DNA of 40,489 nt, taken from IMG/VR virus record IMGVR_UViG_3300025018_000051, positions 1 to 40,489 of that record; one strand, given 5' to 3'. The notes below the pieces were generated by a model, which saw only the letters and a list, made by a program, of their open reading frames with translations, did not search any database and was not told the origin of the DNA. Positions 1-40,489 of this stretch are shown here, piece by piece. Positions within the stretch are counted from its first letter, which is position 1. The number at the start of each line of letters is the position of its first letter. This DNA comes from a virus. A program made the translations under genes and the position numbers.

Positions 1-70
1 AGTATTCCGGGAACATTCAAAGATTTGATATTGGTTGTGAACGCGAGAGGAACCGCATCTACGACAGCGG
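1..70. repeat. terminal overlap, exact copy of 40420..40489 (circularisation signature)
   Basis: AGTATTCCGGGAACATTCAAAGATTTGATATTGGTTGTGAACGCGAGAGGAACCGCATCTACGACAGCGG is present at both window ends (compared base by base). Confidence 0.95.
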
Positions 71-441
71 TAAATGTCCTTTTGAGAATGAATGGAGATA
101 CCGGAGCAAATTATAGTTATGAACGGGTTAATCCTTTTGGGTCGACTTTTGCCGCCGCAGGCACATCAATGGAAGTCGCCTCTATAAACGCTGCTACAGC
201 TCTTGCCAATAGGGGTACTTCTTTTGAGGCCGCAGTATTTAATTATGCTGACACGTTATTTCACCGACAGATGACTTGCTTTCAATATATGGGAATAACC
301 AACACCGCATCAAATTTCTTTCAAACCTCCACAGGAGGCTTCTGGAACAACACTACCAATGCAATAACCCAACTTGACGTGTTCCTTTCTTCCGGCGCAT
401 TTCTGGATGGTTCGATTGCCAGTCTGTATGGTAGAGGTTGA
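1..441 (+). CDS. tail fibre protein, C-terminal part (continuation of 39949..40489 across the circular junction)
   Basis: Frame 1 is open from nt 1 (AGT ATT CCG ...) to TGA 439-441 and is in phase with the ATG-39949 ORF through the 70-nt overlap. The TTG-25 start in the ORF track is a linearisation artefact. The joined product is 303 aa. Confidence 0.6.
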   Translation, partial: SIPGTFKDLILVVNARGTASTTAVNVLLRMNGDTGANYSYERVNPFGSTFAAAGTSMEVASINAATALANRGTSFEAAVFNYADTLFHRQMTCFQYMGITNTASNFFQTSTGGFWNNTTNAITQLDVFLSSGAFLDGSIASLYGRG

Positions 442-450
442 CCCTATTTC

Positions 451-948
451 TTGAATCGTGTAATGGATAGGACGTTCCCTCGCCGCAGCGCGTTTCGACC
501 ACATAGCCCGACCGGGAACCTCGGGGCCATTTGGAAGAAACCCATGCCGCTGCCCGACCATTTCATTATTCAAGCCATAGATCAGGCCCCACTCAATAGA
601 GGCTTGTCCGGTGCTGCATGGCTGGCCTCCACAGGCAATATCCCTGTCACGTTCGATAATGGTGACATTGTGATGTTCGATCACGAGGGCGGACGTGATT
701 ACCAGGTGCATTTCCTGTTCCAATCTCGCGGAAGGGAAGCCATCGAACATGCGCGCGAAGCATTCAGGATCATGTTCACCGACTACAAGGCTGAATTGAT
801 CTTTGGACTTGTGCCGGATTTTCGCCGGGATGTGAAAATGCTGGCCCGATGGATTGGCGGCAAGTTTGCAGGCAGGCGAGCAACCTCTGAGGGTGAATGT
901 GAACTTTACGTGCTCTCAAACGTCATGTTTTTCAAAGGAATTAAATAA
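451..948 (+). CDS. hypothetical protein in tail/virion module (start uncertain: TTG451, ATG463 or ATG544)
   Basis: 165-codon ORF in the plus-strand structural operon. Its TAA stop overlaps the next ATG (TAATG). ATG544 is preceded by GGAAG. No motif recognised. Confidence 0.45.
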   Translation: MNRVMDRTFPRRSAFRPHSPTGNLGAIWKKPMPLPDHFIIQAIDQAPLNRGLSGAAWLASTGNIPVTFDNGDIVMFDHEGGRDYQVHFLFQSRGREAIEHAREAFRIMFTDYKAELIFGLVPDFRRDVKMLARWIGGKFAGRRATSEGECELYVLSNVMFFKGIK

Positions 949-1673
949 TGTCGTTCCTGAAACCTAAAGCGGCAAAATCTTCTTCTGATAATGCCAATAT
1001 GGGACTCATCAATTCGACCTATGGCGGTCAGCTGAATCAAGGCACTGGCGCGACCAATTTTCTTGCGCAGCTTCTCGGCGTATCGCCGGGCGGTGTAGCA
1101 GGCACTGCAAACACAGTCGGTAATGCTGCCAACGGATTTGCTAACGCTGGTGGCGCACAATCAGGGTATCAAGGCTATCTGCAAAATGCTGGATATGCGC
1201 CAGCGATGCGGCAAATGTCGCAGGCTGTGACAGGTCAGGGCGCTGCATCAGGTTTACTCAATTCGGGTGCAACCGCCAAGGAGTTGCAGAGCCGAGGAAC
1301 TGAACTTAACAGTCAATTCTTCAACAATTATTTGCAGCAGCTTCAAGGTCTTTCAGGTCTCGGATTGCAGGCAGGCGGACTCGTCACAAATGCAGGACAA
1401 CGTTCAACCAGCACAGGCGGCAGACCTTCCACAGCCGGAGCCATTGGCAGTGCGGTAGGTGGGATTGCTTCGATCTTTTCAGACCGCCGTTTGAAGCGTG
1501 ATATTGAATGTATCGGGGAATATTATGATGGGCTCCGTTTGTATGAATATCGCTACGTGATGAACACTGAGCGTGTTCAGGGCGTGATGGCTGATGAAGT
1601 CGCCAAGTTGCGACCTCACGCATTGGGTCCGACTATCGCAGGATATGCAACCGTGGACTATGGGAGGCTCTGA
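948..1673 (+). CDS. virion/tail protein with C-terminal peptidase-S74-type intramolecular chaperone (autocleaving) domain
   Basis: The Gly/Ala/Gln/Asn-rich N-terminal 177 aa are followed by SDRRLKRDIECIGEYYDGLRLYEYRY...GVMADEVAKLRPHAL...ATVDYGRL (nt 1479-1670). This matches my memory of the S74 chaperone-of-endosialidase signature (S-D-x-R-x-K ... Y.Y ... AQEV..v.P..V). Confidence 0.65.
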   Translation: MSFLKPKAAKSSSDNANMGLINSTYGGQLNQGTGATNFLAQLLGVSPGGVAGTANTVGNAANGFANAGGAQSGYQGYLQNAGYAPAMRQMSQAVTGQGAASGLLNSGATAKELQSRGTELNSQFFNNYLQQLQGLSGLGLQAGGLVTNAGQRSTSTGGRPSTAGAIGSAVGGIASIFSDRRLKRDIECIGEYYDGLRLYEYRYVMNTERVQGVMADEVAKLRPHALGPTIAGYATVDYGRL

Positions 1674-3331
1674 TGAACTTCCTTCAAAATCTCTTTGCAC
1701 CTAGAAGTGCTCCGATAGGTTATGGCACCTCTGCACAGATGGACATCCCTATTCAGTCGATTGATCCTGATACCGGGCTTCCGATTTCGGGACCAATTGT
1801 CAGTGGTCCTATGGTCGATACTCCTGCACAGCCACCTATGCAGCCGCCTCAAGGTATGCCTGCACCGCAAGACATGAGCAGTCTCGAAGCCATGCTTGCA
1901 GGCGGTGGAGGGAACCTGGACCAGAACAATGTCTTGCAAGCAATCGGAGGTTCCCCTGTTGCGCCTACTGCCCAAATCCCTGCTCAACAGCAAGTTGCAC
2001 AAGAACCGCCACGTCAGCGTAGGTCATTCCTCGATACGGTCGGAGGAATTGCGGACGTGCTCGCGCGCGTTGGTGGTGCAGAAGCTCTTTATCAGCCGAC
2101 TCTGGATGCGCGCCAAGACCGCGAACTTGCAATGGAAGATCGCCAGCGTAGTATCGACATGGACGCGATGCGGCAGCAACTCGCGCAGCAGCAAATCGAC
2201 GCGGGAGAAATGTCTGCCGAAGAAGTCCAACGATCCCGATTAGCGCAAGCATTGGGTGCAGTGGCCTCCAACCCCGAAGCAATTGCTGAACTTCCACAGT
2301 TTTTGCATGAAATAGGTGTCGATCCTCAAAAGGCGGCAGGGATACTTGCGGCAATCGAGCGGAACCCGGAAGCCGCAAGTATTTTCGCACAGGCACTTGG
2401 ATTTCAGGAGCCTCAGCAAGGTTCCCTTTCCTCTGCAAGACAAAACTATGCAGAATATCAGAACATTCTCCAGACTCAGGGACCAGAAGCAGCAGAGCAA
2501 TTCTTGCGCATGGCGTCCCCGCAAGCCACAGTCACCCCATATCAGCAAGAACAAATCGGTCTTAAGCGTGATGAACTAGACCTGCGCCGCGATCAATTTG
2601 AAACCGAGCAATCTCTTCCGCAGGCACAAAACCTCACGCCAGGACAAAAGCGTCTGGATCAGGCGTTTGCGGTATCTTATGAAGATTATACGGCGCGTGG
2701 CGGATATGCCGATGTTGAAAAGAGTATTGAGCAGCTTCGAGACGTTCGGAACATACTCGGAGGTGGTGGAGTTACAGGAGGTATCTCGGGGTATCTACCC
2801 ACTGTGGTTCGATCAGTATTTAATGAAAAATCTGTTTCCGCTCAAGAAGCGGTTGAAGAAGTCGTGCAGCGGAACCTGCGCCTGATCCTCGGTGCGCAGT
2901 TTACGAACGAAGAAGGTAAGCGCCTGATCGAACGAGCTTACAATCCCCGCCTTAGCGAAAGTGAAAATATCAAACGACTTGACCGCCTCATTACTCAGAT
3001 TGAAGAAGGTGCAGCAGCAACCGAAAGCGCATCTCAATACTTTGAACAGAACGGAACTCTCACAGGTTGGCAGGGAAATTTGCCCGGAAGGTCTGCACCG
3101 GCAGCACAGCCGGCGCGCAGGCAGTCAAGAGGCTCAAGCCGCGCAAATCGAAGCAGTGGAGGAGCGCGCGGTGGAGGAGCGCGCGGTGGAGGAGCGCGCG
3201 GTGGAGGAGCACGCGGTGGAGGGTCGAACATTTCTCGATACCGTATCCCGGTCGGGACAGTGCGAAACGGATATAAATATATAGGGGGCAATCCCGCTAA
3301 CCGAAATAATTGGCGTCGGGTGAGGAATTGA
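1673..3331 (+). CDS. internal-virion/ejection-type protein, Pro/Gln-rich N-terminus, long helical middle, C-terminal (GGARG)n
   Basis: 552-aa ORF with a TGATG overlap onto the upstream gene. It is Q/E/A/R-rich and looks coiled-coil. It sits between the tail fibre genes and the largest virion protein. Function is inferred from position only. Confidence 0.45.
   Translation: MNFLQNLFAPRSAPIGYGTSAQMDIPIQSIDPDTGLPISGPIVSGPMVDTPAQPPMQPPQGMPAPQDMSSLEAMLAGGGGNLDQNNVLQAIGGSPVAPTAQIPAQQQVAQEPPRQRRSFLDTVGGIADVLARVGGAEALYQPTLDARQDRELAMEDRQRSIDMDAMRQQLAQQQIDAGEMSAEEVQRSRLAQALGAVASNPEAIAELPQFLHEIGVDPQKAAGILAAIERNPEAASIFAQALGFQEPQQGSLSSARQNYAEYQNILQTQGPEAAEQFLRMASPQATVTPYQQEQIGLKRDELDLRRDQFETEQSLPQAQNLTPGQKRLDQAFAVSYEDYTARGGYADVEKSIEQLRDVRNILGGGGVTGGISGYLPTVVRSVFNEKSVSAQEAVEEVVQRNLRLILGAQFTNEEGKRLIERAYNPRLSESENIKRLDRLITQIEEGAAATESASQYFEQNGTLTGWQGNLPGRSAPAAQPARRQSRGSSRANRSSGGARGGGARGGGARGGGARGGGSNISRYRIPVGTVRNGYKYIGGNPANRNNWRRVRN
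3156..3224 (+). repeat. 15-bp tandem repeat x4.5 (GTGGAGGAGCGCGCG) encoding GGARG repeats
   Basis: Units lie at 3156, 3171, 3186 and 3201 (one mismatch in the last), plus a partial fifth. The translation is SGGARGGGARGGGARGGGARGGGS. Confidence 0.9.
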
Positions 3332-3332
3332 T

Positions 3333-5969
3333 ATGCCCCAAGGTAATGCCCGGAATAGAAATACAGATTTCAGCGGCTTGTCGCAGAGTGACGCGCGCAG
3401 GATTTATCTTGCGGCCCGCAAACGTGTGGAGGACGCTAACAAGGATAATCCCGCAGTCATGCGTAGGGAATTGCGTAGGCTCGACAGTTTTCCTGCCATA
3501 ACAAATCTACGAAACCGTGCCGGTGTGCAAGGGACTCCTGAAACCGAAACGACGCCGCCAAGGCGCAGGGAATTGGTGCGGGAAACCGCGCGTAGAGTTG
3601 TCGAGCGCGAAAGAAATCAGGACTCGATTATTCCCCTGCAATTGCGAGACATAAGGGCAGGTGTGACTTCGGGAATTAACAACGCTTTTCTTGGCCTTCC
3701 AGCGCGAGCAGCCGCAGCAATCACAGGAACCGACAATGATTTGATGCAGGAATATTCCGACCAGCAAGGTCAGCGCGCTCCTGTGACAAATTTCCTGAGT
3801 ACGATCGGTGCAAGTCTGCCTCTGGGTGGCGGACTGCTAGGCGGCGGTGCAGCCGCAGCGAACACCTTGAGGGCTTCGGCAAATCCGGTAGCACAAACAG
3901 CGGGGCGAGCCCTTCAATCCGCAGGACGTGCCGCGGCGGTCCAGCGGGGTCAGACAGTCCGAAATGTTGTCCGCACGGCAGGAGGCGGCGCAGCGATCGG
4001 AGGAACCACGGCGGTAGTCAAAGAGCGTGATGTTGCCGAAGGTGCCGGATACGGTGCGGTCGGTGGTGTGGCCGGTGGTGCAGCAATCCGGGGTGGTCAG
4101 ATACTTGCGGGAAAAGCCTCTGAGGTTTTGCGCGCGTCCGGCGCAGATGCAATCTTGCGACGTTACACGAGCACAACCCGCGAAGAATTACAGCGCAGAC
4201 TTAGCCAATTCCGCAGAGAAGGTCGCGCGGAACCAACAATGTATGAATTGCTCGATCTGGAAGATCGGCAAAGCTTGCAGGGGGTGATCGGTCGGCTGGA
4301 CCGGAGGCAACAGAACCGCGGCGCGGAATTGGCAAGGGAACGTGTGGAAGGTATTCCGGGCGAGGTCGCGCAGGTTGTCCGCAATGAAACTCGTGGTCAA
4401 AGATCAGCGAATGTGCGCAACCTGGCTTCCGCGCAGGCATCGTCGCGCGGTGAAGCCACTCCAACCATGCCCGAAGCGCGCCTTGCTGTAGGTGCATCTG
4501 ACAATCCCACCCGTCTTGCCCAATTGCGCAGGCAGGAAGCCCGCAACATCATGGGTCCGTATGACGAACGGCGGGCGGTTGATAATTTCACTGAATTGCT
4601 CCCTACCGAATTGCGGCAAGGAAAAAGTCCGGGCGAGATTGTCGAAGAAATAACTGATCCCGAAGTTGCAGCAATTATCAGGGCTGCGGCTGGATCTGCG
4701 CGTATTCGGACAGACGGTGAAGGTCTGACAATCCGCGAAGTTTCAGGTATGATTGAGAGCCTGAAAAACAATCTGAACCGTGCCACGGTTATTGAACGCG
4801 GGAATATCCAGCGCGCGATTGATCATCTTGAGGATACGATTACCGAGCGGCACCCTGACGTTGCACCGGCTCTTGCCCGGATGAATGAGAATTGGGCTGC
4901 ACGTTCCCGTCAAATGGAAGGTATGCAGGAAATCCGCCCACAGGCTAATGTAAACCCCAATACGCAGCGAAACCTTCAACGCTCGGAGAACGTGTTTGAG
5001 ACGCCAGAAGGCGGCGTAGGTCGCGCTATGGGGCAACGCAGCGCATTGCTCGATGATCTTGGCGCTGCAACCACTCCTGCGCTCGGAACTGTGCGCGAAC
5101 TTGCACAAAGCCCGACCGCAGCACGGAACATCGCTCAGAACCTTGGACAGCCGGCAACTCGCAATATCACAGCCGCAGCAAGGGCGCAGAGTGAAAGTGC
5201 GCGTAGGCTTGCAACAGCAATCCGCGATCCCAATGCAGATACCAGCGGTATTGAAGCCGGGGATCTGGCATTGCTAGCGGCTGGCCTCAGCCCGAACTCG
5301 ATGGACATTACCAAAGCCAGGAGTATCGCGCTTATCCTCGATCGCTTCGGGCGCAGTATTCCTGAAAATCGTTCACGAACGATCGTGGATATGCTCTTTT
5401 CCCGCAATCCTGCGATGACACAGAAGGCAATAGAAGCCTTGAGAACCGAAGCCGGTGATGAGGGTATGGATGCACTTGTTTCAATTGCCCGGATGACCGC
5501 AGGTGGTGTGCTCGGAGCCGATGCAGGCAACGAAGATGCCCCCAGAACGCCGCAGCAGCAAGACGATCCCCTGAGCGAAATGGAAACTGATATTCCAGCC
5601 GCCGATGAGACAGGACCGTGGGATGATTTTGCGGAAGACAGCCCAGCAGCCGATGAAGCAGGACCATGGGATGATTTTGCGGAAGGAGCAAACCCATATG
5701 GTCGCAGGGTAATTGAAGAAGTTTTCCCCCAAGCCGAAGTGACGGACGATTTGCGTGACCCTGATAGTGAACTAGGACGTGCAAATCCTAGCAGTTACCA
5801 CAATCATACCGATGGTGCAGTGGATATTCGCCCCATTCCAGGCATGAGTTTCAATGAGTTTGTTGATACTCTGGAAGCCAAGGGATACAAAGTAATCGAG
5901 GCAAGGGATGAAGTGAAAAATCCTTCTCGACACGCTACGGGTGCTCATTGGCACGTAGTAATTCAATAA
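3333..5969 (+). CDS. large internal-virion/ejection protein with C-terminal LAS/M15-like zinc peptidase (peptidoglycan hydrolase) domain
   Basis: 878 aa, the largest structural ORF. The last ~65 aa read SSYHNHTDGAVDIRP...NPSRHATGAHWHVV, an H-x(n)-D ... H-x-H metal-ligand pattern like VanY/M15 peptidases (from memory). The rest is Ala/Arg/Gly-rich. Confidence 0.5.
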   Translation: MPQGNARNRNTDFSGLSQSDARRIYLAARKRVEDANKDNPAVMRRELRRLDSFPAITNLRNRAGVQGTPETETTPPRRRELVRETARRVVERERNQDSIIPLQLRDIRAGVTSGINNAFLGLPARAAAAITGTDNDLMQEYSDQQGQRAPVTNFLSTIGASLPLGGGLLGGGAAAANTLRASANPVAQTAGRALQSAGRAAAVQRGQTVRNVVRTAGGGAAIGGTTAVVKERDVAEGAGYGAVGGVAGGAAIRGGQILAGKASEVLRASGADAILRRYTSTTREELQRRLSQFRREGRAEPTMYELLDLEDRQSLQGVIGRLDRRQQNRGAELARERVEGIPGEVAQVVRNETRGQRSANVRNLASAQASSRGEATPTMPEARLAVGASDNPTRLAQLRRQEARNIMGPYDERRAVDNFTELLPTELRQGKSPGEIVEEITDPEVAAIIRAAAGSARIRTDGEGLTIREVSGMIESLKNNLNRATVIERGNIQRAIDHLEDTITERHPDVAPALARMNENWAARSRQMEGMQEIRPQANVNPNTQRNLQRSENVFETPEGGVGRAMGQRSALLDDLGAATTPALGTVRELAQSPTAARNIAQNLGQPATRNITAAARAQSESARRLATAIRDPNADTSGIEAGDLALLAAGLSPNSMDITKARSIALILDRFGRSIPENRSRTIVDMLFSRNPAMTQKAIEALRTEAGDEGMDALVSIARMTAGGVLGADAGNEDAPRTPQQQDDPLSEMETDIPAADETGPWDDFAEDSPAADEAGPWDDFAEGANPYGRRVIEEVFPQAEVTDDLRDPDSELGRANPSSYHNHTDGAVDIRPIPGMSFNEFVDTLEAKGYKVIEARDEVKNPSRHATGAHWHVVIQ
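5595..5690 (+). repeat. 48-bp tandem duplication inside the 878-aa gene
   Basis: 5595-5642 and 5643-5690 both encode PAADE(T/A)GPWDDFAE(D/G) and differ at only a few nucleotides. Confidence 0.9.
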
Positions 5970-5988
5970 TTCAAACTAGGGTCGCAAA

Positions 5989-6312
5989 ATGCCAAATAAT
6001 GTACCGGAATCTGAAATGAAGAATCACGCCACAATCAGTAAATCAGGGGAAGTCGATTTCCCTCTTTGGGTAAAAGTTATCGCATGGATTCTTGGCCTCT
6101 GTGTCCCTATCGCTGTGCTTGCAGGCACATGGATGATTTCGGCAATGGTCGATATGTCTATTCGCATGGCGCGTATCGAGGCCAGTTTAGCTGTAGCAAC
6201 CGAAAACCGATACACCGAGACACAGGCGGCGGACGCACACCAGCTTATGAATCAGCGGATAGATCGCAATGCCCAGGATATTGAAATTCTGCGGCAAAAA
6301 ACGGAAAGGTGA
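5989..6312 (+). CDS. single-pass membrane protein (lysis-cassette neighbour; holin/antiholin-like or virion membrane-active protein)
   Basis: 107 aa with one hydrophobic span (WVKVIAWILGLCVPIAVLAGTWMISAMV) followed by a charged helical tail. Confidence 0.45.
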   Translation: MPNNVPESEMKNHATISKSGEVDFPLWVKVIAWILGLCVPIAVLAGTWMISAMVDMSIRMARIEASLAVATENRYTETQAADAHQLMNQRIDRNAQDIEILRQKTER

Positions 6313-6316
6313 ATCA

Positions 6317-6571
6317 ATGCCTCAAGGATCACAGGCACGACTTGACGCACTGGCAAGGGAACGTGGATTTCCCGACTATGCCACATGGAAAGCGTGGAAT
6401 GAGAAAAATCGGCAAGTGAGAAGGCCGCAAGGTGAAGCACAGGCAGCACCGCAAGAAAGAAATTTCCTGCAATCGCTGCTAGCCCGCATCCCTTGGCATC
6501 CAGCAAACACACTGGATCATACGAATAGGCGTATGGAAGAAGGTTTACGCAACCGCAGGAGGCCGCGATGA
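6317..6571 (+). CDS. hypothetical basic protein
   Basis: ATG6317 lies 5 nt after the upstream TGA and is preceded by GAAAGGTG. The ORF track's 6269 start would overlap the upstream gene. Its stop overlaps the next ATG (ATGA). Confidence 0.4.
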   Translation: MPQGSQARLDALARERGFPDYATWKAWNEKNRQVRRPQGEAQAAPQERNFLQSLLARIPWHPANTLDHTNRRMEEGLRNRRRPR

Positions 6572-6813
6572 AAATTAATGGATGGTTCAGACCGCTTCGT
6601 AGAGAATTTTGGAGCGTTATACCCAACTGGAAAAACATTCACCATTTCATGTCTACACAGGCGCTTGCGCTCGGCACAGCATGTCTGACTGTGTTTATCG
6701 CCGTAGGCTACCCAAAATGGGTCTTGCTGACCACATTGGGATTGACTGCCGCGATGGTCCTTTATGGATCACTTGTCGAACAGCCAGAGGTTCATGATGA
6801 CAAAACCCCCTGA
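6568..6813 (+). CDS. putative holin (pinholin-like, two TM segments)
   Basis: 81 aa with two hydrophobic segments (ALALGTACLTVFIAVGY and WVLLTTLGLTAAMVLYGSLV). It lies immediately upstream of, and overlaps, the endolysin gene. Confidence 0.5.
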   Translation: MKINGWFRPLRREFWSVIPNWKNIHHFMSTQALALGTACLTVFIAVGYPKWVLLTTLGLTAAMVLYGSLVEQPEVHDDKTP

Positions 6814-7519
6814 AACTCAAAAACCCCGCGTAGGTCCAAAAACCAAAGGTGCTGGAATTGTAGGTATAATTGGCCTCACTATCGCTGTCACGCTTGGGCT
6901 GGAAGGTGGATATGTCGATGATCCAGTCGATCCAGGCGGCGAAACCAATCACGGTGTTACTGTCGCGGTAGCGAGGGATAATGGATTTCGCGGTGAAATG
7001 ATCGACCTGAAACGGGAATGTGATTATTCGGTGCGCCTTCCGGCCTCAATCGCAGCAACGCTTGATCCCGAAGTGATCGAGGACGCTGAGACAGACGATG
7101 ATGGGGACGAGCCTTGCGCGGCACAAATTTATTACCGTGATTATGTCGAAAAGCCGGGGTTTGTTCCGTTGTTCGTGATTGACCCGTGGGTAGCCCGCGA
7201 AGTGTTTGATACTGCAATCAACATGGGGCCATCGCGCCCGTCTCGGTTCTTTCAGCGCTCAGTCAATCGGCTTTGCGGAACACAACTCGTAGTCGATGGA
7301 AAGATCGGTCCGCAGACCATCAAAGCATGGGATGATTGCCGCACCAATCTCGACATTCCAGTATGTCAAGCGATGATCCACGACCTCGACCGCCAGCAAC
7401 GCGACGAATACCTGCGGCTGATACGCAACAATCCGTCATTAAACAGATTTCGGCGCGGGTGGCTTAATCATCGCATCGGGAATGTCGATGTGCGCAATTG
7501 CGGAAAGGCAATGACATGA
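6794..7519 (+). CDS. endolysin, GH108-type lysozyme with PG_binding_3-like C-terminus and N-terminal signal-anchor-release (SAR)-like segment
   Basis: LEGGYVDDPVDPGGETNHGVT matches the GH108 signature EGGY.ndp.D.GG.T..G (from memory). VVDGKIGPQTIKAW is typical of the PG-binding domain. The Gly/Ala-rich span GAGIVGIIGLTIAVTLGL directly precedes the catalytic motif. ATG6794/6797 overlaps the holin 3' end. Confidence 0.8.
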   Translation: MMTKPPETQKPRVGPKTKGAGIVGIIGLTIAVTLGLEGGYVDDPVDPGGETNHGVTVAVARDNGFRGEMIDLKRECDYSVRLPASIAATLDPEVIEDAETDDDGDEPCAAQIYYRDYVEKPGFVPLFVIDPWVAREVFDTAINMGPSRPSRFFQRSVNRLCGTQLVVDGKIGPQTIKAWDDCRTNLDIPVCQAMIHDLDRQQRDEYLRLIRNNPSLNRFRRGWLNHRIGNVDVRNCGKAMT

Positions 7520-7881
7520 ACCCAGTTTCCAAATTCATTTCCTCGCTTACACCAACATCATTGAAGATTGCAGGGTTTGTCGCTGCACTCACCATAGGTG
7601 TGTTGGCCCTAGCTTATTGCCAAGGAAAATCCGCCGGCAGTGCCGATGAAATCATCGACCAACAGGAACGCGAAATCGAGACACAGCGAGACGTGAATGA
7701 AGCCAATGAGGTGTCGGCTGAATCGCGTGTCGCCGATACTGTAATTTCAGCACAGCAAGAGAAGGAATTGAGTGATGCGATCAAAGCTACTGACGATCCT
7801 GATGACCGGCGTGTTTTGCGCGGGTGTATCATCCTGCGGCAGCAGGGTAGAGACACTTCGGACCTTCCCGCCTGTCGCTGA
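7516..7881 (+). CDS. i-spanin (Rz-like)
   Basis: ATG7516 overlaps the endolysin TGA and is preceded by GGAAAGG. The product has an N-terminal TM (IAGFVAALTIGVLALAY) and a charged helical periplasmic part. The o-spanin gene starts inside it. Confidence 0.65.
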   Translation: MNPVSKFISSLTPTSLKIAGFVAALTIGVLALAYCQGKSAGSADEIIDQQEREIETQRDVNEANEVSAESRVADTVISAQQEKELSDAIKATDDPDDRRVLRGCIILRQQGRDTSDLPACR

Positions 7882-8077
7882 TCTGAAACCAGCGATCGAG
7901 CCCGCCTATCCGGTCGAAGCGCTTGATCCCGGTCCAGCCGGCGAGATTGCAGAAGACTTGTGGTGGAATGAGTTTCTGCTTTGGGGGCGCGGCGAACACC
8001 GTAAGGTTGTCCGCATCTGCGAGTGGTCCCGTAACCTTGGCTTGAAGGTTCCCAAGGGTTACTGCGAACCGTCCTGA
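7775..8077 (+). CDS. o-spanin (Rz1-like outer-membrane lipoprotein), overlapped architecture
   Basis: It starts in the +1 frame inside the i-spanin gene, with GAAGGA 8 nt upstream of ATG7775. It has the signal/lipobox LLTILMTGVFCAGVSSC|G and a Pro-rich mature part. Confidence 0.65.
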   Translation: MRSKLLTILMTGVFCAGVSSCGSRVETLRTFPPVADLKPAIEPAYPVEALDPGPAGEIAEDLWWNEFLLWGRGEHRKVVRICEWSRNLGLKVPKGYCEPS

Positions 8078-8169
8078 TCTCTTGAAGCCCACGAGGCACC
8101 GAGAAGAAACCCAATGTTCAATGAAGCGACAATAAACAGACCGAACACCCAGAGCATTAACTCAGTCAT
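8059..8169 (-). CDS. possible 36-aa hydrophobic peptide at the end of the minus-strand operon
   Basis: ATG (8169-8167) overlaps the stop of the upstream gene (ATGACTGA). The translation is MTELMLWVFGLFIVASLNIGFLLGASWASRDQDGSQ, which has one TM. Its 3' end overlaps the convergent o-spanin gene by 19 nt. It is below the ORF-track size cut-off. Confidence 0.25.
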   Translation of the reverse strand: MTELMLWVFGLFIVASLNIGFLLGASWASRDQDGSQ

Positions 8170-8344
8170 GTGTGAATCTCCCTTTGTCTTGACGTGCTTT
8201 GGCGCGCTTCAACGCTTCATCACCATAAAACCATGCGTAAGCTTTTTCGGCGTCCTTACCGAATTTGCGTCGCGCTTTTTCGAGTGTTTTAGGTGGTTGA
8301 TCCACGTCCTCCGACATAATTTCTTCTAATGTGTATATTTTCAT
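8162..8344 (-). CDS. hypothetical 60-aa protein
   Basis: ORF whose ATG overlaps the RuvC-like gene's stop (ATGA). Charged and helical. No motif recognised. Confidence 0.5.
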   Translation of the reverse strand: MKIYTLEEIMSEDVDQPPKTLEKARRKFGKDAEKAYAWFYGDEALKRAKARQDKGRFTHD

Positions 8345-8814
8345 AAAAATTTCCTTCCATAATGCGCCAGCAAGGCCGCTTCGGCGCGTCCATCGTCTTT
8401 AACCCTGCCAATATCCTTTGAGGTCTGCGGATAGAGGCTACGACACTTCTCCCGGCTTGCGCCCTTGTCACTCTTGAGTAATCCGAGTTTACCTTTCCAG
8501 ACGCTCGGAGTGACAAAATGCACCGGGCAGCTTGTCACTGACATGACGATACCGTGAGCAAAGCCAAGGGAACGACCAAAAGTGAACATCGAAGTCACAC
8601 CCTGTCCTGGACGCGCTGCAATATCCTCGATTACAACCATATCGACCGACGCCTGATCCAGTGCGAAATACCACATTTCAGCCCACAGGTTCCATGCCGG
8701 CTTGGCTTTTCCTTTGATCTTGACCATTGGCACATCGAAAAATTCAGCCGATCTGTCAGGATGCAGGATCGCCAATGCACCGGATTTACCAGGATCAATT
8801 CCAGCGATAATCAT
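8341..8814 (-). CDS. RuvC-like Holliday-junction resolvase
   Basis: MIIAGIDPGKSGALAIL..., ...MVVIEDIAARPGQG..., ...DDGRAEAALLAHY match the catalytic Asp/Glu blocks of RuvC-fold resolvases. ATGA overlap with the polymerase gene. Confidence 0.8.
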   Translation of the reverse strand: MIIAGIDPGKSGALAILHPDRSAEFFDVPMVKIKGKAKPAWNLWAEMWYFALDQASVDMVVIEDIAARPGQGVTSMFTFGRSLGFAHGIVMSVTSCPVHFVTPSVWKGKLGLLKSDKGASREKCRSLYPQTSKDIGRVKDDGRAEAALLAHYGRKFL

Positions 8815-11753
8815 TTCCGATACCTCAACATCTTTTCCACTTCGGCCTTGACCCGGAAGCGGCGTTCACGAGCCCAAGGCTCAATATCTTCCATCACTTG
8901 TTTGACAGTTTCGACCAGATCGGGCCGGTCGGTTTCCTCGAATACCAGTTCATCGTGAACCTTGAAAATCGTGTTCAATCCCGCAGCTTCGGCACGTTTC
9001 ATAGCTTCAACCATAAGGCACCGCGCACTGCCCTGGATGCAATCAGCAGTTAGCATTCCGTGCCAAGCCATGTGCCGTCTGAATTTCTTGCCCTGATAGG
9101 ACATGAAGGTCCAAGACGGTCGTTCATCGCCCTGTGGCGTGAGACTGATGGCCTTGCGCGGGCGATGATACCAAATCTTGCGACCCGAAGGTAGGCGCAT
9201 CGTGAGAAAGTCGTTTTCCTTACGAAACTCGATCCCGGCATATTCATAGGCTTTGGCGTGATCGCAATAGACCGCACTCGAACTCGCTTCCCATAGACCA
9301 TACCAGAATTTCGGCACCATCGGTGCGACCTCTTGCCGGTAGGTGTTAATCGCGAGCATCGCCAAGTCGATGCTCTCATTCGGTGCGAACCGCGCACGGA
9401 AGCCAACCGGACCCAAACCGTATCCTGAATTATGGACGATCATTGGACCTTCCGTAGTCATCACCGTAAATCGGTTTCTAGGACCGGCATTCACAAGATC
9501 GTAAACAGGCTCGCAACATTTCGATTTCTTCGAGTGCTTCATCCAATCGACCTTGCAGGGTGGATATGTCCCTACGATTGTTGTGGTTTTGTGTTCGGGT
9601 CGCGAAGCGTAAATTACCCGGCTCATAATTTCCATCATTATTGATGCGGTCGATTTCCATAGATGGATCATCCCATCCTTCAAGTGTGAGAAGGTAGGCA
9701 AGAAACTTTCGTTTGGGTTCAGTTGAATTTTTACTCCATCTTCCTCCCGATGAATCCCATTCTGGATACACTCTAATGCCTCGTCCTGCATAGTGTTTGG
9801 CAAATTTGCTACTCCCACCAACGCGGCAGCGAGATTGGATTGAGGAAATACGATTGAGCAAACGTATCCTGTGGGTTGTATTCGCACAAATGTCTGCGTA
9901 TCCCCAGTATTTTTTTTGTGCCGTATTTGCTGCTTTTTTCTTTGCACAAGAATTGCAGCCTTGGGAACGTCCACTTTTGAAATTGTATTCCTCCACAAAG
10001 ACCGGACCATTCCCACAATTGCATTCACAAACTGGCCCGTAAAAATACCCTTGTGGTGTGTATGCGTAACCGAGCACGGTCCACGATCCTTGGCGAAGGC
10101 CAGGGTTCGGGAAATCATCTGTCCGGTCGCTTCGCCTGCGGGGAACCACGACACCCCATCGAACACCGCGTGATCGGTCGTGAGGCGAAGGCCGCAAATA
10201 TTCAAAGTTTCCTTCAAGCCCTTGTATGCGAGTCCGTTGTGCGTAACCCATTCTTCTCCGTCCCATAGCAAATCCTCTTGTTGAACCTCGACAATGGCTT
10301 TCCAACCATTAGAAGTTAATACTTGAGTTGGGGCAGCTAGGCAACCAAGAAACGTGTTCTTGCCAATCTGGCCTTCTTTGGCTTGTACTGGATCCTTGCG
10401 ATTGATCGGACGCTTGAAAATCATTGAAGCGGTTTCGGAATACACATCGAGCCCTGAGTGCATCTGCTCAACCCGGTCGTGCTGTCCTGCCATCGAAAGC
10501 AGGTTGCGCGCTTCGATGGCTGCATAGTCACTGCCGACCAGAACCTTGCCTTGCTCCGGCACGATGCAGGATCGTAAGGATGAAATGATTGCCGAGAATA
10601 TATCCTGCCCCCAAATCTCCCTGATATGTTCCACGTTGCGGGTCAGGATTGCATCGGCAAGAATATCAGCCGGGTTTCGACCAGTTGATTCTGCAATCTC
10701 TTGCAGGTGTTCATGTTCCCCGATCTCACCGCGAGGATAATTCTGTATCTGGATCAATCGGCCAGCATCACGACCAGTTCGAGCACCATGATACTGTGTG
10801 GTATATCTTACCCGCCCATCACCGCCAGCACAGCGCAGCATTCGATCCAGCTTGGCAACCGAAGAGGAGGCCAAAGCGCGCCGAAGCGTCAGAACCTCGT
10901 GAACGTGATAAGGGAGAGGATCAGAAAAATATTCAATTCCAAATTCGTCATCTGGATCAAGGATTGCGTTCAAGGTTTCTTTCTTCATGTCACCAAGAGC
11001 AACACCTTGATCGTTTACCCAATTCAATACTTTCTCACGCTGAGTGGGATTTAATCCGGTCAATTCACGGAAGCGCTCGACCATCGGCACTCGCACCTGA
11101 TCCAGTACGTTGATGCAAGCATGCACAAATTCAACGTCGATTTTAATACCGCGCTGATTGATTTTCTGATCGAGTATCCATGTATGACGTTCGGAAGGTC
11201 CGAGCCCTTTGGTCGAAACATAGACGCCGTATTGAGCGTTGGCATCGTCACCGCAATAATCATAAAGACGTTTCAGATTATATTCGTTGTGCTGCGACCA
11301 GCCACCTTTCTGGTCAGGCTTACGCATGACGAGCATGTGCCTGTGGCCATCCATATCCTTCTTAACAGGCAATTCCAGCGCCGTTACGAGTGCATCGAGC
11401 CCTAGCGGTAGTCCTTTCATTGCAGCGACTGCCATAGTGTCGTGCCAGCGCTCAGGCGGCAATTCAGGATACCCAATCGGGACCATATGAAATTTCCACA
11501 TGGCCTGCTCGAAGCCAGCATTATGGGCAACAAAGATCACTTCAGAATCATTGCACAAAGTAAGCAATTCCACGTCGAGCGAGTGCATCTGTTTTTCAGA
11601 AAGAACACGAGTAGGTTGCGGCTTTCCGTCAATCACAACCTTCATTGAAATACACAACGGGAAGGTTGTCATGTCGGCAGCGTATTTCCATGCTCCAACC
11701 TTCACCAGGTCCGTACGGCTGGCGGTTTCAAAATCGACTACAACGTATTTCAA
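8811..11753 (-). CDS. family-A DNA polymerase (3'-5' exo + pol) interrupted by an intein in motif B
   Basis: ExoI VVDFET, ExoII-like FVAHNAGFE, motif A GSDYAAIEARNL, motif B split as QIGKNTFLG / SGYGLG, and motif C KVHDELVFE. The TTG start at 11753 is required to include ExoI, because an in-frame TAA lies directly upstream. Confidence 0.9.
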   Translation of the reverse strand: MKYVVVDFETASRTDLVKVGAWKYAADMTTFPLCISMKVVIDGKPQPTRVLSEKQMHSLDVELLTLCNDSEVIFVAHNAGFEQAMWKFHMVPIGYPELPPERWHDTMAVAAMKGLPLGLDALVTALELPVKKDMDGHRHMLVMRKPDQKGGWSQHNEYNLKRLYDYCGDDANAQYGVYVSTKGLGPSERHTWILDQKINQRGIKIDVEFVHACINVLDQVRVPMVERFRELTGLNPTQREKVLNWVNDQGVALGDMKKETLNAILDPDDEFGIEYFSDPLPYHVHEVLTLRRALASSSVAKLDRMLRCAGGDGRVRYTTQYHGARTGRDAGRLIQIQNYPRGEIGEHEHLQEIAESTGRNPADILADAILTRNVEHIREIWGQDIFSAIISSLRSCIVPEQGKVLVGSDYAAIEARNLLSMAGQHDRVEQMHSGLDVYSETASMIFKRPINRKDPVQAKEGQIGKNTFLGCLAAPTQVLTSNGWKAIVEVQQEDLLWDGEEWVTHNGLAYKGLKETLNICGLRLTTDHAVFDGVSWFPAGEATGQMISRTLAFAKDRGPCSVTHTHHKGIFTGQFVNAIVGMVRSLWRNTISKVDVPKAAILVQRKKQQIRHKKNTGDTQTFVRIQPTGYVCSIVFPQSNLAAALVGVANLPNTMQDEALECIQNGIHREEDGVKIQLNPNESFLPTFSHLKDGMIHLWKSTASIMMEIMSRVIYASRPEHKTTTIVGTYPPCKVDWMKHSKKSKCCEPVYDLVNAGPRNRFTVMTTEGPMIVHNSGYGLGPVGFRARFAPNESIDLAMLAINTYRQEVAPMVPKFWYGLWEASSSAVYCDHAKAYEYAGIEFRKENDFLTMRLPSGRKIWYHRPRKAISLTPQGDERPSWTFMSYQGKKFRRHMAWHGMLTADCIQGSARCLMVEAMKRAEAAGLNTIFKVHDELVFEETDRPDLVETVKQVMEDIEPWARERRFRVKAEVEKMLRYRK
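9429..10343 (-). mobile_element. class-1 intein (305 codons) in PolA motif B
   Basis: Cys1 codon at 10343-10341 (CLAAPTQVLTSNGW = block A), LRLTTDHAVF (block B), EPVYDLVNAGPRNRFTV (block F), GPMIVHN|S (block G, +1 Ser codon at 9428-9426). The exteins rejoin to ...GKNTFLGSGYGLG... Confidence 0.85.
9478..10077 (-). CDS. HNH-type homing endonuclease ORF encoded in the -1 frame inside the PolA intein (start uncertain; ORF open up to 10305)
   Basis: WTVLGYAYTPQGYFYGPVCECNCGNGPVF...KSGRSQGCNSC, then YAGRGIRVYPEW and EIDRINNDGNYEPGNLRFATRTQNHNNRR. These are hallmarks of free-standing phage HNH endonucleases (from memory). The candidate GTG start at 10077 lies 9 nt after AAGGA. Confidence 0.7.
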   Translation of the reverse strand: MLGYAYTPQGYFYGPVCECNCGNGPVFVEEYNFKSGRSQGCNSCAKKKAANTAQKKYWGYADICANTTHRIRLLNRISSIQSRCRVGGSSKFAKHYAGRGIRVYPEWDSSGGRWSKNSTEPKRKFLAYLLTLEGWDDPSMEIDRINNDGNYEPGNLRFATRTQNHNNRRDISTLQGRLDEALEEIEMLRACLRSCECRS

Positions 11754-11833
11754 TTATTTTGATCCTTGATCCATTCGCGTTCAAGATCACAAAGCCCCGC
11801 CACAATCCGTTCGATTTCTTCTTTCTCAGTCAT
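11750..11833 (-). CDS. possible 27-aa leader ORF coupled to the polymerase start
   Basis: The ATG (11833) ORF reads MTEKEEIERIVAGLCDLEREWIKDQNN. Its TGA overlaps the TTG start of PolA (TTGA). It is too short for independent support. Confidence 0.25.
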   Translation of the reverse strand: MTEKEEIERIVAGLCDLEREWIKDQNN

Positions 11834-11928
11834 GCGGTGCCTCCATTAATTGACAGACTAGTTTCCCTAGTCCGGCCTGTCAGCAGACTCTCCGCAGGTT
11901 AACACCATACGGAATTTCTATTCAAAAA

Positions 11929-12657
11929 TCACCAGGCGGGTTCTTCGGTCTTTTCCAAATCAGAATTGCTCGGAGCCCCTGCGGTCGGGTCGAAATCGGA
12001 ATATCCAGCGAAATCACCAAATACCTGACTGTTATCTGCACCGCCCCCACTTGCCAGCCGTTCACCCTTGCGAACGAACAAGCAATTTTGCAGGTAGGCA
12101 GTTACTCCGTCCTTGGCATCCAGAGTCTTGCGCCGGAAGGGTTTGAAGGCAATCGCCGGAACCACATAGGCGCCGGGATAGAACAAATCCTTGCCAGCCG
12201 AAGCGCGAGCATGTTCCTCATCGGGAATATCGACGATCTTCCCACCTTCCAGTTTTGCAAGTGCAACATCAAACTGCGATGAAGCGGTCAAGATACCGGC
12301 ATAGGGCACATAGATTTCCGCACGCTTCTCGGCTTTTTCCTTGATCTTGAAAACCTCATCTGGACTTTTGCCAGTCGCATCGAGTTCAGCCTTCTGCATT
12401 GCCCGTTGACCGGCCATCTTGCCGCTCTGACAGGCCAAGTAGTAATCACCGGGGTTGCCGGAAAAACTGCCCATTTCCGCAGTGATGCTGTTGACCATGA
12501 TTGCCACGATCGCATCGAAATCTTCCTTCTCGATACCGAACGTGCCGGAAAATTTCGGTGTAGCATTCACCACACCGCGAGGGGCAGATTTTGTCGTGAC
12601 CGACGAATAGATAAGCCGCGCAGGCTTGACGAGAGTGTAGCGAATTGTTTCAGCCAT
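11929..12657 (-). CDS. DUF2815-type phage ssDNA-binding protein (probable)
   Basis: ATG12657 is preceded by AGGAAG-N5. The product starts MAETIRYTLVKPARLIYSSV... and has the acidic/aromatic tail ...DLEKTEEPAW. It sits between a DUF2800-type nuclease and PolA, a gene trio I recall as conserved. Confidence 0.55.
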   Translation of the reverse strand: MAETIRYTLVKPARLIYSSVTTKSAPRGVVNATPKFSGTFGIEKEDFDAIVAIMVNSITAEMGSFSGNPGDYYLACQSGKMAGQRAMQKAELDATGKSPDEVFKIKEKAEKRAEIYVPYAGILTASSQFDVALAKLEGGKIVDIPDEEHARASAGKDLFYPGAYVVPAIAFKPFRRKTLDAKDGVTAYLQNCLFVRKGERLASGGGADNSQVFGDFAGYSDFDPTAGAPSNSDLEKTEEPAW

Positions 12658-12729
12658 TGTTACTTCCTTTTGTCCCTTCGTTGACTTTCTCATTCCGATA
12701 CGGGGACGCAGCATCAGGTGAGTGTTTGG

Positions 12730-13944
12730 TCAAAATCCCATCTGTTCGGGCGATTGAGCAAAATTCTCAAACACGGCCTTGTTACCTTTCGGTTTGGCTT
12801 CGGGACGTGGATCTGAAAGAGGCGCAACGGACAGGCCGGTGCTCTCAGGCTTGTATCCATATTCCAATGCCATTTCCTTGCCGCGACTGGAAAGCTTCTC
12901 GACCTGTGCAGGGCTTTTGACCTTACGCGGTTCATACGCCTTGTCTCCGAACGCTTCAAGCAGTGCTGCTTGCGCCCCAGGCTTCCACACGCGCGCTGTG
13001 CGCTTCTCGACCAGCTTGGCGCTTTGGAAGCTGCCCCCACCCACCAATCGGGCATGGACGGTCGATTCCAGCGCATTCATGAAGCGGCGCGCATTATCAC
13101 GCTCGGCATAGAGTTCATCAAGTTCTTCATTGGTAAGCATGGCGATAAAATCTCCTTCTCCTGCGGCGTATTTTTTGAACGCTGCTTGCATCTTGGGGCA
13201 GTCCAGAAGCACCGGACAAAACTGACAGTGATCACCTGTGACAAAATCGCTTTCGTCAACGTCCTTGCCTGACATGAGAAATTCCATGCGCGGCAGAAGT
13301 TCGTTATACCCCCAATCCAGTACATATCCCAAGGTCGTTTCCCAAATATCCGGTTCCTCGAAAAGACCGTAAAAATTGGGTTGCACGATCCCGAGTGAGA
13401 CTTTCAAATCGCGCGAAGCTTTCTGCAAATTTGCATCGGCCATGATCATCAAGAAAGTGTAGTAAAGAAGCTGCTTGTTAAGTATCGCGGCAACGCCGAC
13501 ACCTTCACCGTTCTTGTAGTCGCGAAGATAGATACCGTCCTCAAGCGACCAGAAACCAAAATCGACCGTGCCGCGCAGCAATGGATGGATTTCGGGCAGG
13601 TGTATCGTTTCCTCGATCAGCAGCGAGCCCTTGGCCTTGCGGCGATCCAGAATGTCCATGCACTCGTTGAAATAGACCTGTGCAGCATCGAGTGAGATAC
13701 CATCAGGCCAACCCGCCAGATACCCTCCAAATTCCTCTCCGAGAAATTCGTATGGCTCGATCGCTTCACCAACGGCGCGAGCACACAATTCATGTGCAGC
13801 CGTACCGAGTTTGGCAAATTCGCTTTCGATGTTTTCAAATTCACCGGCTTCAAGCTGCGCGCGGTGCAGCAGGAACGATCCTGTGCAGGTCATGAAGCGA
13901 TGCGCGCCGGAACCTCCGAGCGGAGAGTGTTCGAGTTCGATCAT
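12730..13944 (-). CDS. DUF2800-type PD-(D/E)XK (Cas4-like) nuclease
   Basis: N-terminus HSPLGGSGAHRFMTCTGSFLL plus the C-terminal Cys cluster GDHCQFCPVLLDCP are typical of the Cas4/DUF2800 recombination exonucleases found next to phage PolA (from memory). Confidence 0.7.
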   Translation of the reverse strand: MIELEHSPLGGSGAHRFMTCTGSFLLHRAQLEAGEFENIESEFAKLGTAAHELCARAVGEAIEPYEFLGEEFGGYLAGWPDGISLDAAQVYFNECMDILDRRKAKGSLLIEETIHLPEIHPLLRGTVDFGFWSLEDGIYLRDYKNGEGVGVAAILNKQLLYYTFLMIMADANLQKASRDLKVSLGIVQPNFYGLFEEPDIWETTLGYVLDWGYNELLPRMEFLMSGKDVDESDFVTGDHCQFCPVLLDCPKMQAAFKKYAAGEGDFIAMLTNEELDELYAERDNARRFMNALESTVHARLVGGGSFQSAKLVEKRTARVWKPGAQAALLEAFGDKAYEPRKVKSPAQVEKLSSRGKEMALEYGYKPESTGLSVAPLSDPRPEAKPKGNKAVFENFAQSPEQMGF

Positions 13945-14105
13945 TGCTCGCGCTCCGCAAGACAGGCAATGTTCTCAGCAGTGCGCCGGATAGTTTCACC
14001 GTCCCCGCCACCTGAACACACCAAATCCCAAAGAATTTTCTCAATTTTGTCGGTAAGTGACTGCTTGCGAACCATATCAATTTTCCCTTCTATTCGTTGT
14101 TTCAT
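13941..14105 (-). CDS. small hypothetical ORF (44-54 aa)
   Basis: Its TGA overlaps the ATG of the nuclease gene (ATGA). The internal ATG14075 has GAAGGGA 8 nt upstream. Below the track size cut-off. Confidence 0.3.
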   Translation of the reverse strand: MKQRIEGKIDMVRKQSLTDKIEKILWDLVCSGGGDGETIRRTAENIACLAEREQ

Positions 14106-14158
14106 CGTGGTTGGCAGACTTTATCCGGTCTGCCAGCGGAGCGACGAGCCGAGGGCTC

Positions 14159-14884
14159 TTATCCTGCAAATTCGATCCCAGCGACCTTCTCAATTTCCGT
14201 GACAAATTCAGCGCGTTTGTCGGTCGGTACATTGCGCGAATGGGCAACCTCACCTTCGAGTGTGAATTTGGCGATCAGTTCCTTGATCGGAGAAGGATCA
14301 CCTAGTTTGACTGCTGCCTGATTGCACACAGCGCCAAGATCAGCGTCAGTAAATTTGCGCGCAGGAACGTTGGCCTTTGCTTCTTCCTGCGCTTCTTCGG
14401 CTTTTGCAGCCGCAGCACGGAAAGCTGCAAATTCATCGTCCTCATCCTGCGATGCATCGGCAGATGCAGGTTCCTCGATCAGCGTAGAACCAGCCGGTTC
14501 CGTCACAGTATCGGCAATCTCTGCTTCCGGGGAAGGTGCCGAAGTCTCGGAAGGTGTTTCGTCCTTCGGAAATCCCGGCATCGGATCAGGACGGGTTGCC
14601 CCTGGCTTCATGCGCCACAAACCTTCCTTGGTCTGCGTCTTGGTCGAAGCATGAAGTTCCTCGTTCCAGACATGGCCGTGCGCGTCGATTTCCTGATCTT
14701 CGCTTGCCGGTTCAGGTTGTGCAAATGTCTCGGTTGGTTCCGACACAACTTCCGGCAGTGTCGGAGATTTTACGAGAGTCGGGGTAGACACGACAACAGC
14801 GGTGCCAGTGAGAGCCCGAGCAATCACCTTGAGTTCATTAAGTGCCTCCGTTGCGCAGTCACCGTGAATTTCAATCTTGATCAT
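14159..14884 (-). CDS. acidic, low-complexity replication-module protein carrying a 35-aa module shared with 35671..35964
   Basis: 241 aa with Pro/Glu/Thr/Ala-rich linkers, the module DAHGHVWNEELHASTKTQTKEGLWRMKPGATRPDP, and a folded-looking C-terminus. It starts 1 nt after the SNF2 gene ends. Confidence 0.55.
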   Translation of the reverse strand: MIKIEIHGDCATEALNELKVIARALTGTAVVVSTPTLVKSPTLPEVVSEPTETFAQPEPASEDQEIDAHGHVWNEELHASTKTQTKEGLWRMKPGATRPDPMPGFPKDETPSETSAPSPEAEIADTVTEPAGSTLIEEPASADASQDEDDEFAAFRAAAAKAEEAQEEAKANVPARKFTDADLGAVCNQAAVKLGDPSPIKELIAKFTLEGEVAHSRNVPTDKRAEFVTEIEKVAGIEFAG

Positions 14885-14885
14885 T

Positions 14886-17531
14886 TCATTTTTCCTTCTG
14901 GTCTAAAACCTTGTGAATTGTGTTCATTTTTTCGAGAGCCCGAACCAGTATCTTTTCTGAAATAGATCCAGGCGCCACGAAAATTTCTGCCGTAACGACA
15001 TTCTCTTGACCAAACCTGTCTAACCGGGAAACTGCTTGTTCATTCTGTGCAGGCACCCAATCAGGTTCAGCCAAATAGCACCGGGAACAAACCTTCTGTA
15101 AACCATCCAAGCCGGTGCCCGCTGCCTGGATATTACCTATGAACACGCGCACCTTATCGTCATTCACAAAATCGTCAACGGCTTTTTCTCTTGCAGCCGG
15201 AGATTTTCGTCCGTCGATCCGAACGGTTCCAAATCGGGACAATTGCTGCTCAAAGATTTCTAACACGTCGATATGCCATCCAAAAATCGCTAGCTTTTCG
15301 TCCGAACCTTCGAGAAAATCCTTGGCGTATTCGGCAATCTGCGGAGCAAGAGCGGTTCCCATCAATCGCCGCGCTTCGGCAATATGTCCGAGAATTTCAA
15401 AATCTTTCGTGGTCTGTACATCGTCAATTGAGATACCTAGCAAATCCTCTGCATCGAGCGCGGATTTCACAGATCCGTTTTCCTCACAGCGCACAATGGC
15501 GTAACGTGGCGGCTTCATGAATTTCAGTACGTCTTTCTTTTCATGCCGTGCCATGATGTTGACCCTCAGCCGGTTTTGCAATTCCTGTTCGAGCGATGTG
15601 CTTTCCAGCTTGAAGCGTTTACCCTCGATCGTTTTCATATCGGCTTGCCGGTTGTAGCGCTCCTTGAATTTTTCCTCGCTGGCAAAGTCAATTGCCTGCC
15701 AATCGAAAAACCGGAAAAGCACATACGCCTCGGATGGACGGTTCAAAAGCAAGGTTCCGGTCAAAGCCAAATGTTCGCGGCAATGTCCTGCTATGGCTTT
15801 CATCTTGTGTTCACCGTGATGATATTCGCCGCGGGAATTGCCAATGATCGCGCGCGTTGTCAGTGCATTTATGTTCTTCATCTTGTGAGCTTCATCGCAA
15901 ATCAGAACGTCCCATTCATATTTTGAGATTGCGCGAATGATCGCCGGATTTCTCGCAGTGTCGTAGCTAAGTATCTGGTAATGCGCGGTCGGATGAATAC
16001 CGTCCTTGACCTTGAGCATGGTCGAAACCTTGACCATCGGGATAGTTGACCATGCCTTTATCTGCGCAGCCCATTGCAGCCGCACCGACGCTGGCACGAT
16101 CACAAGCACCCGCTGCGCCTCACGCTCGTTGCAATAAGCAATTGAGGTCGGCGTATTGTGCGTGAGAGTATATCCACGAGTTACAAACAAGCCCCGAGGA
16201 TCTGAAATTTTGATGCAGCGTTGGGATTCCTCTCCGTCCTGCACAATTTCAGAAACCGCCAATTTGATATTGGAAGGACGCCATTGTGCGGCTTTACGAG
16301 ACAAATTGAAGGGGCAGAAGTGAGTCTTCACATTAACCTGATAGTCTATACCCTTACCGTCCGACCTTTCATAAACTCGCACTTTGGCCCAACCACCTAA
16401 AGACCTCACCAACTGCGCAACGTCCTGCGCCAACTGCGCAGACTTGGTGTGGTAGGTCGTCCGATTGCGAATACACGATCCGTCAGTGTCCATAAGGCCC
16501 GAGAGCAAGTCCATTCGCTGACTGATTGAGCCCATGAAATAGATTTCAGGGATGAAACGGTCAGGACTTTTGACGTTCAATCCGAGAGCCTTAATCTTAT
16601 GATAAAATGCTGCGTCTTTAGTCGGTTTGGAAATTGCATATTGCGGACAGGCAGGATGCCTGTTTTCGTTGAAATGAAAATCAGAAGGTAAATACTTTTT
16701 TGCATTTTCGATAACTTCCGCATCAATATCCGGTGTCGAGATTGCAATTCTTGTTCCAGTGAGTGAACCATCACCAATCAATGCCCCAAGCAAATACGGG
16801 TGTATGTCAAAAGGTATTGGAGCATGGTCGATAGGCTGGACCAAGGGAACATAGAACCGTGCTATCCGGCGAGATAATCCGTTACGTGTCCCTCCACCGA
16901 CAGTCAGACCCCAATCCATAATTTGTTGAGTGGTCAAAACTTCTGTCTTAAAACTATGACCTCCACGTCGCTCGACCTCCCACAAATGTTCAGCATCGCA
17001 TCGAACATATCGACCGTCTGAAAAGATCACTTTCCAGACGGTGCTTTTTTGCGGTGGATATACTGCCTCGACCTGAACAGGCTTCCCGTCATGTCCATAG
17101 ACCCAATCACCTGCCGACAATTCTGCATTTTCCACCCAGCCCTTAGGTGTCAAAACAGGCTCGGAAACAGGCAACCGCTTCCCAAGTCCGGGTTGATCAC
17201 CGTTGATCCCGCCTTTCCGGTCCAGCAAATAATCAAGCGTGGCTTTCTGATAATCCCATAATTCGCAGCCTGGTGGAAGTTTCGCAGTGCCGATACCATC
17301 GAGAGCTCGCGATGCGTCGATCTTCTTGCGATAGGCGCCGAGATTGGGAAGGTCTTTGTCCGCCAGATCAGCAACAGAATAGGGATTGTTCGACCACAAC
17401 ACAGCTTCATGCCGGCTGCTCGCGCTCGTGGAAAATACGAGCCCGCGATAGGCCATGATACCGGCAATTTCCTGCTTGCGGGCAATCGGCACTCGCAAAA
17501 TGAAATTAGGTCCGTTCTCCGAGACGTTCAT
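14886..17531 (-). CDS. SNF2-family helicase interrupted by an intein in the Walker-A loop
   Basis: GDQPGLGK / TPTSIAY (motif I split), LICDEAHKMKN (DEAH), LALTGTLLLNR, and the C-terminal helicase motifs FIGNIQAAGTGLDGLQ and QAVSRLDRFGQ. Confidence 0.9.
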   Translation of the reverse strand: MNVSENGPNFILRVPIARKQEIAGIMAYRGLVFSTSASSRHEAVLWSNNPYSVADLADKDLPNLGAYRKKIDASRALDGIGTAKLPPGCELWDYQKATLDYLLDRKGGINGDQPGLGKRLPVSEPVLTPKGWVENAELSAGDWVYGHDGKPVQVEAVYPPQKSTVWKVIFSDGRYVRCDAEHLWEVERRGGHSFKTEVLTTQQIMDWGLTVGGGTRNGLSRRIARFYVPLVQPIDHAPIPFDIHPYLLGALIGDGSLTGTRIAISTPDIDAEVIENAKKYLPSDFHFNENRHPACPQYAISKPTKDAAFYHKIKALGLNVKSPDRFIPEIYFMGSISQRMDLLSGLMDTDGSCIRNRTTYHTKSAQLAQDVAQLVRSLGGWAKVRVYERSDGKGIDYQVNVKTHFCPFNLSRKAAQWRPSNIKLAVSEIVQDGEESQRCIKISDPRGLFVTRGYTLTHNTPTSIAYCNEREAQRVLVIVPASVRLQWAAQIKAWSTIPMVKVSTMLKVKDGIHPTAHYQILSYDTARNPAIIRAISKYEWDVLICDEAHKMKNINALTTRAIIGNSRGEYHHGEHKMKAIAGHCREHLALTGTLLLNRPSEAYVLFRFFDWQAIDFASEEKFKERYNRQADMKTIEGKRFKLESTSLEQELQNRLRVNIMARHEKKDVLKFMKPPRYAIVRCEENGSVKSALDAEDLLGISIDDVQTTKDFEILGHIAEARRLMGTALAPQIAEYAKDFLEGSDEKLAIFGWHIDVLEIFEQQLSRFGTVRIDGRKSPAAREKAVDDFVNDDKVRVFIGNIQAAGTGLDGLQKVCSRCYLAEPDWVPAQNEQAVSRLDRFGQENVVTAEIFVAPGSISEKILVRALEKMNTIHKVLDQKEK
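16155..17177 (-). mobile_element. 341-codon intein with LAGLIDADG endonuclease domain, class-3-like (no Cys/Ser/Thr at position 1)
   Basis: Inserted between GLGK (Lys codon 17180-17178) and T (+1). It starts RLPVSEPVLTPKGW. Block B is CDAEHLW, LAGLIDADG motifs are YLLGALIGDGSL and LLSGLMDTDGS, block F is QRCIKISDPRGLFV, and block G is YTLTHN|T (Asn codon 16157-16155). Confidence 0.8.
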
Positions 17532-17740
17532 TATAGATCATATTCCCTTACTAATTCCTGCCCCATAATCGGGAGCGGACCTATCCAGCCTGCCACAGTT
17601 CCGGTGACAGGTTCCTTGATGTTCGAGAGCCAGCCTGTGCCGCCAGTAAGCCAAAAACGCACGACCGTAGGCACATCGACGCCGTGCATATAGCAGACAT
17701 AGTGCCCTGTTTCCTTCGGATTGCCTGTCTGGATTTTCAC
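17531..17740 (-). CDS. DUF551-like small protein (paralog of 18784..18981)
   Basis: The GTG start overlaps the TGA of methyltransferase frame B (GTGA). The product is Trp-rich and reads ...VAGWIGPLPIMGQELVREYDL, compared with ...ISQWFGPLPTAQGYDL in the paralog. Confidence 0.55.
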   Translation of the reverse strand: MKIQTGNPKETGHYVCYMHGVDVPTVVRFWLTGGTGWLSNIKEPVTGTVAGWIGPLPIMGQELVREYDL

Positions 17741-18306
17741 AAATCATACTCCAATTTCGTCATTGATTTCTTTGACGACTTCGCAGAACGTTGCCGCCGT
17801 TTCCGCATCGAGCGCGTTTCCGTAGGCGCGCAATCGTCCCACTCTTTGGGAAGCCTCATTAACCAGCGGGAATGTGCCGGGTTCAACCGGCCTCCACTTT
17901 CCATCCCGGCAGTAGAGCCAGTCAACAAGCGTCCGTCCGAGCATAGGCGGATCGGTCCTGTCAGGATTGCCGCATGATTGAGTGTGATGTTCCGTGTCTT
18001 GAAATCCGGTGACGGGTGTCGCAAGCAATCGTTCGTCGTCGTCGGCCATCCTGCTAGTTGTGCGGTCATCTGAATGTCCGAGACGCAAATCCCCATTGAT
18101 CTGCCTGTCTTGGCTACTGACTTTTTCTTGCGTTCCAAAAATTGCTCTGGCGTCCCGTTCGCTGGATTGCTCACCGATGTCGGCCAACCCGCCAGCACCG
18201 CTTGCCTCGGAAGCTGATCCAGCCTGGTCCGCCCATCCTCGCACCGGGTCACCATTCCCGGCGTATCCTTCCAATCGCGTGCCGAAGCTGTCACCCATCC
18301 CGACAA
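17737..18306 (-). CDS. methyltransferase target-recognition/C-terminal region encoded in the +1 frame relative to 17744..18787 (ORF open up to 18714; expression mode unknown)
   Basis: SGWVTASARDWKD, AVLAGWPTS, AQLAGWPTT, LTGSTAGMESGGRLNPAHSRWLMRLPKEWDDCAPT. I recall these as the hallmark variable region/C-terminus of a proteobacterial phage C5-MTase family. It ends LEYDL plus the GTGA junction cassette. A possible TTG start at 18306 lies 7 nt after AGAGG. Confidence 0.5.
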   Translation of the reverse strand: MSGWVTASARDWKDTPGMVTRCEDGRTRLDQLPRQAVLAGWPTSVSNPANGTPEQFLERKKKSVAKTGRSMGICVSDIQMTAQLAGWPTTTNDCLRHPSPDFKTRNITLNHAAILTGPIRLCSDGRLLTGSTAGMESGGRLNPAHSRWLMRLPKEWDDCAPTETRSMRKRRQRSAKSSKKSMTKLEYDL

Positions 18307-18787
18307 AATAAAGCCTCTGTCTGATGTGCGCACCGTCGAACCCCGCAGCGCACAAATCGCTTGCCCCAAAGGCGTATCCCGTTCCTTCCAAGTCAGCTTG
18401 TACAAGATCGAGCCATGCGAGCGCGCTTGCAACTTGCTCTCCAACGATCGTTGAAGGTCGGCACTGCTCAATGAGATTGGACCAGTAAGGCCACAGGTGA
18501 CGTTCATCATCAAATCCTTTTTGTTTTCCGGCATTGCTGAAAGGCTGGCACGGACAAGAACCTGTCCAGATCGATTGATCATCTGGCCACCCTGCACGGC
18601 GCAAAGCGTGTGACCAAACCCCAATTCCCGCAAAGAAATGGCATTGCGTAAATTCCAGCAACTCGAACGCTTCCACGTCCTGAATTTTCCGTTCATCCAC
18701 GATCCCCGGCGCAATATGTCCCGCAGCGATAAGATTGCGCAGCCAGTCCGCTGCGAAAGGGTCGGGTTCGTTGTACCATGCTGTCAC
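17744..18787 (-). CDS. DNA (cytosine-5) methyltransferase, frame A (catalytic motifs)
   Basis: Motif I CHFFAGIGVW, motif IV GSCPCQPFSNAG, motif VI-like IVGEQV, motif VIII HIRQRLYFVG, and C-terminal LRAYGNALDAETAATF (motif X-like). The ~150 codons in between are G/D/R/S-rich with no motif. The GTG start is in a GTGA overlap with the upstream gene. Confidence 0.8.
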   Translation of the reverse strand: MTAWYNEPDPFAADWLRNLIAAGHIAPGIVDERKIQDVEAFELLEFTQCHFFAGIGVWSHALRRAGWPDDQSIWTGSCPCQPFSNAGKQKGFDDERHLWPYWSNLIEQCRPSTIVGEQVASALAWLDLVQADLEGTGYAFGASDLCAAGFDGAHIRQRLYFVGMGDSFGTRLEGYAGNGDPVRGWADQAGSASEASGAGGLADIGEQSSERDARAIFGTQEKVSSQDRQINGDLRLGHSDDRTTSRMADDDERLLATPVTGFQDTEHHTQSCGNPDRTDPPMLGRTLVDWLYCRDGKWRPVEPGTFPLVNEASQRVGRLRAYGNALDAETAATFCEVVKEINDEIGV

Positions 18788-18981
18788 AGATCATATCCTT
18801 GCGCGGTCGGGAGAGGTCCGAACCATTGCGAGATATCGGAAAGTTGCCAAGTGTAATCCGTGCCGGGATAAAACCAGGTTTCCTTGACTGCATCCCATTC
18901 GAGTACCTTCCAATCATCACGCACCATCGCGCAATAAAGACCCGCATATCCTGGATCCGTGTAACCGTGTCGCAACGTCAC
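18784..18981 (-). CDS. DUF551-like small protein (paralog of 17531..17740)
   Basis: The GTG start overlaps the TGA of the MerR-like gene (GTGA). 65 aa, Trp/Tyr-rich, ending GPLPTAQGYDL. Confidence 0.55.
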   Translation of the reverse strand: MTLRHGYTDPGYAGLYCAMVRDDWKVLEWDAVKETWFYPGTDYTWQLSDISQWFGPLPTAQGYDL

Positions 18982-19313
18982 AAATCATACTCCTGCACTC
19001 GCAAGGCTTCGGGCTTCGGTAATTGCTCACCTAGTCGCACCGCAGCCCGCGCTTGATCGGAGAGCCTTGTCAGGATCACCTCATAGGCTTCTGGTCCCCA
19101 TTCTTCCAACATCTGTTTGATTTCATCGAGCGACCAGTTTCCGAATTGTGCCGCAGCGATGACCTTGGCTTTATCCAGTTGCTCAGGCGTGTAGCGCCGC
19201 GTCCCTCCTTCAGAACGCTCAACCTTACCCAAAAGCCCTTGATCTTCCCAATGCCGAATACCTCGCCTTGACGTGCAGCCGGCGCGCGTCATTTCCTCAA
19301 CGCTGTGCATCAT
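18978..19313 (-). CDS. MerR-family HTH protein
   Basis: EMTRAGCTSRRGIRHWEDQGLLGKVERSEGGTRRYTPEQLD fits the MerR N-terminal HTH/wing pattern. AAGGAA lies upstream of ATG19313. Confidence 0.7.
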   Translation of the reverse strand: MMHSVEEMTRAGCTSRRGIRHWEDQGLLGKVERSEGGTRRYTPEQLDKAKVIAAAQFGNWSLDEIKQMLEEWGPEAYEVILTRLSDQARAAVRLGEQLPKPEALRVQEYDL

Positions 19314-19450
19314 TTTGGAATTCCTTCTTCATGAAATTTCCGTTGCCTTCCTGCCTTATCCTCAAGCCTCCACCAGGGGCAAATCATGTAATCATCGAGG
19401 TAAATACCTATCCTGGTTTTGATTTTTCCATTCTTTGACCGCTGCAAGAC

Positions 19451-19954
19451 CTAAACATTCAATTCCCTTTCTATCTGATCCAGTGTTGCTTTCTTCCAGT
19501 AATCGAAACGCTCGACAATGAAGTATTTTCGTAGGTTCTCGCTTTGAGACAGTCTTGGCAACCCGGCAAAATCCAGTTCGTATTCCAGCCTGCGGGCTGA
19601 TTTGAGTATCTGCGGCCACCTGTCTGTATGACCCACTGCAATCGCCAAAGCGGGCCATAATGGTGCTAATTCGTCAGCAGTGTAGAAAGGGCGAACCTGC
19701 CAAAGGGGAAGCCATGCTTTCGCTGCTACGGCGTTCGGATCGGTCGGGTTATTCTTCGCCCACGACGCAACCTGATTTTTCCAATGGACTACAATCCCCT
19801 TATTATGCCCCTTTACGAACATGGCCTTTACGATTGCGTGGGTTTCCCCTTTCCAGAATTGTCTTCCGCTCATGTTACAATCGCCCGATAAACCAACCAT
19901 CGCAAAATCGGAATTAGCGTATGTATCCTTTTCCCTTTCTGAAATTTTCGCCAT
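19451..19954 (-). CDS. hypothetical protein (start uncertain; ORF open to TTG20020)
   Basis: Coding-like 167-189 aa ORF. The first ATG is at 19954 (MAKISEREKD...). No motif recognised. It is followed by a 137-nt gap. Confidence 0.5.
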   Translation of the reverse strand: MAKISEREKDTYANSDFAMVGLSGDCNMSGRQFWKGETHAIVKAMFVKGHNKGIVVHWKNQVASWAKNNPTDPNAVAAKAWLPLWQVRPFYTADELAPLWPALAIAVGHTDRWPQILKSARRLEYELDFAGLPRLSQSENLRKYFIVERFDYWKKATLDQIERELNV

Positions 19955-20054
19955 CCTGGAACCAACATACAAAATTGTAAATTCATTCGCCACCACGCCA
20001 TACCTGATACAGGATCGCAAGGTAGGGGATACCCTTCAATGTCAATATCACGCT

Positions 20055-21947
20055 TCACAAATCATACTCCTGCTTTGGAATTGCCCATTTACCTTGTGTT
20101 GGTCGTAGGAATGTCAGTGCGGTATTTTTCGACAGTTCCCGCTGAATGATTTTCTTATCCGCTCCGGTTTTACCAGCAATCTCGCTTATCATGACGCTAT
20201 CGCTTGTCTCACCGCCAAGTCCTTCGAGCACTCGCAAAACTTCCTCGATACTCGCCCAAGGATAACGACTTTTCGTCTCTTTGCCCTTGCTCGTTTCTTC
20301 CAGCGCTTCGGTGCGTTCAAGCACAATCGACTGAGCAAACTCTTTAGTCACAAAATAATGTATATCGTCCCCTACGTCAGCATCTTTCTGTTTTTTGACC
20401 TGCAAAGATGTTCCACCAAGTTTCAGTTTCGTGTTTATCACAGTATCCATGTTAGCATAGAACGCGCTCGATCCCCGCGCACCCTTCGATTGATCCTTAC
20501 CCGTGTGGTGAACCGCAAGCACGAAACACTCATAGTATCGTGACAGGCTCTCCATGAAATTAGTTATCATGCTCGCGTCTTTAGCGCTGTTCTCGTCCAT
20601 GCCGGTTATTAGCCTCGTGAGCGTGTCAATCACGATTAGCGCAGGCTTGGCCTTCAATTCGGACAGATCGGCTTTGACGCACTCCCATGCGTCCGTATCG
20701 GTATAGAAAGGCACTCGGTCCTTAATCAAAAACCTGTGATCGTTCTTAAATTCTATGTCCTGCCATTCCATCCATGCCGGCCAGCGTTTCTTGGCGGTTG
20801 CAACCGGCCCCTCGCCAGCAAGGAAAAGCACGTCATTCTTGACAGGTGGAGCTCCCCATTGCCCAGGGATACCGAACGCCAGGCAAAGCGACATATCGAG
20901 CGCGAGGAAGGATTTATAGCTGCCACTCTCGCCGTAAATCATCCCGATACCAACCGAGGGGACCATGCCAGGGATAAGCCAGGTCGGGTCGCTTACGTTT
21001 TCAGCATAGTCATGCAGAAATTGGATTTTGTCGCGCGATCGGTCGGCTGGTGTTTCAGCTTCCCGCCCTGCAAAAGATGCAAAAGCCTCACTGTTTGTCT
21101 GAAACCCTTTTGCACCTTTCTCGGTATCCTCACCGTATTCCGCAGCATTTTGCACGATCTTTTCGAGTTCGTAATCATCCCAAGGCGGCGAGCAATGCGG
21201 GTTCCAGTGTTCAATTAAAAGATCAAAACACATGGCAGGGGATATGGCCTTATCGAGAACCGAAGCCGCGACCCTGAATGCAGTATCGTTTCCGCCCTTA
21301 CCTTCAATCGAGACACGTCCTGCCTCTACGTAGTTTTTAAGGAGGTCAATCGCCCATGACACATTACGCGGCTGGTCGGCATCGGGATTTTTCTCAAGCC
21401 CTTTGGTTTCGGTTTTCTTGCGCTCTGGTACGAGCACTTTCATACAATCAGGCATTGGCAGGATCGAACCGCCTAGCAGCGTATAAGCACCATCAACGCG
21501 CCCAGGACCGGCAACGGTCTTTGATCCCGGCGCCACCACGTATCCGCCTGAGACTAGCTTGCCATCGCGCCAGAAACCCCCGCGCGTGTCGATCCCTTCG
21601 GCAATGCGGCTAGCCGTGCTTGGCCCCTCACCTCTGAAATAGACGTGCAAGCCCCCTTTGGGCGTCCGCACCTGCAAAGCTGCGCCGACCGCAGCGGCAA
21701 CGTCTGCATCGCGCTTTAAGAGGTTTTTCCACCATGACAGGCCGGCGGGGTCAATGTCGAATATGAACAGTCCAGAAAGTCCGCAGGCCACCGCCCAATT
21801 GAATGACGGATTGAGGCTCTGCCATTCGTCCAACTTGGCCGGATCGCTGCTAGCGTCTTTCCAGCCGTTTGCGGTTGCAGGGTCTTTCGTCCCCGGCTGG
21901 CAGGGAAAAAGCTTGCAACCTCTCAATTCATCCGGTAAATCCTGCAC
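20055..21947 (-). CDS. bifunctional primase-polymerase (Prim-Pol) / PriCT / RepA-DnaB-like (AAA_25-type) ATPase
   Basis: LFPCQPGTKDPATANGWKDA...GLFIFDIDP...TPKGGLHVYF...GIDTRGG...GYVVAPGS (Prim-Pol), GGNDTAFRVAASVL...HWNPHCSPPW (PriCT-like), Walker A GESGSYKS, and Walker B-like ALIVIDTL. GTG start with AAGGA-N6. Confidence 0.85.
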   Translation of the reverse strand: MQDLPDELRGCKLFPCQPGTKDPATANGWKDASSDPAKLDEWQSLNPSFNWAVACGLSGLFIFDIDPAGLSWWKNLLKRDADVAAAVGAALQVRTPKGGLHVYFRGEGPSTASRIAEGIDTRGGFWRDGKLVSGGYVVAPGSKTVAGPGRVDGAYTLLGGSILPMPDCMKVLVPERKKTETKGLEKNPDADQPRNVSWAIDLLKNYVEAGRVSIEGKGGNDTAFRVAASVLDKAISPAMCFDLLIEHWNPHCSPPWDDYELEKIVQNAAEYGEDTEKGAKGFQTNSEAFASFAGREAETPADRSRDKIQFLHDYAENVSDPTWLIPGMVPSVGIGMIYGESGSYKSFLALDMSLCLAFGIPGQWGAPPVKNDVLFLAGEGPVATAKKRWPAWMEWQDIEFKNDHRFLIKDRVPFYTDTDAWECVKADLSELKAKPALIVIDTLTRLITGMDENSAKDASMITNFMESLSRYYECFVLAVHHTGKDQSKGARGSSAFYANMDTVINTKLKLGGTSLQVKKQKDADVGDDIHYFVTKEFAQSIVLERTEALEETSKGKETKSRYPWASIEEVLRVLEGLGGETSDSVMISEIAGKTGADKKIIQRELSKNTALTFLRPTQGKWAIPKQEYDL

Positions 21948-21986
21948 TCGCTGTCCTTATCCCGTCAGCGCATCCGCCAAAGATAG

Positions 21987-22020
21987 CCCGGAGAACCCGC
22001 CAAGGTTCTCCGGGTTTTTT
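21987..22020 (+). terminator. perfect hairpin + T6 (rho-independent terminator shape on the plus strand; A-tract on the minus-strand side)
   Basis: CCCGGAGAACC (21987-21997), 6-nt loop, GGTTCTCCGGG (22004-22014), then TTTTTT. It lies between the early gene block and the primase gene, which are both on the minus strand. Confidence 0.5.
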
Positions 22021-22108
22021 GTTTGTTATCATGTGGAAGAGGCTGCACCCCTCTTGCCGAAACCCGACACATAAACCCGCTCGCTCATTGATAGCAAGCT
22101 AAAGAGTT

Positions 22109-22459
22109 TCACAGGTCATATTCCAGCGACCAGCGACCAGACTCAAACGCAGCGCGCAGCTTGTCGGCAATGTCGATCAGTTCAGTCCCGTTAGTATGTC
22201 TTACGTCTTGACAATGTTCCTCGACAATTTCGCGAATTTCATCAAGTAAATGGATTTCACCCTGCACCCATTCCGCAATCTCTGCAGGCGACGCATCGAC
22301 CCATGGAGATAAATATGTAATATCTTCGATTGCCCCAGCGTTGGCTTCTGCATCGTCTTGAGCGTCCAGCAGTTCGAGCAATTCGGGAGCCCATTCGCAG
22401 CCTCGCAATCGCCGCGCTTCAAGCCATTCTGTTACGTTCAAATACATGTATTTTGTCAT
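22109..22459 (-). CDS. strongly acidic early protein
   Basis: 116 aa with ~27 Asp/Glu versus ~9 Lys/Arg by hand count. It ends WSLEYDL. ATGA overlap with the upstream gene. Confidence 0.6.
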   Translation of the reverse strand: MTKYMYLNVTEWLEARRLRGCEWAPELLELLDAQDDAEANAGAIEDITYLSPWVDASPAEIAEWVQGEIHLLDEIREIVEEHCQDVRHTNGTELIDIADKLRAAFESGRWSLEYDL

Positions 22460-23397
22460 GGTTTACCTCCTGACACAGGTTTGTCAAAACCGTGAATGCG
22501 TGATTGCGCCTCAAGCAAATCAAGAATAGCGAATGTTTCTTCACCTAGAGGGGTTCCACCTCTAGTTCTTTGCCAATGCTCGCGCGCCTTAGCAAAACTG
22601 AAATAACGACATCCTGCTATAATGCGCGGACCATCTGGCGTTGGTGCAACCGTAAAAGTGTAATTATCGCTGCGAATGGCAGTTAAATTGATTTTAGATA
22701 TTCGCGCATCGCCGTAGACATGTGCATTGCCATAGACCCTCGCATCGCCGAAGACCTGTGCATCGCCATAGACCCTCGCATCGCCGAAGACCTGCGCATT
22801 GCCGGAAACCTGTGCATTGCCGGAAACCCGAGCATCACCGTAGACCTTCGCATCGCTGGAAACCCGTGCATTGCCGGAAACCCGTGCATCGCCGGAAACC
22901 TGCGCATTGCCGTAGACCCAGGCATTGCCGGAAACCTGTGCATCGCCGGAAACCTGTGCATTGCCATAGACCCTCGCATTGCCGAAGATCCGTGCATTGC
23001 CGTAGACCCTCGCATCGCCGGAAACCTGTGCATCGCCGAAGACCTGTGCATTGCCGGAAAGCCAAGTATCGCCGGAGATATGTGCATCGCCAGAAACCTG
23101 CGCATCGCCGTAGACCTGTGCATTGCCGAAGACCCGTGCATTGCCGAAGACCCGTGCATCGCTGGAAACCCGTGCATTGCCGGAAACCCGTGCATTGCCG
23201 AAAACTCTCGCATCGCCGTAGACCCAGGCATTGCCTAAGCGTGAAAGGCAAGCTTCTTTCTCAATCCATCCGCCAAGATTACCCGCAAAAACATTGATCT
23301 CTTGCATGTCTTTCACAGCACGTATCCGGTGCAACGTAATGCCAAACCAATTCCTGGTTTCGCCGGTCGCCTCAAATTTTTCATTCTTAAATGTCAT
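22456..23397 (-). CDS. hexapeptide-repeat (left-handed beta-helix-like) early protein
   Basis: N-domain (FGITLHRIRAV...GNLGGWIEKEACLS), then 30 uninterrupted [GS][ND][AT]x[VIL][SYF] hexads, then a C-domain (RSDNYTFTVAPTPDGPRIIAGCRYFSFAKAREHW). Confidence 0.8.
   Translation of the reverse strand: MTFKNEKFEATGETRNWFGITLHRIRAVKDMQEINVFAGNLGGWIEKEACLSRLGNAWVYGDARVFGNARVSGNARVSSDARVFGNARVFGNAQVYGDAQVSGDAHISGDTWLSGNAQVFGDAQVSGDARVYGNARIFGNARVYGNAQVSGDAQVSGNAWVYGNAQVSGDARVSGNARVSSDAKVYGDARVSGNAQVSGNAQVFGDARVYGDAQVFGDARVYGNAHVYGDARISKINLTAIRSDNYTFTVAPTPDGPRIIAGCRYFSFAKAREHWQRTRGGTPLGEETFAILDLLEAQSRIHGFDKPVSGGKP
22696..23235. repeat. 18-bp periodic coding repeat x30
   Basis: 540 nt of phased GGnAAyGCnCrnGTnTmn-type units. 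All frames on both strands are open across it, which produces four spurious ORFs in the track. Confidence 0.9.
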
Positions 23398-23764
23398 GAT
23401 CTATCTCTTTCTTGTTTTCACCGCAAATTGAACACTTATAGACGACGCAATCGCTTGAGCGCATAGGTATATTTTGCCAGTCGTGGTGACAAAATATCGT
23501 CAGTTCGATAGCTTCGCGCATTTTGATCTTTGCCTTTTCCCAGGCGTCAAAGTCATTTGCTGAATCCAATACAGAAACCATCGACTTCAACGCATCGAGC
23601 ATTGCGGGTGCTGCGACAATTAAGCGCGCAGTTTCCTCACTCTCGGGGCTCCAGCCCTTCCCTATAGGGTATCCCGTCCCTATCACTTTTGCGATAATTT
23701 TTGAATCTTCACAAATACAATCCCGCCAGTGACTTCCATAACCTTTGCCTCTCATCCAATTCAT
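23387..23764 (-). CDS. hypothetical protein with ARLIVAAPAMLDALK motif and C-terminal Cys/His cluster
   Basis: 125 aa. The xARLIAAAPxxLxALK motif is common in uncharacterised phage proteins (from memory). CHHDW...YKCSICGE suggests a small zinc site. Confidence 0.55.
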   Translation of the reverse strand: MNWMRGKGYGSHWRDCICEDSKIIAKVIGTGYPIGKGWSPESEETARLIVAAPAMLDALKSMVSVLDSANDFDAWEKAKIKMREAIELTIFCHHDWQNIPMRSSDCVVYKCSICGENKKEIDHDI

Positions 23765-24144
23765 AGTTCCACCCCTTCCAAAAGTTTGAGAAATTCAGGA
23801 GACAATTCCCCTTCGTCAGTAAAGACAGGTTCACAAATGTCTCCGGCTTCATCTTCCACCCATAGAGGCCAGTGGTCACGAGAATTAAGCGGACGTGACA
23901 GTGCAAACCTTTTGCCTGCAATACGAAAAGGGACATTTGCAATAGTCAAAGAGCCATCATTAGAATCTTGCACGATTTGGAAAGTTTCACCACTATGCTC
24001 GCCCGGATCAATTCCGTTCGTCACCTTGCCAAGTGTTGCCTTGTGCCCTCGCGTTTGATCTAGCAGAATCCACAAGCGCCCATAGCACTTGAGCAAGTCC
24101 GCCTCGTTGAAAAGGTCGCGAGGGATGACTCTAAAATAGGTCAT
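23761..24144 (-). CDS. hypothetical early protein
   Basis: 127-aa ORF with ATGA overlaps on both sides. It ends LEGVEL within a repeated junction cassette. Confidence 0.55.
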   Translation of the reverse strand: MTYFRVIPRDLFNEADLLKCYGRLWILLDQTRGHKATLGKVTNGIDPGEHSGETFQIVQDSNDGSLTIANVPFRIAGKRFALSRPLNSRDHWPLWVEDEAGDICEPVFTDEGELSPEFLKLLEGVEL

Positions 24145-24614
24145 GATTCCACCCCTTCCACACGATTAAACCATTCGAGCCGCGGCGCATCTGGCAAAGA
24201 TGCAATCTTGTCCGGAGTAATCCAGGTTTCGCGGTCAAGAATATCGACCGCAGCAACGTAGCAGCGCGGTTCGGAAAATTCACCGGATCGCACCTGTACA
24301 AACTGATTAGTAATTGAACCGCTCGTAAATTCACACATGAAAAAACCCATTGCCCTTTTGCGGTACATCGGAGGTAAGGCGTTCAGCATTTCATTGTAAA
24401 ATTCTGGTGTGATCTCTCGCAAAGGAGTTTCACTGAGAAAATAAGCTTTGTGCTGAGCCTCAAATTCGGATTCAGTCAAAATGTCGTAAAACTTGCCTGT
24501 TTTTGTTTCTCGCTCGCATTTGACCGGATATGCCTCGCGCTGTGTTTTGTGCCATGACCACAGCCAAGGTTTCCCGCGCTCAACCACTGCAAATTTCAAG
24601 TCATCAATGTTCAT
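24141..24614 (-). CDS. hypothetical early protein
   Basis: 157-aa ORF. GAAAGGAAAAG lies upstream of ATG24614. It ends VEGVES within the same junction cassette. Confidence 0.55.
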   Translation of the reverse strand: MNIDDLKFAVVERGKPWLWSWHKTQREAYPVKCERETKTGKFYDILTESEFEAQHKAYFLSETPLREITPEFYNEMLNALPPMYRKRAMGFFMCEFTSGSITNQFVQVRSGEFSEPRCYVAAVDILDRETWITPDKIASLPDAPRLEWFNRVEGVES

Positions 24615-24631
24615 ATTCTTTTCCTTTCTAA

Positions 24632-24648
24632 ATGTTCCGTAACGTCAC
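24632..24648. promoter_or_regulatory. 17-nt motif copy 4 (ATGTTCCGTAACGTCAC)
   Basis: Same motif as the three copies at 26401, 26450 and 26594. It overlaps the stop codon of the HTH gene 24645..25235. Confidence 0.45.
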
Positions 24649-25235
24649 AAATCCAGTTTTGCAACAGGTTTCTTTTCTGGTCGCTGATAAACGGTTTTTC
24701 CGTCCTCAATAAACCAGAATGGTTGAAAATCAGGATGCGCTCGGCATTGCCACACTGCAGCCGTGACCTTGCGCGATAGTCCATCAATTTGATGATCCGG
24801 CACATTCGCCAGCAAACGAACCGCCAAATAAGCATGATCATGCTTCGCCCGGTTATCAAATCCATGATCGCACATGATGAAGCTGCAAAGCCAATTCACG
24901 AGCTTTGTGACCGCGGCTGCATCTTTGCGCGCTGCTAGCTCGATCGCGCTAGAGACTTGCCAAGGAGCGCCGCTAGCGAGCGCATCACCTAGCTTGTCTA
25001 ATGTCTCGCTTATCTCAAATTCCCATTGCGTGAGGGATTGCCTGACTTTGGGATATTTGAGCAAATGGAATTGCTGCAATGCAGACAAACCGTTACCTTT
25101 TTGCATGTTCAGTCGGATGGCATCGGCAATCGGATCGCTGGCTTTTGTCGCCTTGAGAAAACCCAGCTTGTCCAATTTTTTGAGTGTTCGCAGCGAGAGC
25201 CCTGACAATTGCGCGATTTTATAAATATCAGTCAT
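24645..25235 (-). CDS. HTH (MerR-like N-terminus) early regulator candidate
   Basis: MTDIYKIAQLSGLSLRTLKKLDKLGFL resembles a MerR-type HTH. 196 aa, ending AKLDL. Confidence 0.5.
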   Translation of the reverse strand: MTDIYKIAQLSGLSLRTLKKLDKLGFLKATKASDPIADAIRLNMQKGNGLSALQQFHLLKYPKVRQSLTQWEFEISETLDKLGDALASGAPWQVSSAIELAARKDAAAVTKLVNWLCSFIMCDHGFDNRAKHDHAYLAVRLLANVPDHQIDGLSRKVTAAVWQCRAHPDFQPFWFIEDGKTVYQRPEKKPVAKLDL

Positions 25236-25459
25236 GCAAAAGCCTCTCGATCCTGAAAAATAACTGACAAGGCGTCGGCATAGGATAGCTCCGGCATTCG
25301 GTCAGTCAGCCGCGCAAATTCATCGCGAAATTCGCCGGCTGCGTCACCTTGAAAAAACACACTTTCACCGCTTGGTTTGTGATCGATCGAATAAGCTAAC
25401 CCATTACCCCAAGACGTGACGCACCATTCCGGCAAATCGTGAATGATATAAGAGCGCAT
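25232..25459 (-). CDS. hypothetical 75-aa early protein
   Basis: ORF with an ATGA overlap onto the downstream gene. No motif recognised. Confidence 0.5.
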   Translation of the reverse strand: MRSYIIHDLPEWCVTSWGNGLAYSIDHKPSGESVFFQGDAAGEFRDEFARLTDRMPELSYADALSVIFQDREAFA

Positions 25460-25757
25460 TGGTTAAACCCTTTCAATGTTAGAATTAGACGAATTAGGCA
25501 GCCTAAGCCCCCTAATTCTAAATGTCAATCCTGATAATTCAGACTACAAGAATGGCGGTTTTCTGCCATTCTTTCAGAATTAGGCACAGTCAGGACCTTG
25601 TATCGTGCGCGCGCGTAAGAGAGACGATGCTTCTCATCGCCCTCCGCTTCGCGCGAGATCGCACCTTCGCCCTACGGCTACGGCGCTGCGCTCCGCTCCG
25701 TTGCTCGCTTTGATGATTGAAAAATAATTTTGACAACCTTTCAATTTTTCAAATTCC

Positions 25758-25808
25758 TGAATTACTCAAATGCCGGGATTTTCTAATCTCTGGCATTTGA
25801 GTAATTCA
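25758..25808. repeat. 17-bp perfect inverted repeat with 17-nt loop (terminator/attenuator or operator)
   Basis: TGAATTACTCAAATGCC (25758-25774) pairs with GGCATTTGAGTAATTCA (25792-25808). It lies 12 nt downstream (minus sense) of the stop of 25820..26002. Confidence 0.8.
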
Positions 25809-25819
25809 CCTTCGCCCCA

Positions 25820-26002
25820 TCAATCCTCGTAAAACTCCGCTTGCCCGATCCGGTTTCCGTTGTGATCCTGGATAATTGTCACTGCGCTTATTCCGCATTC
25901 CAGCCTGTCCGCTAAATGCCGCAAGAGGTGTGCAGTTTCACTGCATAGGTTTTCGTCAAATGCGCCATTGTCCATGTCAAAGCTGATAATCATTCTCGAC
26001 AT
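25820..26002 (-). CDS. hypothetical 60-aa early protein
   Basis: ATG26002 is preceded by GGGAAGGAATTGAGA. The product begins MSRMIISFDMDNGAFDENL... The track's longer 26035 start lacks an SD. Confidence 0.45.
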   Translation of the reverse strand: MSRMIISFDMDNGAFDENLCSETAHLLRHLADRLECGISAVTIIQDHNGNRIGQAEFYED

Positions 26003-26219
26003 TCTCAATTCCTTCCCTATTTTTGATAATCTCAAAACTGTCCGCCTTTAGAGACTTATTCATAAAATAACCACGCTCCACATAAACCGGAATAATTTTG
26101 ATTAGGTGACGCTCTGCCCGTTCCAGACTGTCAAAAATTCCATGCACCGCTAATGGGTCCGCTTTTCCACGATGTAATAAGTCATTCTCAATTCCTTCCT
26201 TGTGATATTTGATAAGCAT
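25977..26219 (-). CDS. hypothetical 80-aa early protein
   Basis: ATG-initiated ORF containing two copies of the GGAAGGAATTGAGAATG cassette (KEGIEN / REGIEN). Coding status is moderate. Confidence 0.4.
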   Translation of the reverse strand: MLIKYHKEGIENDLLHRGKADPLAVHGIFDSLERAERHLIKIIPVYVERGYFMNKSLKADSFEIIKNREGIENVENDYQL

Positions 26220-26322
26220 AAAGCTTCTGCACCCGCTTCTGATCTCGCAAATGCCGCCAGGCTGTCAATTCGTCAAAACCAAATTCCTCGCAAAGCTGTT
26301 CAATTTTTGTTTGGTGAATCAT
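26191..26322 (-). CDS. possible first early ORF (43 aa)
   Basis: ATG26322 is preceded by GAGAAGGGAA. The translation is MIHQTKIEQLCEEFGFDELTAWRHLRDQKRVQKLYAYQISQGRN. Below the track cut-off. Confidence 0.3.
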
Positions 26323-26367
26323 TTTCAAATTCCCTTCTCGTTTACGATAATCTCTTATCGCACTCAA

Positions 26368-26395
26368 ACCTTACCAAATGATTAAAGCCGGTCAA
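26368..26395 (-). promoter_or_regulatory. candidate sigma70-type early promoter (leftward)
   Basis: On the minus strand: TTGACC (26395-26390), 16-nt spacer, TAAGGT (26373-26368). It lies ~45 nt upstream of the first early ORF and is flanked by a 17-nt motif copy. Confidence 0.35.
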
Positions 26396-26400
26396 GTTAA

Positions 26401-26417
26401 ATGTTCCGCAACGTCAA
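26401..26417. promoter_or_regulatory. 17-nt motif copy 1 (ATGTTCCGCAACGTCAA)
   Basis: Consensus ATGTTCCRYAACGTCA. It lies 5 nt upstream of the candidate early -35. Confidence 0.45.
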
Positions 26418-26449
26418 TTTGTATCAGGCGAACCTTGGAAGATTTACTG

Positions 26450-26466
26450 ATGTTCCACAACGTCAC
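26450..26466. promoter_or_regulatory. 17-nt motif copy 2 (ATGTTCCACAACGTCAC)
   Basis: Direct repeat of copy 1, 49 nt away. Confidence 0.45.
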
Positions 26467-26487
26467 CTAATTAATCCCGGACAGAAA

Positions 26488-26536
26488 AAGGGACCCGTAG
26501 GTCAAAAAATTGAGGGCCGGGGGGTCCCTTCTTTTT
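26488..26536. other. hairpin flanked by A5 and T6 tracts (weak bidirectional terminator shape)
   Basis: AAGGGACCC (26488-26496) pairs with GGGTCCCTT (26522-26530), then CTTTTTT. The loop is 25 nt, long for an intrinsic terminator. Confidence 0.3.
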
Positions 26537-26593
26537 TACGCGGCGTTGACCGGGCCAGTGCGACATACCGAATAAACCTATTTTTCCCATCCC

Positions 26594-26610
26594 ATGACGT
26601 TACGGAACAT
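26594..26610. promoter_or_regulatory. 17-nt motif copy 3, inverted orientation (ATGACGTTACGGAACAT)
   Basis: The reverse complement, ATGTTCCGTAACGTCAT, matches copy 4 at 16 of 17 positions. Confidence 0.45.
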
Positions 26611-26836
26611 TCCAATCCATCCCCAGATTTCCCATTCCGGCACACCATCATCAAAACCTTTGCAATCTATTCCAGTCCTTTCTAATCCATCCCTATGTCC
26701 GTGGTCATTGGATCGAAGCAAGGCTGTCCAACCGCTTTAGCACTGGCTTCGATACAGGTTGCACGGCACATGACCGAAAATACCAATCAAATGAATAGAA
26801 GAACGTAAATCATGGGATATTTCACAGAAGATCAAA

Positions 26837-26865
26837 TTCAAACCGACCGCATCCTGCAATATTTT
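26837..26865 (+). promoter_or_regulatory. candidate rightward promoter A
   Basis: TTCAAA (26837-26842), 17-nt spacer, TATTTT (26860-26865). A transcript from here would reach the 27014-27058 terminator after ~185 nt. Confidence 0.3.
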
Positions 26866-26950
26866 GAATACTAGCACTTGCCGGATTTCCTGCCTCAAAA
26901 CTGTTCGCTACTCTCACCAGGAAACCGATCACGAGACTTCCCCTAAAAGA

Positions 26951-26979
26951 TTGACACCGACCTAAACCTCGGTTAGGTT
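26951..26979 (+). promoter_or_regulatory. candidate rightward promoter B
   Basis: TTGACA (26951-26956), 17-nt spacer, TAGGTT (26974-26979). A transcript from here would be ~75 nt up to the terminator. Confidence 0.3.
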
Positions 26980-27013
26980 AGGCTATTCATTCATCCCCCG
27001 AATGAATAACCTA

Positions 27014-27058
27014 GACCCGCATGAGCCTTATTTCCCTTCGGTTCATGCGGGTCTTTTT
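27014..27058 (+). terminator. strong rho-independent terminator immediately upstream of the rightward (late) operon
   Basis: GACCCGCATGAGCC pairs with GGTTCATGCGGGTC (11 perfect bp plus 3 more including one G-U), 12-nt loop, then TTTTTAT. Confidence 0.75.
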
Positions 27059-27121
27059 ATGTCTTGACCGCATATGTGCAATCTGTCATGCACTTGCCGA
27101 CAATCCGAAAAGGTCAAGCAA

Positions 27122-27274
27122 ATGAACCGCATCGAAAAACTCCAGACAAAACTCAAAGCCCGAGAGAACCAATCCGGTTTCGAGAAAAACTGCGAAGCAA
27201 TAAGGGCGGAAATTTCCAGATTGACGACCTTCCCGAAGCAACCGTGCTTTGGCCTCGAAAACAAGGGAACATGA
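27122..27274 (+). CDS. small coiled-coil-like protein (50 aa), first gene of the rightward operon
   Basis: ATG27122 follows AAAAGG. The product begins MNRIEKLQTKLKARENQSGFEKNCEAIRAEISRL... Its TGA overlaps the next ATG (ATGA). Confidence 0.4.
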   Translation: MNRIEKLQTKLKARENQSGFEKNCEAIRAEISRLTTFPKQPCFGLENKGT

Positions 27275-27648
27275 TTCCGGTGAACCATCTACCTCTTGAC
27301 CTGTCCCTCCTCGATGCCAAGGGGAGCGGAAATATGGTATCTTCTGGACCTACGGTCGATTTTCTCAAGCGTTTGAAGCGGCTCGATGCCGAATACGTCA
27401 CACCCCGCGACGTATTGTGCCTCTACTGCGTTCTCAGGAAGCCTGGAATGTCGAGACAGGACTTGTGCCATGTAATCGGTGTTCTCAACGCCTCCAACGT
27501 GCTCTCAAACGTCACACGGCTGATTCGCTGGGGCTTCATGGAGGATCGCAGAGTGGACATTCGCCGGGCAAGTCCCTCGATGCTCTACGTCCTTCCTCCC
27601 GGTATCGAATTTTGGAACTCCATCGACCCGGGACACCTGGATCTATGA
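27271..27648 (+). CDS. winged-helix (MarR-like) DNA-binding protein candidate
   Basis: VTPRDVLCLYCVLRKPGMSRQDLCHVIGVLNASNVLSNVTRLIRWGFMEDRR fits a wHTH pattern. AAGGGA lies upstream of ATG27271. It ends GHLDL. Confidence 0.5.
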   Translation: MIPVNHLPLDLSLLDAKGSGNMVSSGPTVDFLKRLKRLDAEYVTPRDVLCLYCVLRKPGMSRQDLCHVIGVLNASNVLSNVTRLIRWGFMEDRRVDIRRASPSMLYVLPPGIEFWNSIDPGHLDL

Positions 27649-27839
27649 GCACTCCTTGCTTCCTGTGCGGCGTCAACTCGTGGACCTCCTGCAAACACCG
27701 GGATGCTTACAGGAAACCTCCCAAGGAAATGGCGGAGCGAGACTTGAGCGCAATCCACCGCAAAGCGAGCGGAGGAGGTAAATACTCAATTCGTCCTTCA
27801 TCCACTAAGGGACTCAATTTCAAGAACCGCAAAAAATGA
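27645..27839 (+). CDS. hypothetical basic 64-aa protein
   Basis: ATGA overlaps on both sides. The product begins MSTPCFLCGVNSWTSCKHRD... Confidence 0.45.
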   Translation: MSTPCFLCGVNSWTSCKHRDAYRKPPKEMAERDLSAIHRKASGGGKYSIRPSSTKGLNFKNRKK

Positions 27840-28063
27840 GCGAACCTGTCGTGAATTTGGTTGGACATCTTGGCGATTCTGATATGGTCGGGTATATCCG
27901 CGCAGTAGCAGACCGTTACGGGCGCGGCAAAATCAGTGAGATTGTAGTAATCTCACACAATCGGATCCATTATTCCTATGAGCAGCGCGGTTCATGGGAA
28001 GATCGGTGGAGACTGGGCGGCGCAATCGAGAACGCAAAGACACACGCGATAGCAGAGCAATGA
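27836..28063 (+). CDS. hypothetical 75-aa protein
   Basis: ATGA-coupled ORF. No motif recognised. Confidence 0.5.
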   Translation: MSEPVVNLVGHLGDSDMVGYIRAVADRYGRGKISEIVVISHNRIHYSYEQRGSWEDRWRLGGAIENAKTHAIAEQ

Positions 28064-28395
28064 CTGACGAAACCAAAGACTTGCTGAAACCGACACGTGA
28101 TCTGGCACGTCTGCCAACGATCAGCGCCGAGCAGTATCAGCATGTGGGCCGCTATGCTGGCGCTCTCGTCATGTCCTGTTTCGAGCAAATCGGAGGTCTG
28201 CACCGTATGGCGACATGGGCCGACGGCAACCCGACCGATTTCTACACCAAGCTGTTTCCCAAGATGATTTCCCGAAGTCAGCAAGTCGATGTGAGCGGGA
28301 CACTGACAATCGACGACGCTATCAACCGCCTTGAACGCATGAACGCTACGGTTGAAGGAGAGTTTGAGGAAATCGAACACGAATACGATTTGTAA
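28060..28395 (+). CDS. hypothetical 111-aa protein (possible small terminase subunit, by position only)
   Basis: ATG28060 overlaps the upstream TGA. It ends EIEHEYDL. No TerS motif is visible, so this is a positional guess. Confidence 0.35.
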   Translation: MTDETKDLLKPTRDLARLPTISAEQYQHVGRYAGALVMSCFEQIGGLHRMATWADGNPTDFYTKLFPKMISRSQQVDVSGTLTIDDAINRLERMNATVEGEFEEIEHEYDL

Positions 28396-28415
28396 ACGGC
28401 TTAGGAGAACAGGCC

Positions 28416-28709
28416 ATGATACCAAAACACGGTTGGAAGGACATGGATAGCGCACCCAGGGACGGGACTATCATCATGGTTAAATCCCATATGTATAACA
28501 AGCCGGATCAGGGATTGCAGGTGCAACCGGGCCACTGGTTTTGCGACGACAAGGGCAAGAATTGGGGCTGGAAGCGTCCTTGGGCCCCCGGCTGGACCGT
28601 CTATGCGAGCGGCTGGATGACTTTTGAAGATTTCAAGCAAGCACAGGCTAGGGAAACTGAACCGAACCTGCCGATGCCAGATGCAAAAACACCGGAATTT
28701 GATTTATGA
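28416..28709 (+). CDS. DUF551-like protein
   Basis: GWKDMDSAPRDGTIIMV... followed by a Trp-rich segment, as in DUF551-type phage proteins (from memory). GGAG lies upstream of the ATG. It ends PEFDL with an ATGA overlap. Confidence 0.5.
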   Translation: MIPKHGWKDMDSAPRDGTIIMVKSHMYNKPDQGLQVQPGHWFCDDKGKNWGWKRPWAPGWTVYASGWMTFEDFKQAQARETEPNLPMPDAKTPEFDL

Positions 28710-28957
28710 GCGCTTCTACCGACCGCAAACAGGCGGCAAAAATCTTAGGCGTCACGATGCAGGCGCAGCTAAAAGCCTTGCAGGAAGCACAAGGCAGTAA
28801 GGATATTCAGATTGCGGCGATCCAGCTTGGAGACACATTTAATCAAAACATTGAGTTTGTGATTGGCATATTAAAAGACTATGGAGGAATGCACATCAGA
28901 TTTGAAAAAGTGAAAAATGCACGGTCTACGAAAATGGAAAGTAGCGATCAAGGATGA
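28706..28957 (+). CDS. hypothetical 83-aa protein
   Basis: ATGA-coupled ORF directly upstream of the large terminase gene. It could alternatively be the small terminase. Confidence 0.45.
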   Translation: MSASTDRKQAAKILGVTMQAQLKALQEAQGSKDIQIAAIQLGDTFNQNIEFVIGILKDYGGMHIRFEKVKNARSTKMESSDQG

Positions 28958-29015
28958 CCCTCGGACCTACCAAATTTGGCAAGCAATGCCGAAACAGGCA
29001 ATGTAAATACGCCCT

Positions 29016-30785
29016 ATGAACCTCCAGGAAGTCGCCAACACTCACGGGATTTCAATCGACGAAGTGCGTGAGCGGTGGCTTTCGCTGCGAGTCGCGCTGT
29101 GGAAATCTGATTTTCGTAAATTCGCGCGTGAAGCGATCCGCATCCGCACCAAATCAGGCGACCTCGAACCTCTGGTTCTGAACGCGGCGCAAACAATCCT
29201 GCACGATGCAGCCGAAGCCCAGCTAGCAGATGAAAAATGGGTGCGTCTTGCAGGCCTGAAAGGCCGACGCCAAGGTTTTTCAACCTATGTTGCGGCGCGG
29301 GGATATTGGCGCGCTACACTTTGGGATCGCCAGAAGATATACATTCTCTCGCATGAAATGCAGTCGTCGAACGTGTTGTTCGACATGACCGGATTGATGC
29401 AGGAAAAACACCCTTTCCCACCTAAAGTCGGCACCGACAACGCCAAGGAACTGGAATTTGTCAAACGCGGTTCGAGCTACCAGGTTGCGACCGCAGGGCA
29501 AAAGGCCGGAGGCCGCGGCGGCGCTGTCACCTTCTTTCACGGCTCCGAAGCTGCGTGGTGGACCAATGCGGCTGACCATTTCGCAGCATCGGTGCAAGGC
29601 GTCGATGAAGTGCGCGGCGTGTGGGGAGTGCTCTGGAAGGAGCCCGCCCGCCCTCTCCCCTTCGAGCAAGGAATAGGCGTGATCGAAGGATGGGTAAAGG
29701 CACCGTCCGAAATTTGGCTGGAAACTACATCGGCTGGCCCTACGGGCGAGTTTTGGAAGCGTTACAACGATGCACTGAAAGGAATTGGGCGCTACCGCGC
29801 CGTGTTCGTTCCTTGGACCGTGCAACCCGAATATACCGAAGAAGGGGACTTCACCCCCAATTCCGAAGCCGAGGAAGAAGGTGATCTTTCTGAACTCGAA
29901 TATCAGAAAATTCACGGTCTTTCCAATGCGCAGATGCTTTGGCGCAGATCGAAAATCCATGAACTCGGATCACTCGGTAAATTCCGGCAGGAATATCCCA
30001 TTGATGTAACCGAAGCGTTTGCCTCTGCCGACATTGAAGGTGTTTTTATCAAGCCTGCACTTGTGCTCAGGGCTCGCAAGCGCAAGATAGACGACCCTGA
30101 CGCACCAATGATAATCGGCGTCGATCCAGCCGGATCAGGCGGCGACCGTTTTGCAGTCGCGTTCCGGCGCGGCGACAAGATCATGAAGGTTATCCACCGC
30201 AACAAACTGGAACATGATGAAGCCGTAGCATGGCTCTCCGCAATTATCGACGAGCACAAACCCAATCGAATGTGTATTGACCGTGGTTCGATGGGGCAAG
30301 CAATCGTCACTTCGCTGCGCAACATGAACCGGCACTATGCTGACATAATCAAGGGGATTGATTTCGGTGGCACGTCACGCATGAAGAAAGCCACCCCCAA
30401 CCGCGCAGGGCCGTGGAACCGGCGCGCCGAAATGTATGGGGATTTCAAGGAATGGTTGATCGAGGGTGGGGCGATTCCTGATGACGATGATCTTGCTTCC
30501 GACATTAGTGGACCCAAACAAAAATGGCGGGCGAATAACGATTGGCTGCTTGAGAGCAAGACCGAAATGAAGGCGCGCGGTCTGCGGTCCTCTGATCTTT
30601 CCGACGCTTGCGTATTAACCTTTGCAACTCGTGAGTGGTTTGATACATGGAGCAAACCGGAAAAGCCTCAAGGGTTTGGTGCGGGCACTGCACCCAATGA
30701 AACAATCATTAACAAAGATGGTTCTCCGGTCCTTGACGAAGCATGGGATCAAGGGGATCGCGGCTCATACTCCTGGATGGGATAA
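29016..30785 (+). CDS. terminase large subunit
   Basis: 589 aa. It has the P-loop-like GLKGRRQGFST, then IYILSHE, and the RNaseH-like nuclease block MIIGVDPAGSGGDRFAVAF. It lies directly upstream of the portal gene. Confidence 0.8.
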   Translation: MNLQEVANTHGISIDEVRERWLSLRVALWKSDFRKFAREAIRIRTKSGDLEPLVLNAAQTILHDAAEAQLADEKWVRLAGLKGRRQGFSTYVAARGYWRATLWDRQKIYILSHEMQSSNVLFDMTGLMQEKHPFPPKVGTDNAKELEFVKRGSSYQVATAGQKAGGRGGAVTFFHGSEAAWWTNAADHFAASVQGVDEVRGVWGVLWKEPARPLPFEQGIGVIEGWVKAPSEIWLETTSAGPTGEFWKRYNDALKGIGRYRAVFVPWTVQPEYTEEGDFTPNSEAEEEGDLSELEYQKIHGLSNAQMLWRRSKIHELGSLGKFRQEYPIDVTEAFASADIEGVFIKPALVLRARKRKIDDPDAPMIIGVDPAGSGGDRFAVAFRRGDKIMKVIHRNKLEHDEAVAWLSAIIDEHKPNRMCIDRGSMGQAIVTSLRNMNRHYADIIKGIDFGGTSRMKKATPNRAGPWNRRAEMYGDFKEWLIEGGAIPDDDDLASDISGPKQKWRANNDWLLESKTEMKARGLRSSDLSDACVLTFATREWFDTWSKPEKPQGFGAGTAPNETIINKDGSPVLDEAWDQGDRGSYSWMG

Positions 30786-30791
30786 TCTAAG

Positions 30792-32909
30792 ATGGCAGGT
30801 ATCAGAGATAATCTAGCAAATCAGGACTTTGAGCCGATTGCACGCACTCGTGTAAAAACCCCACCCGACTTTGATAGCGATGCCGATTTCCTCGAAGATA
30901 TGCGGGCGAAATACGAATGGGGTTACGGCTTTAACGAGCACAACGTCATCGCAGGCAAGGAAGATGCGAAATTCACGATCGGTAATCAATGGGATCCTGT
31001 TGTCGAGCAGCGCCGTAAGGACCAGCGCAAGCCTGTCCTGACCTTCAACCGCCTCGTGGCGTTCGTCGCCCAGGTTGTCGGCAACCGGCTGATGAACGAA
31101 ACCGAAATCCGAGTGTTTCCAGACAAGGCCGGCACCAAGGCCGTTGCTGAAATCCGCGAAGGGATCATCCGTTCGATTTTCAAAAATTCCTACGCTGATT
31201 ATGCCCGTGATGAAGCGGCGAAATATCAGGTTGTCTGTGGTGAAGGATATTTCACTCTCGGTATGGAATACGAGAGTGATGACGTATTTGAGCAGCACAT
31301 CAGAATCGGGGCTGTCACGGACCCCTATTCCGTGGTTCTGGACCCTCTCTCGCTTGAACCGAGTGGTCAGGATGCGCAATGGGCTTTTGTTGGCGACGAT
31401 ATCCCACAACAAGAGTTTAAGCGCCGATGGCCGTGGGCAGCCGAGGTTTCTTTCCTCAATGAAAAACGCTGGAACCAGAGCGGCTTTTGGCTTTCCGAGG
31501 ATTGCGTTCGGATTGTCTCATATTGGCGTATGGTCACAGAGGGGACAAAAATCCTCGCTCTTTATCAGGACGGCACCGTTCATGATGTGACTGAAATGGA
31601 AGAGTTTGAGTATGTCAATTTCGTCGAACAACGCAGCGATGGAAGCCCATACATTCGTGAAGTGCCCAAGCGTTTTGCGCGCCTTTACATATGTTCAGGC
31701 AATGCGATTCTCGAAGGCCCGTATGATTATCCAATTTCATCAATCCCTGTCTATCGGGTGCCGGGATGGGAACTCAATGATGGTGAAAAAACACACCGTT
31801 GGGGATTAATCCGGTTTCTCAAAGACCCGCAGCGACTGCACAATTATTGGCGTTCAACCGTTGCCGAGCAGCTTGTAGCAGCACCGCGCAACAAGTGGCT
31901 TACAACACCCGATGCAGTCAAAGGTCATGAAGCTAAGTGGCGGCGTTCGCCCAGCAGCGATGATCCCTTTCTGTATTTCAATGACGGGGAAAACCCCCCC
32001 ACTCATGTTCCGCCGCCAGGTATCGACGCTGCATTGGTGAACGAAGCAGCAATCTCGACACAGGACATGAAGGATATTTCCAATATCCATGAAGCGGCGA
32101 TGGGTATGCCGAGCAATGAGGTTTCTGGTGTCGCGATCCAGCAGCGTCAAATGGTTTCCGATGTGGGAACCTATATCTATGTTGATCGACGCAGGCTAGC
32201 CGATGAACGCTGCGCGAAAAACATCAACGAATTGATTCCGTTGATCTATGATACGCAGCGCACTCTTGCGATTGTGGGCCGCGACGACAAAACTGTGCTT
32301 ACTACGATCAATGATCCAATGGACCCCAATTCAGACGTGACGCTGGGTAAATACGGTGTGACTGTTGCTGTTGGTCCTGCGAGTGAAACCAAACGAACCC
32401 TTGCAGCCGAACAAATGATGGCATTTGTGAACGCAATGCCGCAATCTGCCGCAGTTGTTATGGACTTGGTGGCCGAAGCGCAAGATTGGCCCAAGAGCGG
32501 TGAGTTTGCCGAACGTTTCAAAATGCTCCTGCCTCCCGGCACGATCCCGCAGGATGAAATGACGCCGGAGCAGCAGCAAGCCGCAGCACAGGCCACACAA
32601 ATGCAGGAAATGCAGGCGCAGCTTGAGCAGGCGATGACACAAGCAGAACTGTCAGGCAAACAGGCCAAGGCAGCAAATGACGAAGCACGGGCTCGCCTTG
32701 CCGAAGCACAAGCATACAAGGCGGTTCTCGATGCCCAAAGTCGCGCCTCGGACGTGGCTTCCAAGACGCAAGAGCGCGCCAGTAAAATTGACGGTATGGA
32801 ATTTCATGAAGTCATGGAAGTGCTCGATCAGAACAATCGACTCGCGGCAGAAGATCGGGAATTTGAAAGCCGCACACAAATCAATAACAACACGAATGGA
32901 GAACAGTAA
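30792..32909 (+). CDS. portal protein (P22-like, with long C-terminal helical extension)
   Basis: 705 aa, immediately after TerL. The ~110 C-terminal residues are Q/A/E-rich and helical (EQQQAAAQATQMQEMQAQLEQAMTQAELSGKQAKAANDEARARLAEAQ), reminiscent of the P22 portal barrel. Confidence 0.75.
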   Translation: MAGIRDNLANQDFEPIARTRVKTPPDFDSDADFLEDMRAKYEWGYGFNEHNVIAGKEDAKFTIGNQWDPVVEQRRKDQRKPVLTFNRLVAFVAQVVGNRLMNETEIRVFPDKAGTKAVAEIREGIIRSIFKNSYADYARDEAAKYQVVCGEGYFTLGMEYESDDVFEQHIRIGAVTDPYSVVLDPLSLEPSGQDAQWAFVGDDIPQQEFKRRWPWAAEVSFLNEKRWNQSGFWLSEDCVRIVSYWRMVTEGTKILALYQDGTVHDVTEMEEFEYVNFVEQRSDGSPYIREVPKRFARLYICSGNAILEGPYDYPISSIPVYRVPGWELNDGEKTHRWGLIRFLKDPQRLHNYWRSTVAEQLVAAPRNKWLTTPDAVKGHEAKWRRSPSSDDPFLYFNDGENPPTHVPPPGIDAALVNEAAISTQDMKDISNIHEAAMGMPSNEVSGVAIQQRQMVSDVGTYIYVDRRRLADERCAKNINELIPLIYDTQRTLAIVGRDDKTVLTTINDPMDPNSDVTLGKYGVTVAVGPASETKRTLAAEQMMAFVNAMPQSAAVVMDLVAEAQDWPKSGEFAERFKMLLPPGTIPQDEMTPEQQQAAAQATQMQEMQAQLEQAMTQAELSGKQAKAANDEARARLAEAQAYKAVLDAQSRASDVASKTQERASKIDGMEFHEVMEVLDQNNRLAAEDREFESRTQINNNTNGEQ

Positions 32910-33899
32910 ATGCCCGGTGAAGATAACGAAGTGATCGACCCTGAATTTGTAGAATTTGCAGCAGCCGGCGAGGTTGAAACCCTTTCTGACGCTTCCGAAC
33001 CTGTTGAGAAAGAACCCAAGCAACGCCGCAACCCTGCCAAGGAAGCCAAGGTTGAAGAATCTGCCGATGATCTTGAAAATGAGCAGGAAACAGATGAGCT
33101 TGAGGATGATTCCGACGAGGAAGAAGGTGAAAAACCGAAGAAATCCGCCCGTGAACATCAGATTGAGCGTCTGAAACGGGAAAAGGCCGAACTCAACCGT
33201 AAATTGCGCGAAGCCGAGCGTCGCACTGAGCAGCAATTGCTTGAACGATTGGAAAATATCGAAAAAAGCTTGCAAGGTCCAAATTCCGGTGATAATCAGA
33301 GTGACGAGATACCGGCACCGGACCCTTCCGACGCCAAAAAGTATCCTCTCGGGCACCTCGACGACCGATACATCGAGGATAAGCTTGATTGGCTGGCTGA
33401 ACAGAAAGCCGCCCAACGGGCTGATGCGGTCCTGCAACGTGAGCAGGAAAACGAGCAGCAAACCGCCCTGCGACAGCAACAGACGGAAAAGCTTGATAAG
33501 GTTGATAGCCTTTCTGTGCATGGTTCCGAACTGTATGATGATTTTCAGGAAAAAGTGGTTGAAGCAGGCATGAAAGGCGATTGGAGTTTATCCGAACCAA
33601 CCTTCGATGCCGCTGCCGAAGCCGAAAACGGTGCGCAGATTCTCTACGACTTGGCTTCTGACAAGAAGGAAGCAGCCCGCGTGGCAAAACTCTCTCCTTA
33701 TCAGCAGCTCAAGTATGTAGCAGAAAAAGACGCCGAAATCGGGAAAGGTAAATCTCCGCGCCGTATTCCGCGAGCCGGGGAGCCTCCCAAGAACACCGCG
33801 CGCGGGGCAAATTCCCGTGTGCAAATCAACCCGGCGACCGAGAACCTCGACGATTTCGAGAAAGCTTGGGAAGCTGATGCTCGAAAGAGTAATCGTTAA
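32910..33899 (+). CDS. scaffolding protein (probable)
   Basis: 329 aa, very acidic N-terminus and helical E/K/Q-rich body. It lies between the portal and coat genes, with a TAAATG junction to the portal gene. Confidence 0.55.
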   Translation: MPGEDNEVIDPEFVEFAAAGEVETLSDASEPVEKEPKQRRNPAKEAKVEESADDLENEQETDELEDDSDEEEGEKPKKSAREHQIERLKREKAELNRKLREAERRTEQQLLERLENIEKSLQGPNSGDNQSDEIPAPDPSDAKKYPLGHLDDRYIEDKLDWLAEQKAAQRADAVLQREQENEQQTALRQQQTEKLDKVDSLSVHGSELYDDFQEKVVEAGMKGDWSLSEPTFDAAAEAENGAQILYDLASDKKEAARVAKLSPYQQLKYVAEKDAEIGKGKSPRRIPRAGEPPKNTARGANSRVQINPATENLDDFEKAWEADARKSNR

Positions 33900-33946
33900 T
33901 TTGCGGTATCGGGATACTCCGGTCCGTGTCATGAAGGAGTATCCCG

Positions 33947-35269
33947 ATGGGTGCCGTAACTGTTGATCAACAAAAACTCGTTCTCAATGCCTTTGCGATG
34001 GTGTTGCAGAACAATCTTGTTTCGGCCCGCGCTGTGACGTGGAACGAATACGACGGGGAAATGGACGACCGTAATGGACTCCAAATCCTTGAACAGGTCA
34101 CTCCGCGCTACACGATCACTCGCACCGAAAACGGTGTGAAGGATCTTTCCGGCGGCACCGATGGCACTGTGTTTGGCTCCGAATTGTTCGAGGTCACGGG
34201 CACATTCAATGCCAATATGGGCTGGGGTGACTTCATCAAGATCAAGGACATTGGTTCGGCCCGCGAGAGCAAGGCACTCCTGGGTGCTGCAACCAGTATG
34301 GCTGAAAAGATCGACGCCTACATTCTGCAAGATGCCGTCCTGGCGTCTTGTGATTGGCTTGGCGACGGATCGACTTCAATTGATGAATGGGTTGATGCGG
34401 CTGCGGCGTATGCTCGCCTCAAGGAAAATGGCGTTGGTGACAACGATCTGTGCTACATCATGAATCACACCGACGAATACAAGTTGGGCGATCAAATCGT
34501 GAAGCTTCCGGCTCCCGACAGCATGTCATCCTCGACATATCGTCGCGGCTTTTCTGGTGAACTCTCGGGTCATCCGACCATGTTCACCAATCAGCTTCCT
34601 GTTCTGACGACCGGCACACGGACGGGCACTGGCGCAAACGTCATGGAAGTCAATGGTGCAAACCAGAACGTCGATTATGTCGATGTGGCAAAAGCCGGAA
34701 CAGTCAATGGTCGGCGAATGACACAAACCCTCGTGATTACCGACGCGACCACGCCTACTGCAACCTTCAAAAAAGGTGAAGTGTTCACCAGCGCTGGCGT
34801 ATTTGCTTACGACAACCGCAAGCAGGCTGCGGTTACTCCAGCGCGCTTGCAGCAATTTACCGTGGTCGAAGATGCAACGGCAGTGTTAGGTGTGGCAACT
34901 CTCCACATTTCCCCGGCGATCATTGTTCCGGGTTCAGGTACAGGCGATAATGTCAATATCAACACCGCTCATGCAACCGTCACGGCTGCACCGGCTGACA
35001 ATGCTGATATTACCTTCCTGGGTGCTGCGAGCACGACGCTTTCGCCGCGTGTCCTGATCCAGAAGGAAGCAATCGTGGTCAACACGGTTCCGCTGATCCT
35101 TCCGGCTTCGGATACCTCGATGCGTCGTCGCCTCTCGAAGATCCCGCTGACTGTCCGTATGTGGCAGCACAGTGACTTCTTCACCGGCGCGCATGGGGTG
35201 CGTTTCGATGTGGCTCTCAACGTTAACATTCGTGAACGTATGCGGATTGCTCGTTTCAATGGCAGCTAA
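33947..35269 (+). CDS. major capsid protein (P22 gp5-like coat)
   Basis: 440 aa. Its position, size and several blocks line up with my recollection of P22 coat (KKGEVFTSAGVFAY vs RGDKISFAGVKF; QKEAIVVNTVPLILP vs DDAIRIVSQPIP). It is followed by a strong terminator. Confidence 0.75.
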   Translation: MGAVTVDQQKLVLNAFAMVLQNNLVSARAVTWNEYDGEMDDRNGLQILEQVTPRYTITRTENGVKDLSGGTDGTVFGSELFEVTGTFNANMGWGDFIKIKDIGSARESKALLGAATSMAEKIDAYILQDAVLASCDWLGDGSTSIDEWVDAAAAYARLKENGVGDNDLCYIMNHTDEYKLGDQIVKLPAPDSMSSSTYRRGFSGELSGHPTMFTNQLPVLTTGTRTGTGANVMEVNGANQNVDYVDVAKAGTVNGRRMTQTLVITDATTPTATFKKGEVFTSAGVFAYDNRKQAAVTPARLQQFTVVEDATAVLGVATLHISPAIIVPGSGTGDNVNINTAHATVTAAPADNADITFLGAASTTLSPRVLIQKEAIVVNTVPLILPASDTSMRRRLSKIPLTVRMWQHSDFFTGAHGVRFDVALNVNIRERMRIARFNGS

Positions 35270-35342
35270 ACCCCGCCATTGAGATTGCAACACCGCCGGC
35301 ATAACAGTATCGGTGCCCTTTGTTCTCCAGGGACGCATCGAG

Positions 35343-35380
35343 AAGTCTCCCCGCTGATCCCGTAGGCGGGGAGACTTTTC
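35343..35380 (+). terminator. rho-independent terminator/attenuator after the coat gene
   Basis: AAGTCTCCCCGC (35343-35354) pairs with GCGGGGAGACTT (35366-35377), 11-nt loop, then TTC. Confidence 0.65.
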
Positions 35381-35401
35381 TGGTGATAGAAAGGATTTTT
35401 G

Positions 35402-35656
35402 ATGGCGCAGATTAAGGAACATTACACTCCCAAACCAATGGCTGCGAATACGTCCCTCAAGGTAGGAGTGAGTATCGCCGGGTTTCTCTGCACGGCAACA
35501 GGCACCTTGACAGTGACTGACGCAAATGGGACGGTTCTTGTGAGTGCTGTTCCGGTCACGGCAGGAGCATTCACACGTATTCCGCTGTTTTTCCAGACAG
35601 GGGCAGGCGGCACAGTATCTCTTGCAGGCAATGCAGCCGGAACTTTGTTTTCGTAA
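35402..35656 (+). CDS. small Gly/Thr/Ala-rich virion-module protein (decoration- or Ig-like?)
   Basis: ATG35402 follows GAAAGGA-N6. 84 aa with beta-strand-like composition (GTLTVTDANGTVLVSAVPVTAGAF). Confidence 0.45.
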   Translation: MAQIKEHYTPKPMAANTSLKVGVSIAGFLCTATGTLTVTDANGTVLVSAVPVTAGAFTRIPLFFQTGAGGTVSLAGNAAGTLFS

Positions 35657-35670
35657 AGCGGAGAATCAGA

Positions 35671-35964
35671 ATGAGTAAAGAGATTTCATGGCCAGCATGG
35701 TTCAATAACGCCGACGAAACCCGCTCTGCGGTTTTTGAAAAAGCCAACGATGTGCCTAATGGCTGGACCTCTGGTGCTGAAAAGATCAAGGTAAACGGGA
35801 AGTCTGAGAAGAAGGACAAGCCTGCCGAAAAAGCCGAAGTCGATGCAGATGGTCGTGAGTGGAACGAGGAAATTCACGTTGCGACCAAGAGCAAGACGAA
35901 AGAAGGCCTGTGGCGTTTGAAGCCGGGAGCTTCGCATCCTGATCCCGTTGTTCTCGATCTCTAA
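35671..35964 (+). CDS. 97-aa protein carrying the 35-aa module shared with 14159..14884
   Basis: DADGREWNEEIHVATKSKTKEGLWRLKPGASHPDP (nt 35842-35946). It ends VVLDL. Confidence 0.5.
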   Translation: MSKEISWPAWFNNADETRSAVFEKANDVPNGWTSGAEKIKVNGKSEKKDKPAEKAEVDADGREWNEEIHVATKSKTKEGLWRLKPGASHPDPVVLDL

Positions 35965-35985
35965 TGCAGGAAATGGACCACTTCT

Positions 35986-36756
35986 GTGACTTTGATTTCG
36001 TCGATCATCAGTGACGCTTTCCGAGAGGGCAATATCCTGCCCCTTGGAAAGGCTCCGACCACGAACCAGAGCGCAGAAGCATTGCGACTTCTTAACGCGC
36101 TGTTCTCGTCGATCTATGGTGACGATGCCGGGGAAGCCCTGCACGACTGGCCCCTCGGCAATTTCGGACGCGAGAGCCCGTCATACGATCTTGGCTGGAC
36201 TGACGAACAAATTGACCATCCAACGCTCAATCGCAGACTGATTGCGGTTAATGAGGAAGCACGAACTGTTTATCTCTCACTCTATCCTCAGGATGGGGCG
36301 CGCATGGGGATGGCAGACCCGTTTGGGCGGCTTTCGAGCGTCCCAGTCACTCTTGATGCCAATGGGCGCACGATTGAGGGTGCAGCCACAATCACTCTCA
36401 ACACTGACGGCGCTTACACCGAATGGTTTTACCGTGCGGACCTTGGCGACTGGGTAAAGCTGACCAGCAAGATCGAAACCGACGAAATGCCTTTTCCATC
36501 GGATTTTGATAATTTTTTCATTACGCTTTTGGGTATGAGACTTAATCCGCGCTATGGGCGTGAAATGGACCCCCAAAGCCAGATGATCTATCAAGCCGAA
36601 CGTCGCCGGTTCGTGTCGCGCTATCTGCAATCCTTGCCGCTTGAAATCCTCGATGACATTTCGTGGCCCTTCATGTCCACTCAAAGCTATGACCAGCAGC
36701 GCGAGTTTTCGTCTAACCGTGCGTTCAATCGCGGCAGTTATTTTTTGGGGTGGTGA
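35986..36756 (+). CDS. head-to-tail adaptor candidate (P22 gp4-like position)
   Basis: GTG start, 256 aa. The N-terminus (IISDAFREGNILPLGKAPTTNQSAEALRLLNALFSSIYGD) resembles the start of gp4-type tail accessory factors as I recall them. The call is mainly positional. Confidence 0.4.
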   Translation: MTLISSIISDAFREGNILPLGKAPTTNQSAEALRLLNALFSSIYGDDAGEALHDWPLGNFGRESPSYDLGWTDEQIDHPTLNRRLIAVNEEARTVYLSLYPQDGARMGMADPFGRLSSVPVTLDANGRTIEGAATITLNTDGAYTEWFYRADLGDWVKLTSKIETDEMPFPSDFDNFFITLLGMRLNPRYGREMDPQSQMIYQAERRRFVSRYLQSLPLEILDDISWPFMSTQSYDQQREFSSNRAFNRGSYFLGW

Positions 36757-36759
36757 TGC

Positions 36760-38019
36760 ATGGATATTCCCCTTTCTCGTAGTGACTATTTTCGCGGTAT
36801 AGCCAAAGAGGCGCGGATACGCACACGCAACCGTTACTTCGAGCAAAATCCCGTTCTTACTGAGACGCAAACTGCGTTAATCGCACGTCCTGGATTGCGC
36901 CGTTGGCTTTATGTAGGCGATGGGCCGATCACAGGGATTTATAGTCAGGCAGGCAGTTTTAACGATGCACTGTTTGCTGCGAGTAACAATGAACTTTACC
37001 GGATAGACAAAGACGAAACTGTAACCTTTGTCGGGGCTATTCCGGGCGCAGGAGCAACATCTTCGGTTGTCATGGCAGCGACCAGCAATATTGGCACTAC
37101 GCCAGCGTTTCTGTTCGTTGCAGCAGGATCGTCGCTCATGTGCTATATCGAGAACGGGTATGCGCGCGGCACAGTCACAGGAACGCCTGCAAATAGTGAC
37201 GTAGTGCGCACCGACGGCACATATTATCAATTCACAAATGGTAGTGTCGATGCAGGAACGCCGACCGGAACGTCCGGCAACCCATGGCTTATAGCATTGG
37301 GTGCGTCATCTTCCGAAGCATGGACCAATTTTGCGAACTCTATTAATGCTGACGGAGTTGAAGGCGTGCAATACAGCACCGGCCTGACGGTCAATCCTTC
37401 GGTCCAATTAACGGCTTTCACCGCTACAGATGTATCGGTTAGGGCAAATGCTGTTGGAGCCATAGGCAACAGTATTGTTACGACTGAGACAGGTGCAGCA
37501 ATCGAATGGTCGCAGGGCGCAACTTTGACCAATGGAGGAAGCCCAATCTGGTTTCAGGTGCAGACCCCCGACGATGTGGGAATTATTAGTCTTGCTTATA
37601 TCGCGTCGTATGTCGTGGTAGTCCCTGCGCAGGGGCAAGGCATTAACGGACGATTCTACTGGATTGATCCGGGCGAAACCTCAATCGACCCACTAGACTT
37701 TGCGACTGCGGAGCGGGCACCAGACCCGATTTCCGATGTGGTTGTGTTTGGGGACCAATTTTGGCTTCCAGGCTCCGGCACGACCGAAGCCTGGTATTTC
37801 AGCGGCAACGAGAATAGTCCGGTTCTCAGAGTGCAAGGTGTCGTGTTTGATCGCGGCGCATGGGATGGCACCGCTATTCAAGTCAAGGAAAGCATGATAA
37901 TTGTGGACAACGAGGGTGCGGTGTTTCAATTATCGGGAGGTATGAAACGAATTTCACGACCCGACATTGAAGAACGTATCAGGCAGGAAATTGCTTTTCA
38001 GAAACTTTCAGGATTATAG
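36760..38019 (+). CDS. P22 gp10-like tail hub / packaged-DNA stabilisation protein candidate
   Basis: 419 aa. ...NELYRIDKDETVTFVGAIPGAGA... and ...DPLDFATAERAPDPISDVVVFGDQFWLPGSGTTEAWYFSG... resemble the Phage_stabilise family pattern (from memory). Confidence 0.45.
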   Translation: MDIPLSRSDYFRGIAKEARIRTRNRYFEQNPVLTETQTALIARPGLRRWLYVGDGPITGIYSQAGSFNDALFAASNNELYRIDKDETVTFVGAIPGAGATSSVVMAATSNIGTTPAFLFVAAGSSLMCYIENGYARGTVTGTPANSDVVRTDGTYYQFTNGSVDAGTPTGTSGNPWLIALGASSSEAWTNFANSINADGVEGVQYSTGLTVNPSVQLTAFTATDVSVRANAVGAIGNSIVTTETGAAIEWSQGATLTNGGSPIWFQVQTPDDVGIISLAYIASYVVVVPAQGQGINGRFYWIDPGETSIDPLDFATAERAPDPISDVVVFGDQFWLPGSGTTEAWYFSGNENSPVLRVQGVVFDRGAWDGTAIQVKESMIIVDNEGAVFQLSGGMKRISRPDIEERIRQEIAFQKLSGL

Positions 38020-38022
38020 ATT

Positions 38023-39105
38023 ATGTCGATTCAATGGGCAGATGATTTCAGCCGTTATGGCACAGGTTCAAGCAGTCGTTCAGCTATGCTTGACGGGCTT
38101 CCTTACGCCATTCTTGGATCGACCGGCAATGGTGGGGAGGTTGTCGCAGACCCGGATACCAACATCACAGGAAGGGCTTATTATCTCGGAGCCAGCAGCA
38201 ATGATTGGAAGCGAGATTTCAGGGTTGCACTACCTACAGTTATCACAACCAATACGCTTGGTATGGTCTTACGTTTTTATGTGGCGTCACTTCCCGGAGC
38301 CGACAACGCTCGACCCACTCCCTTGCAGTTTCAGAACGGATCAGGGACCATTATCCTGATGGCGCGGATCGAGCAAAACGGTTCGATCACTGTTCATGGT
38401 TTGGTTTCCTCGGTTCTTAGTGAAGTGGCGGATACGGTTAATCCAGCCGTGCAGCCTGCATCATGGAATCACTATGAAATGATTCATAATAATTCCACCG
38501 GAGCGGGCTCACTTTACTTGAACGGGGTGCAAATCCTGACATGGACCGGGGTAGATACCGGAGAGTCGCTGGAACTGGTTAATTCCAGCCGTAGGAATGG
38601 ATCGACGGAAGGTTCGGCAGGCTATATCAAGGATTTTGTGGTATGGGATGGCACCGGAAGCCAGAATAATTCCTTGCTCGGTACTGTGATCGTTCGCAGA
38701 CTGAATCCTAATGCCGACAGCAGTTTGGGCGGCTGGACGCCAAGCACCGGCACGACCGGATTTAATCTTCTGGCAAAAGATGCACCGGACGATGCGAACT
38801 ATATGTCTGCGGATGGTACTCCGCCCGCAGCAATGCTCTATGACCTTGAGAATCTGCCAGCCGATGTAACGAGCGTGAAAGCGCTCCTTTCAGTTGTCAG
38901 GATGCAAAAGGTCGATGGAGGAGATGCCACAGTGCAAGCCGCACTTTCGCCTAACGGCACTAATTTTGACCTGGGAGCAGATCGACCTATCACTAGCGCT
39001 TTCAGCTATTATTTTGACGTGTCCGAACTCGATCCCGCAACGGCAACGGCATGGTCACCTTCTGCGGTTGACAGCGCAGTCTTGAGAATCAACAGGACAA
39101 CTTAA
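38023..39105 (+). CDS. tail/virion structural protein (lectin/LamG-like beta-sandwich composition)
   Basis: 360-aa ORF in the tail gene block. It is Ser/Thr/Gly/Asn-rich and contains WNHYEMIHNNSTGAGSLYLNGVQI, which looks like a ConA-like fold. Not verified. Confidence 0.4.
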   Translation: MSIQWADDFSRYGTGSSSRSAMLDGLPYAILGSTGNGGEVVADPDTNITGRAYYLGASSNDWKRDFRVALPTVITTNTLGMVLRFYVASLPGADNARPTPLQFQNGSGTIILMARIEQNGSITVHGLVSSVLSEVADTVNPAVQPASWNHYEMIHNNSTGAGSLYLNGVQILTWTGVDTGESLELVNSSRRNGSTEGSAGYIKDFVVWDGTGSQNNSLLGTVIVRRLNPNADSSLGGWTPSTGTTGFNLLAKDAPDDANYMSADGTPPAAMLYDLENLPADVTSVKALLSVVRMQKVDGGDATVQAALSPNGTNFDLGADRPITSAFSYYFDVSELDPATATAWSPSAVDSAVLRINRTT

Positions 39106-39107
39106 TT

Positions 39108-39959
39108 ATGGTTGCGTCGGTATCTGTGCAGGTCAGCCAAGCTGACGTTGATGTTGTTTACTCAGCATTTTCGATCGATGCGCAGGTATCGCAAGGGGAT
39201 ACACTTGTAGTTTTCAATATTCCTTCCGAAGAAGTGCAAGTTAGTCAGTCAGATATTAATTTTGTGTCATCATCCTCAAGCGATGTGCAGGTTTCGCAAG
39301 CCGATGTAATCGCAATTCTGAGGGGACGTCCAGACAATTCGACGTTGAGGGTCTGGACGTATTCTCTTGATGGCCACGACTATTACGTGCTCCGACTCGG
39401 AGATAGTCTTACCCTGATCTATGACACCTATTCCGAACAGTGGATGGATTGGCAGAGCGGGGATTTGACCTTTTGGCGGGCCAACTACGGGATTAACTGG
39501 GTTGGCGGCGAAGCCCTTGCAGCGGTCTACAACAGTAATGTTGTCGTTGGTGATGACACTTTCGGCTTGCTCTGGTTTCTTGACCCTCAATTGCCGTATG
39601 ACCAAAACCCAAATGATGAAGCCGAAAATCAGGAAGTATATTTTACCCGCATCACAATGGGGCAGGTTCCGATCAAGGGAAGGCAGGTTCTCCCATGCTA
39701 CGCGACATGGCTTACAACCGATATGGGTAATCCGGCCTACACTGGTGCAGGAGTCACGCTATCGACCAGTGACGATGCGGGGCAAACCTTTGACGATCAC
39801 GGGCTCGTGACAGTTACAGCAGGCGATCACTCTCCACAATTGTCGTGGTATTCTTTGGGTCAGATTGGTGCTCCAGGACGCCTCTTCAAAATCGTTGATG
39901 ATGGTGCAATTGCCCGTATTGACGGGCTTGAAATGAATGATCCTGACGATGACAGGTAA
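39108..39959 (+). CDS. tail/virion structural protein with four N-terminal (V/A)QVSQxD repeats
   Basis: 283 aa. VQVSQADV, AQVSQGDT, VQVSQSDI and VQVSQADV occur within the first ~70 residues, followed by a Trp/Tyr-rich globular part. Confidence 0.45.
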   Translation: MVASVSVQVSQADVDVVYSAFSIDAQVSQGDTLVVFNIPSEEVQVSQSDINFVSSSSSDVQVSQADVIAILRGRPDNSTLRVWTYSLDGHDYYVLRLGDSLTLIYDTYSEQWMDWQSGDLTFWRANYGINWVGGEALAAVYNSNVVVGDDTFGLLWFLDPQLPYDQNPNDEAENQEVYFTRITMGQVPIKGRQVLPCYATWLTTDMGNPAYTGAGVTLSTSDDAGQTFDDHGLVTVTAGDHSPQLSWYSLGQIGAPGRLFKIVDDGAIARIDGLEMNDPDDDR

Positions 39960-40489
39960 TTTGCAACCTCTCTATAAGGACAACGCGATTGTTGATCCTG
40001 CAACGGGCAAACCCAACGATTATTTCATTCGGTGGGCACAGCAACGCCAGATTGATATTACTGACGCAATCACGGCTGCGCAGGCGCTTGAAATCGTAGA
40101 ACAGTTTCTCGCCGATCACCCTTTGATTGCAGGGTCAGGAATTGGGTTGTCTCCGAGCGGTGATATTGGGCAGGACGTAACAATATCTGCACAGGTGCAA
40201 GCAGTCCTCAATCAGATTTCAAACACTCACGGCACCGTGCTTTTCCGTGGTGCGACCGATTGGCAGGCCCTTGCTCCTGGCACGAGTGGACAGTTTTTCA
40301 AGACTAACGGGGCTGCGGCTGATCCTGAATGGGCCGCAGCAGGAGGTGGGGGCGCAGGCGCACTATCCTTAATCAGCACAGTGACCACATCAGCTTCACA
40401 GGCAACAGTTACGTTTTCCAGTATTCCGGGAACATTCAAAGATTTGATATTGGTTGTGAACGCGAGAGGAACCGCATCTACGACAGCGG
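39949..40489 (+). CDS. tail fibre protein, N-terminal part (continues at 1..441)
   Basis: ATG39949 overlaps the upstream stop (ATGACAGGTAA). The ORF is open to the window end and is absent from the track because there is no stop. MTGNLQPLYKDNAIVDPATGKPNDYFIRWAQQ... and FRGATDWQALAPGTSGQFFKTNGAAADPEWA are typical of short phage tail fibres (from memory). Confidence 0.6.
   Translation, partial: MTGNLQPLYKDNAIVDPATGKPNDYFIRWAQQRQIDITDAITAAQALEIVEQFLADHPLIAGSGIGLSPSGDIGQDVTISAQVQAVLNQISNTHGTVLFRGATDWQALAPGTSGQFFKTNGAAADPEWAAAGGGGAGALSLISTVTTSASQATVTFSSIPGTFKDLILVVNARGTASTTA
40420..40489. repeat. terminal overlap, exact copy of 1..70
   Basis: See 1..70. Confidence 0.95.

Follow-up and report, generated by a model that had tools for sequence, protein, structure and literature searches.

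Endonuclease genes placed out of frame within inteins are already described in preprints of 2025-26. In inteins of actinobacteriophages, the homing endonuclease is endonuclease VII-like and is encoded "in reading frame 3 relative to the intein" (Gosselin, Arsenault and Gogarten, bioRxiv 10.1101/2025.01.02.630785); the 19 host genes which that preprint lists for these inteins include no family-A polymerase and, of polymerase type, just DNA polymerase III alpha and a polymerase-beta-superfamily nucleotidyltransferase. In a cyanobacterial dnaX intein, a LAGLIDADG endonuclease is encoded out of frame (Phillips et al., bioRxiv 10.64898/2026.09.14.751524), which, as cited in that preprint, was first proposed by Gorbalenya 1998. 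Outside inteins, "hidden" out-of-frame HNH insertions are known from mycobacteriophage DNA methylases (ShiLan domain; Pacc40 gp60; PMC11855218), and in so-called fractured genes a free-standing endonuclease gene intervenes between the halves of a split intein (Dassa et al. 2009, PMC2677866).

The locus described here lies in a window of 40,489 nucleotides (positions 1 to 40,489 of IMG/VR virus record IMGVR_UViG_3300025018_000051), and its features are collected in Table 1. At a probability of roughly 0.7, we read it as a mobile class-1 intein in motif B of a phage family-A DNA polymerase (PolA), whose homing-endonuclease gene is a separate one overprinted in the -1 frame and not an in-frame domain. 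This reading is carried by the openness of both frames, selection on the nested frame, a layout conserved among relatives, precise presence or absence of the intein, and a conversion signature in its flanks. The original prediction was aware of no intein and endonuclease gene organised in this way, which the two preprints on inteins have overtaken; the PolA family is a widespread further case of a kind already described.

Table 1. Features of the polymerase locus, in coordinates of the window
Feature	Position	Strand	Remarks
Family-A DNA polymerase precursor ORF	8811..11753	-	980 codons + stop; uninterrupted through intein
N-extein	10344..11753	-	470 codons; ends ...KEGQIGKNTFLG in motif B (O-helix Lys...Tyr-Gly motif)
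Class-1 intein in motif B	9429..10343	-	305 codons = 915 nt
C-extein	8814..9428	-	205 codons; begins SGYGLGPVGF
Polymerase-frame intein linker	9534..10091 (approximate)	-	~residues 85-270; stop-free spacer
Nested HNH-like endonuclease ORF	9478..10266	-	262 aa from ATG 10266, or 257 aa from ATG 10251
Proposed nested-gene start	10249..10259	-	GGAG (10259-10256), 4-nt spacer, ATG (10251-10249); inferred
CxC...CxxC zinc-ribbon-like cysteines	9946..10023	-	C82, C84, C104, C107 (262-aa numbering)
HNH-like beta-beta-alpha motif EIDRINNDGNYEPGNLRFATRTQNHN	9577..9657	-	invariant columns, AF2 model
Presumed recognition/co-conversion zone, C-extein half	9399..9428	-	first 30 nt of C-extein; L003/L098 mismatches
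Presumed recognition/co-conversion zone, N-extein half	10344..10373	-	last 30 nt of N-extein; L003/L098 mismatches

The polymerase ORF matches Pfam DNA_pol_A (E=5e-14) and the DNA polymerase family phrog_17 (E=3e-65). The intein starts with Cys1 (CLAAPTQVLT), contains TTDH as block B, VYDLVNAGPRNRF as block F and MIVHN as block G, and is followed by Ser as the +1 residue. In 35 close relatives the intein is absent with 0 nt between ...GKNTFLG and SGYGLG..., and four intein-bearing alleles have 915 nt at this point; because the intein-free relatives join exactly there, the boundaries of the intein are proven. In other loci, the Pfam polymerase match stops at profile position ~212-218, the same site as that of the intein insertion. 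The continuity of the 980-codon ORF (by the ORF list and the Pfam match) and the splitting of motif B by a 305-codon intein (by the splicing motifs and the exact absence in relatives) were both anticipated correctly. Among 52 unique related inteins, Cys1 and TxxH are found in all, HN in 50, and the +1 residue is Cys in 46 and Ser in 4. From these conserved catalytic residues, and from the interruption of the essential motif B, we infer that the polymerase precursor is probably spliced. Searches of Pfam and NCBIfam with the polymerase-frame linker returned no domain, in agreement with the initial statement that it has no endonuclease motif, and in an AF2 model of this frame, built on a shallow alignment of 6 sequences only, the linker has a pLDDT <50.

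Within the intein, a mechanically called ORF opens at TTG 10305 and runs to 9478 on the minus strand (276 codons). As predicted, it is in the -1 frame of the polymerase ((11753-10305) mod 3 = 2), and its stop, TAG at 9480-9478, is in the codons of block F (VNAGPRNRF); with either ATG as the start, it sits wholly within the intein. Since the nested ORF is entirely contained in the polymerase ORF, both frames are open for 828 nt, so that the openness first noticed holds while its length of ~600 nt was underestimated. In the -1 frame, stops are found in 30 of 469 codons of the N-extein, 10 of 204 of the C-extein, 3 of 304 of the intein, and none of the 276-codon open frame. The double openness of the polymerase and HNH frames exceeds chance. 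When codons were shuffled synonymously with the polymerase-frame protein preserved, the HNH frame was open in 0 of 5000 shuffles (mean 10.3 stops), and with the HNH protein preserved, the polymerase frame was open in 1%.

The same layout, a PolA intein with the HNH in its -1 frame, was found at 62 loci, which come from viral contigs, Jerseyvirus isolates among Salmonella phages and Vibrio phage 97.13. Across these loci the polymerase frame contains 0 stops in 13,218 codons, whereas the corresponding frame of free-standing homologues is interrupted by 42 stops per 1000 codons; the third frame has ~85 per 1000 in both the nested and the free-standing sets. Stop density measured against free-standing homologues offers a clean, general signature for dual-coding mobile elements. 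One may suspect that assembly or sequencing has produced two compensating indels masking an ordinary in-frame HNH domain, as the region has homopolymer runs and one old Jersey-like genome (L039) shows frame disruptions. However, the same frame offset is shared by ~60 independent assemblies and >150 isolate genomes with the polymerase frame stop-free throughout, a clean in-frame HNH version is present in none of the loci compared, and a misread frame would carry stops at the density of the free-standing homologues. The paired-indel artefact is excluded because the -1 layout is conserved among relatives, and we regard its probability as practically nil.

Which of the two frames, then, is selected? 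Between the window and one relative (L004), differences in the core at HNH codon positions 1, 2 and 3 number 41, 23 and 88, and identity is 77% in the HNH frame versus 45% in the polymerase frame; the same pattern was seen in eleven pairs across the clades tested. Because substitutions concentrate at HNH codon position 3, the HNH frame is the selected one and the polymerase-frame linker a stop-free passenger. Judged from codon positions, the nested frame is under purifying selection, and constraint on the overlapping intein frame is relaxed. The original prediction, a nested out-of-frame gene over which the host frame is kept free of stops so that the polymerase remains translatable, is hence supported by ~60 loci with both frames open, by codon-position conservation favouring the HNH frame and by conserved splicing residues. 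Might the nested ORF in the window nevertheless be a decaying relic, with both frames open only from the essentiality of the polymerase and the recency of decay? In two loci (L055 and L056) the nested frame is broken by an internal stop and has lost the YGGRGI segment, with the polymerase frame nonetheless open, but the ORF in the window is intact over its 276 codons and keeps all the invariant residues of the family, its differences from 66-79% identical relatives concentrate at HNH third positions, and none of the synonymous shuffles left its frame open. Such a relic is very improbable.

How could the nested gene be translated? The GTG at 10077, first proposed as its own start, has to be given up, as it falls inside a conserved, confidently folded N-terminal strand. 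On sequence grounds, the likely start is the conserved ATG at 10251 (alternatively that at 10266) with GGAG upstream. The ATG at 10251 is formed by GAA-TGG, which encodes Glu-Trp of LWDGEEW in the intein. An ATG is found in this region at 45 of 48 unique loci, in several of which upstream stops leave it as the first open start, and the conserved ATG at 10251 (or 10266) stands 54-59 codons 5' of the core. The SD-like pairing at the proposed start amounts to -6.6 kcal/mol, ranking it in the gene's top 4% of positions, and a search for promoter-like sites near this start found none. The conservation of the start is partly due to the polymerase frame, because conserved intein codons (W-D-G-x-x-W) supply both the ATG and GGAG.

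Another possibility is programmed -1 frameshifting or transcriptional slippage, by which the HNH protein would be made as an N-extein/intein-N/HNH fusion and not be initiated independently. In most loci the nested frame is indeed -1 relative to the polymerase, and in the window an A8 run (9910-9917, as correctly noted at the outset) and A6 runs lie within the overlap. However, no X XXY YYZ heptamer occurs in the window from the opening of the HNH frame to the HNH core, and 8 of 48 loci have a slippery heptamer upstream of the shifted ORF, at non-homologous positions. The A8 run is downstream of the conserved zinc-ribbon cysteines, and homology in the HNH frame, including these cysteines, extends upstream of it, against the earlier suggestion of slippage at A8 or elsewhere. 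Furthermore, the +1 frame is used for the same family in five scanned PolA loci and in APSE-2 (six in total), and the ATG is conserved, with stops just 5' of it in several loci. Frameshifting and slippage are therefore disfavoured, and we hold them highly unlikely in comparison with initiation at the ATG.

The nested protein matches two PHROG HNH families (phrog_374, E=8e-26; phrog_3377, E=5e-13), and no HNH model of Pfam or NCBIfam matches it. Its zinc-ribbon-like cysteines have high pLDDT and are at least 90% conserved across 102 aligned family members, in which D206, R207, N218 and N230 are invariant. The AF2 model has a mean pLDDT of 84, with residues ~50-255 confident, and has strands 204-207 and 219-222 and helix 224-229 in the region of the motif. 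D206 and the two invariant Asn align with metal-binding and structural residues. The first strand of the motif, where the catalytic general-base His is expected, has Arg207 at that position, and so it is in 102 of 102 members. Alignment with the motif of I-HmuI (1u3e) is weak (E=0.29). A Foldseek search of the model against PDB gave nothing significant, and against BFVD it matched phage proteins whose annotation is HNH or AP2 homing endonuclease (E ~1e-10). The family is common as free-standing phage genes, many of which are annotated as HNH or homing endonucleases; a characterised close relative was not found. Of the "complete HNH enzyme" of the original prediction, the HNH assignment rests on the PHROG and predicted-structure matches, and "complete" is too strong for a protein with an invariant Arg in place of the general-base His. 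Its nuclease activity is putative.

Does the intein behave as a homing element? The 35 precisely intein-free relatives have extein identities of 64-90%, and in the extein tree alleles with the intein occur here and there, each beside an intein-free sister. Two alleles, L003 with the intein and L098 without, are 99.2% identical, with 5 and 8 mismatches in the two 30-nt bins flanking the site; the remaining 30-nt bins have 0-3 each, mostly 0-2. The intein of the nested gene thus shows a hallmark of homing genes, namely sporadic occurrence among close alleles with co-conversion-like flanks. The mismatch pattern fits recent homing, and the flanking zones would presumably serve as the target site of the endonuclease; alternatively, the pattern could reflect exact loss of an intein, or target sites selected for resistance. 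It is also conceivable, though unlikely, that the nested protein is related to homing endonucleases and binds DNA but has lost its catalytic activity, acting maybe as a binder, a regulator or a partner of another nuclease, and that the intein persists or moves otherwise. The invariant Asp-Arg where HNH enzymes have Asp/His-His and the absence of a Pfam HNH match agree with such a loss, and the authors of PMC11855218 were unsure whether the distantly related hidden ORF of Pacc40 is an HNH nuclease. Against it stand the invariant Asp, Asn and Asn at the aligned positions, the sporadic distribution with conversion-like flanks, and the wide occurrence of the same family as free-standing phage genes, many of them annotated as HNH or homing endonucleases.

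With the nested protein taken as an active endonuclease, the life of this element might be as follows. Ribosomes in the polymerase frame would translate the N-terminal splicing blocks, then ~190 codons of a stop-free, structure-poor spacer, and then blocks F and G, and the 305-residue intein would splice out to leave a 675-residue polymerase. On the same mRNA, internal initiation just downstream of GGAG, at the ATG made from the Glu-Trp codons of LWDGEEW (10251; alternatively 10266), would yield a product of 257-262 residues with a disordered leader, the zinc ribbon, helices and the HNH-like beta-beta-alpha motif. In a mixed infection, this protein may cut or nick intein-less polymerase alleles near the junction of ...GGCAAGAACACGTTTCTTGGT and TCAGGATACGG..., and repair would then copy the intein, the nested gene and ~30 nt of each flank.

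Compared with the described systems, the PolA intein is much like the actinobacteriophage inteins: the endonuclease ORF lies out of frame between the splicing blocks, on the strand of the intein (frame 3 being equal to -1), the extein/intein frame is stop-free and unstructured while the nested product is confidently folded, the distribution is sporadic, suggesting ongoing transfer, and the origin proposed is that a free-standing endonuclease gene invaded an intein. The enzymes differ, T4 endo VII-like with a CDHDH...CNDCN motif in the former and zinc ribbon plus DR-N-N, of different PHROGs, in the latter, and so do host genes and host phyla. Unlike in the actinobacteriophage cases, the PolA nested ORF overlaps the N-terminal splicing domain over ~55 codons and terminates within block F, and its family is much larger and has cultured enterobacterial phages. 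The dnaX intein shares an overlapping ORF, purifying selection on the endonuclease frame with the intein frame relaxed, and coexisting full, mini and empty alleles, but its enzyme is LAGLIDADG, not homologous to the PolA nested protein, in a cellular gene and with another frame/strand arrangement. The methylase insertions likewise have a stop-free host frame over an out-of-frame HNH-like ORF and raise the same question of translation, and the hidden ORF of Pacc40 gp60 is a distant homologue of the nested protein (tblastn, 28% identity, E=1e-4); however, they lack splicing domains and presumably stay part of the host protein, whereas the PolA ORF is in a bona fide intein that would remove the passenger. 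In fractured genes, too, a free-standing-type endonuclease gene lies between intein halves, its 3' end overlapping the downstream intein coding region, but the host gene is split and the intein works in trans, while the PolA frame is continuous and the intein contiguous. The PolA locus, being one continuous 980-codon ORF, is not itself a fractured gene or split intein; by analogy, its layout looks like another result of such an invasion, one without a split. The PolA layout supports the view that inteins acquire endonucleases by invasion of free-standing endonuclease genes.

Hundreds of cultured Jerseyviruses from Salmonella and E. coli have this layout, as have the APSE phages of aphid symbionts and numerous uncultured phages, and PolA-associated inteins with a nested gene use two polymerase sites and both alternative frames. 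Since some of these phages, on Salmonella and E. coli, are easy to grow, questions raised by the preprints of 2025-26 can be tested directly: by what route hidden endonucleases are translated, whether they drive homing, and whether a floppy passenger linker has an effect on splicing. We would suggest tentatively, with the odds slightly against the proposal as a whole, that PolA inteins overprinted with a zinc-ribbon/"DR"-type HNH-like gene form the largest and most experimentally tractable dual-coding intein family, in which the W-D-G-x-x-W codons of the intein N-block double as ribosome-binding site and start of the nested gene, the enzyme works without the canonical general-base His, and the arrangement is evolutionarily stable rather than a passing stage between mini-, canonical and split inteins. 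Many Jerseyvirus records label the gene simply "intein-containing DNA polymerase precursor", and the Ent1 record lists the intein as "splicing domains" only and therefore misses the endonuclease gene. At least one genome, that of LPSE1, has the nested ORF called as an uncharacterised protein, and in the APSE-2 annotation P46 is a nested hypothetical; the Jerseyvirus, LPSE1 and APSE-2 annotations are now linked as one family.

Canonical inteins share with the PolA intein the splicing blocks, insertion in a conserved catalytic motif and a presumed homing life cycle, but their endonuclease, HNH or LAGLIDADG, is a domain of the intein polypeptide, whereas that of the PolA intein would be a separate translation product. 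One such canonical intein, that of a helicase, is found in the same window, where 14886-17531 has a LAGLIDADG_3 domain in frame.

The polymerase gene of the window carries an intein without any break of its reading frame, and an HNH-like ORF is nested inside the intein in another frame of the same strand.

Features of the polymerase locus of the window
Feature	Position	Strand	Remarks
Family-A DNA polymerase ORF	8811..11753	-	980 codons, uninterrupted; Pfam DNA_pol_A, phrog_17
Class-1 intein	9429..10343	-	305 codons between ...KEGQIGKNTFLG and SGYGLGPVGF...
Nested ORF	9478..10305	-	275 codons by mechanical rule; wholly within the intein; -1 frame
RuvC-like Holliday junction resolvase	8341-8814	-	phrog_1770; downstream neighbour of the polymerase
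261-aa ORF	11929-12714	-	upstream of the polymerase; same position as the Jerseyvirus DUF2815 protein

The intein begins with Cys, contains TTDH, ends with VHN and is followed by Ser, a pattern which reads as the signature of a class-1 intein. The offset of the nested ORF from the polymerase frame, (11753-10305) mod 3 = 2, gives the -1 frame. ORF analysis of the window reproduced the ORF coordinates of the original prediction, together with the stop of the nested ORF within the codons of block F and the A8 run at 9910-9917; the two frames are also open together as claimed, over 828 nt and not ~600 nt. The window comes from an uncultured phage; its portal shares no more than 33% identity with those of cultured phages, and phage records gave no megablast match to the polymerase gene. 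Because the relatives are distant at the DNA level, protein-level searches were required. It is to be noted that the window has a second, canonical intein in an SNF2-type helicase gene (14886-17531, minus strand), which carries an in-frame LAGLIDADG domain (Pfam LAGLIDADG_3, aa 341-396) and whose residues 104-460 cross-match unrelated PHROGs containing inteins. Therefore, one ordinary and one dual-coding intein are present in the same genome.

Can two frames of such length stay open together by chance? Stops in the -1 frame occupy 30 of 469 codons in the N-extein and 10 of 204 in the C-extein, the polymerase parts on either side of the intein, and 3 of 304 codons in the intein itself; the 276-codon open frame contains none of these 3. 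When codons were shuffled synonymously to keep the polymerase-frame protein, the second frame was open in 0 of 5000 trials, with a mean of 10.3 stops; of the shuffles that kept the nested protein, 1% had an open polymerase frame.

The same layout is found in many other phages. A tblastn search of phage genomes with the nested protein hit Jerseyvirus phages of Salmonella (155 Salmonella records), inside their 'intein-containing DNA polymerase precursor', and likewise Vibrio phage 97.13, in both cases at ~40% identity (E around 1e-35) and in the -1 frame of an uninterrupted polymerase ORF. Among 80 loci from a profile-guided scan of viral contigs, the HNH match lies at offset 2 (-1 frame) from intein N- and C-blocks sharing one frame in 62 and in the +1 frame in five, and ~18 are free-standing genes. 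Within the stretch that matches HNH, the embedded -1 copies hold 13,218 polymerase-frame codons and 0 stops; whether related inteins keep both frames open was a check which the original prediction had proposed. The same relative frame of the free-standing homologues has 105 stops in 2,506 codons (42 per 1000), and third-frame stops occur at ~85 per 1000 in both sets alike. All the hosts tested are family-A polymerases broken at the same profile position, ~200-218, and the splicing residues of the related inteins are kept (C1 and TxxH in 52/52 each, HN in 50/52, Cys or Ser at +1 in 50/52). Because the arrangement is conserved across loci, the layout is not an artefact; paired sequencing errors as its cause are ruled out by the conserved offset and the stop-free polymerase frames.

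Variants of the arrangement were also met. The +1-frame loci (L066, L072, L074, L081 and L083 of the viral-contig scan, with the HNH match at ~3501-3900 in each) have the same HNH-like family at the same PolA site and 0 stops in 578 polymerase-frame codons. Another locus of the scan, L041 (967-4890), encodes a PolA precursor in which an extra LAGLIDADG_3 domain (aa 617-680) precedes the motif B intein, which suggests two inteins of different architecture within one polymerase gene. Weaker tblastn matches of the nested protein (~29% identity) lie within annotated DNA polymerase genes of Gardnerella phage vB_Gva_AB1 (H61) and Streptococcus phage Javan255 (H64), and may be further cases of the nested arrangement in Gram-positive phages. 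Two further proteins, P0123 and P0125, have a related Hint domain at a different site of the polymerase (...GGKLVEN / C...HN / CVQAIARD); the linker is absent from P0125, a mini-intein, and long in P0123.

Which of the two frames is under selection? Between the window and L004, a relative from the viral contigs, the core of the overlap has 41, 23 and 88 differences at HNH codon positions 1, 2 and 3, respectively, and the encoded residues are 77% identical in the HNH frame against 45% in the polymerase frame. HNH position 3 is position 2 of the polymerase frame, where any change alters the polymerase-frame residue. Eleven pairs from the clades tested show the same substitution pattern. Selection on the HNH frame thus marks the nested gene as functional, and the linker, the polymerase-frame stretch between block B and block F, is a passenger whose sole visible constraint is the lack of stops. 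A mixed pattern is seen in that part of the nested ORF which overlies the N-terminal splicing domain, and it fits dual constraint together with a disordered leader of the nested protein. Thus, conservation and frame-specific selection together support the main interpretation of the original prediction, namely a nested out-of-frame gene in a host frame kept free of stops.

The products of the two frames were compared with known families. The polymerase-frame linker matched no Pfam or NCBIfam family, and its PHROG matches are solely intein-containing families. For the nested ORF, PHROG gives matches to families with the label HNH endonuclease (phrog_374, E=8e-26), and Pfam and NCBIfam give no HNH match; of its 479 homologues at E<=1e-5 in a metagenome protein collection, almost none has a name or a Pfam domain. 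Searched against the sequences of the PDB, the nested-family profile yielded no more than a weak alignment with the HNH motif of I-HmuI (E=0.29). An AlphaFold2 model of the nested protein, from an alignment of 102 family members and numbered along 262 aa from ATG 10266, has a mean pLDDT of 84; it is confident at residues ~50-255 and below 50 at 11-38, and the motif EIDRINNDGNYEPGNLRFATRTQNHN is covered by strands 204-207 and 219-222 and helix 224-229. The polymerase-frame intein model has a mean pLDDT of 40 from only 6 sequences, and the word-indexed protein search gave few homologues; the contrast between the two models, being uncontrolled for this small alignment, is no more than suggestive. 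Foldseek of the nested-protein model found nothing significant in the PDB (best E=0.68; PacI HNH E=1.8), probably due to a flexible multi-domain model and a small motif; BFVD hits at E ~1e-10 include phage proteins with HNH, AP2 or homing-endonuclease annotations, and the best BFVD hit is an 'uncharacterized protein' of 247 aa from Salmonella phage LPSE1. An Arg is found without exception where HNH enzymes have their general-base His (D206-R207; window 9646-9651, minus strand), in embedded and free-standing members of the family alike (102 in all), and the Asp and two Asn residues of the motif are also invariant. Judged from these features, the nested protein is HNH-like and of the homing-endonuclease type, with putative catalytic competence; we say HNH-like rather than proven HNH because the general-base His is replaced by the invariant Arg. 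The mechanism of the family may be unusual, or its members may not be nucleases.

How, then, is the nested gene expressed? An ATG is found 52-60 codons upstream of the conserved core in 45 of 48 unique embedded loci, and takes one of two forms: xxA-TGG at the second Trp of LWDGxxW, or, two codons later, GTA-TGC in the clade with Trp-Val-Cys-His (WVCH), where Val is always GTA. In Jerseyviruses and in loci L058 and L064, a stop just 5' makes this ATG the first usable start. SD-like pairing 5' of it has a median of -6.6 kcal/mol and is within the top 10% of same-gene positions in 40 of 47 loci. The candidates in the window are ATG 10251 after GGAG and ATG 10266 after AAGAGGA, which is also open. 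Probably, the nested gene is expressed by internal initiation at the upstream ATG; we can only infer the start codon, because conserved intein codons by themselves account in part for the ATG and SD signals. The start first proposed, GTG 10077, is rejected, as it sits within a conserved, confidently modelled N-terminal strand which would be lost. Slippage at the A runs, the alternative route first put forward, is unsupported; a heptamer scan of the loci found no conserved slippery heptamer, and -1 frameshifting is rejected on this ground. No sigma-70-like site was found in 9300-10800 and no Rfam family in the window, so that an internal promoter and a group I intron or other RNA element are unsupported.

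The distribution of the intein points to mobility. When the spliced extein was used as the query, 35 close relatives (64-90% identity) proved to have 0 nt at the junction, against 915 nt in the window and in loci L004/L005 and L003. In the extein neighbour-joining tree, intein-bearing alleles stand in three places with an intein-free sister beside each; extein identity is 99.2% between L003 and L098 and 94.7% between L004 and L091. The DNA of L003 and L098 has 8 and 5 differences in the 30 nt flanking each side of the site and 0-3 (mostly 0-2) per other 30-nt bin, and the L003 flanks are like those of other intein-bearing alleles. Read from the alignments, this is the trace expected of homing with short co-conversion tracts; precise intein loss or selection for resistant sites could also contribute. 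Many intein-free alleles differing at the site itself from the intein-bearing ones (junction ~3130/3131) were found, in L087-L090, L092, L095, L098, L103, L107 and L112 and in L102, L104, L106, L108, L110-L112, L118 and L119. Some have GAIGKAT for GQIGKNT, some a Ser codon AGC for TCN and some Asn at +1, and they are candidate cleavage-resistant or splicing-incompatible targets. In L055 and L056 (3501-4154), the HNH frame is broken by an internal stop and the YGGRGI segment is deleted while the polymerase frame is open, which looks like a degeneration stage of the homing cycle. In the Jersey-like L039 (IMGVR_UViG_638275545_000001, ~3216-4086), a deletion of ~81 nt has placed the HNH in one frame with the N-part of the intein (…QNDKAKD-QLLVQCDCG…), and frame changes disrupt the polymerase ORF; L039 is an old sequence of low quality or, alternatively, a defective allele.

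Inteins with an overprinted endonuclease are a known kind, described recently, and the novelty claimed in the original prediction has to be tempered. In actinobacteriophages, the Gogarten laboratory described inteins which hold an endonuclease VII-like ORF 'in reading frame 3 relative to the intein', as well as antisense LAGLIDADG and VSR-like cases, and argued that all these originated by invasion of inteins by free-standing endonuclease genes (bioRxiv 10.1101/2025.01.02.630785). The same laboratory described a cyanobacterial dnaX intein with an out-of-frame LAGLIDADG under frame-specific selection, the first proposal of which it credited to Gorbalenya 1998 (10.64898/2026.09.14.751524), and 'hidden HNH' insertions without an intein in mycobacteriophage methylases (PMC11855218). 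The hidden ORF of the mycobacteriophage Pacc40 is a distant homologue of the nested protein. In the literature searched, we found no paper on this architecture for family-A polymerase inteins, Jerseyviruses or the endonuclease family of the nested protein. The PolA case extends the class of inteins with overprinted homing-endonuclease genes by a new and very widespread member with an unusual active-site motif. The record of the Jerseyvirus Ent1 annotates its PolA intein as 'splicing domains' only. In APSE-2 (DQ092617, L084; 250-672), P46 is annotated only as 'conserved hypothetical protein' and is nested in the DNA polymerase P45; it belongs to the same HNH family, in the +1 frame of the intein at the second polymerase site (...IVHN / CENICQAAARD).

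Follow-up and report, generated by a model that had tools for sequence, protein, structure and literature searches.

Unrelated proteins encoded by the 40,489-nt viral record IMGVR_UViG_3300025018_000051, analyzed over its whole length (the window), carry a recurrent C-terminal tail that is real and occurs far above chance. The tail, Φ-D-L-COOH (Φ is Y or F, sometimes L, H, or W), is a clade-specific short linear motif under peptide-level selection, which tips a proline-rich, unstructured extension; in the early/replication half of the clade's genomes, it is borne by about 20% of all proteins. A second signal is superimposed on it: the Glu at position −4 and the G ending codon −5 make up GGAG, the Shine-Dalgarno (SD) sequence of the next gene, which is mostly a nucleotide-level feature. 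We are confident of these two layers, the Φ-D-L peptide motif and the Glu/GGAG SD. For the whole statement, in which Φ-D-L also docks its bearers to one common partner, we estimate a probability of roughly 0.5.

Of the 49 called genes that formed the gene set for the window counts, 10 end in DL and 7 in [YF]DL. Shuffling gave means of 0.25 and 0.016, respectively, and none of 20,000 shuffles attained the observed counts; internally, DL has a frequency of 0.0046. The original prediction had proposed a comparison with shuffled controls, and the enrichment is borne out. All eleven ORF ends that it listed were located, with their peptides, codons, and stops (Table 1). In the window plus seven non-redundant IMG/VR and metagenome-assembled genome (MAG) loci, the tail is present on 54 of 253 called genes; each related contig fetched has it on 4 to 10 genes, and contigs added later have it on 6/23, 4/23, and 7/23. 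It is kept in 9/9, 8/8, 7/7, 7/7, 5/5, and 4/4 members of orthologue groups, and many non-orthologous accessory genes bear it as well. The enrichment was absent from an unrelated Erythrobacter phage (1 of 84 coding sequences), and the tail is limited to one phage clade, the window phage and its relatives, whose host is a guess only, from two MAG-binned contigs.

Table 1. Window genes with the Φ-D-L tail or with another C terminus relevant to it
Position	Strand	Product	C-terminal end	Orthologues and junction
8811..11753	−	Family A DNA polymerase (Pfam DNA_pol_A, phrog_17)	Without tail	
11929..12657	−	gp2.5-like ssDNA-binding protein (SSB; phrog_112, Pfam Enc34_ssDNA-bd)	EKTEEPAW	Orthologues end EPAF, DAAF, EEPAF, DVPF, EEIPF
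12730..13944	−	DUF2800 exonuclease	SPEQMGF	Orthologues end LGF, AGF, QGF, SEF, EGF, LGW
17531..17740	−	69-aa protein	LVREYDL (GAA TAT GAT CTA TAA)	Tail in 7/7 orthologues; TAA overlaps SNF2 helicase ATG by 1 nt
17737..18510 (open frame 17737..18714)	−	Frame B, overlapping +1-frame ORF in methyltransferase (MTase) gene	KLEYDL	
17744..18787	−	C5 cytosine MTase, frame A (Pfam DNA_methylase, phrog_363)	EINDEIGV	TGA within GGAGTATGATTTGTGA junction
18784..18981	−	65-aa protein	PTAQGYDL	Tail in 3/3 orthologues; AAGGA at tail is SD for MTase GTG start
18978..19313	−	MerR-family HTH protein (Pfam MerR_1)	LRVQEYDL	Tail in 8/8 orthologues; stop overlaps GTG start of 18784..18981 (GTGA)
20055..21947	−	Prim-Pol/AAA_25 primase-helicase (Pfam Prim-Pol, AAA_25)	KWAIPKQEYDL	
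22109..22459	−	Acidic 116-aa protein	RWSLEYDL	[YF]DL in 4/4 orthologues, gaps 137-161 nt, −4 E or Q; next gene start 161 nt downstream, past 13-bp hairpin at 21985..22016
24645..25235	−	196-aa protein	KPVAKLDL (Leu variant)	LDL in 7/7 orthologues, gaps 30-137 nt to next start, −4 K, N, S, M, G
27271..27648	+	125-aa protein	PGHLDL	Four orthologues end ELKL, IKPA, ELKP, VVPA
28060..28395	+	Small protein upstream of terminase genes	EIEHEYDL, then TAA	YDL in 5/5 orthologues, gaps 20-22 nt in 4/5, −4 E, Q, or T; next start ATG at 28416, 20 nt downstream, with own SD (TAGGAGAA)
28416..28709	+	97-aa protein	AKTPEFDL	L001 orthologue ends QEFDL; ATGA overlap onto 28706..28957
35671..35964	+	97-aa protein in structural module	PVVLDL	No orthologue found in fetched loci; has module phrog_29341 in common with 14159..14884

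The original prediction placed at least part of the conservation at the peptide level, and the three terminal residues bear this out well. Codon and position statistics were taken from 55 non-redundant tails. Asp is encoded by GAT 29 times and by GAC 26 times, as in genome usage, while Leu uses six codons and Tyr/Phe uses TAT, TAC, TTT, and TTC, matching genome synonymous usage; all three stop codons follow the tail, with TGA in 45 of 55. Orthologues retain the tail where the overlap is gone and the next start lies 20 to 330 nt away, and the window gene 28060..28395, as predicted, has no overlapping start behind it. Of the 125 matches to the pattern TWYGAYYTN, 50 are in frame and followed by a stop; the remaining 75 are as many as chance predicts (75), and none of the 125 lies upstream of a start outside the in-frame-plus-stop context. 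At 4-nt overlaps, GTG is the start in 18 of 29 cases after tail genes versus 4 of 41 after other genes, and rare CTA/TTA Leu codons at the tail give an ATG start. Since Leu is kept despite forcing GTG starts, we count this as peptide-level selection. The surroundings are typical of a short linear motif: upstream, Pro makes up 14.7% of positions −16 to −5 against a background of 5.1%, with P at −7 in 20 of 55 tails.

Position −4 is Glu in 31 of the 34 tails that an overlapping start follows, but in only 9 of the 21 without overlap, where the residue drifts to Q, K, or N. Before an overlap it is written GAG rather than GAA by 23:8, though the genome prefers GAA, and the wobble base of codon −5 is G in 30 of 34 tails, which yields GGAG 8 nt ahead of the overlapping GTG/ATG in 30 to 31 of the 34 cases. 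The start itself overlaps the tail stop (GTGA/ATGA), with the third base of Leu as its first base. The (E/G)YDL ending had been presented as one conserved tail; its last three residues stand as such, but E/G at −4 is largely nucleotide driven. Overlapping gene pairs usually have an intragenic SD (PMC6728339). Such sites at 4-nt overlaps account for GGAG (x-Glu) 8 nt before the start and for the predominance of TGA; they do not account for Φ-D-L, which is kept where genes do not overlap and whose codons change only synonymously.

Could the whole ending then be a nucleotide junction signal, made of a coupling SD, spacer, and start, or a "linker" for cassette exchange, with the peptide as a passive by-product? 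Besides the GGAG placement, this would suit the identical 16-mers (GGAGTATGATTTGTGA) that occur three times in the window and also terminate the MTase in another frame, the synonymous choices that are slightly more alike within than between genomes (2.97 versus 2.61 of 5 sites; p = 0.003), and the tails borne by non-orthologous accessory genes. However, at four sites the changes are strictly synonymous and track the GC content and codon usage of each genome, and whether the junction is a −4 overlap, a −1 overlap, or a gap of 20 to 330 nt, the motif keeps its place relative to the stop, not the start. Outside the in-frame-plus-stop context the pattern is no commoner than chance predicts, and the intergenic ribosome-binding sites of these genomes are different (TAGGAGAAC..ATG). 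The junction signal accounts for Glu, not for Φ-D-L, for which it is largely refuted, and as a full explanation we regard it as highly improbable.

A tail ends the gene before 33 of 103 overlapping starts, compared with 12 of 102 at distant junctions (about 2.5-fold), so that some link to translational coupling is possible. The last residues might act in the ribosome at the stop, tuning termination or re-initiation on the coupled gene. An effect of this kind, exerted by amino acids, would likewise allow synonymous change, and the frequency of TGA and the SD at a fixed distance inside the motif agree with it. Yet without an overlapping downstream start, TGA is similarly frequent in tail genes (13/21) and others (64/129), 70 overlapping junctions have no tail, and conservation is complete where the next start is 137 to 330 nt away or past a hairpin. 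A conserved Pro-rich stretch 7 to 15 residues upstream is also unexpected for an effect in the peptidyl-transferase center. We consider a nascent-peptide role improbable.

The history of the tail appears to begin with the primase-helicase. All 120 orthologues at 67% identity or more end in [ED][YFH][DN]L; among its homologues the tail is retained down to 41 to 45% identity and lost below about 41%. An AF2 model of the protein (mean pLDDT, 88) leaves residues 628 to 630 below 50, without secondary structure and undocked in cis. Locus L019 has the tail on the primase only, L020 on the primase and the MerR protein, and L010 on these two and a 34-aa ORF. Within the clade the tail is universal on the primase-helicase and, judged by this distribution among sequences, oldest there; it would have been gained later by MerR-like, methylase-related, and accessory proteins.

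One such later bearer had been taken for the methyltransferase, but the true MTase is frame A, which aligns end to end with the MTase of Vibrio phage Marilyn (50% identical), ends in EIGV, and has no Φ-D-L tail in this genome; LEYDL closes a separate, overlapping +1-frame ORF. The product of this frame B, about 256 aa from the ATG at 18507/18510, matches phrog_1008 and phrog_31772; its homologues number more than 7,000, and PF00145 occurs in none of them. The frame is open and conserved in L003, L015 to L017, and phages of Vibrio, Klebsiella, and E. coli, its divergence pattern by codon position is consistent with dual coding, and its SD (AAGGA) and ATG are conserved within the clade. Among the 120 best homologues, 15 have the tail, all of them clade members, and the others end in basic S/K/R tails. 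In L015, frame A of the MTase reads on to end in KEFDL, and a Dam methylase there ends in KGYDL. Of the four FDL/LDL endings also put forward, those of 28416..28709 and 24645..25235 are supported by orthologues, whereas the HLDL of 27271..27648, to judge by the orthologue endings, is probably chance and outside the phenomenon.

A tail of this kind could also be a C-degron: a protease or adaptor, from the host or the phage, would read Φ-D-L-COOH and thereby time the turnover of early, regulatory, and takeover proteins. In the early/regulatory region, at 17.5 to 28.8 kb, DL ends 9 of 23 genes, versus 1 of 26 elsewhere in the window (Fisher p = 0.003); a transcription-factor-like protein and numerous small accessory proteins are among the bearers. 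Like ssrA (..LAA) and MuA-type degrons, the ending is terminal, short, and exposed, on an unstructured tail. Hydrophobic and aromatic C-terminal residues are under-represented in bacteria and lower protein levels via faster degradation, which fits a degron as well as docking, and bacterial C termini are generally biased to K/R, opposite to the tail (PMC7246954). There is no sequence resemblance to these degrons, however, with an ssrA-like ending in 0 of 55 tails. The tail is universal on the primase-helicase, an enzyme required throughout replication, and is also found on a protein adjoining the terminase genes. An unrelated phage of a Sphingomonadales host lacks the ending, which argues that a general host degron is not widely exploited. 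Acidic residues near the C terminus tend to shield proteins from the known bacterial C-terminal proteolysis pathways, which also counts against a degron. We regard a C-degron as unlikely but as a serious rival.

In T7, the C-terminal tails of gp4 contact basic patches on the polymerase and raise processivity (PMC8472574). The situation here is similar in that a short flexible C-terminal tail is found on the primase-helicase of a phage with a family A polymerase and a gp2.5-like SSB. The T7 tails, however, are strongly acidic with an aromatic end, whereas the tail described here has a Leu end and is only mildly acidic (net charge of about −1.5 over 12 residues), and thus is not a T7-type tail; it is also common to at least nine unrelated proteins per genome. 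T7-like acidic/aromatic ends, to which the original prediction had compared the tail, occur here separately, which modifies that analogy. That of the SSB is a second, T7/SSB-like tail class distinct from Φ-D-L, and the exonuclease end is also of the C-terminal aromatic class.

Other short motifs offer partial parallels. Like the β-clamp motif and the PIP box, Φ-D-L would bring unrelated DNA-transaction proteins to one hub. The clamp/PIP motif is often C-terminal, and in eukaryotes its clients include methyltransferases. None of the 55 tails fits the published consensus, Q-φ-x-[L/M]-[F/L] or Q-φ-x-[L/M]-x-[F/L] (PMC11139829), and the motif here, unlike it, is strictly terminal. The E-[YF]-D-L spacing equals the D-I-P-F of the SSB tip (..DDDIPF), and the pattern acidic-hydrophobic-x-hydrophobic-COOH, shared with PDZ ligands, is read in those systems through the free carboxylate and hydrophobic side chains; unlike SSB, where one protein has many partners, here many proteins bear the tip. 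The scanned window proteins yielded no PDZ or PDZ-like, TPR, clamp-like, or other peptide-binding domain, and the window showed no clamp gene. Most of the PDZ readers known from bacteria are periplasmic.

We favor a shared docking tail that would work like that of T7 gp4 and bind the helicase's partner, because its oldest and universal bearer is the primase-helicase and its later spread was chiefly to DNA-transaction proteins. The free Leu carboxylate and the aromatic side chain would plug into one pocket of this common partner, and unrelated bearers would thereby be gathered at the same place. The primase-helicase would have borne the tail first, and others would have acquired it later, mainly MerR-type binders, the MTase-nested protein, small accessory proteins, and, in relatives, Dam and C5 methylases. 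The MerR-like regulator and the small accessory proteins have no evident need of the replisome, an observation that speaks against docking. The receptor would be the partner that the helicase itself has in a T7-like replisome, either the family A polymerase or the complex it forms; on the T7 gp5 analogy, the polymerase is the candidate, though it may already be engaged by the T7-type ends of the SSB and the exonuclease, which counts against this reading. The tail would then serve as a "tool-belt" address for replicating phage DNA.

Many proteins of this uncultured tailed phage end in Φ-D-L-COOH, where Φ is Y or F and sometimes L, H, or W; residues of this tail are numbered from the C terminus (L is −1 and Φ is −3). 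The original prediction had described eleven such open reading frame (ORF) ends, and their peptides, codons, and stop codons all proved to be as described. Our own gene calls on the window gave 49 genes, of which 10 have a DL ending and 7 a [YF]DL ending, with shuffle means of 0.25 and 0.016, respectively. None of 20,000 shuffles reached the observed counts, which confirms the predicted enrichment over composition. Nine of the 10 DL enders are clustered among the 23 genes at 17.5 to 28.8 kb, and DL-stop occurs in seven short nongenic frames of the window, approximately the chance level. The ORF at 27271..27648, predicted to be a tail bearer, has the DL ending; however, its orthologs are without the tail, so that its ending is probably due to chance. 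For the ORF at 35671..35964, also among the eleven, the loci compared contained no ortholog. The shared Φ-D-L ending is a real and strongly supported regularity.

Features of the phage genome and of related loci. Coordinates are those of the window unless a related locus (L number) is named; "tail kept" counts the members of the orthologous group that have the tail.
Feature	Coordinates	Strand	Description
Structural and lysis genes	29-40.5 kb and 0.3-7.9 kb		Terminase, portal, scaffold, major head protein, P22-like ejection protein, endolysin, spanin
T7-like replication operon	8-22 kb	-	Family A DNA polymerase, RuvC-like resolvase, gp2.5-like SSB, DUF2800 exonuclease, SNF2 helicase with LAGLIDADG insert, C5 methyltransferase (MTase), MerR-like protein, Prim-Pol/AAA_25 primase-helicase
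Divergent early genes	~25.5-27 kb
DNA polymerase	8811..11753	-	980 aa; endonuclease-like segment at residues 490-799 (phrog_93)
gp2.5-like SSB	11929..12657	-	Acidic and aromatic end EEPAW
DUF2800 exonuclease	12730..13944	-	Ends QMGF
241-aa protein	14159..14884	-	Ends AGIEFAG
SNF2 helicase	14886..17531	-	881 aa with LAGLIDADG domain
69-aa protein	17531..17740		Tail kept 7/7
MTase gene	17737..18787	-	Second ORF (frame B), ~250 aa, in the +1 frame
MTase proper (frame A)	17744..18787	-	Ends EIGV
Frame B start	18507/18510		Conserved Shine-Dalgarno (SD) sequence and ATG
MerR-like protein	18978..19313		Tail kept 8/8
Primase-helicase	20055..21947		Tail kept 9/9
GC-rich hairpin	21985..22016		Perfect, 13 bp; in the 161 nt that separate the acidic protein gene from the primase-helicase gene
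Acidic protein	22109..22459		Tail kept 4/4
Repeat protein	22456..23397	-	313 aa; YdcK-type beta-solenoid/bactofilin-like
196-aa protein	24645..25235		LDL variant; tail kept 7/7
28060 group protein	28060..28395		Tail kept 5/5
97-aa protein	35671..35964	+	Structural module
MTase gene with nested ORF, L003	14338..15520
MTase gene with nested ORF, L015	5299..6591
MTase gene with nested ORF, L016	9718..10981
MTase gene with nested ORF, L017	4498..5554
MTase gene with nested ORF, L009, L013, L014
Two tail-coding motifs, L015	6560..6591		Back to back

The window, at 40,489 bp, is an entire contig. A search for close cultured relatives of the phage found none. Hundreds of related metagenomic contigs of 40 to 46 kb exist, and many of at least 1,400 primase homologs come from contigs of this size. 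The sole, weak clue to a host in the Sphingomonadales is that two contigs were binned into metagenome-assembled genomes (MAGs) with Sphingomonadales/Erythrobacter. We compared eight relatives (seven loci from IMG/VR and a MAG contig), the primase-helicases of which are 67 to 76% identical to that of the window. Every one of these eight relatives has the same ending on 4 to 10 ORFs, and DL is the commonest C-terminal dipeptide of their long open frames (joint commonest in one locus). When the called proteins were clustered into orthologous groups, retention of the tail was complete within the six groups listed in the table. Many singleton accessory genes also encode it, and three further contigs have 6/23, 4/23, and 7/23 bearers, among them a Dam methylase ending in KGYDL.

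All 120 best primase-helicase homologs (identity of at least 67%) end in [E/D]-[Y/F/H]-[D/N]-L. Among 150 primase-helicase cluster representatives, the tail is found only in the five nearest to the window (approximately 41 to 56% identity, one of them a fragment), and the more distant ones are without it. The contigs on which deeper lineages could be profiled were only 2.7 to 4.7 kb long. In the deepest tail-bearing lineages, the bearers were the primase only in L019, the primase and MerR in L020, 3 of 6 genes in L018, and the primase, MerR, and a 34-amino-acid ORF (3 of 27 genes) in L010, while L011, the next lineage out, had none. Since few proteins carry the tail in these lineages, it is apparently ancestral on the primase-helicase and reached other proteins later. 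In Erythrobacter phage R6L, an unrelated phage with a Sphingomonadales host, DL ends 1 of 84 coding sequences, which rules out a host-wide signal and makes the ending a property of the phage clade, not of phages of that host order in general.

The codons below the motif vary. In a nonredundant set of 55 tails, Asp is encoded by GAT in 29 and GAC in 26 (50:50 in the genome), and all six Leu codons and four Tyr/Phe codons are used. As predicted, orthologs keep the tail when the distance to the next start changes, with gaps of 20 to 22 nt in the 28060 group, 30 to 137 nt in the LDL group, 137 to 161 nt for the acidic protein (the gene of which is followed by the 13-bp hairpin), and 58 to 332 nt for the primase. 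In 309 kb, with both strands counted, the pattern TWYGAYYTN has 125 matches; 50 immediately precede a stop codon in frame, and the remaining 75 are exactly as many as chance predicts (75). Outside the in-frame setting, none stands upstream of a start codon. Keeping Leu carries a visible cost. At four-nucleotide overlaps in the window and loci L001 to L008, GTG starts follow 18 of 29 tail genes versus 4 of 41 other genes, an excess explained as a by-product of the Leu codon being fixed at the C terminus, and the rare Leu codons CTA and TTA, which create ATG starts, rise to 13 of 34. These results show a peptide-level signal at the last three positions. A pure nucleotide or recombination-linker signal, in which the DNA itself would be what is kept, is less likely. 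Synonymous choices are slightly more alike within a genome than between genomes (p = 0.003), but this excess is explained by the GC content and codon usage of each genome, and gene conversion of the junctions within genomes was rejected.

The predicted conservation at the peptide level, which thus stands for Φ-D-L, fails for the Glu at −4. Before an overlapping start, 31 of 34 tails have E at this position; without overlap, 9 of 21 do, and Q, K, N, and others take its place in the rest. GAG outnumbers GAA 23:8 before overlapping starts, against a 2:1 preference for GAA in the genome, whereas tails without overlap use GAA in a genome-like manner. The base before this codon, the wobble position of codon −5, is G in 30 of 34 overlapping tails and gives GGAG; in 31 of 34, GGAG or GGAA lies 8 nt before the start. 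This is the arrangement of an intragenic SD for termination-reinitiation, with the SD 5 to 10 nt before a start overlapping the stop (ATGA, GTGA, or TAATG), and such intragenic SDs are the norm in overlapping gene pairs (PMC6728339). The SD junction accounts for Glu only and not for Φ-D-L. Extended pairing of TGATC in the spacer with the 16S 3' end was rejected by reasoning, because it would be disrupted in the GAC and TTC variants and because, outside the C-terminal frame, the pattern is no more frequent than expected by chance. A prfB-like +1 frameshift site (SD-UAU-CUU-UGA) was also rejected, as it has a different spacing and other codons, and Leu is variably encoded in the tails. The stops are TGA in 45, TAA in 7, and TAG in 3 of the 55 tails; an effect of the nascent chain on termination is a less likely explanation of the ending than a docking tag.

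Pro makes up 14.7% of the 12 residues before the motif versus 5.1%, a threefold difference, and stands at −7 in 20 of the 55 tails; LRPTQGKWAIPKQEYDL and LPKPEALRVQEYDL are examples of 12 to 15 residues. In the AF2 model of the primase-helicase (mean pLDDT of 88), a winged-helix-like domain at residues 567 to 622 is the last fold, residues 628 to 630 are unattached with a pLDDT below 50, and docking of the tail in cis is not seen. Short linear motifs on flexible extensions typically look like this Pro-rich stretch, which is unstructured in the model. The Φ-D-L-COOH ending is thus carried on a flexible tail and overlaid on an SD/start junction.

We compared the 55 tails with known systems. The consensus of the beta-clamp-binding motif, Q-φ-x-[L/M]-[F/L] or Q-φ-x-[L/M]-x-[F/L] (PMC11139829), occurs in none of them, whether at the very end or elsewhere in the final 25 residues. 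T7-type tails, as on gp4 and gp2.5, are highly acidic and end in an aromatic residue, whereas the Φ-D-L tails have a mean net charge of −1.5 over the last 12 residues, are rich in Pro and Lys, and have Leu last in 55 of 55, with the aromatic residue at −3. The acidic/aromatic class exists in the same phage separately from Φ-D-L, on the SSB (orthologs end in EPAF, DAAF, DVPF, and EEIPF) and on the exonuclease, which ends in ..GF or ..GW throughout its orthologs. The tails do have the form of PDZ class II-type ligands (Φ-x-Φ-COOH), with Y, F, or L at −3 in 54 of 55 and L at −1 in 55 of 55. By this comparison, the tail falls outside the clamp, ssrA-like, and T7 acidic/aromatic classes but may work like a hub-addressing short linear motif.

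We suggest that the tail is read by one common partner. The favored candidate would be the partner of the helicase C terminus in a T7-like replisome, because gp4 tails touch the polymerase in T7 (PMC8472574) and most bearers with a recognizable function (helicase, methylase-related proteins, and MerR-type binders) act on DNA. The context is T7-like too, as the phage has a family A polymerase and the tail is on its replicative helicase-primase, but the difference from the T7-type tail, and the presence of that type on other proteins, speak against docking. The main rival is a C-degron read from the Φ-D-L ending; hydrophobic C termini lower bacterial protein levels (PMC7246954), but none of the 55 tails has the nonpolar ..[LA]AA-COOH ending of the ssrA/ClpX type. 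No receptor for Φ-D-L was found among the window proteins scanned, and no Pfam match to PDZ, TPR, or similar readers was found in 29 window proteins (30 sequences including both MTase frames). The 241-amino-acid protein was considered as a receptor and rejected; it is mostly disordered with no PDB fold match, and its homologs in distant L010, which has few tails, and probably in tail-less L011 mean that there is no phyletic correlation. This protein has only 482 database homologs, conserved islands (DAHGHPW..LHASTK..TK.GLWRMK and EDDEFAAFR), and a confident C-terminal helical domain, and its DAHG..WRMK module is shared with the 97-amino-acid protein.

The prediction had assigned LEYDL to the MTase. 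However, the MTase proper, 50% identical end to end to the MTase of Vibrio phage Marilyn, has its TGA inside the junction motif and a different end; LEYDL closes what the sequences indicate is a separate nested ORF, frame B. Gene callers choose one frame or the other in this region. Frame B is open and conserved in L003, L015 to L017, and phages of Vibrio, Klebsiella, and E. coli, with the motifs LTWKER.TP, GW.TP.ARDWKD, and LNP.HSRWLMGLP.EW. It has its own PHROG families (1008 and 31772) and more than 7,000 database homologs, with PF00145 in none. Codon-position divergence among five clade genes shows constraint on frame A only at nt 0 to 240, a frame-B-like pattern at nt 600 to 780, and constraint at all three positions at nt 240 to 480 and 840 to 960, where it fits true dual coding. 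We found no paper describing this nested ORF in the literature on overlapping frames in phage cytosine methylases. Φ-D-L is present on 15 of the 120 best frame-B homologs, clade members only, and the rest end in basic S/K/R tails. In L015, the MTase frame itself reads on, and two adjacent tail-coding motifs (..ATGATCTACGACCTGTGAAGGAATTTGATTTGTGA) give a Φ-D-L ending to the nested ORF (MIYDL) as well as to the MTase (KEFDL).

Other features of the genome were noted. The SNF2 helicase has 538 to 544 amino acids in L010, L016, and L017, and the DNA polymerase has 663 to 665 in L015 and L017; the longer genes of the window likely carry intein or homing-endonuclease insertions. The repeats (GNA.V.GDA.V) of the beta-solenoid protein leave four further reading frames, with both strands represented, open for ORFs of 138 to 191 amino acids. 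The hairpin, with the better T-run on the plus strand, could be a terminator, attenuator, or processing site.

Literature searches on shared C-terminal motifs in phage proteins and on EYDL returned nothing relevant, nor did we find a description of a phage with a fifth of its early proteome sharing a C-terminal tripeptide. The Φ-D-L regularity is thus apparently undescribed; the logic of shared terminal motifs is familiar. It is a clean case of layered coding, in which a 15-nt stretch serves as peptide motif, stop codon, SD, and start codon at a cost measurable in GTG starts and rare Leu codons. It also calls for caution in annotation, as recurrent C-terminal residues at overlaps are usually dismissed as SD imprints, and here only Glu is one.

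With a probability of roughly 35%, a clade of podovirus-like phages (approximately 40 to 46 kb, possibly of Sphingomonadales) uses Φ-Asp-Leu-COOH as a private protein address code, in which proteins acting on or near replicating phage DNA gain the tripeptide of the primase-helicase and so reach one dedicated receptor, in a clamp-less T7-like replisome or another phage-specific hub. The helicase, methylases, MerR-type binders, and anti-defense-like accessory proteins would be recruited in this way, and the code would have evolved while also encoding the ribosome-binding site and start codon of the next gene. Should the tail serve these proteins in common for docking or recognition, its three residues would identify the members of one interaction network and offer a rare look at a phage interaction hub. 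In a large clade of uncultured phages, this would group about one-fifth of the proteins encoded in the regions examined, most of them without a recognized function, and a synthetic tail peptide would be a direct handle for fishing out the receptor. If true, the address code would serve as a counterpart of the clamp tool-belt that phages invented for themselves.
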